Shown: positions 1 to 22,584 of the stretch, piece after piece | How positions within the stretch are numbered: position 1 is the stretch's first letter | How the letters are laid out: each line of letters starts with the position of its first letter | DNA from: a virus | Lineage: Duplodnaviria; Heunggongvirae; Uroviricota; Caudoviricetes | Length of the DNA: 22,584 nt | IMG/VR virus record: IMGVR_UViG_2740892449_000008 | Coordinates: 1-22,584 of that record | Direction: 5' to 3' (one strand) | Made by a program: the position numbers and the translations under genes | The notes under the pieces: model-generated | What the model saw: only the letters and a program-made list of their open reading frames with translations | Databases searched by the model: none | Told to the model about the DNA's origin: nothing

Positions 1-825
1 GTATGCGAGAAGACCGGCAACATCCTTTCCACTCAAATTAGTCAGCGTCTCATCCAGTGGCTGCTTACCTGACAGCGCATTGTTAATGGTGGTACTGAAT
101 TTCGGGTCATTGTTAATGGCTGCGGCAATTTCTTTCAGTGTGTCCAGCGTGGCTGGCGCGCCGTTAATCAGAGCGGTAATAGCGGCCTGTACAAACGCAG
201 TGGTCGCAATCCGCGTGGTGTTATTTCCTGCGGCAGGCGTCGGCGCTTTTGGTTCTCCGGTAAATGTCGGATTATGTTTCTGCGCATACTGGGTATGAGG
301 ATCCTGTGCGACAATGTGGTTTCTCATCTGGTCATCCACATACAGCCTTAATTCCAGGACTTCATCATCCACGTATTTACGGGTCGCCAGTACCACCGAC
401 GGGTCGATTTTCAGCGTGATGGCTTCGGTATTCGTGACAACCAGAATCATGCGGATAGTCTGGGTACGACCACTGCCTTCCTGCAACTGCGGTTTGTACG
501 TTTCCGGGCAGTTCGCCACCGCAATGAGTACGCCTTCATCATCATAAAGCCCAATCTCACGGATCCAGAATCCGCCCTCGTTCTCAGGGATGATTTGCTC
601 CGCAATAATCTGGCTCTGGTTGTTCGGGTCAACACTCAGAAGATTCAGCGGCGCGATGCGTTTCTGGTTAATCAGTTTTGTCTGTGCCGGGTCTGGTGTC
701 GGCAAGACACCATTCGCATCACCAACGGCCATTTGCGTCAGATTCAGCTTACTGCCGAGCATCGTCGCGTTAGCCAGCCGTGCTGCGCCCTGATTAGTCA
801 GAATGGCGTAGTATTTCACTGTCAT
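1..825 (-). CDS. H: Tail fibre protein H, N-terminal ~275 aa only (gene continues past window start)
   Basis: ATG at 825..823; minus-strand frame stays open to position 1 (checked at 360 and 60). Translation MTVKYYAILTNQGAARLANAT...GGFWIREIGLYDDEGVLIAVAN resembles the conserved N-terminus of P2-type tail fibres. Not in the ORF track because no stop lies within the window. Confidence 0.8.
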   Translation of the reverse strand, partial: MTVKYYAILTNQGAARLANATMLGSKLNLTQMAVGDANGVLPTPDPAQTKLINQKRIAPLNLLSVDPNNQSQIIAEQIIPENEGGFWIREIGLYDDEGVLIAVANCPETYKPQLQEGSGRTQTIRMILVVTNTEAITLKIDPSVVLATRKYVDDEVLELRLYVDDQMRNHIVAQDPHTQYAQKHNPTFTGEPKAPTPAAGNNTTRIATTAFVQAAITALINGAPATLDTLKEIAAAINNDPKFSTTINNALSGKQPLDETLTNLSGKDVAGLLAY

Positions 826-847
826 GCGTTTACTCTCAGGTTATCAA

Positions 848-1431
848 TTAAATGAATGGCCGAGGCCGGGAAATAATCCCTCCGACAATAATGGCCTCCG
901 GGGTGTAGGGATAAACCGTCAGGGCGTCACCGTGATAGCATCCCGCACCGGCAAAAATGTTGCCGGTTGTACTTAAACTGATAGCCAGTCCCGTCAGATG
1001 GCGGCTTGCCGGTTTTGCATCAGCAACGAGGCGCTCCAGCTCCTGATACATTTCCTCGGTAATACCCTGCTCAAGCACGCCAACAACGATGCGGAACGTC
1101 CCCGGCTCCTCGTTGAGTTGCCACCACTCCCTCACCTCAATCAGATAGCCGAGCGGCTCCACCACACGCCGGATTGCGCCTATAGTGCCCTTATGGCAGT
1201 GAATGAAATACGCATCGCGGATAACAGCGCGTTTTGTCGCTTCCGGCCACTTATCATCCAGCGGTCAACCGAAAATGACCACGCCAGCCACGGCAGCAGA
1301 TTTGCCGGACAGGTATCCGGGTTCCACAGCTCACGAATACTGACCGGCGTTTTTTCAATTTCCGCACAGGCTTTTGCGGCGGCGACTTCAAGCGGTGATG
1401 AGCCAGTCGGCAGCAGTCGCGAATCACTCAT
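848..1431 (-). pseudogene. I: Baseplate protein I, interrupted by a -1 frameshift near 1257
   Basis: ORFs 1180..1431 (MSDSRLLPTGSSPLEVAAAK...SFSVDRW) and 848..1165 (VEPLGYLIEV...) are the two halves of a P2 gpI-like protein in different frames. Inserting one C into plus-strand 'atccag' (to 'atcccag') restores the recalled DRWDDKWPEATKRAVIRDAYFIHCHKGTIGAIRRVVEPLGY. Confidence 0.8.
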
Positions 1432-2332
1432 CCGAGCCTCCGGTCACGACGCTGTATTCGGTACAGAAAGACGCCTGCGTATTGTTGAGCACGATGTCGG
1501 CCAGCGGTGCAGCCAGTTCGACACGCTGCACGCCTTCCACATGCAAAGCGGCATAAATGGCAGACAGACGGATGTCGCGCCCAAGCCGGTGCTGTGCCGT
1601 GATGTACGCTTCCAGTTTTTTCACGGCAGCAGCGCGGATGGGTTCGCTTTCGGGACCTGGGTAAAGGTAAAGCGTGGCGTTTATCTGATATTCAACAATG
1701 GCGGCAGACTGCACGGTCACGCGGTCGGCCACCGGCCTGACGTCCTCGCCATTAAGGGCGTTACGCACCACGGCCAGCAGGTCTTCGGATGCGACGCCGT
1801 TATTTTCACGTGACAGCACGGAGATAGTGACGCAGGCCGGAGACGGACTGGTGACAGAGATATCCGCGACACGCCCGTCGGCACTGCGGCCATGATACTG
1901 ATAGGCACCCACCGACCCGGCGACGCTTAAACCTTCAAACGCCTGCTGAATACGCAGACGATAATCGGTGTCAGATTCCATCACTGCCGGTGTCGGCGGA
2001 ATGGTCGAATCATCTTCCGGGGTGATAATCAGGCGCGTGGTGTTGTAATTGGCACCAATCACATCAAGGTCATTACCGGCTGCACAGGCCAGCATCACCG
2101 CCCGTGCAGCCTCATTCACACGCTGACGCCAGATAAGCTCACGATAAGCATTTTCCTCCAGCAGTTTGACGAGAGGCTCAGATTCCAGCGTCAGGGTACG
2201 GGCGACCGCCTCCTGCTGGTCTTCCGGGTAAAGGGAAATCAGTGTCGCCTTGCGTTCGGCGAGAATGGTTTCAAAGTCCAGCTCCTCAACCACATCCGGT
2301 GCGGGTAGCTGGTTCAGGTCGATAATCGGCAT
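1424..2332 (-). CDS. J: Baseplate assembly protein J
   Basis: 302-aa intact ORF (MPIIDLNQLPAPDVVEELDFETILAERKA...) matching recalled P2 gpJ in length and sequence; 8-nt overlap with I. Confidence 0.9.
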   Translation of the reverse strand: MPIIDLNQLPAPDVVEELDFETILAERKATLISLYPEDQQEAVARTLTLESEPLVKLLEENAYRELIWRQRVNEAARAVMLACAAGNDLDVIGANYNTTRLIITPEDDSTIPPTPAVMESDTDYRLRIQQAFEGLSVAGSVGAYQYHGRSADGRVADISVTSPSPACVTISVLSRENNGVASEDLLAVVRNALNGEDVRPVADRVTVQSAAIVEYQINATLYLYPGPESEPIRAAAVKKLEAYITAQHRLGRDIRLSAIYAALHVEGVQRVELAAPLADIVLNNTQASFCTEYSVVTGGSDE

Positions 2333-2336
2333 GGTT

Positions 2337-2684
2337 TCAACTCACAGGGATGGTTAACGAAAGTGGCTGGCCGGTGTCGTTGTGCTGACCGGTTAATGTG
2401 ACCGTCATTCGCCCGTCAAAACTGCGCTCAGTGGTGACGGATGACAGGGTGACGCGGGGTTCCCATTTCAGCACCGCCATGTAACAGGCAACCTTAATCT
2501 GCAACTCAAGCGCCGGGGTCTGCGGCTGGTCAATCATTGACGCCAGCAACGAGCCGTAATCACGACGCATCACCCGTGAGCCGACCGGTGTGCGCAGGAT
2601 ATCGCCGATACTCTGGCTGATATGCTCAAGGTCAGTGACAGTCAGGCCATCACTGCGATTCATTCCAAGATAACGCGCTGTCAT
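2337..2684 (-). CDS. W: Baseplate wedge protein W (gp25/GPW family)
   Basis: 115-aa ORF (MTARYLGMNRSDGLTVTDLEHISQSIGDILRTPVGSRVMRRDYGS...) in the P2 gpW position between J and V. Confidence 0.9.
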   Translation of the reverse strand: MTARYLGMNRSDGLTVTDLEHISQSIGDILRTPVGSRVMRRDYGSLLASMIDQPQTPALELQIKVACYMAVLKWEPRVTLSSVTTERSFDGRMTVTLTGQHNDTGQPLSLTIPVS

Positions 2685-3316
2685 AGAGGACTCCCGGTTG
2701 TGCCGCCGCTGTCGCCGGGGTGTTTATGGGTATGCAGTACTTTACCGTTTGATGAGAGTTCACCGCCGGTGTGTTCAATGTTGCCGCGCATCGTCCCGCC
2801 CTTCTGCACTTCCAGCGTGCCGGTAATCAGCCTGTTGGTGCAGACCACCTCTGGTGTGTCCAGGGTGACGCGGGTTGATGCTTTCACCGTGACCACCGGC
2901 ACCGTGGCAGTAACAGAATCAGAAGCCGTCACGCTGGCCGTTTTAATTCCGCTTACCGTGAGTGCACTGGTTTCGGGTTCATACTCAATCACCGCCCCGT
3001 CAGGGAAACGGATATGCAGGGCATCCGCCGACGCAGACGGCGCGGGGTTATCACCGGAATAAATCCCCGGCAGAACGAACGCCGTGTCGAGTTCACCGCC
3101 CACGGCCAGAATCAGCACCTGTTCCCCCACGGAAGGTGCCCACCATGTGCGCGAACGTCCGGCACGATGGGTCAGCCACTGAAGCCAGTCGGTGCACATG
3201 CCGCCGGTCTGCACACGGCAGCGACTGGCGTTAAGGTCGGTTTCGACGATAATGCCGGGGCGTATCATGTTGCGCAGCGTGCGCGCGAGTTCCTGGATAT
3301 TTGCGAGTGTTTTCAT
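2681..3316 (-). CDS. V: Baseplate spike / tail assembly protein V
   Basis: Track ORF 2681..3352 begins at a TTG; the ATG at 3316 gives MKTLANIQELARTLRNMIRPGIIVETDLNASRCRVQTGG... which matches recalled P2 gpV. Overlaps W by 4 nt. Confidence 0.9.
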   Translation of the reverse strand: MKTLANIQELARTLRNMIRPGIIVETDLNASRCRVQTGGMCTDWLQWLTHRAGRSRTWWAPSVGEQVLILAVGGELDTAFVLPGIYSGDNPAPSASADALHIRFPDGAVIEYEPETSALTVSGIKTASVTASDSVTATVPVVTVKASTRVTLDTPEVVCTNRLITGTLEVQKGGTMRGNIEHTGGELSSNGKVLHTHKHPGDSGGTTGSPL

Positions 3317-3373
3317 AAGATCTAGCATGCTGCTGAGAACTGATGAGAACAATAAAAGAGTGTTTTTCTAAGG

Positions 3374-3406
3374 TTGACACAACACTCCATTTGAAGTGAA
3401 TATAAT
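3374..3406 (+). promoter_or_regulatory. Possible promoter hexamers upstream of the RelA/SpoT-like ORF (TTGACA 3374-3379, TATAAT 3401-3406)
   Basis: Both consensus hexamers are present in the AT-rich V/ORF intergenic region, but the spacer is 21 bp, which is non-canonical for sigma70. Confidence 0.25.
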
Positions 3407-3449
3407 GATTACTTAACTGGCAAAAAAACATCCTCACTAATTGGAGCCA

Positions 3450-4541
3450 ATGGATACACGCATGTCAGACATTCTAATTACTTATGATGAACGGAAAGAT
3501 AAATTTGAATCCTATGCCCTTACTCTTAAATCGTTATTAACCACGTTAATTCGCAATGAAAAAATTTCAATTCACTCACTAGAATCAAGAGTTAAAACAA
3601 AAAAAAGCCTTGAAGGCAAGATTAATAAAAAGGGAAAATACAAGTCTATAGATGATATTACTGATATCGTTGGTATCAGGATCATCACACATTATGCTGA
3701 TGATGTTGATAAGATAGCTGCTATAGTTGAAAAGGAGTTCACCATTGACCAAGAGAACTCTATTGATAAAAGAACCTCAATTGCGCCTGATAAATTTGGT
3801 TACTTATCACTTCATTATATAGTAACTTTAAGCTCAACCAGAACAAACTTAAAAGAATATGAAGTATATAAAAACATCAAAGCCGAATTACAAATACGAT
3901 CAATCCTTCAGCATGCCTGGGCGGAAATTGAACACGACATTGGTTATAAGTCGGCCACAGGACTGCCTAATGAAATAAGAAGATACTTTTCACGCTTAGC
4001 TGGTCTTTTAGAAATGGCCGATGATGAATTTATTAAAATCAGAAAAAAGATTTCTGAACGGCAGAAAGAGGTTGCAAAAGAACTAGAGCAAGGAACTAGT
4101 GATTCAGCTTTAGATATTTTCACTTTGGATGAATTCTTAAACACAAGTCGAATTATGAGTGAACTTTCAGAAGAGATAAAAGAAAAAACAGGAATCACAG
4201 TACATGGCCGATACAAGGATAAAGATTTGGGATACCTACTAAATAGTTTAAAGCTAGCCAACATAACTACAATAGAACAGCTCAATCAAAAACTCTCACA
4301 AATGAAAAAGCAGATCGTAGAGAGAATATTCTGCTTCGGAGAACTATTTATTGATTATTGCAGAGAAACCCCCATGCCAAAAGAAGTTCTTTTGAGTTAT
4401 TTATGTCAAATTATCGTTGCGTTTCAAAACTCACCTTCGTTAGAATCTGAATTTAATAACAAAGCAGGTTTAAATCTGAAAAACAGCGATATCTCCGATT
4501 TTTTCTCGAATATAAGAGAAAACATAAGCACACAACCTTAG
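3450..4541 (+). CDS. RelA/SpoT-homologue synthetase-fold nucleotidyltransferase with uncharacterised C-terminal domain; candidate fused toxSAS (CapRel-like) defence protein
   Basis: Intact ORF (track 3441..4541 from TTG; ATG at 3450 or 3462). Motifs seen: RVKTKKSLEGK, DDITDIVGIRII (D-x-x-G-x-R), AELQIRSILQHAWAEIEHD (E-x-Q-I-R...H-x-W-A-E-x-E-H), which together are the RelA_SpoT synthetase signature. No hydrolase domain and no adjacent small ORF. Strongly AT-rich, and opposite in orientation to the flanking tail genes. Confidence 0.75.
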   Translation: MDTRMSDILITYDERKDKFESYALTLKSLLTTLIRNEKISIHSLESRVKTKKSLEGKINKKGKYKSIDDITDIVGIRIITHYADDVDKIAAIVEKEFTIDQENSIDKRTSIAPDKFGYLSLHYIVTLSSTRTNLKEYEVYKNIKAELQIRSILQHAWAEIEHDIGYKSATGLPNEIRRYFSRLAGLLEMADDEFIKIRKKISERQKEVAKELEQGTSDSALDIFTLDEFLNTSRIMSELSEEIKEKTGITVHGRYKDKDLGYLLNSLKLANITTIEQLNQKLSQMKKQIVERIFCFGELFIDYCRETPMPKEVLLSYLCQIIVAFQNSPSLESEFNNKAGLNLKNSDISDFFSNIRENISTQP

Positions 4542-4570
4542 CTTTAGTTTTAAAGTATTCTAACAGAAGA

Positions 4571-4596
4571 CTGCTGCCGATAAGCACCGGCAGCAG
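4571..4596. terminator. Hairpin between the convergent RelA/SpoT-like ORF and gene S (possible bidirectional terminator)
   Basis: Perfect 9-bp inverted repeat ctgctgccg / cggcagcag with an 8-nt loop. The minus-strand side is followed by a moderately T-rich tract; the plus-strand side has no U-run. Confidence 0.35.
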
Positions 4597-4621
4597 CGAT
4601 GAGGTGTCGGGAATGGCACAA

Positions 4622-5074
4622 CTAACGATCGAGGTGAGTCAGGATAATCTCTTCAATCATCTGCACATCCTCACCGGTAAAGCCGAGCAGAGGACGCGCC
4701 GGATAATCAATTTTCTTACCGTCTTTCCGGTTTTCTTCCGACAGACCAAACTGATGCACACTGGCGATTTTCGGCGACTTCCCGCCGTAAAATTCCATTG
4801 ATGCCTGCTCCGGGCTGGCACGGATATGCAAAAAACGACTGGTGATAAGTTTCGCAAACATTTTTCGCTTAACGCGACCGGTCTTTTTTCTGGCGCTCTG
4901 CTGCTGGCGTGGTGCGTAGGGTGTGCCGTCCGGGGCTTTCTGTACCATCACCCGGCGCTGCTGACTCTGCCGCAGACGTTTCGCCAGTTCGGCACTCAGT
5001 CGCCGACGCCCTGACGGTGACAGCGATTCAATAAGTCCGGTCAGCCGGTCTTCAAAACGCTTAAACTCATTCAT
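4622..5074 (-). CDS. S: Tail completion protein S
   Basis: 150-aa ORF (MNEFKRFEDRLTGLIESLSPSGRRRLSAELAKRLRQSQQRR...) matching P2 gpS length and recalled sequence. Confidence 0.9.
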   Translation of the reverse strand: MNEFKRFEDRLTGLIESLSPSGRRRLSAELAKRLRQSQQRRVMVQKAPDGTPYAPRQQQSARKKTGRVKRKMFAKLITSRFLHIRASPEQASMEFYGGKSPKIASVHQFGLSEENRKDGKKIDYPARPLLGFTGEDVQMIEEIILTHLDR

Positions 5075-5534
5075 CCCACTTGCTCACCAGTTCGCCATTG
5101 ATATAAAGCTCCACCGGGCGGGTGACCGGCTCCGGCGGCGGAGGTTCCGGGATATTCTTCACATGCAGTGCGCCATCCACCTCACTGACCAGCGTGCGCT
5201 CGGTCAGCATCAGGCTGATGCTGATATCAAAGCTGCTGTCATTGTTGATGTCCGCATAAAACGTGAAGCCCTTTTTCTGGCCTTCGTCGGTGGTCATGAT
5301 GTCGGGCTGATTTTCCCGCAGCCACGCCAGCACCGGCACGATGAGCAGGTCAAAATCACCGGTAAAGTCGGTCACAATGACATTGAGCGTGTAACGCTTT
5401 TCAAATGACAGCGACGTCGCCAGTGTGGAGGCAATACTCCCGTTATCCACGAATATCCGCAGCATCTCGGGACTGGTTTTCAGCACCGTGACGGCATCAG
5501 TCAGCGCCCTGCGCAGGCTGTCGGGTTTGAGCAT
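5067..5534 (-). CDS. R: Tail completion protein R
   Basis: 155-aa ORF (MLKPDSLRRALTDAVTVLKTSPEMLRIFVDNGSIASTLATSL...) matching P2 gpR; 8-nt overlap with S. Confidence 0.9.
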   Translation of the reverse strand: MLKPDSLRRALTDAVTVLKTSPEMLRIFVDNGSIASTLATSLSFEKRYTLNVIVTDFTGDFDLLIVPVLAWLRENQPDIMTTDEGQKKGFTFYADINNDSSFDISISLMLTERTLVSEVDGALHVKNIPEPPPPEPVTRPVELYINGELVSKWDE

Positions 5535-5787
5535 CGTTTTCGTCCTGACAGTGTTTAATCATTTTTACCTGGCTGGCACAGCGTGCCAGCGCGTTCTCAA
5601 GCTGCCGGATATCGGCACTTAAATCGCCGTTCGTCTGCGGGTCACTGCCCGGCATCGGGCAAAGGCTCACTTTCGGGCAGGCGTTGGCGACAATCACTGG
5701 CGTCAGTGCAGGCCGGGCGCTGGTGCAACCGGCGCACAGCATCAGGCAGGTCAGCGCCGTACCAGCGGCGAAAATCTTCGTTTTCAT
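5497..5787 (-). CDS. lysC: LysC, Rz1-like outer-membrane lipoprotein spanin
   Basis: From the internal ATG: MKTKIFAAGTALTCLMLCAGC..., a signal peptide with a lipobox-like LCAGC and a proline-rich short protein (96 aa). It overlaps the lysB 3' end in another frame, as in P2. Confidence 0.65.
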   Translation of the reverse strand: MKTKIFAAGTALTCLMLCAGCTSARPALTPVIVANACPKVSLCPMPGSDPQTNGDLSADIRQLENALARCASQVKMIKHCQDENDAQTRQPAQGAD

Positions 5788-6067
5788 TAAGTAACCTCGT
5801 GATGGTTTTCTCGCGCTGTGCTTCACGCTTCGCGGCGTTCTCCAGTTCCTGACGCAGTGCTACCTGCGCCAGCTCGTTTTTGTCTGCCCTGGTGAGGGCA
5901 ACATGAAGCTGATTTTTCAGCATGGTGATGGTCGTCTGCTGCCCGCTGGCGACGTTGCTCGCCCTGTCCAGTGAGGTGCGCAGGCTGGCGTTTTCATGCT
6001 TCGTCAGAAACAGACCGGCCACCGCCAGTGATAACAACACAACCAGCACAATCATCAGCTTTGACAT
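5642..6067 (-). CDS. lysB: LysB, Rz-like inner-membrane spanin
   Basis: 141-aa ORF with an N-terminal transmembrane segment (MSKLMIVLVVLLSLAVAGLFL) followed by a charged, coiled-coil-like region; position after lysA. Confidence 0.8.
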   Translation of the reverse strand: MSKLMIVLVVLLSLAVAGLFLTKHENASLRTSLDRASNVASGQQTTITMLKNQLHVALTRADKNELAQVALRQELENAAKREAQREKTITRLLNENEDFRRWYGADLPDAVRRLHQRPACTDASDCRQRLPESEPLPDAGQ

Positions 6068-6480
6068 GGTTCCCGCCCCTCAAAACGCTGACGACAGGCC
6101 GTACGTATCAGCCGGAAGAACACCGACGCCACGAGGTAAATCAGCGCGGTAAAAATCCACCCGGCAGCGACCAGCGAGATAAACGTCGCCACCATCACCA
6201 CCAGAGCCGCCGCCCGTCTACGCCACGGCACCGGCTGCAAAAACAGCGCCGTGACAATCTTCACGGCCAGCGATTCCGGCGGCAGCTCCCGCCCGTAGCG
6301 TTCCAGCACATACTCCGTGGCATACACGCCGACACCACCGGCAACCACACAGATAACCGTCGCCAGAATCGCCCAGGTGGCGACAAAACTGACGGCCACG
6401 CTCTGCGGGTAAATCAGGGACAGTGCCAGCATCAGCGCCAGCGACACGTTCAGCATCAGTGAAAGGGATAATTTCTTCAT
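6055..6480 (-). CDS. lysA: LysA, membrane protein of the lysis cassette (lysis timing)
   Basis: 141-aa hydrophobic ORF with multiple predicted TM segments (MKKLSLSLMLNVSLALMLALSLIYPQ...), located between K and lysB. Confidence 0.8.
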   Translation of the reverse strand: MKKLSLSLMLNVSLALMLALSLIYPQSVAVSFVATWAILATVICVVAGGVGVYATEYVLERYGRELPPESLAVKIVTALFLQPVPWRRRAAALVVMVATFISLVAAGWIFTALIYLVASVFFRLIRTACRQRFEGREPCQS

Positions 6481-6494
6481 GGTGTTTACTCCGT

Positions 6495-6990
6495 TTAAGC
6501 CGGTACGCCGCCGGCGGTACGCCAGACGGTGACCAGTTTTTCCAGTGAATGCTCACGCTGACCGTAACCGGCACCCGGCAGGGACGCCAGATATTGCGAC
6601 AGCGTGAAATGGCGCGCTCAATGCGTCCCGCCGGATGTCATCCAGCGCACCGCGTTCGCGGATCAACTGAATGGCGAGTCTGTCCTGTGACAACGGACTG
6701 AAATCCGGCAGGGCAAGCTGTTTGCGGTAATGCGGCCAGAAAAGGTAAAGCTGCTGATAGCGACCGGAGGCCGTGGATTTTTCACCGCGACGGTTAAACA
6801 CCTTCGCCGGTCGGCCATGCGCGAACGGGTGGTCACTGTAGTCGGTGAAGATTTCCGGCTTCCCGTCCAGTCCGGTGACTATCACGTCATAGCCCCGGTT
6901 TTTCGTCAGCGGGTGATTCGCCGTCCCTTCGGACACGGCCAGCATGTCGAGAAAGGCAGCGATATTCTGATGCGTGTTAATTTCCGGCAT
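6495..6990 (-). pseudogene. K: Endolysin K (lysozyme), C-terminus disrupted by two -1 frameshifts (near 6633 and 6588)
   Basis: ORF 6553..6990 matches recalled P2 gpK through ...LIRERGALDDIR and then diverges. Inserting one G at each of two GG(G)CG sites (minus-strand sense) restores ...AGRIERAISRCRNIWASLPGAGYGQREHSLEKLVTVWRTAGGVPA and a stop at about 6495. Confidence 0.8.
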
Positions 6991-7271
6991 TACTGTTTCC
7001 CCCTGCCCTTAAAGCGGCGCTGAATGGCAATCTCAATCACCTGATAACCGGCGATACCCAGCATGGAGCCGATGCCGCACACCGCAGGCAGTGACAGGTC
7101 AGGAAACTGCACCAGAACAACACCGGCAACCATCGAGACAAAACCACCGAGCAACATGCGCCCGATAAACAGACGCGGGGTGATGGGTTCACCACCGGCA
7201 AGCACCTTGCCGACAACAATCAGCACCCCAATCATGAAAAGCGACAGGACGCTTTTTTCTTCTGCTGTCAT
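6990..7271 (-). CDS. Y: Holin Y
   Basis: 93-aa ORF with hydrophobic TM segments (MTAEEKSVLSLFMIGVLIVVGKVLAGG...) immediately upstream of K. Confidence 0.85.
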   Translation of the reverse strand: MTAEEKSVLSLFMIGVLIVVGKVLAGGEPITPRLFIGRMLLGGFVSMVAGVVLVQFPDLSLPAVCGIGSMLGIAGYQVIEIAIQRRFKGRGKQ

Positions 7272-7274
7272 GCG

Positions 7275-7478
7275 TTACTCCCACAGATTGACAGTTTCAG
7301 CCACGGGCGCGGTCTGAACGTCGGGCAGTTCGACGGCGGTGCCGTGCGGCAGCACCGCACCCAGTTCAGCCAGTCCCGGATTTGCGGCAAGCACGGCTTC
7401 AACCACGCCCTCAGTGCGCCCGTAATACCGGACACAAATGGCGTCGAGCGTGTCGCCCTGTAGCGCAAAGGTCTTCAT
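7275..7478 (-). CDS. X: Tail protein X
   Basis: Internal ATG gives the 67-aa MKTFALQGDTLDAICVRYYGRTEGVVEAVLAANPGLAELGAVLPHGTAVELPDVQTAPVAETVNLWE, matching recalled P2 gpX. Confidence 0.8.
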   Translation of the reverse strand: MKTFALQGDTLDAICVRYYGRTEGVVEAVLAANPGLAELGAVLPHGTAVELPDVQTAPVAETVNLWE

Positions 7479-7987
7479 CAGATTTGACTCACGATGCAGC
7501 GCGGCTTGTCCTGGATGCGCGCCACTGCCCAGCGCATATCCCGCCACAGTTCATCAATGGTGCTGTCAATGCTGTCAGCCTTCTTGTCGCCTTTCGCACT
7601 GGCATCCACGCCGCGATAACGCTCATAAAGCGACGCGGTCGCCATCGCACACACGGCGCGCTCGTAGTAGAAAACTTTGATGCTTTCACCGTCGATGTCG
7701 TCCGCCGGGACGTCCGCCAGACGCGTAAAACCGGCAGCAATTTTCTGTTCGCGGTACTCGTACAGCTCCGCATTCGTTTCAGCCATGCCTGACTTGATGG
7801 CCTCACGCAGACGGGCGGGGGCGACGGTCTGCTCAAGGCGCATACGTTCCCGGACGCGCTTCGGGTCGATATCGGGAAAAAAGAACGTGTTTTTAATCAC
7901 CGGCTCGTCGCCTGCCGGTTGCGGGATGACCACCGTACCCTCACCGGACACGGGAGCCTCCTTTCGCGGAATAATCAGCGTCATCAT
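7478..7987 (-). CDS. L: Head completion / capsid stabilising protein L
   Basis: From MMTLIIPRKEAPVSGEGTVVIPQPAGDEPVIKNTFFFPDIDPKRVRERMRLEQT...; 169 aa, matching recalled P2 gpL. Track ORF extends upstream from a non-ATG start. Confidence 0.85.
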   Translation of the reverse strand: MMTLIIPRKEAPVSGEGTVVIPQPAGDEPVIKNTFFFPDIDPKRVRERMRLEQTVAPARLREAIKSGMAETNAELYEYREQKIAAGFTRLADVPADDIDGESIKVFYYERAVCAMATASLYERYRGVDASAKGDKKADSIDSTIDELWRDMRWAVARIQDKPRCIVSQI

Positions 7988-8086
7988 GACTACCTCTGAA
8001 AAGTCGGGCGGTGGACGCCGGTGTAGTGTCAGGTGATTCACCCTCACTGACCGGCGTGCCGCCCTGGCGCGGGGCGCATTCGGTTG

Positions 8087-8829
8087 TTAACTGGCTTTCT
8101 TTTTCGGGCGTCCACGTTTTGCCGGTGTCACGCTCCGGGTCTTACGCGTGGCACGGGTGGCCGCTTTGGGTTGCGGCTCCGGCTTCGGTTTCAGCTCCCG
8201 CTCCAGTCGTTCAATCTCTTTTTTGACGCCTGCCTGACAGTCGAGCTGTGTCGCACGTTGCAGGTGAGCCAGCGCACCGGCGGCATCACCACCGTCACGC
8301 AGAAACAGACCGGTGATTTTGTGCAGCTTTGCGCGCACTTCATCAGGCATGTCAGCCGTGGCGGTCAGTTCGAGGGTCTCCGTCAGCAGGCGGGGATCCA
8401 CAGACTCACCGGCAGCGTGGGCGCGCATGGCCGCGAGCGCCACCTCCTCGGTGAACATGTACGGCGGGGTGCGGCGGTGTTTACCCGGCATGGTCAGACC
8501 GTACTTCAGGCATAACGGGCAATCTCCAGCGCACCGGCAATATCGCCGGTATCCAGACGCCACAGCATGACCGTCATCAGAATGTCATCCTGTGCACCTT
8601 TGCCCTGCTCCAGCACGCCGTTCACCCACGGCAACCAGAACGGCAGCAGTTCGCGTTTTTTCGCGGCCTTCAGCTCTTTTGAATAAATCGCTTTCAGTGT
8701 GCGCTGGTCTGCGGCGAGCTTAACCAGCATCTGCTCATAGACAGTTGCATGTCGCAGTGGGGCGGCTTCCCGCTGCGCGGTCATCGCTGCCGAGACCCGC
8801 ATCATGTGGCGCTGTGCGGGACTCGTCAT
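8087..8829 (-). pseudogene. M: Terminase small (endonuclease) subunit M, split by a -1 frameshift near 8508
   Basis: ORF 8506..8829 (MTSPAQRHMMRVSAAMTAQREAAPLRH...EIARYA*) and ORF 8087..8563 (...LKYGLTMPGKHRRTPPYMFTEEVALAAMRAHAAGESVD...) are adjacent halves of a P2 gpM-like protein. Inserting one G into plus-strand 'cttcaggcat' restores ARYALKYGLTMPGK. Confidence 0.85.
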
Positions 8830-8832
8830 CGG

Positions 8833-9906
8833 TTACGCTCCCGGCTCTGCGGTCGCCTTAGCCGGTGTGGAGAAATCACCGACCTTAATTTTTTCCACCA
8901 GACAACCGGCGGCGTAGTCTTCCACCACGTAATCAATGTTCATTGACTCGTAGTTCTCCACGCGGTCGAGTTTCGGGTTTTCCACAATCACGCGGCGATG
9001 GCTGTCATCCATGTAGTAGATGGACAGGTTTTCCAGCTTCGTGATGAGCATCGCATCCGCCGGGAAGTACGGGACGCGTACCGCCGGCAGGTTACCGATG
9101 CGTTTCTGGCTGATGATGACGTCAGCGGCCAGCATTTCGCTGTTGTCCTGCTCCTTGTTAACGATGGGGAAATACTTGTCCGCCAGTAGCTGACGCCCCA
9201 CAATCACCACAAGGTCAGGGTCTTCCTGATACCACGGCTCAATCAGGTTGTTGGTCGCATCCATCACCAGTGCATCGAGGCTGGCATAATCACCGCCTTT
9301 ACCCACGCGGATGACCTCAGAGGTGGTGTGACCTTCCTCGTCAGTGACCTTGCTCATCACGCGCGCCGGGGCTTCATTGCGGTATTTCTGCAGCCAGCCG
9401 ACCGCCACATCCTGCAGCATCGGATTGCTGCTGCGGTCAGAGGTTTCGGCACGCCTCACGCCGTTAAAACCGGCCATGATGAAATCAAGGGACTGGCGTT
9501 TGATAATGGCGTTACGGACACGGAGCTGGAAATCCTGATAACGCGCCCACAGGTCAAGCGTTTTGTAGCGGATATAAAAATCGAAGTTAATCTGGTCGCA
9601 TTCGTACTTGTTTGACGCCAGCTTCGAGAAGTCCTTCGGCTGACGCTCGGTGCCACCGGCGGTGTCGGTGGTGCTGGCGATGGAGCCGGTGACACCAATA
9701 CCAATTTTTTCCCCTTTCATTTCGCTGACCGGCACAATGTTGATGCGGGTCAGAAAGTCAGAGGACTCCTGCATGGTATTCATCAGGGTCTGGGTGACCG
9801 ACGGTTCAACGGTGAATTTTTTCGACACATCACCGGCGTCGATGCCGTTCAGTTCGGCAACACGGGACAGGTAGGCATTAAATTTAAAGCGGGTTTCCTG
9901 GCGCAT
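8833..9906 (-). CDS. N: Major capsid protein N
   Basis: Intact 357-aa ORF (MRQETRFKFNAYLSRVAELNGIDAGDVSKKFTVEPSVTQTLMNTMQESSDFL...) matching recalled P2 gpN. Confidence 0.95.
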   Translation of the reverse strand: MRQETRFKFNAYLSRVAELNGIDAGDVSKKFTVEPSVTQTLMNTMQESSDFLTRINIVPVSEMKGEKIGIGVTGSIASTTDTAGGTERQPKDFSKLASNKYECDQINFDFYIRYKTLDLWARYQDFQLRVRNAIIKRQSLDFIMAGFNGVRRAETSDRSSNPMLQDVAVGWLQKYRNEAPARVMSKVTDEEGHTTSEVIRVGKGGDYASLDALVMDATNNLIEPWYQEDPDLVVIVGRQLLADKYFPIVNKEQDNSEMLAADVIISQKRIGNLPAVRVPYFPADAMLITKLENLSIYYMDDSHRRVIVENPKLDRVENYESMNIDYVVEDYAAGCLVEKIKVGDFSTPAKATAEPGA

Positions 9907-9978
9907 AGTTTTTCCTGAAATTAAGGGTTAATCGTGAAGGTTTTCCCGGACTGACTGACGCCGGTCAGCAGTTCGTCA

Positions 9979-10818
9979 TCAGGCGTCACCGCCACCGCCG
10001 GTGGCCTTGCTGCGGCGCTGCTGGGTCAGACTTTCGGTGTGGTCGAGGCTGTTTTTCAGGCGGGTGAATGCCTGGCTGGTTTCATCCGCCCTGTCAGTCA
10101 CATCCTGCTTAAGTGCGGAAAAGGCGGTTTCCATCTCAGCGAGGCGCTGCTCAGTGGCGCTCAGTTTTTCCTGCACATGTTCAGCAACAGCGGTCACCGC
10201 TTCATGCACGTCATTCAGACGGGCGTCATCGCTGGCCTGTTTGCGGCCAAAAATGGATTTCACCTTTTCGGTCAGGGCGGTGAACACGGTTTCAGGCAGG
10301 TCTTCAAATTCCAGCTCAACAGGCGTTGCCACTGAAATCAGGTTTTCAGGGCTTAATTTGAAGCGGTTCAGGGGGTTGTGTTTTGCCGTGCGGCAGAATT
10401 CCAGGTATTCCGTGCCGAGGCTTGCCGGGTCATCGGTGACGGCCAGACCCACCAGATAACATTTGCCGGTATTGGCAAAGTTCGGCTGAATTTCCATTGA
10501 GGTATAGACCTTCTGCGCGGCCTTGTTCATCGCGATAAGGTCATCGGTCGGGGTGATTTTCGCAAACAGCGCCCATTTGCCTTTCAGCGCCGAATCATCG
10601 TCAATCTTTTCGGCCTTCAGTTCGACCACATCGCCATAACGCTTAAAAATACCGTCAGGCAGGATGCCGCGCAGATGTTCCAGGTTAATGCGGCAACCAT
10701 AGACTCGCGGGTCAAAGGTTTCGGCCATTTCCTGAATATCCTGCGCACTGATGACACGCCCGTCACAGGTGTCACCCTCAACGCCGATACGAAAGAATTT
10801 TGATGCTTTTTTTGCCAT
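9979..10818 (-). CDS. O: Capsid scaffolding protein O
   Basis: From the ATG at 10818: MAKKASKFFRIGVEGDTCDGRVISAQDIQEMAETFDPRVYGCRINLEHLRG..., matching recalled P2 gpO; SD-like GGAG-containing sequence upstream. Confidence 0.9.
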   Translation of the reverse strand: MAKKASKFFRIGVEGDTCDGRVISAQDIQEMAETFDPRVYGCRINLEHLRGILPDGIFKRYGDVVELKAEKIDDDSALKGKWALFAKITPTDDLIAMNKAAQKVYTSMEIQPNFANTGKCYLVGLAVTDDPASLGTEYLEFCRTAKHNPLNRFKLSPENLISVATPVELEFEDLPETVFTALTEKVKSIFGRKQASDDARLNDVHEAVTAVAEHVQEKLSATEQRLAEMETAFSALKQDVTDRADETSQAFTRLKNSLDHTESLTQQRRSKATGGGGDA

Positions 10819-10991
10819 TGTCAGGAGTCCTGAATAGTGATTAGAGGAGTCACATGTCGGCATCAGTTTCCCGACGATGCGCATCCTCCGCCATCAGTCC
10901 CGGATGGCTTATCACTGACACAACAGCACCTTAGCGAATCGCGGGGCGCGACTCAGTAGCCTTGCCGTGTATTCATCACGGCGAGGTATTC

Positions 10992-12764
10992 ATGACCATC
11001 ACCACAGACACCACTCTTTTACACGACCCGCGTCGTCATGCGGCGCTGCTGTACTGGCAGGGGTTTTCCGTGCCGCAGATTGCCGCCATGTTGCAGATGA
11101 AACGCCCGACGGTGCAGAGCTGGAAACAGCGCGACGGCTGGGACAGCGTTGCCCCCATCAGCCGTGTCGAAATGAGTCTGGAAGCGCGGCTGACCCAGCT
11201 CATCATCAAACCGCAGAAAACCGGCGGTGACTTCAAGGAAATTGACCTGCTGGGACGTCAGATTGAACGACTGGCACGGGTCAACCGTTACAGTCAGACC
11301 GGCAACGAGGCAGACCTTAATCCGAACGTCGCTAACCGCAACAAAGGCGGGCGACGCAAACCGAAAAAGAATTTTTTCAGTGACGAGGCCATCGAAAAGC
11401 TGGAGCAAATTTTCTTTGAGCAGTCTTTCGACTATCAGTTGCACTGGTATCGCGCCGGGCTTGAGCACCGCATCCGCGATATCCTGAAATCCCGCCAGAT
11501 TGGCGCGACGTTTTATTTTTCCCGCGAGGCGCTGCTGCGCGCCCTGAAAACCGGCCATAACCAGATTTTTCTGTCGGCCAGTAAAACGCAGGCGTATGTG
11601 TTCCGCGAATACATCATCGCCTTTGCCCGGCTGGTTGACGTTGACCTGACCGGTGACCCGATTGTCCTGGGCAATAACGGCGCAAAACTGATTTTTCTCG
11701 GCACCAACTCCAACACCGCACAGAGCCATAACGGCGACCTGTACGTCGACGAGATTTTCTGGATCCCGAATTTTCAGGTACTGCGTAAGGTGGCATCAGG
11801 TATGGCCTCACAAAGTCACCTGCGCTCGACCTATTTCTCCACCCCGTCCACGCTGGCGCACGACGCCTACCCGTTCTGGTCGGGTGAACTGTTCAACCGG
11901 GGACGCGCCAGCGCCGCCGAACGCGTGGAAATCGACGTCAGTCATAACGCCCTTGCCGGTGGGCTTCTCTGTGCGGACGGCCAGTGGCGGCAGATTGTCA
12001 CCATTGAGGACGCCCTGAAAGGTGGCTGCACGCTGTTCGACATTGAGCAGCTTAAACGCGAAAACAGCGCCGACGATTTTAAAAACCTGTTCATGTGTGA
12101 ATTTGTTGACGACAAGGCGTCGGTGTTCCCGTTCGAGGAGCTGCAACGCTGCATGGTCGACACGCTGGAAGAATGGGAAGACTATGCGCCGTTTGCCGCG
12201 AATCCGTTCGGCTCCCGCCCGGTATGGATTGGTTACGACCCGTCACACCGTGGCGACAGCGCCGGATGCGTGGTACTGGCACCGCCGGTGGTGGCCGGTG
12301 GCAAATTCAGAATACTTGAGCGTCACCAGTGGAAAGGCATGGACTTTGCCACTCAGGCGGAATCCATCCGCAAACTCACCGAAAAATACAACGTCGAATA
12401 CATCGGTATTGATGCCACCGGCCTTGGTGTCGGCGTGTTCCAGCTCGTGCGCTCGTTCTATCCCGCCGCGCGCGATATTCGCTACACGCCGGAAATGAAA
12501 ACCGCAATGGTGCTCAAGGCAAAAGACGTTATCCGCCGTGGCTGTCTGGAATATGACGTCAGCGCCACCGACATCACCAGCTCGTTTATGGCTATCCGCA
12601 AGACCATGACCAGCAGCGGACGCAGCGCCACCTATGAGGCCAGCCGCAGCGAGGAAGCCAGCCACGCCGACCTCGCCTGGGCGACCATGCACGCCCTGTT
12701 AAATGAGCCACTCACCGCCGGTATCAGCACCCCGCTGACATCCACCATTCTGGAGTTTTACTGA
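10992..12764 (+). CDS. P: Terminase large (ATPase) subunit P
   Basis: From the ATG at 10992: MTITTDTTLLHDPRRHAALLYWQGFSVPQIAAMLQMKRPTVQSWKQRDGW..., about 590 aa, intact, matching recalled P2 gpP. Divergent from O. Confidence 0.9.
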   Translation: MTITTDTTLLHDPRRHAALLYWQGFSVPQIAAMLQMKRPTVQSWKQRDGWDSVAPISRVEMSLEARLTQLIIKPQKTGGDFKEIDLLGRQIERLARVNRYSQTGNEADLNPNVANRNKGGRRKPKKNFFSDEAIEKLEQIFFEQSFDYQLHWYRAGLEHRIRDILKSRQIGATFYFSREALLRALKTGHNQIFLSASKTQAYVFREYIIAFARLVDVDLTGDPIVLGNNGAKLIFLGTNSNTAQSHNGDLYVDEIFWIPNFQVLRKVASGMASQSHLRSTYFSTPSTLAHDAYPFWSGELFNRGRASAAERVEIDVSHNALAGGLLCADGQWRQIVTIEDALKGGCTLFDIEQLKRENSADDFKNLFMCEFVDDKASVFPFEELQRCMVDTLEEWEDYAPFAANPFGSRPVWIGYDPSHRGDSAGCVVLAPPVVAGGKFRILERHQWKGMDFATQAESIRKLTEKYNVEYIGIDATGLGVGVFQLVRSFYPAARDIRYTPEMKTAMVLKAKDVIRRGCLEYDVSATDITSSFMAIRKTMTSSGRSATYEASRSEEASHADLAWATMHALLNEPLTAGISTPLTSTILEFY

Positions 12765-13796
12765 TGAGCAAGAAAAAAGGGAAAACACCGCAACCTGCGG
12801 CAAAAACAATGACCGCCAGCGCCCCGAAAATGGAGGCATTCACCTTTGGCGAGCCGGTGCCGGTACTCGACCGCCGTGACATTCTGGATTACGTCGAGTG
12901 CATCAGTAACGGCAGATGGTATGAGCCGCCGGTCAGCTTTACCGGTCTGGCAAAAAGCTGCGTGCTGCCGTGCATCACAGCTCGCCGATTTACGTCAAAC
13001 GTAATATTCTGGCCTCGACATTTATCCCGCATCCGTGGCTTTCCCAGCAGGATTTCAGCCGCTTTGTGCTGGATTTTCTGGTGTTCGGTAATGCGTTTCT
13101 GGAAAAGCGTTACAGCACCACCGGCAAGGTCATCAGACTGGAAACCTCACCGGCAAAATATACCCGCCGTGGCGTGGAGGAGGATGTTTACTGGTGGGTG
13201 CCTTCCTTCAACGAGCCGACAGCCTTCGCACCCGGCTCCGTGTTTCACCTGCTGGAGCCGGATATTAATCAGGAGCTGTACGGCCTGCCGGAATATCTCA
13301 GCGCCCTTAATTCTGCCTGGCTGAATGAGTCGGCCACGCTGTTCCGCCGCAAGTATTACGAAAATGGCGCACATGCCGGATACATCATGTACGTTACCGA
13401 TGCCGTGCAGGATCGCAACGATATCGAAATGCTTCGCGAAAACATGGTCAAGTCGAAAGGCCGCAACAACTTTAAAAACCTGTTTCTCTATGCCCACAGG
13501 GGAAAGCCGACGGCATTAAAATTATCCCGCTCAGTGAAGTGGCAACGAAGGACGATTTTTTTAATATCAAAAAAGCCAGCGCCGCAGACCTGCTGGACGC
13601 GCACCGCATCCCTTTTCAGTTGATGGGCGGCAAGCCGGAGAACGTCGGGTCGCTGGGTGATATTGAGAAAGTGGCAAAGGTCTTTGTCCGCAATGAGCTT
13701 ATCCCGTTACAGGACAGGATCCGCGAGATAAACGGCTGGCTCGGCCAGGAGGTCATCCGCTTTAAAAACTACTCACTGGACACTGACAACGGCTGA
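12764..13796 (+). pseudogene. Q: Portal protein Q, interrupted by two -1 frameshifts (near 12959 and 13496)
   Basis: Three successive frames (12764.., 12970.., 13539..13796) together give a P2 gpQ-like protein. Inserting one C in 'aaagctgcg' and one C in 'tgcccacag' restores ...LAKSLRAAVHHSSPIYVKR... and ...LYAPQGKADGIKIIPLSEVATKDDFFN.... Confidence 0.85.
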
Positions 13797-13801
13797 ACAT
13801 C

Positions 13802-13823
13802 GCCGCCTGCGGGCGGCTTTTTT
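13802..13823 (+). terminator. Rho-independent terminator after Q
   Basis: GC stem gccgcc / ggcggc with loop tgcg, followed by TTTTTT; 6 nt after the Q stop codon. Confidence 0.55.
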
Positions 13824-13965
13824 ACACCCCTTCATCACGCCCTCACACACTCACCACCGCACAAAACAGCCCGCAGACACACCAACGCCCCGGCGCACAA
13901 TCTAAACGCCATTACGACGTGCTGAGACGCTGAAAAAATAAAATCAGCACCACCGCCAGCGCGCA

Positions 13966-13984
13966 GTGCTATCCCCGCCTCGCC
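13966..13984. other. cos cohesive-end sequence (P2-type 19-mer), internal to the prophage
   Basis: The minus-strand reading of 13966-13984 is GGCGAGGCGGGGATAGCAC, one mismatch from the recalled P2 cohesive end GGCGAGGCGGGGAAAGCAC. It lies next to Q, as in P2. Confidence 0.6.
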
Positions 13985-14101
13985 CGCCCGCTTAATGGGG
14001 CGGTTTTAATGCGGGTGCATAACCACTTCTTACCCACATCAATTCTGGTCAAGCCAAGCAGTACAGCTTATGATTTCAAGATGCAAACTCATGCAGCAAT
14101 G

Positions 14102-15231
14102 TTAAATTCTGCATCCATCGGTTTGAAAATGTGATCCGTTTTTCGAATTCAAACTCAACTCTGTTTGACTCTTTTGAACATTAATAGTTTTACCAGTAAG
14201 GACATCCAAAACCCCTGCAGCAACAGCCTGCGCCAATTTACAAGGCACAGCATTCCCTATCTGACGCCAAATTGACGAATTTTTCCCCACAAAGACATAA
14301 TTACTCGGGAATGTTTGAATCAAAAGAGCCTCATCTATCGTTAGTCGACGTAAACGACTAGGTACATCGTGCATATCTTTTGGCTCACCACCATTCATTA
14401 GATGATTATGATAAGTCTCAACATAACTTGTTGAGCCATCATAAAGGTGTTCTTCATCAATAATTGGTGTCCTATTCCCCCCATAGAAGCAGCTATAGTT
14501 GAAGCATACCCATTCGGGTTAATTGGTCTTCCCTGCCCGTTAAACATCATTCCCGCGTAAGGTGACTTCCGTAATACTGGCTTAGCAGCATTTGTAATCC
14601 TTGCATTACAGACTCTTGAATTGTTTGGATTACCCGCTCGCCCTAAAGGCCGAATAATCTCACCAACTGTGGGCGAAAGATATTGGTATTTTTTTATCGC
14701 CGCCTCAACTCGTTTCACATCATTTTCGGAACGAAACCCTATAAAAAACATACGTTCCCTATTCTGAGGAACGCCAAAATCTTTAGAATTCAGCACCAGC
14801 AAGGCTGAACGATAGCCTGACTTTTCAGCCATCTTAAACAGTTCACACCTAACTGGTTCAAATTTGGACAACTGTGCTAAAGCCTTAACATTCTCCATAA
14901 CAAAGCATTCTGGTTGAATTATATCCACCGCCCGCATGAATGACATAACCAGCTTACTACGTGGATCATGAGCGTCCATTTTCCCTGCCACAGAAAATCC
15001 TTGGCATGGAGGCCCACCAAAAACACAACCTATATTTTTCAGCCCAGACAATTCACTTAGCATCTCATCAATATCACCACAAAAAACAGGTGATTCATGA
15101 TTAAGCTTAAATGTATCACATGCATCCTTATCTATATCATTGGCCCAAACTGTTCGGAACCCGGCATTAGAGAAACCGACATCCATCCCTCCTGCCCCAG
15201 TAAATAAGCTCACCGCTGAAATTTTGTTCAC
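14102..15231 (-). pseudogene. DNA (cytosine-5) methyltransferase, -1 frameshift in a C6/G6 run at 14466-14471; start uncertain (GTG 15231 or TTG 15270/15294)
   Basis: C5-MTase motifs in order: LFTGAGGMDVGF (motif I), GGPPCQGFS (motif IV), MENVKAL (VI), QNRERMFFIG (VIII), then after the frame change RRLTIDEALLIQTFPSNYVF and QIGNAVP (IX/X). Adding one G to the ggggggaat run joins ORFs 14398..15294 and 14102..14398. AT-rich. Confidence 0.85.
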
Positions 15232-15314
15232 TTCTTTAGCACCAATTATTCGATTTTGGAATAAAACCAATGATAGGTAAGGATCGACACACAATCAATC
15301 ACCTTCTAAACCAC

Positions 15315-15584
15315 ATGGCAAAACGACAACCAACTATACATGATCATAGATACAGGTGCCTAGTCCAGCTTCTCACCAAACTACGCAAAGAAGCTTCTCT
15401 TTCGCAGTCAGAATTGGCCATTTTTCTAGGATTATCACAATCAGATATATCTAAAATCGAAAGCTTTGAAAGGCGATTAGATGCTTTAGAACTATTTGAA
15501 TTATTAGAGGTGGTTGCAAGCCGATTAGGTCTACCAATGGATATCTTACTAAAGGACACCTATGAAAGTATTAGTAAATCATGA
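15315..15584 (+). CDS. Small HTH (XRE-type) regulator, likely R-M controller (C) protein
   Basis: About 89 aa from the ATG at 15315 (alternative ATG at 15270). Helix-turn-helix signature SLSQSELAIFLGLSQSDISKIE. Divergent from the MTase, and its 3' end overlaps the start of the next ORF by 23 nt. Confidence 0.65.
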   Translation: MAKRQPTIHDHRYRCLVQLLTKLRKEASLSQSELAIFLGLSQSDISKIESFERRLDALELFELLEVVASRLGLPMDILLKDTYESISKS

Positions 15585-16615
15585 GCAAGCCTATAATGTA
15601 ATTATAAATGCAATCAACGATGCAAAAAAATTAACTGATTACAAAACAAATAATCAATGGGTCTCCATTCAAAATGTAATTTTAGGCACCCACCTTACAT
15701 ACAGATATATACTTATTACTGGTTTACTTGCAAAAGCAACAGACCCTAGAGTAAACCCTCTGGCTTTACAAGCTAATGCCCCCGTAGACGGAGCCTATGA
15801 TGCAAGAAGTTTATGTCATTCGGTAATAGTAGCAAAGTAGAAGGCCCATATTTAGAGGGTAAGTTAGGCGCATCAAATGAGCCATTTCTAAATAAACCTG
15901 CTCGTTACATGCTCCACTCCTCTGATAACCCTGTGCGCAGAGGAAATGATAAGGTTTTACAACAACTTTCAATTGATATATTACATGCAGCAACAACCCA
16001 AACCTTAGCTTATGAAATGCTTGTTATTGCATTATATTTTACCCTACAGCGAACCAATAGAGTTATAACGCCGAACTCAATTAATTTTGATTTCCATAAG
16101 ATTATTTATAATATTATATCTCATCCTTGTGATGGAGAAACATGCGCGATTGCTGCCGCAATTTCGTTACATTTATTAGGTGAACAAAGAGGATGGATAA
16201 TAAAAGCACATCCCGTCAATCAGCCGGTAGCTCCTCAAAAGAGATACTGGACATAGATGTATATCATGACGATATAGTTTTCCTTTCTATAGAAGTGAAA
16301 GACAAACCATTTAATTATCAAGATGTTAATCACGCCGTTTCAAAAGCATCTGCATCCGGGATTTCAAAAGTTATCTTCCTTAAAGGGCCAAGAGCAACAA
16401 ACTTAGATATTGATGAGTCTCTTGCGATTGAGAACGCTGCGACAAAAGGTGTTTCACTAAGCTTTAGTGACGTCATGACATTCACAACAACATGTTATGC
16501 GTTATCGCCACTATTAAGTAATGACAGAATAATAGATTTCATAAATAACACTTTAAAAGACATCAGAGCTAAAGATAGCACTATAGAATACATACAATCC
16601 ATATTTAAAAATTAA
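15562..16615 (+). pseudogene. Putative type II restriction endonuclease (PD-(D/E)xK), read through two -1 frameshifts
   Basis: Three consecutive ORFs (15562..15840, 15813..16256, 16193..16615) in frames 0, -1 and -2 form one ~351-aa gene if two bases are restored. AAGGA SD 6 nt before the ATG at 15562. Candidate catalytic motif D-x7-E-V-K in DIVFLSIEVKDK. Context: C gene upstream, C5-MTase divergent. Confidence 0.5.
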
Positions 16616-16622
16616 TACTCCC

Positions 16623-16657
16623 GGGACAATATAGTTCACAACTACGTTGTCCCTTTT
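16623..16657. terminator. Hairpin plus T/A run between the convergent endonuclease ORF and gene A
   Basis: gggacaa (16623-16629) pairs with ttgtccc (16647-16653), followed by ttttaaaa; lies between the two convergent stop codons. Confidence 0.4.
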
Positions 16658-16708
16658 AAAACAGTCAAGCAATTGCATTATATTAATTATTTACTTTTTA
16701 TCACAATC

Positions 16709-18978
16709 TCATAATTCATACGCTCTCCAATCACATATAACAGGATAACTGAAGCTTCTCCCGTCGTAATTTACACTTGCCCCACGCGCCAGCGCCTCAA
16801 GCTCCCATCGCTGCGGCCTGATACCGTTCTGAGCAAGGTCAACGCGGATACGGGTGATTTGCAATCGTTCAGACCTGGTCAGTCTGGCCGATGGTGCTAT
16901 TTCATGTGGTTTTAACGGGCTTCCGTTTCTTTGCTGACGACTTGGCGTTCTCCGACCGTGTTTTAATGCACCCCTGAGCGCCCTCACGACCTCCGGGTCA
17001 TTCCATTCGATAACACCGTCATCAACCAGATTAAGCACTGCTGCGGCATGCTCAGAAGGTGTGGGAGCCGGTAACGAAGCATCACCACCGGTGAGCTTTC
17101 CACAGTTATTGACAGGACTCCGAGGCGCGGCGATGCCGCTTTTTAAAGTCAAAGGCTCAACGACCGGAACTTTCGGCACAATGCGCCAGTCCGTCGTTCT
17201 GGTGATATGAATATGACGCGCGCCGAGATGCGGCGCGTAAATGCCGACCACTCTCTCGACTTCTTCCTCGTACTCGTTAACGTCATCCGACGGGCTACGG
17301 GCGACCCTGACAGTCTGACAATCGCGCGGGACATTTGCCCCGCCCTGCGCGCTGATATACAACGCAAAATCACCACTGTCTGCAGCGGCGCGTGCAGCCT
17401 CGACGCGCTCGTCAAACTCATCAGCAATGCTGACGCCGCGCGGCAATTTGCGTAGTTCACGGTAAGCCCCCATTGTCGGCAGGCCAACCGTTTTAAATTG
17501 CGGGATGCGCCACGTTGACGCCCATGCGGTAACAGCCGCTGCAGTGTCTTTCAGCGGCCTGCCGGTGTCGTTATCGAGCTGACCATCCAGTGCATAGCCG
17601 TCGATGTTTTTTGAAATGTATTTCGCGATATATCCCGCAGCACCGCCCCGGTTAAGGTGTTTTGCCTGAAAACGGTTTCGCGCAGCTCCTCTTTCGTCTC
17701 CATCCTCTTTGAGCGCGTAGCGACGCATGATTTCGATAATCTGGTTACGCTGGCGCGAATTACAAAAAAGCATTATATGCCAGTGCGGCGTTCCGTCGTG
17801 GTGTGGCTCGACGACACGCAAACCGTAGACCTGTAAATCATTATCCTTGAATGCCGTGCGCATCAGGCTCCAGATACGGCAGAGATAACGCTGCGCATCC
17901 TTTGGATTAAATGCCTCATCGTTCCAGCCGTGATTTAGCTGGACGGTTTTACTTTCGCCTTTTCCAACCTGACGTGTCGGGTGATACTTTGACGGCGCGG
18001 TCAGCGTGATAAACATCCCCACATCACCCTCTGCTGCGGCGTAACGCTCAATACCGGCAATGGTGTTCATCAGCTCCATCCGGCGAATTTCAGGATTAGA
18101 AATACTGCCCATCACCTTACTGATAAGGTCGATGCGCTCGCCGGTTTCCCTGTTTTCGAGATCACACGATTTAAGAAATTCCAGATTTGCCTGGCGGCGT
18201 GCACGCACATCACGAATGGCATGTTTACTGGCATAAGGAGAACGGTCTTTATTGACCTCCCCGACAGCAATCAGTAACGCCTCATGCCAGCGCATACGCT
18301 GGCCTTTAAGCTGATGAGTCCACCACTCATCGTTAAACAGACGGGCAATGGCAGAATATGCCTGCCTCGTGGTCATCTGTCCTTTACGGTATTTTTTCCA
18401 GTAGAGAGGGGAAATATTGAAAGCACGTGCAGCGCCAGCAACATGACCATACAGGTGAGCCTGCGCCTCATCCGTAAACAGCGATTCTTTTTCGCCATGC
18501 GCATCCACCCAGGCATCGCAGAGTTCCTCATACATCATGAAAAGCTGCGATGAGATACGGGCGGCAAACTTTTTCAGCTCCTTGTCATTCATTCCAGGCA
18601 GGCGCGCATAGTGGTCACGCTCTGCCAGAAACAGCAACGACGCGTCGGTGTTCATTTCATGGCGCTGATTCACACGCTCAATACGCGGCCATAAACGACG
18701 CTGAAAAGTGGATGTGAGGAAATAAAACCCGTGTACCGGACTTTTATTGCGCCGGATGTAGTCATAGCGTGAAGTAAACAGCGAGCGCAAAAAGTAAGGC
18801 AGGCGGTTAATCGTGGATAAAACACCTTGCACCTGACGCATCTCGTCACGTGTAAGAGGTCTTTCTCGCCCGACGGCCTCGCGTGGCGCGTTCCATGCAT
18901 AAGCACCGGTAAACGTCTCACCGGTGCCTGCGGCAAATGCTGACGGAGGGACAAAACGCCCGGAGCTTTAACGGCCAT
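16709..18978 (-). pseudogene. A: Replication initiation protein A (rolling-circle nickase), -1 frameshift about 20 nt after the start codon
   Basis: ORF 16709..18841 (MRQVQGVLSTINRLPYFLRSLFTSRYDYIRRNKSPVHGFYF...) matches recalled P2 gpA from residue ~47 onwards. The ATG at 18978 reads MAVKAPG and then the frame slips; inserting one base in 'gctccggg' restores MAVKASGRFVPPSAFAAGTGETFTGAYAWNAPREAVGRERPLTRDEMRQ. Confidence 0.85.
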
Positions 18979-19243
18979 ATGAGCCAAAAGCCTCTGAACA
19001 ACGCTTGCTGAGTTGCTCAACCTGCGCGTTTAAATCAGCAAAAGACTTTGCGCTTCCGGTCAGAATATCGTGATGCATCAGGCCGGAAACGAGCTGGCTT
19101 AATTTCGGGTAATAACCAACCACCGCCAGCCATTCCTGACCGGCGTTTTTACCGCTTTCCGCTCTCTTTTTCTCGTGGAGAATAAACTGAAAGCTGTCAC
19201 TGGTAACGACATAACGTTCGCCAATTTCAATACGAATACTCAT
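18968..19243 (-). CDS. Hypothetical early protein (P2 orf83 position)
   Basis: 91-aa ORF immediately upstream of A in the early operon; no motif recognised. Confidence 0.45.
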   Translation of the reverse strand: MSIRIEIGERYVVTSDSFQFILHEKKRAESGKNAGQEWLAVVGYYPKLSQLVSGLMHHDILTGSAKSFADLNAQVEQLSKRCSEAFGSYGR

Positions 19244-19464
19244 GCCGTTCTCCGGTAATGTTTGTTTTTTGCTTCAAAGACTGACTGACAGGAAACACAA
19301 CGCGTGGCTGACGGGTAAGCCGCACGACGGGCAGCAGGTATTGGCGCGTCACACTCTTCGCAAAGCAGCGCAGAAGCACCGCAATGTTTTACCCTTGCCG
19401 CGTTAATCTGGCGCTCCAGTAATTCAGCCTGTTGTTCCTGAATAAAATCTACGTTGTCCGGCAT
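19240..19464 (-). CDS. TraR/DksA-family C4 zinc-finger protein (P2 orf82 position)
   Basis: 74 aa with C-x2-C-x17-C-x2-C (CEEC...CVSC), typical of the DksA/TraR zinc-finger family encoded in P2-like early operons. Confidence 0.7.
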   Translation of the reverse strand: MPDNVDFIQEQQAELLERQINAARVKHCGASALLCEECDAPIPAARRAAYPSATRCVSCQSVFEAKNKHYRRTA

Positions 19465-19769
19465 TACCAGTTCCTTTTGTCGTTCAGTTTTTTAAATTCA
19501 TCAGCGCAATAGCTGGCGATTTCTGTCGTTAATTTCGTCAGTTCATCCACGGAGGAAATTTGCTTGTGAAATACAGCGCGTTTAACAAGTAAATTGACCA
19601 CATCAGACAGGAGGTTTAATTCATTCTGATAAATCGCGATAACAGATTCAGTGATGTCGCGTTTTTCTTTATCAAGACAAAGTTGAATAAGAGACAAATC
19701 GCCATTTTTCATAACGGCGATTTTTAAGGCGTTATTCAGTAATACAACTGAATGAGAACAGGACATCAA
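19464..19769 (-). CDS. Hypothetical early protein (P2 orf81 position)
   Basis: 101-aa ORF, start/stop coupled with neighbours (ATGA overlaps), relatively AT-rich; no motif recognised. Confidence 0.45.
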
Positions 19770-19990
19770 AGTACCTCCCCGCGAGACAATCCGATATTGT
19801 GAAATTTTTCCGACTCCTGACTGAGCAGCTCGACTATCTCCACGCGGGATAACTCCGCCTTTGTGATATGGCGAATCATGGCGTCAAGATGAGAAGAAAA
19901 GCGCGTCGCAGCGTCGGCCTGTGCTTCGGTTCTGGCCTGTTGCAGCAGTAATGCGTATTTACCGCACTGATTTTCAGAAACTGTATGCAT
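19766..19990 (-). CDS. Hypothetical early protein (P2 orf80 position)
   Basis: 74-aa ORF between B and the orf81-like gene, same strand and operon. Confidence 0.45.
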
Positions 19991-20053
19991 GACTTTCTCC
20001 AGGCAAAAAGAAGCCCCGCACGATTAAGTGCGTTAAAAACTCTGGTTAATTAC

Positions 20054-20554
20054 TTAATGCAGATATTGCTCTGGTTTTACCGACGTCAGAATTGTCGGTG
20101 CATACTCAAACAGACTGAATAATTCACGTAATGCACGGAATAAAGCATCACGCCAGTAACATGATTCCTCATTAATTCGCCAGTATGGCTGGTTAAATTC
20201 TTTTTCAGTCAATCCGGCATGCATAAATAAAGTGCGACGCTGACTGACTGTTAAAAAACTAATATATGCATACTCACTTGCGCCAACCTGACGGCGTTTT
20301 GAGAATGCCCCACGCAATTCATCAATTGCACAAACCAGCCGTTCACGTTCGACGTCGTTCATTTCTTCAAAACGCATCGTTGCGTGACGTTGTTTTAACT
20401 GCGCATGAAAGCAAACTGTTAGCCGTTCGCGCTCCATCATCTGATTATAATAATCACATGTATCCTGCCAGCGAGGGACGGCAAGATGCTTACCAATTAT
20501 CCGGCGCATAGCTGCTGGCTGTTTTTCGACGAGATTGAGCGTCATCGCTGTCAT
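20054..20554 (-). CDS. B: Replication protein B (helicase-loader-like)
   Basis: From the internal ATG: MTAMTLNLVEKQPAAMRRIIGKHLAVPRWQDTCDYYNQMMERERL..., 166 aa, matching recalled P2 gpB in length and position. Confidence 0.75.
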   Translation of the reverse strand: MTAMTLNLVEKQPAAMRRIIGKHLAVPRWQDTCDYYNQMMERERLTVCFHAQLKQRHATMRFEEMNDVERERLVCAIDELRGAFSKRRQVGASEYAYISFLTVSQRRTLFMHAGLTEKEFNQPYWRINEESCYWRDALFRALRELFSLFEYAPTILTSVKPEQYLH

Positions 20555-20787
20555 TTCCATACCCTCCGGCTTTTCAGAAAGGTCAGAGCCTTTTTTAACG
20601 GACTCTGTTTTTTGGTGCGGATAATGATTCCCTTGCGTCCCTTCCCGTGGGTGATGGTGAAGTCAATCGCCCTGGGGCTTTCGTTACGCAATAACTGAGC
20701 AATACAACGAGGCTCGTTCATCCTTTCCTCCTTAAGCCGCACGGCCATGTCTTGATTTGCTGTAACTAATGCGATTTTTCCAGTCAT
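20551..20787 (-). CDS. Hypothetical small protein (P2 orf78 position)
   Basis: 78 aa from the internal ATG (MTGKIALVTANQDMAVRLKEERMNEPRCIAQLL...); stop overlaps the B start. Its 5' end overlaps the 3' end of the Cox ORF by about 56 nt in another frame. Confidence 0.45.
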   Translation of the reverse strand: MTGKIALVTANQDMAVRLKEERMNEPRCIAQLLRNESPRAIDFTITHGKGRKGIIIRTKKQSPLKKALTFLKSRRVWK

Positions 20788-21103
20788 GCCATTCTGTCGG
20801 AGCTTCATCAACCAGTTGGGCTGCGTACTTGTCCCACTCACGGCGATTAATCCATAATTCAGCTTTCCCTCTTGGTTTTAATGGGTCTGTCATGTAGAAG
20901 GCTGGCAGCTTTCCTGCTTTAGCCATTTCAGCCACCGCGCGTGGTGTCTTACCGATGTAAAGAGCAAAACCTTCTTTCGACAGCAAATCAGATGGGCGCT
21001 CTGAAATCTGAATGCTTTTACGTTTGGCTTCATTTTCGAAACTTGCCTCATCGCTAGTTGGACAAGAAATTTCTACATTTGTCGTCACTTTGCTATCCTC
21101 CAT
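20732..21103 (-). CDS. cox: Cox-like excisionase / lysogenic-promoter repressor
   Basis: Contains GKLPAFYMTDPLKPRGKAELWINRREWDKYAAQL, resembling the recalled P2 Cox core (KGKLPVIYMTDP). Divergent from C. The ORF from ATG 21103 is 123 aa, longer than P2 Cox (91 aa). Confidence 0.7.
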   Translation of the reverse strand: MEDSKVTTNVEISCPTSDEASFENEAKRKSIQISERPSDLLSKEGFALYIGKTPRAVAEMAKAGKLPAFYMTDPLKPRGKAELWINRREWDKYAAQLVDEAPTEWHDWKNRISYSKSRHGRAA

Positions 21104-21196
21104 AAGATTTGCGATTCACCAACTGGAGCCATCTAGAGCCTTTTTGAGTGAATCACAAATTGCCAAGTAGCAATATAATTGGAGATTAGCAAAATT
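21104..21196. promoter_or_regulatory. Divergent cox/C switch region with imperfect inverted repeat and candidate -10 hexamer
   Basis: GATTCAC (21113-21119) and GTGAATC (21148-21154) form a 9/10 inverted repeat. TATAAT at 21174-21179 precedes C, but the nearest -35-like TTGCCA (21160-21165) is only 8 bp away, so promoter geometry is unresolved. Confidence 0.45.
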
Positions 21197-21496
21197 ATGT
21201 CAAGTGAACAAAGTGAGAAACTAAAGCTCATCCGTGAATCCGAACGCCTTAAAACTAAGGAACTTGCTGAATTAATTGGAATTAATTACTACACATATCA
21301 TGGATATGAATCAGGAAAATCAAAAATGCCTATGGAAGCAGGTATGAAGCTGTTTAAGCATCCACGCTTTCGCAAGTATCGTGACTGGTTCATGTTTGAT
21401 GAAACAGATCCAGCAGCTGGACAAATAGCCCCGGCTCTCGCACACATTGGGCAAGACTCAACAACCTTGCACCACTCAGACCAGAAGACTGGCTGA
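21197..21496 (+). CDS. C: Immunity repressor C
   Basis: 99 aa from the ATG at 21197 (MSSEQSEKLKLIRESERLKTKELAELIGINYYTYHGYESGKS...); C-terminus GQIAPALAHIGQDSTTLHHSDQKTG matches recalled P2 C. GGAG lies 12 nt upstream. Confidence 0.85.
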   Translation: MSSEQSEKLKLIRESERLKTKELAELIGINYYTYHGYESGKSKMPMEAGMKLFKHPRFRKYRDWFMFDETDPAAGQIAPALAHIGQDSTTLHHSDQKTG

Positions 21497-21589
21497 CGAT
21501 TTATTCAGCATATGTGTGTAGTAAATGTACGAAAGAAAATTGCATTAATTTTCAAGTAGTAGAAGTAAACAGCGTCATCGGAGGGCTTT

Positions 21590-22584
21590 ATGTCTATTAA
21601 AAAGCTCGATGATGGTCGTTATGAAGTGGACGTCAGACCGCAGGGTGCAGATGGAAAACGTATCAGGCGGAAATTTAAAACTAAAGGTGAAGCTCAGGCA
21701 TTCGAACGTCATGTACTGGTTAACTACCACAACAAAGAGTGGTTGGAGAAACCAGCCGACCGCCGAACTCTTACAGAGTTGTTAGGTAGATGGTGGATAT
21801 ATCACGGAAAATCACATGAGCGTGGAGATATTGAACGGGGCGTTTAACGACAATAATCGCCAAATTTGCAGAAATGGGAGTGTCCAGAGCTGACCAGCTA
21901 ACAAAGAAAACGATAACTGATTATCGCGTTGTAATGATGAACGATGGTCTAAAACCAGCCAGCGTAAATCGACATCTGGCAATAATGAGCGGGATGTTCA
22001 CCAAGTTAATTGACGCCGGTGAATACCACTCCCACAACCCGTTCCGTGAGATTAAACGGTTACGTGAAGCTGTTACGGAAATGGCTTTTTTGTCCAGTGA
22101 AGAGATTACGCGGCTGTTATCCATGCTTGATGGTGATGAGTTAAATGCAACTCTGGTCTGCCTTTCTACTGGTGGACGCTGGAGTGAAGTGTCTAATTTG
22201 AAAGCTGAACACATCATTAACCAGATGGTTACGTTTATGAAAACTAAAAACGGAAAGCGCAGGACAATTCCCGTTTCGCAGGACCTGATTAAACGGATCA
22301 AGACCAAAAATTCAGGCAGGCTTTTTAATGCCAGTTACTACAAAGTGCGCAACGCTCTCAGGGAAGTAAAACCCGATTTACCTGACGGACAGGCAGTGCA
22401 TGTTTTGAGGCATACATTTGCCACACATTTTATAATGAATGGAGGTAACATAATCACATTGCAGCGCATCCTGGGTCATTCTAACATTCAGCAAACTATG
22501 ACCTACGCACACTTTGCACCGGATTTCTTACAAGATGCTGTGACTCTTAACCCGGTGTCAGGAATGTCCATAATGCGTCCATAA
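21590..22584 (+). pseudogene. int: Tyrosine integrase, -1 frameshift in a G-run near 21835-21838; stop codon is the last 3 bases of the window
   Basis: N-terminal ORF MSIKKLDDGRYEVDVRPQGADGKRIRRKFKTKGEAQAFERHV... resembles recalled P2 Int. The C-terminal ORF has the tyrosine-recombinase catalytic motifs (...HVLRHTFATHFIMNGGNIITLQRILGHSNIQQTMTYAHF...). One extra G in 'acggggcg' joins them. GGAGGG SD before the ATG. Confidence 0.85.

Follow-up and report, generated by a model that had tools for sequence, protein, structure and literature searches.

What does a P2-like prophage hold in its accessory slots, and does that cargo defend the host? The question is raised by a 22,584-nt stretch of viral DNA (IMG/VR record IMGVR_UViG_2740892449_000008), hereafter the window, for which the original prediction had proposed a P2-like core with both accessory slots filled by unrelated defence-like modules. 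The window is an Escherichia coli P2-like (Peduovirus) prophage running from H to int: megablast against a phage collection returned the Peduovirus genomes pro483, S164 and P2 at 97-98% identity over 75-82% of the window, and the closest relative, a prophage in E. coli O39:H21 (NZ_CP062865.1), is 99.85% identical. Gene coordinates (Table 1) were transferred from the RefSeq annotation of NZ_CP062865.1, and the naming of I, J, W and V is further backed by Pfam labels on homologous Klebsiella loci. The predicted core synteny was recovered, with the gene order H (partial)-I-J-W-V, a first cargo, S-R-lysCBA-K-Y-X-L-M-N-O, P-Q, cos, a second cargo, A-orf83..80-B-orf78-cox, C and int. The P2 cos sequence GGCGAGGCGGGGAAAGCAC recurs at 13966-13984 with one mismatch, where 0.01 matches are expected by chance.

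Table 1. Features of the window, with the positions of its single-base deletions
Feature	Position	Strand	Remark
gpH tail-fibre gene	1..825	-	3' end beyond window; annotation transfer
Baseplate gene I	822-1431	-	deletions at 880, 1259
Baseplate gene J	1424-2332	-	annotation transfer
Baseplate gene W	2337-2684	-	annotation transfer
Baseplate gene V	2681-3316	-	annotation transfer
Late-promoter activator-site-like motif TGTTGTGTCAACC	3372..3384	-	about 55-70 bp upstream of V start
RelA/SpoT-like (RSH) gene	3462..4541	+	359 aa from ATG at 3462; intact in window
12-bp hairpin + T-rich tail, terminator-like	4570..4597	-	directly after S on late strand
Orphan activator-site-like copy GTTGTGCCATTCCCGACAC	4604..4622	-	abuts S stop codon
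O-operon late genes S, R, lysC/B/A, K, Y, X, L, M, N, O	4622..10818	-	
K	6495-6990	-	deletions at 6588, 6632
M	8087-8829	-	deletion at 8510
N	8833-9906	-	
O	9965-10818	-	deletion at 9983
Terminase large subunit P	10992-12764	+	
Portal Q	12764-13796	+	deletions at 12957, 13495
cos cohesive-end sequence GGCGAGGCGGGGATAGCAC	13966..13984	-	1 mismatch to P2 cosL/cosR
C5 DNA cytosine methyltransferase	14102..15294	-	397 aa if intact; deletion at 14482
HTH controller (C) protein, 104 aa	15270..15584	+	Pfam HTH_3 1.8e-6
SacI-family type II restriction endonuclease	15562..16615	+	351 aa if intact; deletions at 15832, 16223
Early operon: A, orf83/82/81/80 homologues, B, orf78, cox	16709..21103	-	
A	16709-18978	-	deletion at 18965
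cox	20732-21103	-	
Immunity repressor C, 99 aa	21197..21496	+	
Integrase	21590..22584	+	terminus = exact window end; deletion at 21840

As predicted, Pfam and PADLOC matches place a RelA/SpoT-like (RSH) gene in the S-V slot and a restriction-modification (R-M) module in the cos-A slot. GC content dips at both cargos, to 0.34 in the S-V ORF and to about 0.36-0.43 in the cos-A genes, and both are horizontally acquired and sit in gaps between transcription units. P2 has a third classical slot, Z/fun, which lies between G and FI and thus outside the window, so that the claim of both slots being filled is better worded as two of the known slots. We have very little doubt about this architecture and its reading as occupied hotspots.

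At the S-V junction the cargo is framed by late-transcription elements on both sides. The TGTTGTGTCAACC motif upstream of V is common to P2 pO and pP (TGTTGTGTCA; activator sites as annotated in NC_001895) and to other cargo-bearing alleles, and is presumably the pV of this S-V allele. The hairpin that follows S lies where P2 has its O-operon terminator (9397-9433 in the P2 annotation), and the neighbouring orphan copy GTTGTGCCATTCCCGACAC is identical to the sequence that phages with an empty slot, pro483 among them, have before V. The P2 reference (NC_001895) reads S, tO terminator, orf30, pV activator site and V.

Comparison of the same slots across related P2-like prophages confirmed cargo turnover with conserved flanks, as expected for exchangeable cassettes. 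Among 5,426 complete E. coli genomes, the RSH cargo is found in 14, the R-M cargo in 20 and the two together in a single genome, and the S/V junction is uninterrupted in about two thirds of the genomes with a P2-like junction (1,021 of 1,572). Elsewhere in E. coli the S-V slot holds an orf30-like 261-aa gene or an unrelated 246-aa gene; further cos-A cargos are DUF4238, retron Ec48 with its RT, DUF7380 and old/tin. S88 combines RSH with DUF7380, and strain 10 combines the R-M cassette with an empty S-V junction. A 2.7-kb tract spanning RSH (2029-4730) differs by 0.15% from its counterpart in an Escherichia sp. prophage, against 2.3-2.6% in the backbone flanks. Homologous recombination in the conserved flanks moves both cassettes from one P2-like backbone to another. 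The general idea that P2-like accessory loci are exchangeable defence cassettes is already published: the cos-proximal gpA-gpQ anti-phage hotspot corresponds to the old/tin locus of P2 (A-orf91-tin-old-cos in the reference), Table S5A of the same study already has the identical arrangement, 'HTH + RE_SacI + DNA_methylase', with the very same endonuclease protein (WP_134874246), and the systems it reports as tested comprise no R-M cassettes (Rousset 2022, PMC9122126). The filling of several hotspots in one prophage has been reported in a 2026 preprint. The S-V slot is less explored, since the classical, well-studied pair of P2 hotspots is old/tin and Z/fun.

The RSH ORF opens at TTG 3441, giving 366 residues, and matches Pfam RelA_SpoT (1.8e-21), phrog_9640 over its full length (1.8e-195) and, partially, the PADLOC candidate PDC-S33 (2e-16); in the upstream region a simple scan detected no canonical promoter. 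Residues of about 8-204 form a RelQ/RelP-like pyrophosphokinase domain, and residues 205-366 an all-alpha, hypervariable domain in an AF2 model (pLDDT 92), for which no structural match was retrieved among PDB or viral structures. The catalytic residues R50, K52, K60, D75, R80, G120-Y121, E149, Q151, R153, H158, W160, E162, E164 and H165 are invariant across 60 homologues, to which identity averages 64% in the N-terminal domain and 26% in the C-terminal one; the protein is 97% identical to S88 WP_001280130.1 and eight of the nine differences fall within the C-terminal domain. In sequence and structure the catalytic domain has its nearest matches in RelQ/RelP, synthetases of the housekeeping type, and not in known toxic SAS enzymes. 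A CapRel-type toxin was considered and rejected on a profile E-value of 0.013 versus 1e-18 for RelQ/RelP and a Foldseek TM-score of 0.40 versus 0.77 for SAS1/SAS2. With this proximity to RelQ/RelP and with neighbours in other species that are only weakly enriched in defence genes, the label of a probable abortive-infection toxin, given in the original prediction, was not upheld.

What, then, might the gene do? A defence role is plausible from sequence, and we put it forward tentatively, at somewhat less than an even chance, that RSH is an anti-phage gene; everything said here of its function we infer. The C-terminal domain would act as a regulatory or sensor module that holds the enzyme off until a phage-derived cue releases it, whereupon its product, an alarmone ((p)ppGpp or (p)ppApp) or pyrophosphorylated tRNA, could arrest growth or translation and abort the infection. 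The foremost alternative, which we regard as rather unlikely, makes RSH a lysogenic-conversion gene: as an accessory small alarmone synthetase it would increase (p)ppGpp, or some related nucleotide, and so alter host stress tolerance, persistence or virulence or tune the lysis-lysogeny physiology of the prophage. Such a role fits the top sequence and structure matches, which are bona fide (p)ppGpp synthetases, and the distribution of the family, which spans phyla and at least 578 species, lies for the most part in DNA other than prophages, recurs in several species of one genus, Desulfosporosinus, and often lies near housekeeping genes on chromosomes. It fits less well with a score below the NCBIfam YjbM equivalog cut-off (72.8 versus 320 bits), with repeated capture in the phage moron slot in three genera, the Klebsiella and Serratia P2-like prophages carrying homologues of 55% and 47% identity in the same S-V slot, and with the hypervariable C-terminal domain and patchy occurrence in E. 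coli, both of which better suit conflict genes. RSH is a single gene without a conserved neighbour across 63 species; elsewhere it is flanked mainly by housekeeping or miscellaneous genes and by few defence-like ones, and the occasional defence-island contexts, among them a Bacillus homologue accompanied by Abi_C, McrB/HNH, RES and an integrase, speak against conversion as well.

The cos-A cargo, by its domain content, is a C-protein-controlled type II R-M system of the SacI family. Pfam RE_SacI matches all three pieces of the endonuclease, together covering profile positions 4-276 of 276, and Pfam DNA_methylase matches the two methylase pieces at 4e-51 and 2e-12; the intact relative's proteins match PADLOC REase_II (7.8e-252) and MTase_II (2e-79), the methylase also TIGR00675. 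In PADLOC the C protein matches HTH_VI (3e-8) and, weakly, Control_protein (2e-4); its stop overlaps the endonuclease start by 23 nt, and the annotated 5' end of its gene overlaps the divergent methylase start. We infer activity from these relationships: the methylase, judged by its family, would protect host and prophage DNA, the C-R operon would delay endonuclease expression on entry into a new cell, and the system would cut incoming unmethylated DNA, probably at GAGCTC, a target assigned from family membership only. The predicted supply of DNA restriction is not supported as worded: three frameshifts leave the window with neither an intact methylase nor an intact endonuclease, so that it holds only if these are sequencing errors, as is likely. 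A C7-to-C6 deletion at 14482 parts methylase motifs I-VIII from motif X (GNAVP), and the deletions at 15832 and 16223 spread the endonuclease over three frames; most of the 20 E. coli carriers have the cassette intact, and FORC_082 has two methylase features.

Against two independent relatives the window shows 13 one-base deletions and no insertions (Table 1), which hit the methylase, the endonuclease (twice) and the backbone genes I, K, M, O, Q, A and int, and the set is identical with the second relative as reference. Of these, 12 fall within G/C runs of at least two bases, which account for 21.5% of positions in the background (P about 1e-7), and just 21 SNPs accompany the 13 indels relative to the nearest relative. 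Because all are deletions, biased towards G/C runs and at a high indel:SNP ratio, we read them, with high confidence, as assembly consensus errors and not as biology. Were the frameshifts genuine instead, the window would be a decaying, defective prophage in which the R-M system, portal, terminase small subunit, scaffold, endolysin, baseplate I, A and integrase are pseudogenes and C immunity and RSH alone still function. Decay does occur in this lineage: the prophage of the nearest relative is defective, its Q carrying ISCro1 and its RSH an A7 frameshift; S88 likewise carries an IS21 element in its capsid gene and a frameshifted integrase, and homopolymers are also favoured by slipped-strand errors. 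We nevertheless consider genuine decay improbable in the window, where the deletions are unaccompanied by insertions and concentrated in short G/C runs, the indel:SNP ratio of 13:21 is far beyond that usual for near-identical genomes, each affected ORF equals that of intact relatives in all other respects, an ordered loss would be needed to leave a broken methylase beside a twice-broken endonuclease, and pseudogenised defence genes are reportedly rare (about 2%) in P2-like prophages.

Type II R-M systems that have C proteins count among the classic addiction modules. A reading of both cargos as selfish modules that stabilise the prophage, with R-M killing segregants after loss, RSH acting as a fused toxin-antitoxin and phage exclusion a side effect, would accord with this and with known single-ORF architectures of toxin and cis-inhibitor such as CapRel, yet is the least probable of the alternatives, because an integrated prophage is not readily lost and stabilisation would be of little benefit, and because rapid cargo swaps between backbones and the published phage-protection phenotypes of other gpA-gpQ hotspot cargos (PMC9122126) favour a defence role. 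As an overall explanation we favour, with moderate confidence, a P2-like prophage with an R-M cargo, a putative RSH defence cargo and artefactual frameshifts.

Set beside known systems, RSH has its top sequence and fold matches over residues of about 25-210 in RelQ/RelP (SAS1/SAS2; PDB 5DEC, 6FGK and 6EWZ), whose catalytic motifs it conserves; it differs in its additional 160-residue C-terminal domain and its patchy, mobile occurrence in a phage slot. CapRel(SJ46), a fused toxSAS toxin-antitoxin (Zhang et al. 2022, PMC9712102; PDB 7ZTB), is likewise prophage-borne and encoded by one ORF of about 360-370 aa, and the two share an N-terminal synthetase-type domain, a conserved G-loop tyrosine and greatest variability in the C-terminal region, which in RSH is predicted to be all-alpha rather than a beta-sheet pseudo-zinc-finger. 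The cos-A cassette combines a full-profile RE_SacI match, a C5 methylase and a small overlapping HTH controller, as do SacI-family C-controlled type II R-M systems, from which it departs in the weak match of its controller to the PADLOC control-protein models and in its broken frames. With the gpA-gpQ hotspot (PMC9122126) it shares the site between portal Q/cos and A and the variable low-GC cargo, and apart from the interrupted R-M frames nothing substantive differs. The S-V slot, finally, corresponds to the P2 orf30 locus (NC_001895), where a non-essential opposite-strand gene is likewise flanked by the O-operon terminator and the pV activator site; in the window, by contrast, the cargo is an RSH enzyme, and the allele bears an orphan activator-site-like sequence at S and a second one at V.

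Conserved module order, nucleotide identity and a P2-type cos adjoining the portal gene together mark the window as a P2-like (Peduovirus) prophage. Its gene map was obtained by transferring the RefSeq annotation of NZ_CP062865.1 (E. coli O39:H21; hereafter CP062865), whose prophage is the nearest sequence found at 99.85% identity, and by comparison with the P2 reference NC_001895, with genes corresponding one-to-one. Megablast against 50,697 phage records returned Peduovirus genomes (pro483, S164, D8 and P2) at 97-98% identity across 75-82% of the window, and the parts without cover are two low-GC islands, at ~3.5-4.5 kb (GC 0.34) and ~14.0-17.0 kb (GC 0.36-0.43), set in a backbone of GC 0.51-0.64; no tRNA genes were found in the window. 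The gene map, the Peduovirus identity and the cos match thus bear out the architecture set out in the original prediction, namely P2-like synteny from H to int with two filled accessory slots. In CP062865 itself, the prophage is inserted between the normally adjacent genes pflA and pflB (L001 coordinates 4462-5291 and 39446-42265, outside the window), with the pflA start 31 bp from the int stop codon. The G-FI position of the same prophage, which lies beyond H and holds Z/fun in P2, contains fragments of tail-fibre and tail-fibre assembly genes, duplicated and inverted, together with a recombinase (DNA invertase) at L001 30892-33003, and is an invertible host-range segment in place of defence cargo.

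Features of the prophage and its two cargos, in window coordinates
Feature	Coordinates	Strand	Remarks
H	1-825		3' end past window start
I, J, W, V	V, 2681-3316		in this order after H, followed by the RSH gene
RSH gene	3441-4541 (TTG ORF opening 3441; RefSeq-style ATG 3462)	+	strand opposite late genes
S, R, lysC/B/A, K, Y, X, L, M, N, O	S, 4622-5074		in this order after the RSH gene
P and Q	reaching 13796		followed by cos
cos	13966-13984		18/19 bases as in P2 cosL/cosR; chance expectation 0.01 matches
C5 cytosine methylase	14102-15294	-	DNA_methylase (Pfam)
HTH protein, 104 aa	15270-15584		HTH_3 (Pfam)
SacI-family endonuclease	15562-16615		RE_SacI (Pfam); start overlaps stop of HTH gene
A	16709-18978		after the R-M cassette; then orf83-80 homologues, B, orf78, cox
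C	21197-21496		immunity module
int	21590-22584		last gene of window

To follow the two cargos across related prophages, we surveyed 5,426 complete E. coli genomes, ~1,500-1,570 of which have the flanking P2 genes (~1,566 in the case of the R-M cargo). The restriction-modification (R-M) cargo is present in 20 of the 5,426 and the RelA/SpoT-homologue (RSH) cargo in 14, the two lists overlapping in one genome only, CP062865; at the DNA level, neither cargo was found in the 50,697 deposited phage genomes. The S/V junction, 66 bp long when uninterrupted in pro483, is uninterrupted in 1,021 of the 1,572 genomes having a P2-like S/V junction, and its alternative occupants are a P2 orf30-type 261-aa gene and an unrelated 246-aa gene. 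Alternative occupants of the cos-A slot comprise DUF4238 in pro483, which protects against T7 (Rousset et al. 2022, PMC9122126), retron Ec48 with a second RT in pro147, DUF7380 in E. coli S88 and old/tin in P2. The cargos also pair independently, as S88 combines RSH with DUF7380, in a prophage that ends beside yegR and not at the pflA-pflB site, and strain 10 has the R-M cassette but nothing in its S-V junction. Furthermore, a 2.7-kb tract (2029-4730) spanning the J 3' end, W, V, the RSH gene and the S 3' end differs from the prophage of Escherichia sp. MOD1-EC7003 by 4 SNPs (0.15%), compared with 2.3-2.6% divergence of the backbone on either side, a contrast which suggests that the RSH cassette was transferred recently, through homologous recombination in its flanking sequence. 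Comparison of the same two slots across related P2-like prophages hence reveals cargo turnover with conserved flanks, and the view of these loci as exchangeable cassettes is upheld by the alternative cargos, the independent pairing in S88 and strain 10, and the recombination tract.

The S-V slot is a gap between two transcription units, with the O operon terminator after S, and pV and an activator site before V, in P2 (NC_001895 annotation). In empty-slot phages GTTGTGCCATTCCCGACAC directly follows the S stop, ~55 bp upstream of V, and the window retains GTTGTGCCATTCCCGACAC beside S at 4604-4622, identical to the empty-slot phages, as an orphan activator-site-like motif followed by a terminator-like hairpin at 4570-4597. 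Ahead of V, the window has another activator-site-like motif, TGTTGTGTCAACC (3372-3384), which resembles P2 pO/pP and is common to other cargo-bearing alleles; the RSH cassette may accordingly be pictured as bringing, or retaining, its own pV. A simple scan returned no consensus sigma-70 promoter for the RSH gene. Read on the opposite strand, the V-proximal motif includes an exact TTGACA directed towards the RSH gene; this TTGACA, which overlaps the pV-like site, is separated by 21 nt from a TATAAT, and because that spacer is non-canonical the pair was not called as a promoter. In a Serratia P2-like prophage the slot (L012/L013 3856-5921) holds an RSH homologue along with three small genes (209, 254 and ~114-122 aa) that have no Pfam matches, and the S-V slot can therefore take multi-gene cargo.

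The cos-A cargo is arranged as is usual for type II R-M systems under C-protein control. Three window fragments match RE_SacI profile positions 4-86, 87-224 and 221-276, covering 4-276 of 276 in total, and the cassette of the intact relative is recognized by the PADLOC models REase_II (7.8e-252) and MTase_II (2e-79), with weak matches to the Control_protein models. The methylase belongs to the dcm superfamily (NCBIfam), matches TIGR00675 and has the motifs FxGxG, PCQ, ENV, QxRxR and GNAVP readable in its translations. As annotated, the methylase and C-protein genes, which are divergent, have 25 bp in common at their 5' ends (15270-15294); the true starts probably lie further in, for example at Met16 of the C protein, and would leave space for a regulatory region common to both genes, or for a C-box. 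From the family name alone, we infer GAGCTC as the putative recognition site. The window contains none of these sites, with 3.9 expected, and we rejected this depletion as support for the specificity of the system: P2-like phages that have no SacI-type R-M system are equally poor in the site (none in the 32.7 kb of pro147, one in the 29 kb of pro483), so that its absence from the window is uninformative and its rarity is a property of the backbone, unrelated to the R-M cargo. The same 'HTH + RE_SacI + DNA_methylase' arrangement already appears among the P2 gpA-gpQ hotspot loci of Rousset et al. 2022 (Table S5A, PMC9122126), a table that includes WP_134874246 (PMC9122126), the endonuclease of CP062865.

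The reading frames of the R-M genes are broken in the window. Aligned with CP062865, the window shows 21 SNPs, 13 single-base deletions (880, 1259, 6588, 6632, 8510, 9983, 12957, 13495, 14482, 15832, 16223, 18965 and 21840; those at 14482, 15832 and 16223 fall in the R-M cassette) and one extra A. The deletions break nine genes: I (twice), K (twice), M, O, Q (twice), the methylase, the endonuclease (twice), A and int. G/C runs of at least 2 bases hold 12 of the 13 deletions and 21.5% of positions (binomial P ~1e-7), runs of at least 3 bases hold 8 of the 13 and 5.3% of positions, and several deletions read AGGC to AGC or CAGGGC to CAGGC. All five deletions that are checkable against the independent MOD1-EC7003 contig are again specific to the window. 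The indel-to-SNP ratio of 13:21, the single direction of the changes and their homopolymer context together bear the mark of long-read consensus errors that were left uncorrected, and the 13 deletions are very probably artefacts of systematic base-calling or consensus error. Defence pseudogenes are, moreover, rare in P2-like prophages (recent survey). Genuine decay does occur in the lineage: CP062865 carries ISCro1 (IS66-family) in the portal gene Q (L001 14084-17825, equivalent to window ~13528-13542 and absent from the window) and a broken RSH gene, and S88 has an IS21 element in its capsid gene. The RSH frameshift of CP062865 results from a run of seven rather than eight A residues, and the extra A of the window, in agreement with S88, restores the frame. 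Eight of the 21 SNPs are bunched within a 270-bp part of P, the terminase gene (12275-12542), which suggests a small recombination patch.

Were the deletions real, both the R-M system and the prophage would be dead and the proposal that the prophage supplies two barriers, DNA restriction and a probable abortive-infection toxin, would fail. As matters stand, the R-M gene set and the RSH gene are both present, the R-M frames are broken in the window, for likely technical reasons, and RSH is a candidate defence gene. Given the homopolymer-deletion signature, any gene-level inference from the window, a 'functional R-M system' or a 'defective prophage' among them, depends on a check of the raw reads.

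The RSH frame is intact in the window and encodes a protein 97% identical to WP_001280130.1 of E. coli S88, with 8 of the 9 differences in the C-terminal domain. Residues 49-172 match RelA_SpoT (Pfam, 1.8e-21), and residues 1-359 match positions 4-365 of 365 of phrog_9640 (E 1.8e-195), a family annotated as 'unknown function'. The PADLOC candidate PDC-S33 is matched over its enzymatic core only (profile positions 48-262 of 349; E 2e-16, 58 bits); literature searches returned no paper mentioning this candidate, nothing on WP_001280130 and no paper on the RSH family. An AlphaFold model built on 60 homologues (pLDDT 92) aligns in Foldseek with the small alarmone synthetases RelQ and RelP (SAS1/SAS2; 5DEC, 6FGK and 6EWZ) at TM 0.72-0.79 and 25-28% identity. 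In line with these fold matches, RelQ/RelP are the best phmmer hits (about 1e-15) and score 4e-18 to 1e-13 with the profile of the 60 homologues. The prediction of a RelA/SpoT-like gene in the S-V slot therefore holds on both the Pfam and the fold matches. Membership of the CapRel family is rejected by sequence, profile and fold, as CapRel is far weaker than RelQ/RelP throughout, with no phmmer match at E <= 0.01, a profile E of 0.013 and a Foldseek alignment to 7ZTB at E 5e-6 and TM 0.40. Likewise, the RSH protein lacks the CapRel-type C-terminal pseudo-zinc-finger (three-stranded beta-sheet) antitoxin/sensor domain. Across the 60 homologues there is no variation in the catalytic residues, G-loop Tyr121 among them, whereas mean identity to these homologues is 26% in the C-terminal domain versus 64% in the catalytic domain, so that the former evolves much faster. 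In a phmmer search of 1.84 billion representatives, the C-terminal domain returned only six matches, all fragments or 355-361-aa proteins with the domain in the same C-terminal position. Its restriction to proteins of the same architecture therefore gives no sign of sharing or shuffling with other effectors.

Whether RSH acts in defence is, in our estimate, close to an even question, with the balance falling slightly against. Favouring this role are the catalytic invariance, the fast C-terminal domain, the solitary nature of the gene, its capture in the same slot elsewhere and the contexts of two distant homologues. The gene has no conserved neighbour, as 126 immediate neighbour ORFs in 63 species yielded 141 Pfam families, none more than three times. 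Homologues occupy the identical S-V slot, in the same orientation, in P2-like prophages of Klebsiella and Serratia, at 55% and 47% identity respectively. In Bacillus, a homologue has Abi_C, McrB/HNH, RES and integrase genes around it, and a Pseudomonas homologue adjoins a 961-aa SMC_N/AAA protein. Counting against defence are the wide spread of the family, the unremarkable neighbours and the confinement of the C-terminal domain to one architecture. The family is found in at least 578 species-level genomes of many phyla, and P2-like slots hold only 2 of its best 80 loci. Neighbours are mostly unremarkable, with few defence-like ones (a GajB-like helicase, a DRT-type RT, an AbiEii-type AAA_21, a TOTE primase and integrases), and defence enrichment around the homologues is weak in a set (126 ORFs, 63 species) with crude ORF calling and no matched background. 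The main rival, that RSH is a lysogenic-conversion alarmone synthetase, we consider somewhat less likely than defence.

Returning to defence, we tentatively propose that RSH could be a hitherto uncharacterised anti-phage system made of one protein and separate from CapRel. A RelQ/RelP-like pyrophosphokinase would be its effector, joined to an all-helical, hypervariable sensor that is peculiar to the family and without structural relatives, and P2-like prophages of Escherichia, Klebsiella and Serratia would repeatedly have acquired the gene in their S-V (orf30) slot. If true, the S-V slot would be a third defence hotspot, and immunity by alarmone or tRNA pyrophosphorylation would reach beyond the known toxSAS clades. 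The domain logic of the phrog_9640 family would then be CapRel-like with a new sensor domain, and could broaden the range of nucleotide-pyrophosphokinase immune effectors.

It was already established that a small number of fixed slots in P2-like prophages hold exchangeable defence cargo, and the window adds one example. The gpA-gpQ hotspot was defined, and several of its cargos tested, by Rousset et al. 2022 (PMC9122126); old/tin and Z/fun have been named as the two classical P2 hotspots (2024 preprint); and further defence hotspots within the late genes have been described, with 10% of the P2 elements that have complete defence systems carrying them in several hotspots and with very rapid swapping (2026 preprint). 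The earlier interpretation thus repeats what was already in print. It is partly supported: the observation itself is confirmed with the frameshift caveat, the architecture and the exchangeable slots stand, and the barrier claim as written does not. The R-M cassette is already catalogued, and the RSH family is the one unexplored element.

Among known systems, the R-M cargo resembles those of the gpA-gpQ hotspot of Rousset et al. 2022 in lying between gpA and gpQ, by cos, and in varying among similar phages. RSH is similar to CapRel in being a prophage-carried single ORF with a variable C-terminal region. It also shares the synthetase fold, as judged from the model, and the conserved catalytic residues of the housekeeping small alarmone synthetases RelQ/YjbM and RelP/YwaC, although it scores 72.8 bits against the YjbM equivalog NF053588, whose cut-off is 320, and differs from these single-domain proteins of ~210-230 aa in its additional 160-residue domain.

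Follow-up and report, generated by a model that had tools for sequence, protein, structure and literature searches.

The 13 frameshifts in the P2-like prophage sequence analysed here are very probably consensus errors of the Ion Torrent PGM and not mutations. The real DNA most likely encodes the ten affected phage and restriction-modification (R-M) genes intact. The analysed stretch of DNA, called the window, has 22,584 nt (1..22584, unstranded) and represents a P2-like (Peduovirus) prophage from H to int only.

Deletion sites and error spectrum

Deletion sites were placed by base-by-base alignment of the window to its closest relatives. Compared with the intact state, the window carries 13 single-base deletions and no insertions, corresponding to one deletion per 1.74 kb (13 per 22.6 kb). 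By our count ten genes are broken, with two sites each in I, K, Q and the restriction endonuclease gene (REase) and one each in M, O, the methyltransferase gene (MTase), A and int. The preliminary description of this DNA had reported about 11 deletions. All 11 of those sites are real; the second one in I (878) and the one in O (9982) had been missed. Position 878 lies outside the start coordinate given in that description.

On the minus strand, gene I (tail protein I, 822-1431) reads CCC at 878..880 and CC at 1258..1259, the true runs being CCCC and CCC. Gene K (lysozyme, 6495-6990) reads CC for a true CCC at both 6587..6588 and 6631..6632. Genes M (terminase endonuclease subunit, 8087-8829) and O (capsid scaffold, 9965-10818) each read GG for a true GGG, at 8509..8510 and 9982..9983, respectively. 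The site in O is located 17 nt from the stop codon, and a product of 279 aa is called in the source annotation versus 284 aa. Also on this strand, the gene for the C5 DNA cytosine methyltransferase (14102-15294) has C6 for C7 at 14477..14482, and gene A (replication endonuclease, 16709-18978) has G for GG at 18965..18965, 14 nt past the start codon. On the plus strand, gene Q (portal, 12764-13796) has C for CC at 12958..12958, where the RefSeq relative L001 has TC, and CCC for CCCC at 13493..13495. The gene for the SacI-family restriction endonuclease (15562-16615) has G for GG at both 15832..15832 and 16223..16223; these two shifts had earlier been bracketed correctly to 15800-15840 and 16184-16256. 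Finally, int (21590-22584) has G4 for G5 at 21837..21840.

Two further candidates were rejected. Comparison with L001 gave the impression of a lone T lost at 12958, but copies without any substitution relative to the window carry CC. An apparent insertion at 3599 is not a window error, as the window has the intact A8 of a cargo gene and L001 is frameshifted; A8 is present in this gene in 13 of 14 RefSeq complete genomes.

In all 13 cases a run has lost one C or G. In site order, these runs have true lengths of 4, 3, 3, 3, 3, 3, 2, 4, 7, 2, 2, 2 and 5; as four of these lengths are 2, four sites are dinucleotides of which the window shows only one base. Runs of 2-3 account for nine of the 13 sites. 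The probability of 13 random positions all falling within G/C runs of at least 2 is 2e-9, and the 13:0 split between deletions and insertions has p = 2.4e-4. The fraction of G/C runs deleted climbs with length, from 0.2% (n = 2) through 1.6% (n = 3), 3.9% (n = 4) and 11% (n = 5) to 100% (n = 7), the C7 of the MTase gene being the sole G/C tract of that length in the window. All 100 A/T runs of at least 5 are untouched. Beyond the one-base losses, the window has no larger deletions and no nonsense codons, and inspection of the 13 contexts by eye showed no shared methylation or recognition motif. The deletion-only, homopolymer-restricted pattern recognized in the preliminary description holds for all sites, and the comparison with close homologues that it called for places every disruption in a homopolymer run.

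Source of the window and sequencing platform

The window equals positions 2-22585 of GenBank JWJZ01000030.1, a contig of the E. coli RCE05 (ST394) assembly JWJZ00000000. It shows no substitutions and no indels against L021 (14,541 bases aligned). The gene order H-I-J-W-V ... S-R-lys-K-Y-X-L-M-N-O / P-Q ... A-B-cox / C-int is that of a P2-like prophage, Peduovirus records are 96.7-97.6% identical to the window, and the Pfam families of every gene agree with the RefSeq annotation of a colinear relative. The int stop codon forms the very end of the window, which includes no host DNA; 21874-22584 therefore belongs to int, whose out-of-frame remainder it represents, and not to pflA. Its cargo also includes an intact RelA_SpoT protein that is on record in the source annotation, and one phage protein of 56 aa is ubiquitous (50,180 blocks).

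According to the paper describing RCE05, the strain was sequenced on an Ion Torrent PGM (318 chip, 200 bp kit) and assembled with MIRA 4.0, resulting in 191 contigs with an N50 of 118 kb at 19x coverage. A homopolymer corrector was used, but it cut artificial indels only ~2.5-fold and removed frameshifts in part. The source is therefore a short-read draft, and its contig starts within the repeated tail-fibre gene H. The identity of the contig, taken together with the methods of the paper, establishes the Ion Torrent origin of the data. Of the "long-read or flow-based" consensus error suggested earlier, the flow-based option proved correct because the paper gives the PGM, MIRA, partial correction and 19x coverage; the long-read option did not hold for this draft.

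Restoration of the affected proteins

Restoring the 13 bases yields a sequence of 22,597 bp that differs from the intact relative L004 by five mismatches and no gaps (21,600 bp). Repair makes all ten proteins full length, nine of them identical to their L004 counterparts and A with a difference of 1 aa. The repaired product of gene I (203 aa) is also identical to that of L001. This supports, as far as sequence can tell, the earlier proposal that the genes may be intact despite their appearance.

The cargo includes a type II R-M system composed of a C5-MTase, an HTH controller and a SacI-family REase. As deposited, MTase and REase are split. After repair they are encoded side by side as proteins of 397 aa (PF00145) and 351 aa (PF09566), both identical to those of L004, and PADLOC assigns them to MTase_II (2e-79) and REase_II (8e-252, across 351/351 positions). 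As the breaks are very probably sequencing artefacts, both the phage and its defence cargo are almost certainly intact.

Substitution-identical copies and natural relatives

Five copies (L018, L020, L022, L007 and L025) show no substitutions relative to the window over 7.4-21.6 kb. All five carry deletions of their own, 4-7 per copy, and there is one insertion in L025 as well. Together, the substitution-identical copies hold 27 distinct deletion sites and no substitutions in ~95 kb compared. Likewise, the window differs from the repaired consensus and its sister copies by 13 deletions and no substitutions.

The distribution of the window deletions among these copies is mosaic. At 878, the run is intact in L001, L018, L019, L020, L022 and L023, and the deletion is common to L025 only. 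The deletion at 6587 is also found in L020 and L025 but absent from L018, L022 and L007, that at 6631 is also found in L007 and L025 but absent from L020, and that at 8509 is private to the window. Further sharing occurs at 9982 (L018 and L020) and at 14477 (L018 and L007). In these copies without substitutions, the four-gamete test is violated between 6587 and 6631, and likewise for 9982 and 14477, so that the tree-like inheritance expected of natural pseudogenes is not observed. Eight deletion sites are common to two or three of the six assemblies, i.e. sites recur between independent runs, with the PGM documented for RCE05 only. A literature search found nothing relevant on the provenance or sequencing platform of the sister assemblies NTIJ, NTIO, NTIQ and NTIV, or on SRR1685365. 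The sister assemblies are not isolates of the RCE05 study, because all others there are separated from RCE05 by >76,000 SNPs each.

L025 is an independent Logan assembly of SRR1685365, seemingly from the same reads as the window, and carries all four window deletions within its range. Since a separate assembly reproduces the deletions, the errors sit in most reads and were not made by the assembler. Such reproduction is expected of real mutations too, yet it is a defining property of the high-frequency indels of the PGM.

Seven clean relatives, pooled as a control, show 822 substitutions and two indel events (one intergenic, one in an A8 run). The window has 13 indels and five substitutions versus its nearest clean relative, a ratio unlike that of the natural relatives (Fisher p ~1e-23), and with one-base G/C deletions only it lacks the mixed lesion spectrum of natural decay.

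Homopolymer tracts in int and the methyltransferase gene

Source identity, error spectrum, protein restoration and the mosaic pattern were observed directly, platform and coverage were taken from the paper, and from these we infer that all 13 sites, taken one by one, are errors in RCE05 itself. There is a slim chance of a mixture, in which errors explain most sites while real slippage in RCE05 has shortened one or a few of the longest tracts (G5 to G4 in int, C7 to C6 in the MTase gene). The truncated 85-aa int product that results from G4 is on record in 17 other, unrelated public contigs, among them the otherwise clean-looking MEGAHIT contig L011, which has no further coding indel in 12.8 kb. 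For the MTase, C6 also occurs in the complete genome FORC_082 and is counted in three of five sister copies, L018 and L007 among them. Against real slippage, G5 is present in L007, and C7 in L020 and L022, all of them copies without substitutions relative to the window. All 394 RefSeq complete genomes have G5 in int and none has G4, and C7 is found in 19 of 20. Most remaining carriers of G4 have split host genes or additional G-run deletions. FORC_082 has lost a T from a T7 run in Q (T7 to T6) at the same site as L007, which suggests that the longest tracts suffer from platform error.

A related idea holds that int G5, MTase C7 and portal T7 are genuine on/off sites that slip recurrently in P2-like prophages, with a biological cause for the recurrence of the int product in 17 contigs. 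If so, frameshifts in int and the MTase gene would lock the prophage in place and turn off the R-M module, respectively. With near-fixed tract lengths in RefSeq complete genomes (G5, C7 and also A8, see above), a phase-variable switch is not apparent, and we consider this idea just as improbable. Database searches found no protein record for the 710-aa fragment of A or the 186-aa fragment of Q, probably because the source annotation gives pseudogenes no protein.

Other explanations for the frameshifts

Genuine pseudogenisation, i.e. a decaying prophage remnant with real slippage deletions in ten genes, is less probable still. Homopolymers are natural hot spots of slippage, defective P2-like prophages are frequent, Q of the closest RefSeq relative is interrupted by a real IS66 element, and the deletions recur in L025. 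However, five copies at zero substitutions lack most of the deletions and share the others in a way that does not fit a tree. The excess of indels (13 versus 0-5 substitutions) is the reverse of that in natural relatives, and insertions, larger deletions and nonsense codons, which decay would be expected to add, are missing from the window. Real slippage would prefer long runs, whereas here runs of 2-3 dominate and 100 long A/T runs are untouched. The PGM, moreover, is known for exactly such errors.

Two further explanations have a negligible probability. Unpolished long-read (ONT or PacBio) assemblies are also deletion-biased at homopolymers, FORC_082 being a possible example, but a long-read origin is already refuted by the published methods (PGM, 200-bp chemistry, MIRA), unless the GenBank record was later replaced, and is at odds with 191 contigs of N50 118 kb and a contig break inside a repeated tail-fibre gene. 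Within-host diversification of a mismatch-repair-deficient lineage with isolate-specific frameshifts would fit sister copies that differ by single-base run-length changes only, but it conflicts with zero substitutions against 27 distinct deletion sites in the ~95 kb compared, as mutators in E. coli mutation-accumulation studies yield several-fold more transitions than indels; mutator indels also include insertions and cluster in long A/T and G/C runs, neither of which is seen, and the four-gamete violations would demand repeated identical events.

Probable Ion Torrent consensus errors and their consequences

Consensus errors of the PGM thus remain the best explanation. The instrument registers identical bases in a row through a single pH signal, and some runs are systematically under-called. 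In addition, it makes reproducible high-frequency indel errors, in which mostly one C or G is lost from a run of two or three. A coverage of 19x can let such errors win the consensus at susceptible sites, and the reference-guided corrector used by the authors took out only part of them. As a result, ten phage and R-M genes appear as adjacent split ORFs in the deposited contig. The absence of deletions from long A/T runs would not be predicted by simple under-calling alone but would be by a C/G-biased error class.

The finding is of practical value and provides no new biology. With such an apparent pseudogene load, annotation and defence surveys would score the prophage, its R-M module and its integrase as defective, although the evidence points to an intact state. 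In first-generation Ion Torrent drafts in GenBank, false frameshifts occur about once every 2-4 kb. Many such errors are located in G/C runs of two or three bases, and filters for long homopolymers would miss them.

Comparison with known systems

Phasevarions, with their phase-variable MTase tracts, resemble the window in that a C7 tract lies within the C5-MTase ORF and varies in length among some assemblies. Unlike in phasevarions, C7 is nearly invariant among the RefSeq complete genomes, and variants occur only in assemblies with other signs of homopolymer error. Natural prophage decay by IS insertion, or in cryptic P2 remnants, produces a similar pseudogene-rich appearance, but the nearest relative owes its real decay to an IS66/ISCro1 insertion in Q, and natural relatives accumulate hundreds of substitutions with almost no indels, the opposite of the pattern in the window.

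Residual indels in 454, PacBio and ONT consensus sequences are found mainly in long tracts of any base. They are alike in causing frameshifts at mononucleotide tracts, and FORC_082 has its C7 to C6 and T7 to T6 losses at the same tracts, but the window has most of its sites in short G/C runs and spares the long A/T tracts. The closest match is the class of high-frequency indels and under-calls characterized for the PGM by Bragg et al. 2013 (PMC3623719). These high-frequency indels are mostly C/G deletions; of the strand-asymmetric ones, 82% are located in homopolymers of 2-3. They reappear at identical sites from one run to the next, and long homopolymers are under-called. The class is defined at the read level by strand asymmetry and flow position, and the window was compared with it at the consensus level. 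There, the window shows the same single C/G losses (13/13) mostly in runs of 2-3 (9/13), recurrent sites, under-calling that rises with run length, and no substitutions.

Prophage and source contig

The window covers the part of a P2-like (Peduovirus) E. coli prophage that extends from tail-fibre gene H to the integrase gene. Identity to P2-family phage records is 96.7-97.6%, and the window is 99.8% identical to the prophage adjoining pflA in L001 (RefSeq NZ_CP062865.1). The phage genes of L001 are all annotated as intact except for the portal gene Q, into which a 2.7-kb IS66-family element, ISCro1, is inserted (L001 14550-17241, equivalent to about window position 13535). The insertion is a genuine inactivation of this gene in L001 and is absent from the window. 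Within the terminase gene P (window 12275-12542), eight substitutions relative to L001 are clustered in 270 bp. All eight are synonymous, the P proteins of the window and L001 being identical, and the cluster looks like a small recombination patch.

The first 14,542 bases of JWJZ01000030.1 (L021) and window positions 1-14541 show zero differences, which identifies the window as positions 2-22585 of that contig (GCA_001630905.1). The contig starts within H (window position 1 is contig position 2). The rest of the prophage, comprising the gene for tail-fibre assembly and the other tail genes, is found on another contig, so that the window represents only a portion of it. The window closes exactly on the int stop codon and includes no host DNA. 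JWJZ00000000 was deposited by Rakitina et al. 2017 (PMC5517970) and represents E. coli RCE05, obtained as a single colony from a patient with Crohn's disease and sequenced on an Ion Torrent PGM (318 chip, 200-bp kit) and assembled with MIRA 4.0. The assembly comprises 191 contigs with an N50 of 118 kb at 19x coverage and belongs to ST394 (supplement, PMC5517970). Artificial CDS frameshifts were attributed to Ion Torrent homopolymer errors in the same study, and the "HomoHomo" corrector reduced them only about 2.5-fold (PMC5517970).

Cargo modules

A RelA_SpoT ORF of 359 aa (window 3462-4541, plus strand; domain PF04607) is located between the tail genes V and S. It is low in GC (about 34%) and matches the PADLOC candidate-defence model PDC-S33 (3e-16); from its sequence, it looks like a candidate toxSAS or CapRel-type defence gene. 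Its A8 tract and intact reading frame are shared by the window and 13 of 14 RefSeq genomes. The tract is one base shorter in L001 and in the relative L005, where the gene is annotated as an incomplete "GTP pyrophosphokinase".

The second module (window 14102-16615; GC about 38-42%) lies between the portal gene Q and the replication gene A and consists of a C5 DNA cytosine methyltransferase (minus strand), a small HTH controller (plus) and a SacI-family restriction endonuclease (plus). In other P2-like prophages of the same backbone, the Q-A slot is occupied by GmrSD + HEPN, SIR2 + DUF87, a retron RT, AAA_21 and others.

One-base deletions in G/C runs

A base-by-base comparison with L001 showed the window to lack single bases at 13 positions, to have an extra A within the A-run at 3599 and to differ by 21 substitutions. 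The extra A was rejected as an error of the window, the ORF being intact there and frameshifted in L001. Ten genes are struck by the 13 sites, including gene I (822-1431; sites 878 and 1258), K (6495-6990; 6587 and 6631), M (8087-8829; 8509), O (9965-10818; 9982), Q (12764-13796; 12958 and 13493), the C5-methyltransferase gene (14102-15294; 14477), the SacI-family endonuclease gene (15562-16615; 15832 and 16223), A (16709-18978; 18965) and int (21590-22584; 21837). At every site, a run is short of one G or C; the true run lengths, in order from 878 to 21837, are 4, 3, 3, 3, 3, 3, 2, 4, 7, 2, 2, 2 and 5. Relative to L001, site 12958 could be read as loss of a lone T, which was ruled out by the CC present in copies of the same sequence as the window.

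Lengthening all 13 runs by one base gave a repaired window of 22,597 bp, which aligns over 21,600 bp to the intact prophage L004 (GCA_012697525.1) with five mismatches and no gap. All ten repaired proteins are full length and free of internal stops; nine are identical to those of L004, and the A protein differs in one residue. The preliminary description had counted about 11 deletions. All 11 are real by base-by-base comparison with relatives, but the total was too low, sites 878 and 9982 having been missed. Both intervals to which it had assigned the endonuclease shifts contain the true positions, and the comparison with homologues that it had suggested places each disruption in a G/C run (13/13).

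G/C runs of two or more hold 21.5% of the bases, and the probability that 13 of 13 random deletions fall within them is 2e-9. The 13:0 ratio of deletions to insertions is likewise improbable (p = 2.4e-4). The hit rate per run climbs steadily with G/C run length, from 4/1840 for runs of two to 5/309, 2/52, 1/9 and 1/1 for runs of three, four, five and seven, respectively. The 100 A/T runs of five or more in the window are all unaffected.

Natural divergence of related prophages

Seven clean relatives (L004, L019, L023, L024, L005, L001 and L002) served as a control. Pooled against the repaired window, they show 822 substitutions and only two indel events, namely an intergenic T common to L019 and L023 and a change of the A8 tract common to L001 and L005. 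The difference from the 13 indels and 5 substitutions of the window is pronounced (Fisher p = 6e-23). The T indel shared by the diverged relatives L019 and L023 is located between lysA and K (window ~6485) and is the sole natural-looking indel of the backbone among about 800 substitutions.

Substitution-identical copies

Five other public copies carry zero substitutions relative to the repaired window over the 7.4-21.6 kb compared: L018 (NTIO), L020 (NTIV), L022 (NTIJ), L007 (NTIQ) and L025 (Logan assembly, SRR1685365). SRR1685365 is probably the read set of RCE05 itself. They contain 4, 4, 7, 5 and 5 one-base deletions, respectively, with one additional insertion in L025. Across the six assemblies, 27 distinct deletion sites are found, 24 of them in G/C. 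The sharing of deletions is mosaic: the window has the deletion at 6587 in common with L020 and L025, that at 6631 with L007 and L025, that at 9982 with L018 and L020, and that at 14477 with L018 and L007. For sites 6587 and 6631, all four combinations are present, and zero substitutions back any tree. Inheritance is unable to yield such a pattern, whereas recurrent site-specific error can do so. L025 reproduces all four window deletions within its range; the errors are therefore present in the majority of reads and do not stem from MIRA, which is the behaviour of high-frequency indels.

The longest tracts

The reduction of the int tract from G5 to G4 (window 21837-21840) produces an 85-aa truncated Int. 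The identical fragment is recorded for 17 further contigs, which come from unrelated ENA and Logan samples and have diverged prophage backbones. In five of the G4 contigs (L012 to L016), host genes are split as well or additional runs have deletions; in the MEGAHIT contig L011, no other coding indel was found. G4 recurs either because the tract is prone to error on several platforms or because a rare allele of this kind truly exists. The identical truncation in unrelated contigs, the otherwise clean L011 among them, would fit a real allele. Against its presence in RCE05, G5 is found in the same-sequence copy L007 and in the near-identical L004. Furthermore, the int segment occurs in 394 RefSeq complete genomes, none of which matches G4; their best matches span 85 record bases for an 84-base query and hence have G5.

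Of 20 complete genomes, 19 have C7 in the methyltransferase, which also speaks against a short allele. The exception is the complete RefSeq genome FORC_082 (L038, NZ_CP026641.1), where C7 is reduced to C6 at the site matching window 14477 and the gene is split into two CDS. In the same genome, the T7 tract of the portal gene Q is reduced to T6 (window 13556) and the gene is annotated as frameshifted. The window and FORC_082 share the shortened C7 tract; the T7 tract, intact in the window, is shortened in FORC_082 and L007. The pattern in FORC_082 resembles platform error affecting the longest tracts. It is highly improbable that RCE05 truly has the shorter run at one or two of the long-tract sites.

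Comparison with Ion Torrent PGM errors

The preliminary description had proposed long-read or flow-based consensus error. The former is refuted by the source, Ion Torrent PGM 200-bp data assembled with MIRA; the latter is supported by the platform used for RCE05 and by an error spectrum like that reported for it (PMC3623719). Judged from the sequence comparisons, the apparent pseudogenes of the window are almost certainly not a biological feature, and the underlying element is an unremarkable P2-like prophage that carries two cargo modules of defence type.

The PGM is known to under-call long homopolymers (Bragg et al. 2013, PMC3623719). A second error class, termed "high-frequency indels", comprises mostly A/T insertions or C/G deletions; 82% of its strand-asymmetric members fall in homopolymers two to three bases long, with C and G deletions dominating, and its sites recur between runs above chance (PMC3623719). 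Nine of the 13 window sites are G/C runs of two to three and the others are longer G/C tracts; the spectrum of the window matches the PGM spectrum of Bragg et al. 2013.

Follow-up and report, generated by a model that had tools for sequence, protein, structure and literature searches.

A RelA/SpoT-fold cargo gene in the V–S interval of a P2-like prophage is probably an anti-phage gene, related to CapRel and gRel but a member of neither family

The window analyzed here, a stretch of 22,584 nucleotides, carries between the P2 genes V and S a gene for a stand-alone RSH synthetase-fold protein, hereafter the window protein, from which the hydrolase domain is absent. This gene is a non-essential load of a P2-like prophage of E. 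coli and probably serves against phages; it is related to the CapRel and gRel families known so far but belongs to neither. An earlier note on the same DNA had proposed a prophage-borne defence gene of the fused toxSAS class; the prophage cargo part of that proposal stands and defence is the most plausible reading of the prophage-cargo context, but the assignment to the CapRel class does not hold. We give about an even chance to the reading that the gene encodes a single-gene abortive-infection or growth-arrest RSH enzyme gated by its C-terminal domain, with alarmone nucleotides as a likelier product than modified tRNA.

The cargo gene is one intact ORF on the + strand that ends at position 4541 in the ORF listing, with three candidate starts: a TTG at 3441 (366 aa), an ATG at 3450 (363 aa) and a start at 3462 (359 aa). 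The earlier note had described an intact ORF of 366 aa at 3450–4541; the ORF is indeed intact, but this size and these coordinates do not belong together, as the ATG at 3450 gives 363 aa and 366 aa needs the TTG at 3441. The start at 3462 shows the best agreement with the homologues of the window protein: PGAP places the start of the E. coli S88 orthologue (WP_001280130.1, 359 aa) at an ATG that corresponds to 3462, and the first residue of the consensus of 85 homologues likewise falls at the equivalent of this position. The features of the locus and the domains of the protein are collected in Table 1.

Table 1. Coordinates in the window of the cargo gene, its flanks and signals, and the domains of the encoded protein.
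Feature	Coordinates	Strand	Basis or remark
RelA/SpoT-fold protein CDS	3462..4541	+	359 aa + stop; PHROG 9640 full-length match, E 1.8e-195
Catalytic synthetase domain, residues 1–168	3462..3965	+	Pfam, homologue alignment, AF2, Foldseek
Long alpha-helical linker, ~residues 169–212	3966..4097	+	Aligned with the C-terminal helix of RelQ/RelP
All-helical C-terminal domain, residues 213–359	4098..4538	+	Variable across the family; found only fused to this synthetase
gpV baseplate spike gene, left flank	2681..3316	-	ORF and homology
gpS tail completion gene, right flank	4622..5074	-	ORF and homology
Whole V–S interval	3317..4621		AT-rich cargo inserted; P2 slot of orf30
Perfect hexamers TTGACA (3374–3379) and TATAAT (3401–3406)	3374..3406	+	Read from sequence; spacing 21 nt, non-canonical
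GC-rich hairpin, 12 pairs	4570..4597		Between the convergent stop codons of the cargo gene and S; equivalent of the P2 O-operon terminator

The composition of the locus agrees with the AT-rich gene among GC-rich neighbours that had been described before, with a GC content of 0.33–0.35 across 3401–4600 versus 0.54–0.61 in both flanks. The cargo gene is separated from V by 145 bp on its upstream side and from S by 80 bp on its downstream side, and the remaining ORFs of the interval are antisense and embedded within the cargo gene. A partner gene would therefore not fit between V and S, which bears out the earlier note in its report that no small antitoxin ORF is present. The pair of hexamers upstream of the gene is possibly a weak or regulated promoter; the promoter scan did not call this pair and returned no canonical promoter upstream of the cargo gene. 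At the other end, the hairpin could act as a terminator for both convergent transcripts.

The orientation of the cargo gene is opposite to that of genes V and S, and its position corresponds, as previously pointed out, to that of a P2 accessory ORF: orf30, non-essential in P2 (AF063097), has the S terminator on one side and the start of V on the other, and likewise lies on the opposite strand. The two genes therefore share their insertion point (O-operon terminator/V start) and their orientation, and the cargo gene of the window is absent from other P2-like phages; in Wphi, the V–S interval measures only 66 bp. In contrast, the sequence of orf30 is unrelated to the window protein, with nil similarity and no Pfam domain, and orf30 was thus rejected as a relative. 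AT-rich, moron-like cargo similar to that of the S–V slot also occupies the P2 hotspots old/tin and Z/fun. In the P2 accessory-gene literature searched, the S–V slot is neither counted with the two main defence hotspots nor reported with the window gene.

At least 592 species-level genomes encode members of the family of the window protein, across phyla that include the Firmicutes, Actinobacteria, Cyanobacteria, Bacteroidota and Saccharibacteria. In E. coli the gene is present in 14 of the 5426 complete genomes, in all cases between V and S, and one E. coli copy is frameshifted; the homologues of Klebsiella, Serratia and Yersinia (54%, 49% and 47% identity, respectively) occupy the V–S slot of P2-like prophages in the identical orientation. 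Other members are found in unrelated mobile contexts: the Shewanella homologue adjoins a CI-like repressor in a lambdoid prophage, that of Photobacterium is the end-most cargo in a CTX-like filamentous prophage, that of Pseudomonas entomophila shares an integrase island with an AAA_15 ATPase, and that of Bacillus lies in a defence island, flanked by McrBC, Abi_C, HNH and RES genes and an integrase. The Streptococcus homologues display conserved chromosomal synteny, and the immediate neighbours in 37 diverse species are mixed, with integrases at 4 of 146, a few methyltransferases or matches to defence models, and many housekeeping genes. Among 701 neighbour ORFs from 80 species-level loci, no conserved partner (antitoxin, NAP or SAH) was recovered, no family being present in more than 8 loci. 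A search of 50,697 phage records retrieved no full-length member of the family, only N-domain matches with at most 36% identity. The NCBI annotation of the window protein is GTP pyrophosphokinase. The table of Atkinson et al. (2011) lists only one E. coli S88 SAS (YP_002391895.1), as divRel, i.e., unassigned, and not as gRel; this entry would be the orthologue of the window gene, because a single "GTP pyrophosphokinase" was found in S88. The literature searched yielded no experiments on this family.

The Pfam family RelA_SpoT (PF04607) matches residues 46–169 of the window protein (E 1.8e-21, 77 bits for a cut-off of 27), far past chance level, and the three synthetase motifs that had been read from the sequence were all found within this match. 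No Pfam match to an HD or other hydrolase family was obtained, in agreement with the earlier reading. The catalytic residues comprise the RxKxxxSxxxK motif (R43, K45, S49, K53), the Mg-binding D68 with G71 and R73, Y114 of the G-loop, and E142-x-Q144-x-R146; among 86 family members, R43, K45, K53, D68, G71, R73, Y114, E142, Q144 and R146 are invariant and S49 nearly so. The AF2 model (pLDDT 89.8) displays a core at residues 1–160, a helix at 170–210 and a helical domain at 219–356, and the structural search that the earlier note had suggested retrieved the RSH synthetase fold, with RelQ/RelP on top (Foldseek E 4e-10, TM 0.77 relative to the target) and CapRel structures also in the list (E 1e-6). 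From this fold and the intact catalytic residues, the enzyme is predicted to be an active RelA/SpoT-fold pyrophosphokinase.

RelQ/RelP (SAS1/SAS2 of Firmicutes) are the nearest solved relatives also at the sequence level (E 1e-15 with the single sequence, 1e-17 to 1e-18 with the family profile), the similarity in sequence and structure extending over residues ~20–210, including the C-terminal helix. However, the window protein has an additional C-terminal domain of ~150 residues (359 aa versus about 210–230 aa), and in E. coli its gene is prophage cargo and not a core gene. In addition, it scores 72.8 bits against NCBIfam NF053588 (GTPPhKinYjbM), for an equivalog cut-off of 320. The residues of the allosteric pppGpp site of RelQ, reported by Steinchen et al. 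(2015) as K21, K25, R28, E41, F42, T44 and N148, correspond in the window protein to A, K, L, H, S, E and H, so that one of the seven is kept. Therefore, neither the equivalog score nor the single-domain size with an allosteric pppGpp site of the housekeeping RelQ/RelP enzymes is found here.

The C-terminal domain, presumed to be a regulatory or sensor module, is the divergent part of the protein: family members are on average 61% identical to the window protein in residues 1–210 (N domain and linker) and 25% identical in residues 211–359. Relatives of this ~150-aa domain were not detectable, by sequence or by fold, in the PDB or among viral structure models. Its profile retrieved 904 cluster representatives, essentially all of them proteins of ~350–385 aa with the domain at ~205–360 or N-terminally truncated fragments; the short matches are considered truncated because they begin within the linker or catalytic domain, and stand-alone C-domain proteins, as expected from a split toxin-antitoxin ancestor, were accordingly rejected. 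A profile match of residues 183–296 to Dpo4/DNA polymerase IV (E 0.03) was dismissed as noise from helical, low-information sequence. The net charge of the domain is -5 in the window protein and ranges from -16 to +8 in the family; with such a span, the domain is not consistently DNA-mimicking.

The comparison with CapRel was made with CapRel-SJ46, the fused toxSAS of Salmonella phage SJ46 (PDB 7ZTB). Both proteins are single polypeptides borne by temperate phages or prophages, in which an RSH N domain with identical catalytic residues is followed by a variable C-terminal region and no separate antitoxin gene is present. Nevertheless, the identity is only 25% and confined to a 134-residue stretch of the catalytic core (E 1e-5), the family profile aligns with CapRel only at query residues 62–206 (hhalign probability 87%) and the C-terminal domains are unrelated. 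Similarly, the PADLOC model PDC-S33, a name without a match in the literature, is filled end to end by CapRel-SJ46 (7e-87, residues 11–370, model positions 4–342 of 349) but matches only residues 26–246 of the window protein, i.e., the N domain and the first part of the linker (2.5e-16, 58 bits). The proteins also differ in charge, CapRel having a net charge of +18 (pI 9.5) and the window protein of -3 (pI 6.2). For the catalytic domain, the bulk net charge, a crude stand-in for a surface patch, is +1 in the window protein (residues 1–168), -3 in the family mean (pI 6.3), -1 in RelQ, -3 and -5 in the gRel fragments and +10 to +12 in CapRel. Therefore, the RSH synthetase domain is common to both, while a full-length PDC-S33 match, a homologous C domain and a basic catalytic domain are not found in the window protein, which, judged by these sequence comparisons, lies outside the CapRel family; the CapRel-like family and mechanism suggested earlier are not sustained.

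The gRel protein, or Pag1B, is a type I PANGU effector composed of a synthetase domain, a helical linker and a C-terminal domain, which makes pppGpp, requires a YejK-like protein for its activation, is inactive as an isolated synthetase domain, and has a demonstrated anti-phage action via alarmone synthesis (bioRxiv 10.64898/2026.04.06.716658). The window protein shares with it this three-part layout, a similar total size and a non-basic catalytic domain, together with an LQHAxAExxHDxxYK motif common to the Neisseria gRel, to which it is closer (31% identity, E 7e-13, residues 116–210) than to CapRel (25%, E 1e-5). In contrast, the C domains are without detectable homology (hhalign probability 3% between the C-domain profile and the Neisseria gRel, used as comparator in place of Pag1B), and gRel always comes with a YejK-like NA37 gene, as seen in the Neisseria locus L020 that served as positive control for this pairing, whereas the window gene is partnerless: gpV and gpS lie on either side of it, and the list of the 25 most frequent neighbour families in the 80 loci does not include NA37. 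The layout of type I PANGU is thus present, but neither an NA37 operon partner nor a DMK-homologous C domain is. For the oligomeric state, the tetramers of RelQ- or gRel-like enzymes are the precedent. Two plasmid matches (H41 and H49) were considered as PANGU loci, and neither is one. Since the isolated synthetase domain of gRel is inactive (bioRxiv 10.64898/2026.04.06.716658), the toxicity that the earlier note expected of the N-terminal fragment alone is not a safe expectation.

Regarding the acceptor, a basic active-site exit correlates with tRNA targeting, and its acidic counterpart in RelP/RelQ with no targeting (Kurata et al., preprint). This correlate, together with the near-neutral catalytic domain, a charge that resembles that of RelQ/RelP, the gRel layout and its pppGpp product, and the closer relationship with gRel than with CapRel, suggests a nucleotide rather than tRNA as the likelier acceptor for the window protein, a difference from CapRel. 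The charge proxy is crude, and residues 1–212, which include the linker, are slightly basic (pI 8.5), which counts against this part of our reading.

How the enzyme might be controlled and what it serves can be read in other ways. A fused toxin-antitoxin of the CapRel type, in which the N domain pyrophosphorylates the 3'-CCA of tRNA and the C domain is an in-cis antitoxin released by a phage structural protein, shares the logic of a single prophage-borne gene with a synthetase and a variable C domain; the catalytic cores are remotely homologous, and both PDC-S33 and Foldseek recover the relationship. We consider it quite unlikely, because the PDC-S33 match is partial, the strong positive charge of the CapRel catalytic domain is missing, RelQ/RelP and gRel are clearly nearer relatives, and the split form with a separate C-domain gene, the sign of a toxin-antitoxin origin, was not found. 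An effector of the PANGU kind that lacks a sensor gene of its own would instead be activated when a host NAP, e.g., the chromosomal YejK, is freed by phage-nuclease degradation of the genome and binds the C domain. The three-part layout shared with gRel/Pag1B, the presence of a chromosomal yejK in E. coli (bioRxiv 10.64898/2026.04.06.716658) and the mildly acidic C domain of the window protein fit this idea, yet the lack of homology to the gRel C domain, the wide range of charges in the family and the absence of an adjacent NA37 gene or of any recurrent neighbour family argue against it. We also assume that one NAP partner is unlikely to serve a family spanning such distant phyla, and this activation appears very improbable.

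A role outside defence would make the window protein a small alarmone synthetase that serves lysogenic conversion or physiology by tuning host (p)ppGpp, e.g., in stress tolerance, in persistence or in keeping the prophage, with the C domain as a metabolic or oligomerization regulator; this also seems unlikely. The housekeeping nature of the closest solved relatives, the housekeeping neighbours of many members in other phyla, the syntenic Streptococcus copies and the plain NCBI label of GTP pyrophosphokinase are all consistent with it. However, few E. coli genomes carry the gene, as an accessory element, it has been carried repeatedly by unrelated prophage types and by a defence island, its score is far under the RelQ equivalog cut-off and only one of the seven residues reported for the RelQ allosteric site is conserved. 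The strong divergence of the C domain is also more in keeping with an arms-race sensor than with a regulator of metabolism. The mixed neighbours in the 37 species, the Streptococcus synteny, the lack of a canonical promoter and the frameshifted E. coli copy are observations that count against a C-domain-gated abortive-infection enzyme.

In this C-domain-gated enzyme, the reading that we favour, the C-terminal domain would hold the enzyme off until an infection cue is sensed. Once triggered, the enzyme would move pyrophosphate from ATP onto an acceptor, for which a purine nucleotide is likelier than the 3' terminus of a tRNA. With a nucleotide acceptor, (p)ppGpp or (pp)pApp would form and ATP/GTP would be depleted. 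The infected cell would be shut down. Tentatively, and at somewhat less than an even chance, the family could represent a third distinct type of RSH immunity, a widespread single-chain alarmone synthetase with a self-sensing novel C domain that is neither an in-cis antitoxin nor NAP-activated, whose output would be a flood of (p)ppGpp or (pp)pApp in the cell and which would have been kept for long in the P2-like S–V slot of Enterobacterales.

Two RSH immune enzymes are known mechanistically, CapRel, which acts on tRNA and is triggered by a phage protein, and gRel/PANGU, which responds to a relocated nucleoid protein by making pppGpp. The family described here has a similar enzyme core with a distinct and unique regulatory domain, is partnerless and is spread over many phyla. 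Its trigger and product, once worked out, would show one catalytic fold rewired to different infection signals and would test alarmone flooding as a common output of abortive infection, and the S–V interval would join the P2 cargo sites worth mining.

The window covers the late-gene region of an Escherichia P2-like prophage, whose late genes lie on the minus strand. Translation of the RSH gene from the TTG at 3441 gives 366 aa, from the ATG at 3450 363 aa, and from the ATG at 3462 359 aa, the last being the start used by the NCBI pipeline in E. coli S88 (WP_001280130.1, "GTP pyrophosphokinase") and the position where the consensus of 85 homologues likewise begins. Residues are numbered here after the 359-aa form. 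The earlier note described the sequence, slot, strand and composition correctly, except that it paired a length of 366 aa with the start at 3450 instead of the TTG. The gene has a GC content of 0.33-0.35 against 0.54-0.61 in both flanks, and 145 bp separate the gene upstream from the V start codon and 80 bp downstream from the S stop codon. The only other ORFs in the V-S interval are antisense ones embedded in the RSH gene and, therefore, a separate partner gene cannot fit there. Perfect TTGACA and TATAAT hexamers are present upstream of the gene with a spacing of 21 nt, and a promoter scan of this region called no canonical promoter. According to a 2026 preprint, H-NS silences the AT-rich defence cargo of one P2-like prophage remnant, that in E. 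coli BL21, and by analogy such silencing may apply to the RSH gene.

Features of the window around the RSH gene and in the second AT-rich island
Feature	Position	Strand	Remark
gpV	2681-3316	-	left flank of RSH gene
RSH-fold ORF	end 4541	+	sole non-embedded ORF between gpV and gpS
Hairpin, 12 pairs, GC-rich	4570-4597		within the 80 bp between RSH gene end and S stop
gpS	4622-5074	-	right flank of RSH gene
C5 cytosine methyltransferase ORF	14398-15294	-	PF00145 matched at positions 2-195 of 324 only
SacI-family type II restriction endonuclease, two overlapping ORFs	15813-16256 + 16193-16615	+	first ~90 residues absent
gpA	16709-18841	-	bounds second AT-rich island

Between the portal gene and gpA, at the classic hotspot of P2, is a second AT-rich island (14000-16700, GC 36-43%), whose contents look like a decayed R-M system.

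The V-S interval of P2 contains the non-essential orf30, which is likewise encoded on the other strand and sits between the start of V and the annotated O-operon terminator; orf30 is unrelated to the window protein. The slot is empty, at 66 bp, in Wphi and a second P2-like phage. In the alignment with the empty Wphi slot, the full S-proximal terminator hairpin is kept beside S and a short stretch like its 3' arm (CAGCAGCAT) is found at 3317-3345, just upstream of the V start, which suggests that the cargo was swapped in by recombination at or within this hairpin. The P2 hotspot studies consulted centre on the A-Q and Z/fun loci, and less-populated sites in tail genes are named in one study.

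The window gene encodes an intact, selectively maintained enzyme of the RSH synthetase fold. The Pfam RelA_SpoT domain matched residues 42-165 (46-169 of the 363-aa form; E 1.8e-21) and the Pfam search found no hydrolase domain, in agreement with the reading of a synthetase fold lacking a hydrolase in the earlier note. The nearest solved proteins by sequence are RelQ and RelP (E 9e-16 to 1e-12 with the single sequence as query, 6.5e-18 to 5e-14 with the family profile), and the CapRel-SJ46 structures (7ZTB, 9ERV) reached only about 0.03-0.1 in the same searches. The AlphaFold2 model (86 input sequences, mean pLDDT 89.8) consists of an alpha/beta core (1-160), a single long helix (170-210) and an all-helical domain (219-356). 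In Foldseek searches against the PDB, 39 RelQ/RelP chains ranked top (best E 4e-10, TM 0.77 relative to the target, ~200 aligned columns), with CapRel next (E 1e-6, TM 0.37). The catalytic residues R43, K45, S49, K53, D68, G71, R73, E142, Q144 and R146, together with Y114 of the G-loop, are invariant or nearly so across the family. The RelQ allosteric pppGpp site, whose residue list we take to be that of Steinchen et al. 2015, is not conserved (one of seven aligned positions identical).

The C-terminal domain is unique and fast-diverging: in the 86-sequence alignment, residues 1-210 are on average 61% identical to those of the window protein and residues 211-359 25%. Modelled separately, residues 204-359 gave a pLDDT of 94.5 and a pTM of 0.90, and Foldseek of this domain against viral structure models returned no match below E 1. 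Its profile retrieved 904 matches at E up to 0.001 from 1.84 billion representative proteins; in the 150 matches listed, the domain lies at about 205-360 of a ~350-385-aa protein or the entry is shorter, apart from one repeat protein considered an artefact. All 12 shorter entries inspected begin within the catalytic or the linker part and are thus truncated copies instead of free-standing C domains, and the domain appears from these searches to be present only fused to this synthetase. A cluster of weak matches between Dpo4/DNA polymerase IV (residues ~99-217) and positions 183-296 of the family profile, corresponding to the linker and the start of the C domain (E about 0.03), was discarded as due to chance similarity of helical sequence.

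This lone gene is carried repeatedly by several unrelated prophage types, and its residence in the P2 V-S slot is long-term and extends across genera. The Klebsiella, Serratia and Yersinia homologues (54, 49 and 47% identity to the window protein, respectively) occupy the V-S slot of P2-like prophages in the same orientation as in the window. The Shewanella homologue (52% over 70% of the query) adjoins a CI-like repressor in a lambdoid prophage, that of Photobacterium (47% over 79%) lies at the end of a CTX-like filamentous prophage, and that of Bacillus (41%) is flanked by McrBC, Abi_C, HNH and RES genes on one side and an integrase on the other. The Pseudomonas entomophila homologue (47% over 80%) shares an integrase island with the gene of an AAA_15 ATPase and with a fragment of a tail-S gene. 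This fragment, which is 73 aa long and weakly matches Phage_tail_S (9826-10047 of the P. entomophila locus L007, ~700 bp downstream of the homologue), may be a relic of a P2-like V-S slot moved along with the gene.

A word-indexed protein search gave 4733 matches, of which the best 120 are nearly all 350-380 aa, and scanning a single genome for each species confirmed at least 592 loci. Among the loci listed, the family ranges over Gamma-, Beta-, Delta- and Epsilonproteobacteria, Bacilli, Clostridia, Negativicutes, Actinobacteria, Bacteroidota, Cyanobacteria, Chloroflexi, Acidobacteria and Saccharibacteria. The window protein corresponds over its full length to PHROG 9640 ("unknown function"), and no full-length family member was found in sequenced phage records. 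The gene is present in 14 of 5426 complete E. coli genomes, in the V-S position in all 14 and frameshifted in one. This copy (4321-5241 of locus L001, E. coli Res13-Lact-PEB08-01, NZ_CP062865.1) is 99.9% identical to the window with a 1-base indel, and is annotated as a pseudogene fragment and a 175-aa hypothetical protein; each of the remaining 13 has one GTP pyrophosphokinase CDS in its annotation, which lists no split into pseudogene parts.

Clustering of 701 ORFs within 4 kb of the gene at 80 species-level loci gave no conserved neighbour family in more than eight of them, the recurring neighbours being generic regulators, transporters, helicases and integrases, or due to close-Streptococcus synteny. 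Therefore, the RSH gene is a stand-alone unit, and the absence of a partner gene claimed in the earlier note holds both in the V-S interval and across these loci. In the Streptococcus mitis/sanguinis group (L080, L081, L084, L085 and L087), the homologues are shorter (318-324 aa) and match residues 1-278 to 1-280 with 43-44% identity. In all five species the homologue comes next downstream of one shared, conserved 556-aa ORF, presumably formate-tetrahydrofolate ligase-like from our reading of its sequence, and in four the wider flanks are also conserved; here it looks like a stable chromosomal gene and not mobile cargo.

The likeness to CapRel proposed in the earlier note is confined to the catalytic region. 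Against CapRel-SJ46 (KU760857 56389-57510; 6389-7510 of L025, Salmonella phage SJ46), BLASTP aligned 134 residues of the catalytic core (25% identity, E 1e-5) and found no similarity in the C-terminal halves, and hhalign with the family profile aligned query residues 62-206 only (probability 87%). The PADLOC candidate single-gene model PDC-S33, matched over its full length by CapRel-SJ46 (E 7e-87), is judging by this match in effect the CapRel family; the window protein and three homologues match it only over their catalytic region (E 1e-14 to 1e-20), extending at most to the linker and first C-domain residues, and such an N-terminal match should thus not be taken for CapRel membership. Moreover, CapRel carries a strong positive charge (net +18, pI 9.5; synthetase domain +10 to +12), whereas the window protein has a net charge of -3 and a pI of 6.2 (catalytic domain +1), and the family catalytic domains (mean net -3, pI 6.3) are like those of RelQ (-1) and a gRel. 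[quoted passage not shown] The contrast seen here is one of bulk charge and is only suggestive of a non-tRNA acceptor. A CapRel-like tRNA mechanism, despite the shared catalytic core, seems rather improbable.

The domain order also recalls Pag1B, the gRel enzyme of type I PANGU, in which a synthetase domain is followed by a helical linker and an acidic C-terminal domain. Pag1B is an inactive tetramer on its own, and produces pppGpp once activated by a co-encoded YejK-like nucleoid protein freed from the chromosome by phage nucleases; when isolated, its synthetase domain does not inhibit (bioRxiv 10.64898/2026.04.06.716658). A search of plasmid records met a Neisseria gonorrhoeae locus (L020 2305-4351; NZ_CP119140.1, a 2.17-Mb record filed as plasmid), in which an NA37 (YejK-family) gene (2305-3345) extends into the beginning of a SAS gene frameshifted into 3342-3716 and 3713-4351, an arrangement like that of a type I PANGU operon (nucleoid-associated protein and gRel) that has decayed. 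The window protein shares with this SAS 31% identity over residues 116-210 (E 7e-13), including an LQHAxAExxHDxxYK motif, but a relation between the C domains is undetectable (hhalign probability 3%) and, unlike in gRel/PANGU, no NA37 gene accompanies the family among the 25 commonest neighbour families listed from the 80-locus clustering and the scan of 37 loci. Activation by a host nucleoid protein is accordingly given very little credence. In the classification of Atkinson et al. (2011), the E. coli S88 SAS is a "divRel", a bin for unassigned sequences, and not a gRel or capRel. A physiological alarmone synthetase with no role in defence is unlikely. Among the four closest genes at each of 37 diverse loci, we found four integrases, a few DNA methyltransferases, AAA_21, PD-Lambda-5_B and ATPase-Toprim matches, and many housekeeping genes; the defence/MGE association is thus not uniform across the family, and it is clear in Enterobacterales and several other cases.

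The gene is already catalogued, as "GTP pyrophosphokinase" in RefSeq, as PHROGs family 9640 and as "divRel" in 2011, and RSH-based immune enzymes are known as a kind; the literature searched contained no test or discussion of the gene or its family as a defence system. What is new here is a distinct family with a distinct regulatory domain in a distinct cargo site. We consider it about an even chance that the RSH gene is an anti-phage gene that would shut down the infected cell, its enzyme gated by the C domain, as an in-cis inhibitor or an activation platform, and its acceptor more probably GTP/GDP or ATP than tRNA.

Follow-up and report, generated by a model that had tools for sequence, protein, structure and literature searches.

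The AT-rich block at positions 14,102–16,615 of a 22,584-nucleotide Caudoviricetes sequence (IMG/VR record IMGVR_UViG_2740892449_000008; "the window" below is this whole stretch) is very probably the EcoT38I type II restriction-modification (R-M) cassette, which a P2-like (Peduovirus) Escherichia coli prophage carries as defence cargo in its cos-proximal gpQ-gpA hotspot. The EcoT38I system, its controller protein, two crystal structures, its carriage on a P2 prophage and the hotspot itself are all previously on record; the title of Kita, Kawakami and Tanaka (J Bacteriol 2003), with its wording 'defective P2 prophages', assigns EcoT38I to a P2 prophage. What is new here is minor and consists of a caveat about frameshifts in the window, a corrected catalytic aspartate, corrected start codons and a candidate operator.

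We assigned the restriction endonuclease gene R (ecoT38IR) to positions 15,562–16,615 on the plus strand. The preliminary description had read an ORF of ~351 amino acids in this region; no such ORF exists in the window as given, and the gene is instead split over three ORFs in three frames (15,562–15,840, 15,813–16,256 and 16,193–16,615). Its proposal that this third gene encodes the cognate restriction endonuclease nevertheless proved correct, since all three fragments match consecutive parts of the Pfam family PF09566 (RE_SacI) with scores of 98.9, 79.1 and 59.2 bits, against a gathering threshold of 19.3 bits. Restoring one G at 15,831 and one at 16,222, at each of which a GG of the intact gene is reduced to a single G, yields a protein of 351 residues that is identical at 350 positions to the 'EcoT38I restriction endonuclease' of PDB entries 7E8R and 7EDB. 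The sole difference is Y97F, the window having tyrosine where the PDB entry and most E. coli copies have phenylalanine. PADLOC classified the protein as REase_II (E = 8e-252), and a search of NCBIfam returned no model matching R. The system of E. coli TH38, represented by 7E8R/7EDB for R and 2EF8 for the controller protein, is thus alike in both proteins, in gene order, in its P2-type prophage setting and in host species, and differs from the window in the one substitution and in the three 1-bp deletions that interrupt M and R in the latter.

The family to which R belongs is large (at least 1419 homologues), and SacI-family endonucleases (PF09566) show significant matches over the whole protein and share with R the invariant elements NEPFLNKPAR, D231/D233 and E245-x-K247. 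Across 21 homologues of 38–79% identity, residues D231 and D233 (within LDIDVY), E245, K247, D248 and K249 are invariant, pointing to a probable PD-(D/E)XK catalytic core, D231, D233...E245-V-K247, at 16,250–16,300 on the plus strand. Of the D-x7-E-V-K motif noted earlier, the E245-V-K247 portion is invariant, while the aspartate assigned to it (D238 or D239 in HDD) varies among the same 21 homologues. The catalytic aspartate is most likely D233, which would put the core D233...E245-V-K247 at 16,256–16,300. Downstream of R, a hairpin formed by GGGACAAU...GUUGUCCC and followed by UUUU (16,623–16,657, plus strand; −15.7 kcal/mol, z = −4.6 relative to shuffled sequences) has the form of an intrinsic terminator and probably ends the C-R operon.

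SacI recognises only GAGCT^C. The specificity of EcoT38I is presumably the degenerate GRGCY^C, making it an isoschizomer of BanII and HgiJII, and a specificity previously described as unknown would in that case already be on record; the papers that we consulted do not state the EcoT38I recognition sequence. Both Pfam and PGAP label the nuclease merely 'SacI family', a label that would also fit a SacI isoschizomer restricted to GAGCTC or an enzyme of some other specificity, yet the near-complete identity of R to the deposited EcoT38I endonuclease, together with the complete identity of its controller to C.EcoT38IS, leaves no room for a different enzyme and makes such an assignment scarcely credible.

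The controller gene (ecoT38IC, 15,315–15,584, plus strand) encodes an Xre-type helix-turn-helix (HTH) protein of 89 residues, in agreement with the divergent ~89-aa HTH protein reported earlier. Over 84 residues it is 100% identical (84/84) to PDB 2EF8, 'Crystal structure of C.EcoT38IS', and it matches Pfam family PF01381 (HTH_3). The ATG at 15,315 is backed by conserved MAKRQ or MARRK N-termini among the homologues and by divergence of the sequence upstream of it. C ends at 15,584 and the R start codon lies at 15,562, so that the two genes overlap by exactly 23 nt (15,562–15,584), as had been observed. An AlphaFold2 model of C adopts a five-helix Xre fold (pLDDT 89.5), and a Foldseek search with this model returned, after 2EF8 and two uncharacterised XRE proteins, C.BclI, C.Esp1396I and C.AhdI as the nearest solved structures. 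These structural neighbours and the match to 2EF8 confirm the HTH protein as a controller, and in PMC2632904 C.EcoT38I is one of the REBASE controller proteins listed with a conserved upstream motif. In sequence, similarity to other C proteins is weak, with E values of 0.02–0.06 against the PDB and 2e-4 against the PADLOC Control_protein model. The folds are similar (TM 0.56–0.76), and the C.PvuII, C.AhdI, C.Esp1396I, C.BclI and C.EcoO109I/C.Csp231I systems likewise place a small Xre-type HTH gene upstream of R, co-transcribed with it and divergent from M. They have a dyad operator in the intergenic region, for which the EcoT38I locus offers a candidate.

The third component, a C5-cytosine methyltransferase gene (M, ecoT38IM), occupies 14,102–15,231 on the minus strand. 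Its ORF pieces match PF00145 with E values of 4e-51 and 2e-12, and the product also matches TIGR00675 dcm (E = 7e-59) and the PADLOC class MTase_II. All five motifs named in the preliminary description were located on the minus strand: I (FTGAGG, 15,204–15,187), IV (GPPCQGFS, 15,015–14,992), VI (ENV, 14,898–14,881), VIII (QNRER, 14,766–14,752) and X (GNAVP, 14,257–14,243). The gene runs through two frames, 15,294/15,231–14,398 and 14,398–14,102, which sets motif X out of frame with motifs I–VIII. The break is a deletion at 14,476, where the window has a tract of six C residues and intact copies have seven; with one C restored, M comprises 376 residues from a GTG at 15,231. We place the starts of M and R at this GTG and at the ATG at 15,562 because both reproduce the positions given in a REBASE-based table of rare codons (PMC6456624), namely AUA at codon 15 of R and GGG at codons 12 and 15 of M; the PGAP start of M, a TTG at 15,294, does not match these positions. 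With M starting at 15,231, the M-C intergenic region spans 15,232–15,314 (83 bp), the same interval as in the preliminary description. In some E. coli copies, the annotated C-terminal end of M lies 40 nt (13 codons) earlier. We also considered whether the split M might be a functional two-subunit methyltransferase of the M.AquI type and rejected this, because 26 residues of the variable region are lost through the frameshift and seven of nine copies have no such split.

Every complete homologous locus has the same layout, with M divergent from C followed by R, in keeping with the controller-type architecture that had been recognised from the gene order, and a small HTH gene directly upstream of R, co-oriented and overlapping, is likewise found in homologous loci L004–L012. 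One of these, L010, has a fragmented M, and its contig covers just the first 81 nt of the downstream gene. An R partner is present in every related locus, and the methyltransferase is thus no orphan.

The surroundings of the cassette are those of a P2-like prophage. It is preceded by genes for terminase P (10,962–12,764) and the portal protein Q (12,764–13,796, frame-broken), and by a Rho-independent terminator-like element at 13,802–13,826 on the plus strand, with a GC stem and a T run, that probably corresponds to tQ, since P2 has tQ at the matching position relative to Q and cos. A cohesive-end sequence, GGCGAGGCGGGGATAGCAC, lies at 13,966–13,984 on the minus strand and agrees at 18 of 19 positions with the P2 cosL sequence; shuffled sequences gave no matches. 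The P2 annotation places cosL at 1–19, adjoining Q. Between ~14,025 and the gene A stop codon at 16,709, homology to other P2-like phages is interrupted, which delimits an AT-rich cargo cassette of 14,026–16,708. The R-M block begins ~115 bp beyond cos, between the portal gene Q and the replication gene A, and has a GC fraction of 0.36–0.43 as compared with 0.53–0.58 in the flanks, so that its described position between cos and gene A and its AT-rich character both hold.

This interval between cos and A had been equated with the defence slot of P2 and is indeed documented as the cos-proximal gpA-gpQ defence hotspot of P2-like phages, in which P2 carries old and tin (PMC9122126, Rousset et al. 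2022; PMC13586616). The window and the P2 old/tin locus (Rousset et al. 2022; NAR 2026 gkag898) share the slot from Q and cos to gene A and the AT-rich nature of a 1–5 kb cargo, and differ in the cargo itself, which is old/tin in P2 and a classical type II R-M system here. In other P2-like prophages, the gpQ-gpA slot is filled by a reverse transcriptase or by cargo of the ComEC type.

Within the window, neither M nor R has an intact ORF (two frames for M and three for R), and function of the system in the window's strain is therefore not assertable. The nearest relative is a prophage of E. coli O39:H21 Res13-Lact-PEB08-01 (NZ_CP062865.1), which is 99.8% identical, differs further by an IS66 insertion in its portal gene and carries an intact copy of the module, for which the PGAP annotation lists a methyltransferase of 397 aa, an HTH protein of 104 aa and a 'restriction endonuclease, SacI family' of 351 aa. 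Relative to this prophage, the whole window shows 19 substitutions, one insertion and 13 single-base deletions. All but one of these deletions shorten a run by one G or C. Genes of every class are affected, and the portal gene (12,957 and 13,492), gene A (18,964) and others are also broken. Between 13,800 and 16,710, the deletions at 14,476, 15,831 and 16,222 are the sole differences, and the larger interval of 13,746–17,773 contains the same number of deletions, three, and not one substitution. On this pattern of three deletions without a substitution, we consider assembly error of the homopolymer type the likelier cause; the three frameshifts most probably do not exist in the real locus, which would then be intact.

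The alternative that the frameshifts are real, leaving a dead M and a dead R in a degrading P2-like prophage, is one that we regard as unlikely. The ORFs are broken in the sequence as given, a state lacking both R and M would be viable, Kita et al. 2003 use 'defective P2 prophages' in their title, and 98% of P2-like prophages carry at least one pseudogene (PMC13586616). The mutational spectrum nevertheless argues against decay: indels are almost as numerous as substitutions (14 versus 19), all are of a single base, they concentrate in G/C runs across every gene class, and neutral decay would not typically leave a 4-kb stretch with three deletions but not one substitution. Defence genes, moreover, make up only ~2% of P2 pseudogenes (PMC13586616). 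The comparison of nine copies bears on both readings. The two deletions in R are unique to the window, while the shortened C tract of M is common to the window and FORC_082 only, the remaining seven copies having C7. This recurrence counts against an error, as a real slippage allele could produce it, and the annotation of M as frameshifted in both FORC_082 and NCTC9088 can be read in favour of decay. FORC_082, however, has a portal gene that is also annotated as frameshifted and an intact R, and NCTC9088 combines a different M frameshift with an intact R. Given the GRGCYC sites of the E. coli chromosome (5 in 50 kb), a cell with M off and R on should not survive, and the M frameshifts in these two genomes therefore point to sequence error, which argues for assembly error in data of this kind over decay.

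The same observations weigh on the idea that the poly-G/C tract of M (14,470–14,476) is a contingency locus that renders the methyltransferase phase-variable. That the change from C7 to C6 occurs in two otherwise different copies speaks for it, yet a tract of seven bases is short for slippage, seven of the nine copies have C7, the M-off, R-intact combination in FORC_082 should kill the cell, and homopolymer miscalls offer a simpler cause; we judge phase variation highly improbable. Assembly error in an otherwise intact EcoT38I locus remains the reading that we prefer.

The preliminary description had proposed a search of the M-C intergenic region for a C-box operator, and comparison of homologous loci revealed a candidate there: the dyad TTATTC-GATTTTG-GAATAA at 15,246–15,264, with a core of TATTCGA-TTT-TGGAATA at 15,247–15,263 centred on 15,255. 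A repeat search at default stringency missed this dyad, which surfaced solely through the comparison of loci. It is conserved in 12 loci, with 8–10 of 10 arm positions matching; the C proteins of these loci are 40–100% identical, and in the alignment of their M-C intergenic regions the information content averages 1.69 bits per position inside the dyad and 0.46 outside. The outer pair covaries, with TTATTC...GAATAA in some loci and ATATTC...GAATAT in others. The distance from the dyad to the M start codon is 15 nt in the window and 5 nt in Klebsiella and Herbaspirillum loci. Taken together, these features suggest that the dyad is likely the C-box.

In a consensus scan, a promoter-like site for M is found on the minus strand at 15,270–15,298 (−35 TTGATT, 15,298–15,293; −10 TATCAT, 15,275–15,270), and at an equal offset the minus strand has TATAAT in locus L020 and TACAAT in L021. 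Were M transcribed from this site, the dyad would span roughly positions +1 to +20 of its mRNA. For the C-R strand, the scan found no promoter with at least 9 of 12 consensus matches; the dyad itself holds a conserved TTGGAA on the C-R side, which could be the −35 element of a C-R promoter.

The candidate operator differs from those of other controller-protein systems. It is a single dyad of 17–19 bp, as opposed to the 35-bp double C-box of the PvuII type, and it abuts the start codon of M, unlike the operators of the other systems. It is also distinct from motif 8, ACTAAGGA-T-TnCTTAGT, the operator of EcoO109I and Csp231I, which is absent from the M-C intergenic region. The single dyad may define a distinct class of controller-protein operator, in which one site for a C dimer would both shut down M and gate C-R, in contrast to the double C-boxes of PvuII and AhdI; we put this forward tentatively and consider it rather doubtful.

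The components suggest the following mechanism. M.EcoT38I would protect host and prophage DNA by m5C methylation, and R.EcoT38I, as a PD-(D/E)XK enzyme of the SacI family, would cut unmethylated GRGCY^C (the presumed specificity) in incoming DNA. C.EcoT38I and R would be translated from one transcript through their overlapping genes. A C dimer may bind the dyad at 15,246–15,264, where it would cover both the beginning of the M transcript and the −35-like TTGGAA of the C-R side, and binding at this one site would repress M and control C-R, coupling the two. The outcome would be the usual delay of R, with no endonuclease in a newly entered host until M has done its work.

Sites for the presumed specificity are missing from the prophage: the window contains no GRGCYC where 10–18 would be expected, and the prophage would thus be intrinsically immune to its own enzyme if the presumed specificity is right. 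We rejected this avoidance as independent proof of specificity. P2 and two P2-like prophages that lack the cassette and differ in cargo also have no GRGCYC site; the pattern ranks only 6–7 of 160 palindromic patterns for avoidance, alongside other GC-rich palindromes that are equally avoided (GGCGCC, GCCGGC, CAGCTG and CGGCCG); and a 50-kb stretch of the E. coli chromosome shows depletion too (observed/expected 0.28). A lesser possibility is that only the complete lack of GRGCYC sites in their genomes allows P2-like phages to host EcoT38I R-M.

Among 5426 complete E. coli genomes, 20 carry the module in complete and intact form. Flanking sequence is 90–97% identical to many P2-like phages, with matches covering only 13,800 (the start of the query) to ~14,025 of the window, and a megablast search found the cassette in none of 50,697 phage records and hence no isolated phage as a carrier. 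Diverged M-C-R cassettes of 67–75% nucleotide identity were found in four settings: the gpQ-gpA slot of Citrobacter P2-like prophages, beside ogr at a prophage end in Yersinia aldovae, beside tail gene S on a metagenomic contig, and an Enterobacter ludwigii locus without a phage gene within about 4 kb.

As the system, its structures, its carriage by prophages and the hotspot have all been described, the discovery value of this locus is small. The earlier inference from raw sequence was correct on the architecture and on the identity of the nuclease. The window derives from an indel-prone assembly, and ORF-based calls anywhere within it need care. For an understudied group of C proteins, a concrete candidate operator is now in hand.

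Relative to the nearest relative, the prophage of E. coli O39:H21 strain Res13-Lact-PEB08-01 (NZ_CP062865.1), we found 13 single-base deletions distributed throughout the window (positions 877, 1257, 6586, 6630, 8508, 9981, 12957, 13492, 14476, 15831, 16222, 18964 and 21836). In all but one of the 13, a G or C was lost from a run, and the portal gene, gene A, the methylase (M) and nuclease (R) genes of the EcoT38I cassette and further genes are frameshifted as a result. Such a pattern resembles the errors of long-read assembly, and every ORF call in the window therefore needs checking. Separately, the portal gene of this relative is interrupted by the IS66-family element ISCro1 (L003, the locus from that strain, 11,5xx-9,2xx), which is absent from the window; its insertion point corresponds to window positions ~13535-13542.

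M.EcoT38I is likewise annotated as frameshifted, with R intact, in two complete E. coli genomes, FORC_082 and NCTC9088. Because a broken M alongside an intact R should be lethal to its carrier, these frameshifts are probably assembly errors too. Two annotations of M.EcoT38I, differing at the C-terminal end, were observed among the E. coli copies of the cassette (L013, L016 and L017 versus L001 and L014). The stop lies 40 nt earlier in several E. coli genomes with no indel involved, presumably owing to a substitution that introduced the earlier stop codon.

A second AT-rich cargo island (3441-4541, plus strand; GC 0.34) separates tail gene S from baseplate gene V; in P2 this slot is occupied by orf30. 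The 366-aa ORF in the island carries a RelA/SpoT nucleotidyltransferase domain (PF04607, E 2e-21) and matches the PADLOC candidate PDC-S33; comparison with PDB sequences placed small alarmone synthetases nearest and gave no close CapRel match. The ORF is unbroken in the window (A8 at 3599) and split in NZ_CP062865.1 (A7).

Palindrome counts covering the whole window, P2 and two P2-like prophages lacking the cassette (L024 and L025) showed few or zero copies of GGCGCC, GCCGGC, CAGCTG, CGGCCG, GRGCYC and CCGCGG. These GC-rich palindromes were also depleted in a 50-kb host-chromosome sample, to a lesser degree than in the P2-like genomes.

Diverged cassettes comprising M, the controller protein (C) and R adjoin ogr at a prophage end in Yersinia aldovae (L006/L007) and tail gene S in a metagenomic contig (L008), and that of Enterobacter ludwigii (L011) lacks phage-gene neighbours over about 4 kb. 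Together, these placements suggest that the M-C-R cassette moves among P2 hotspots and out of phages.
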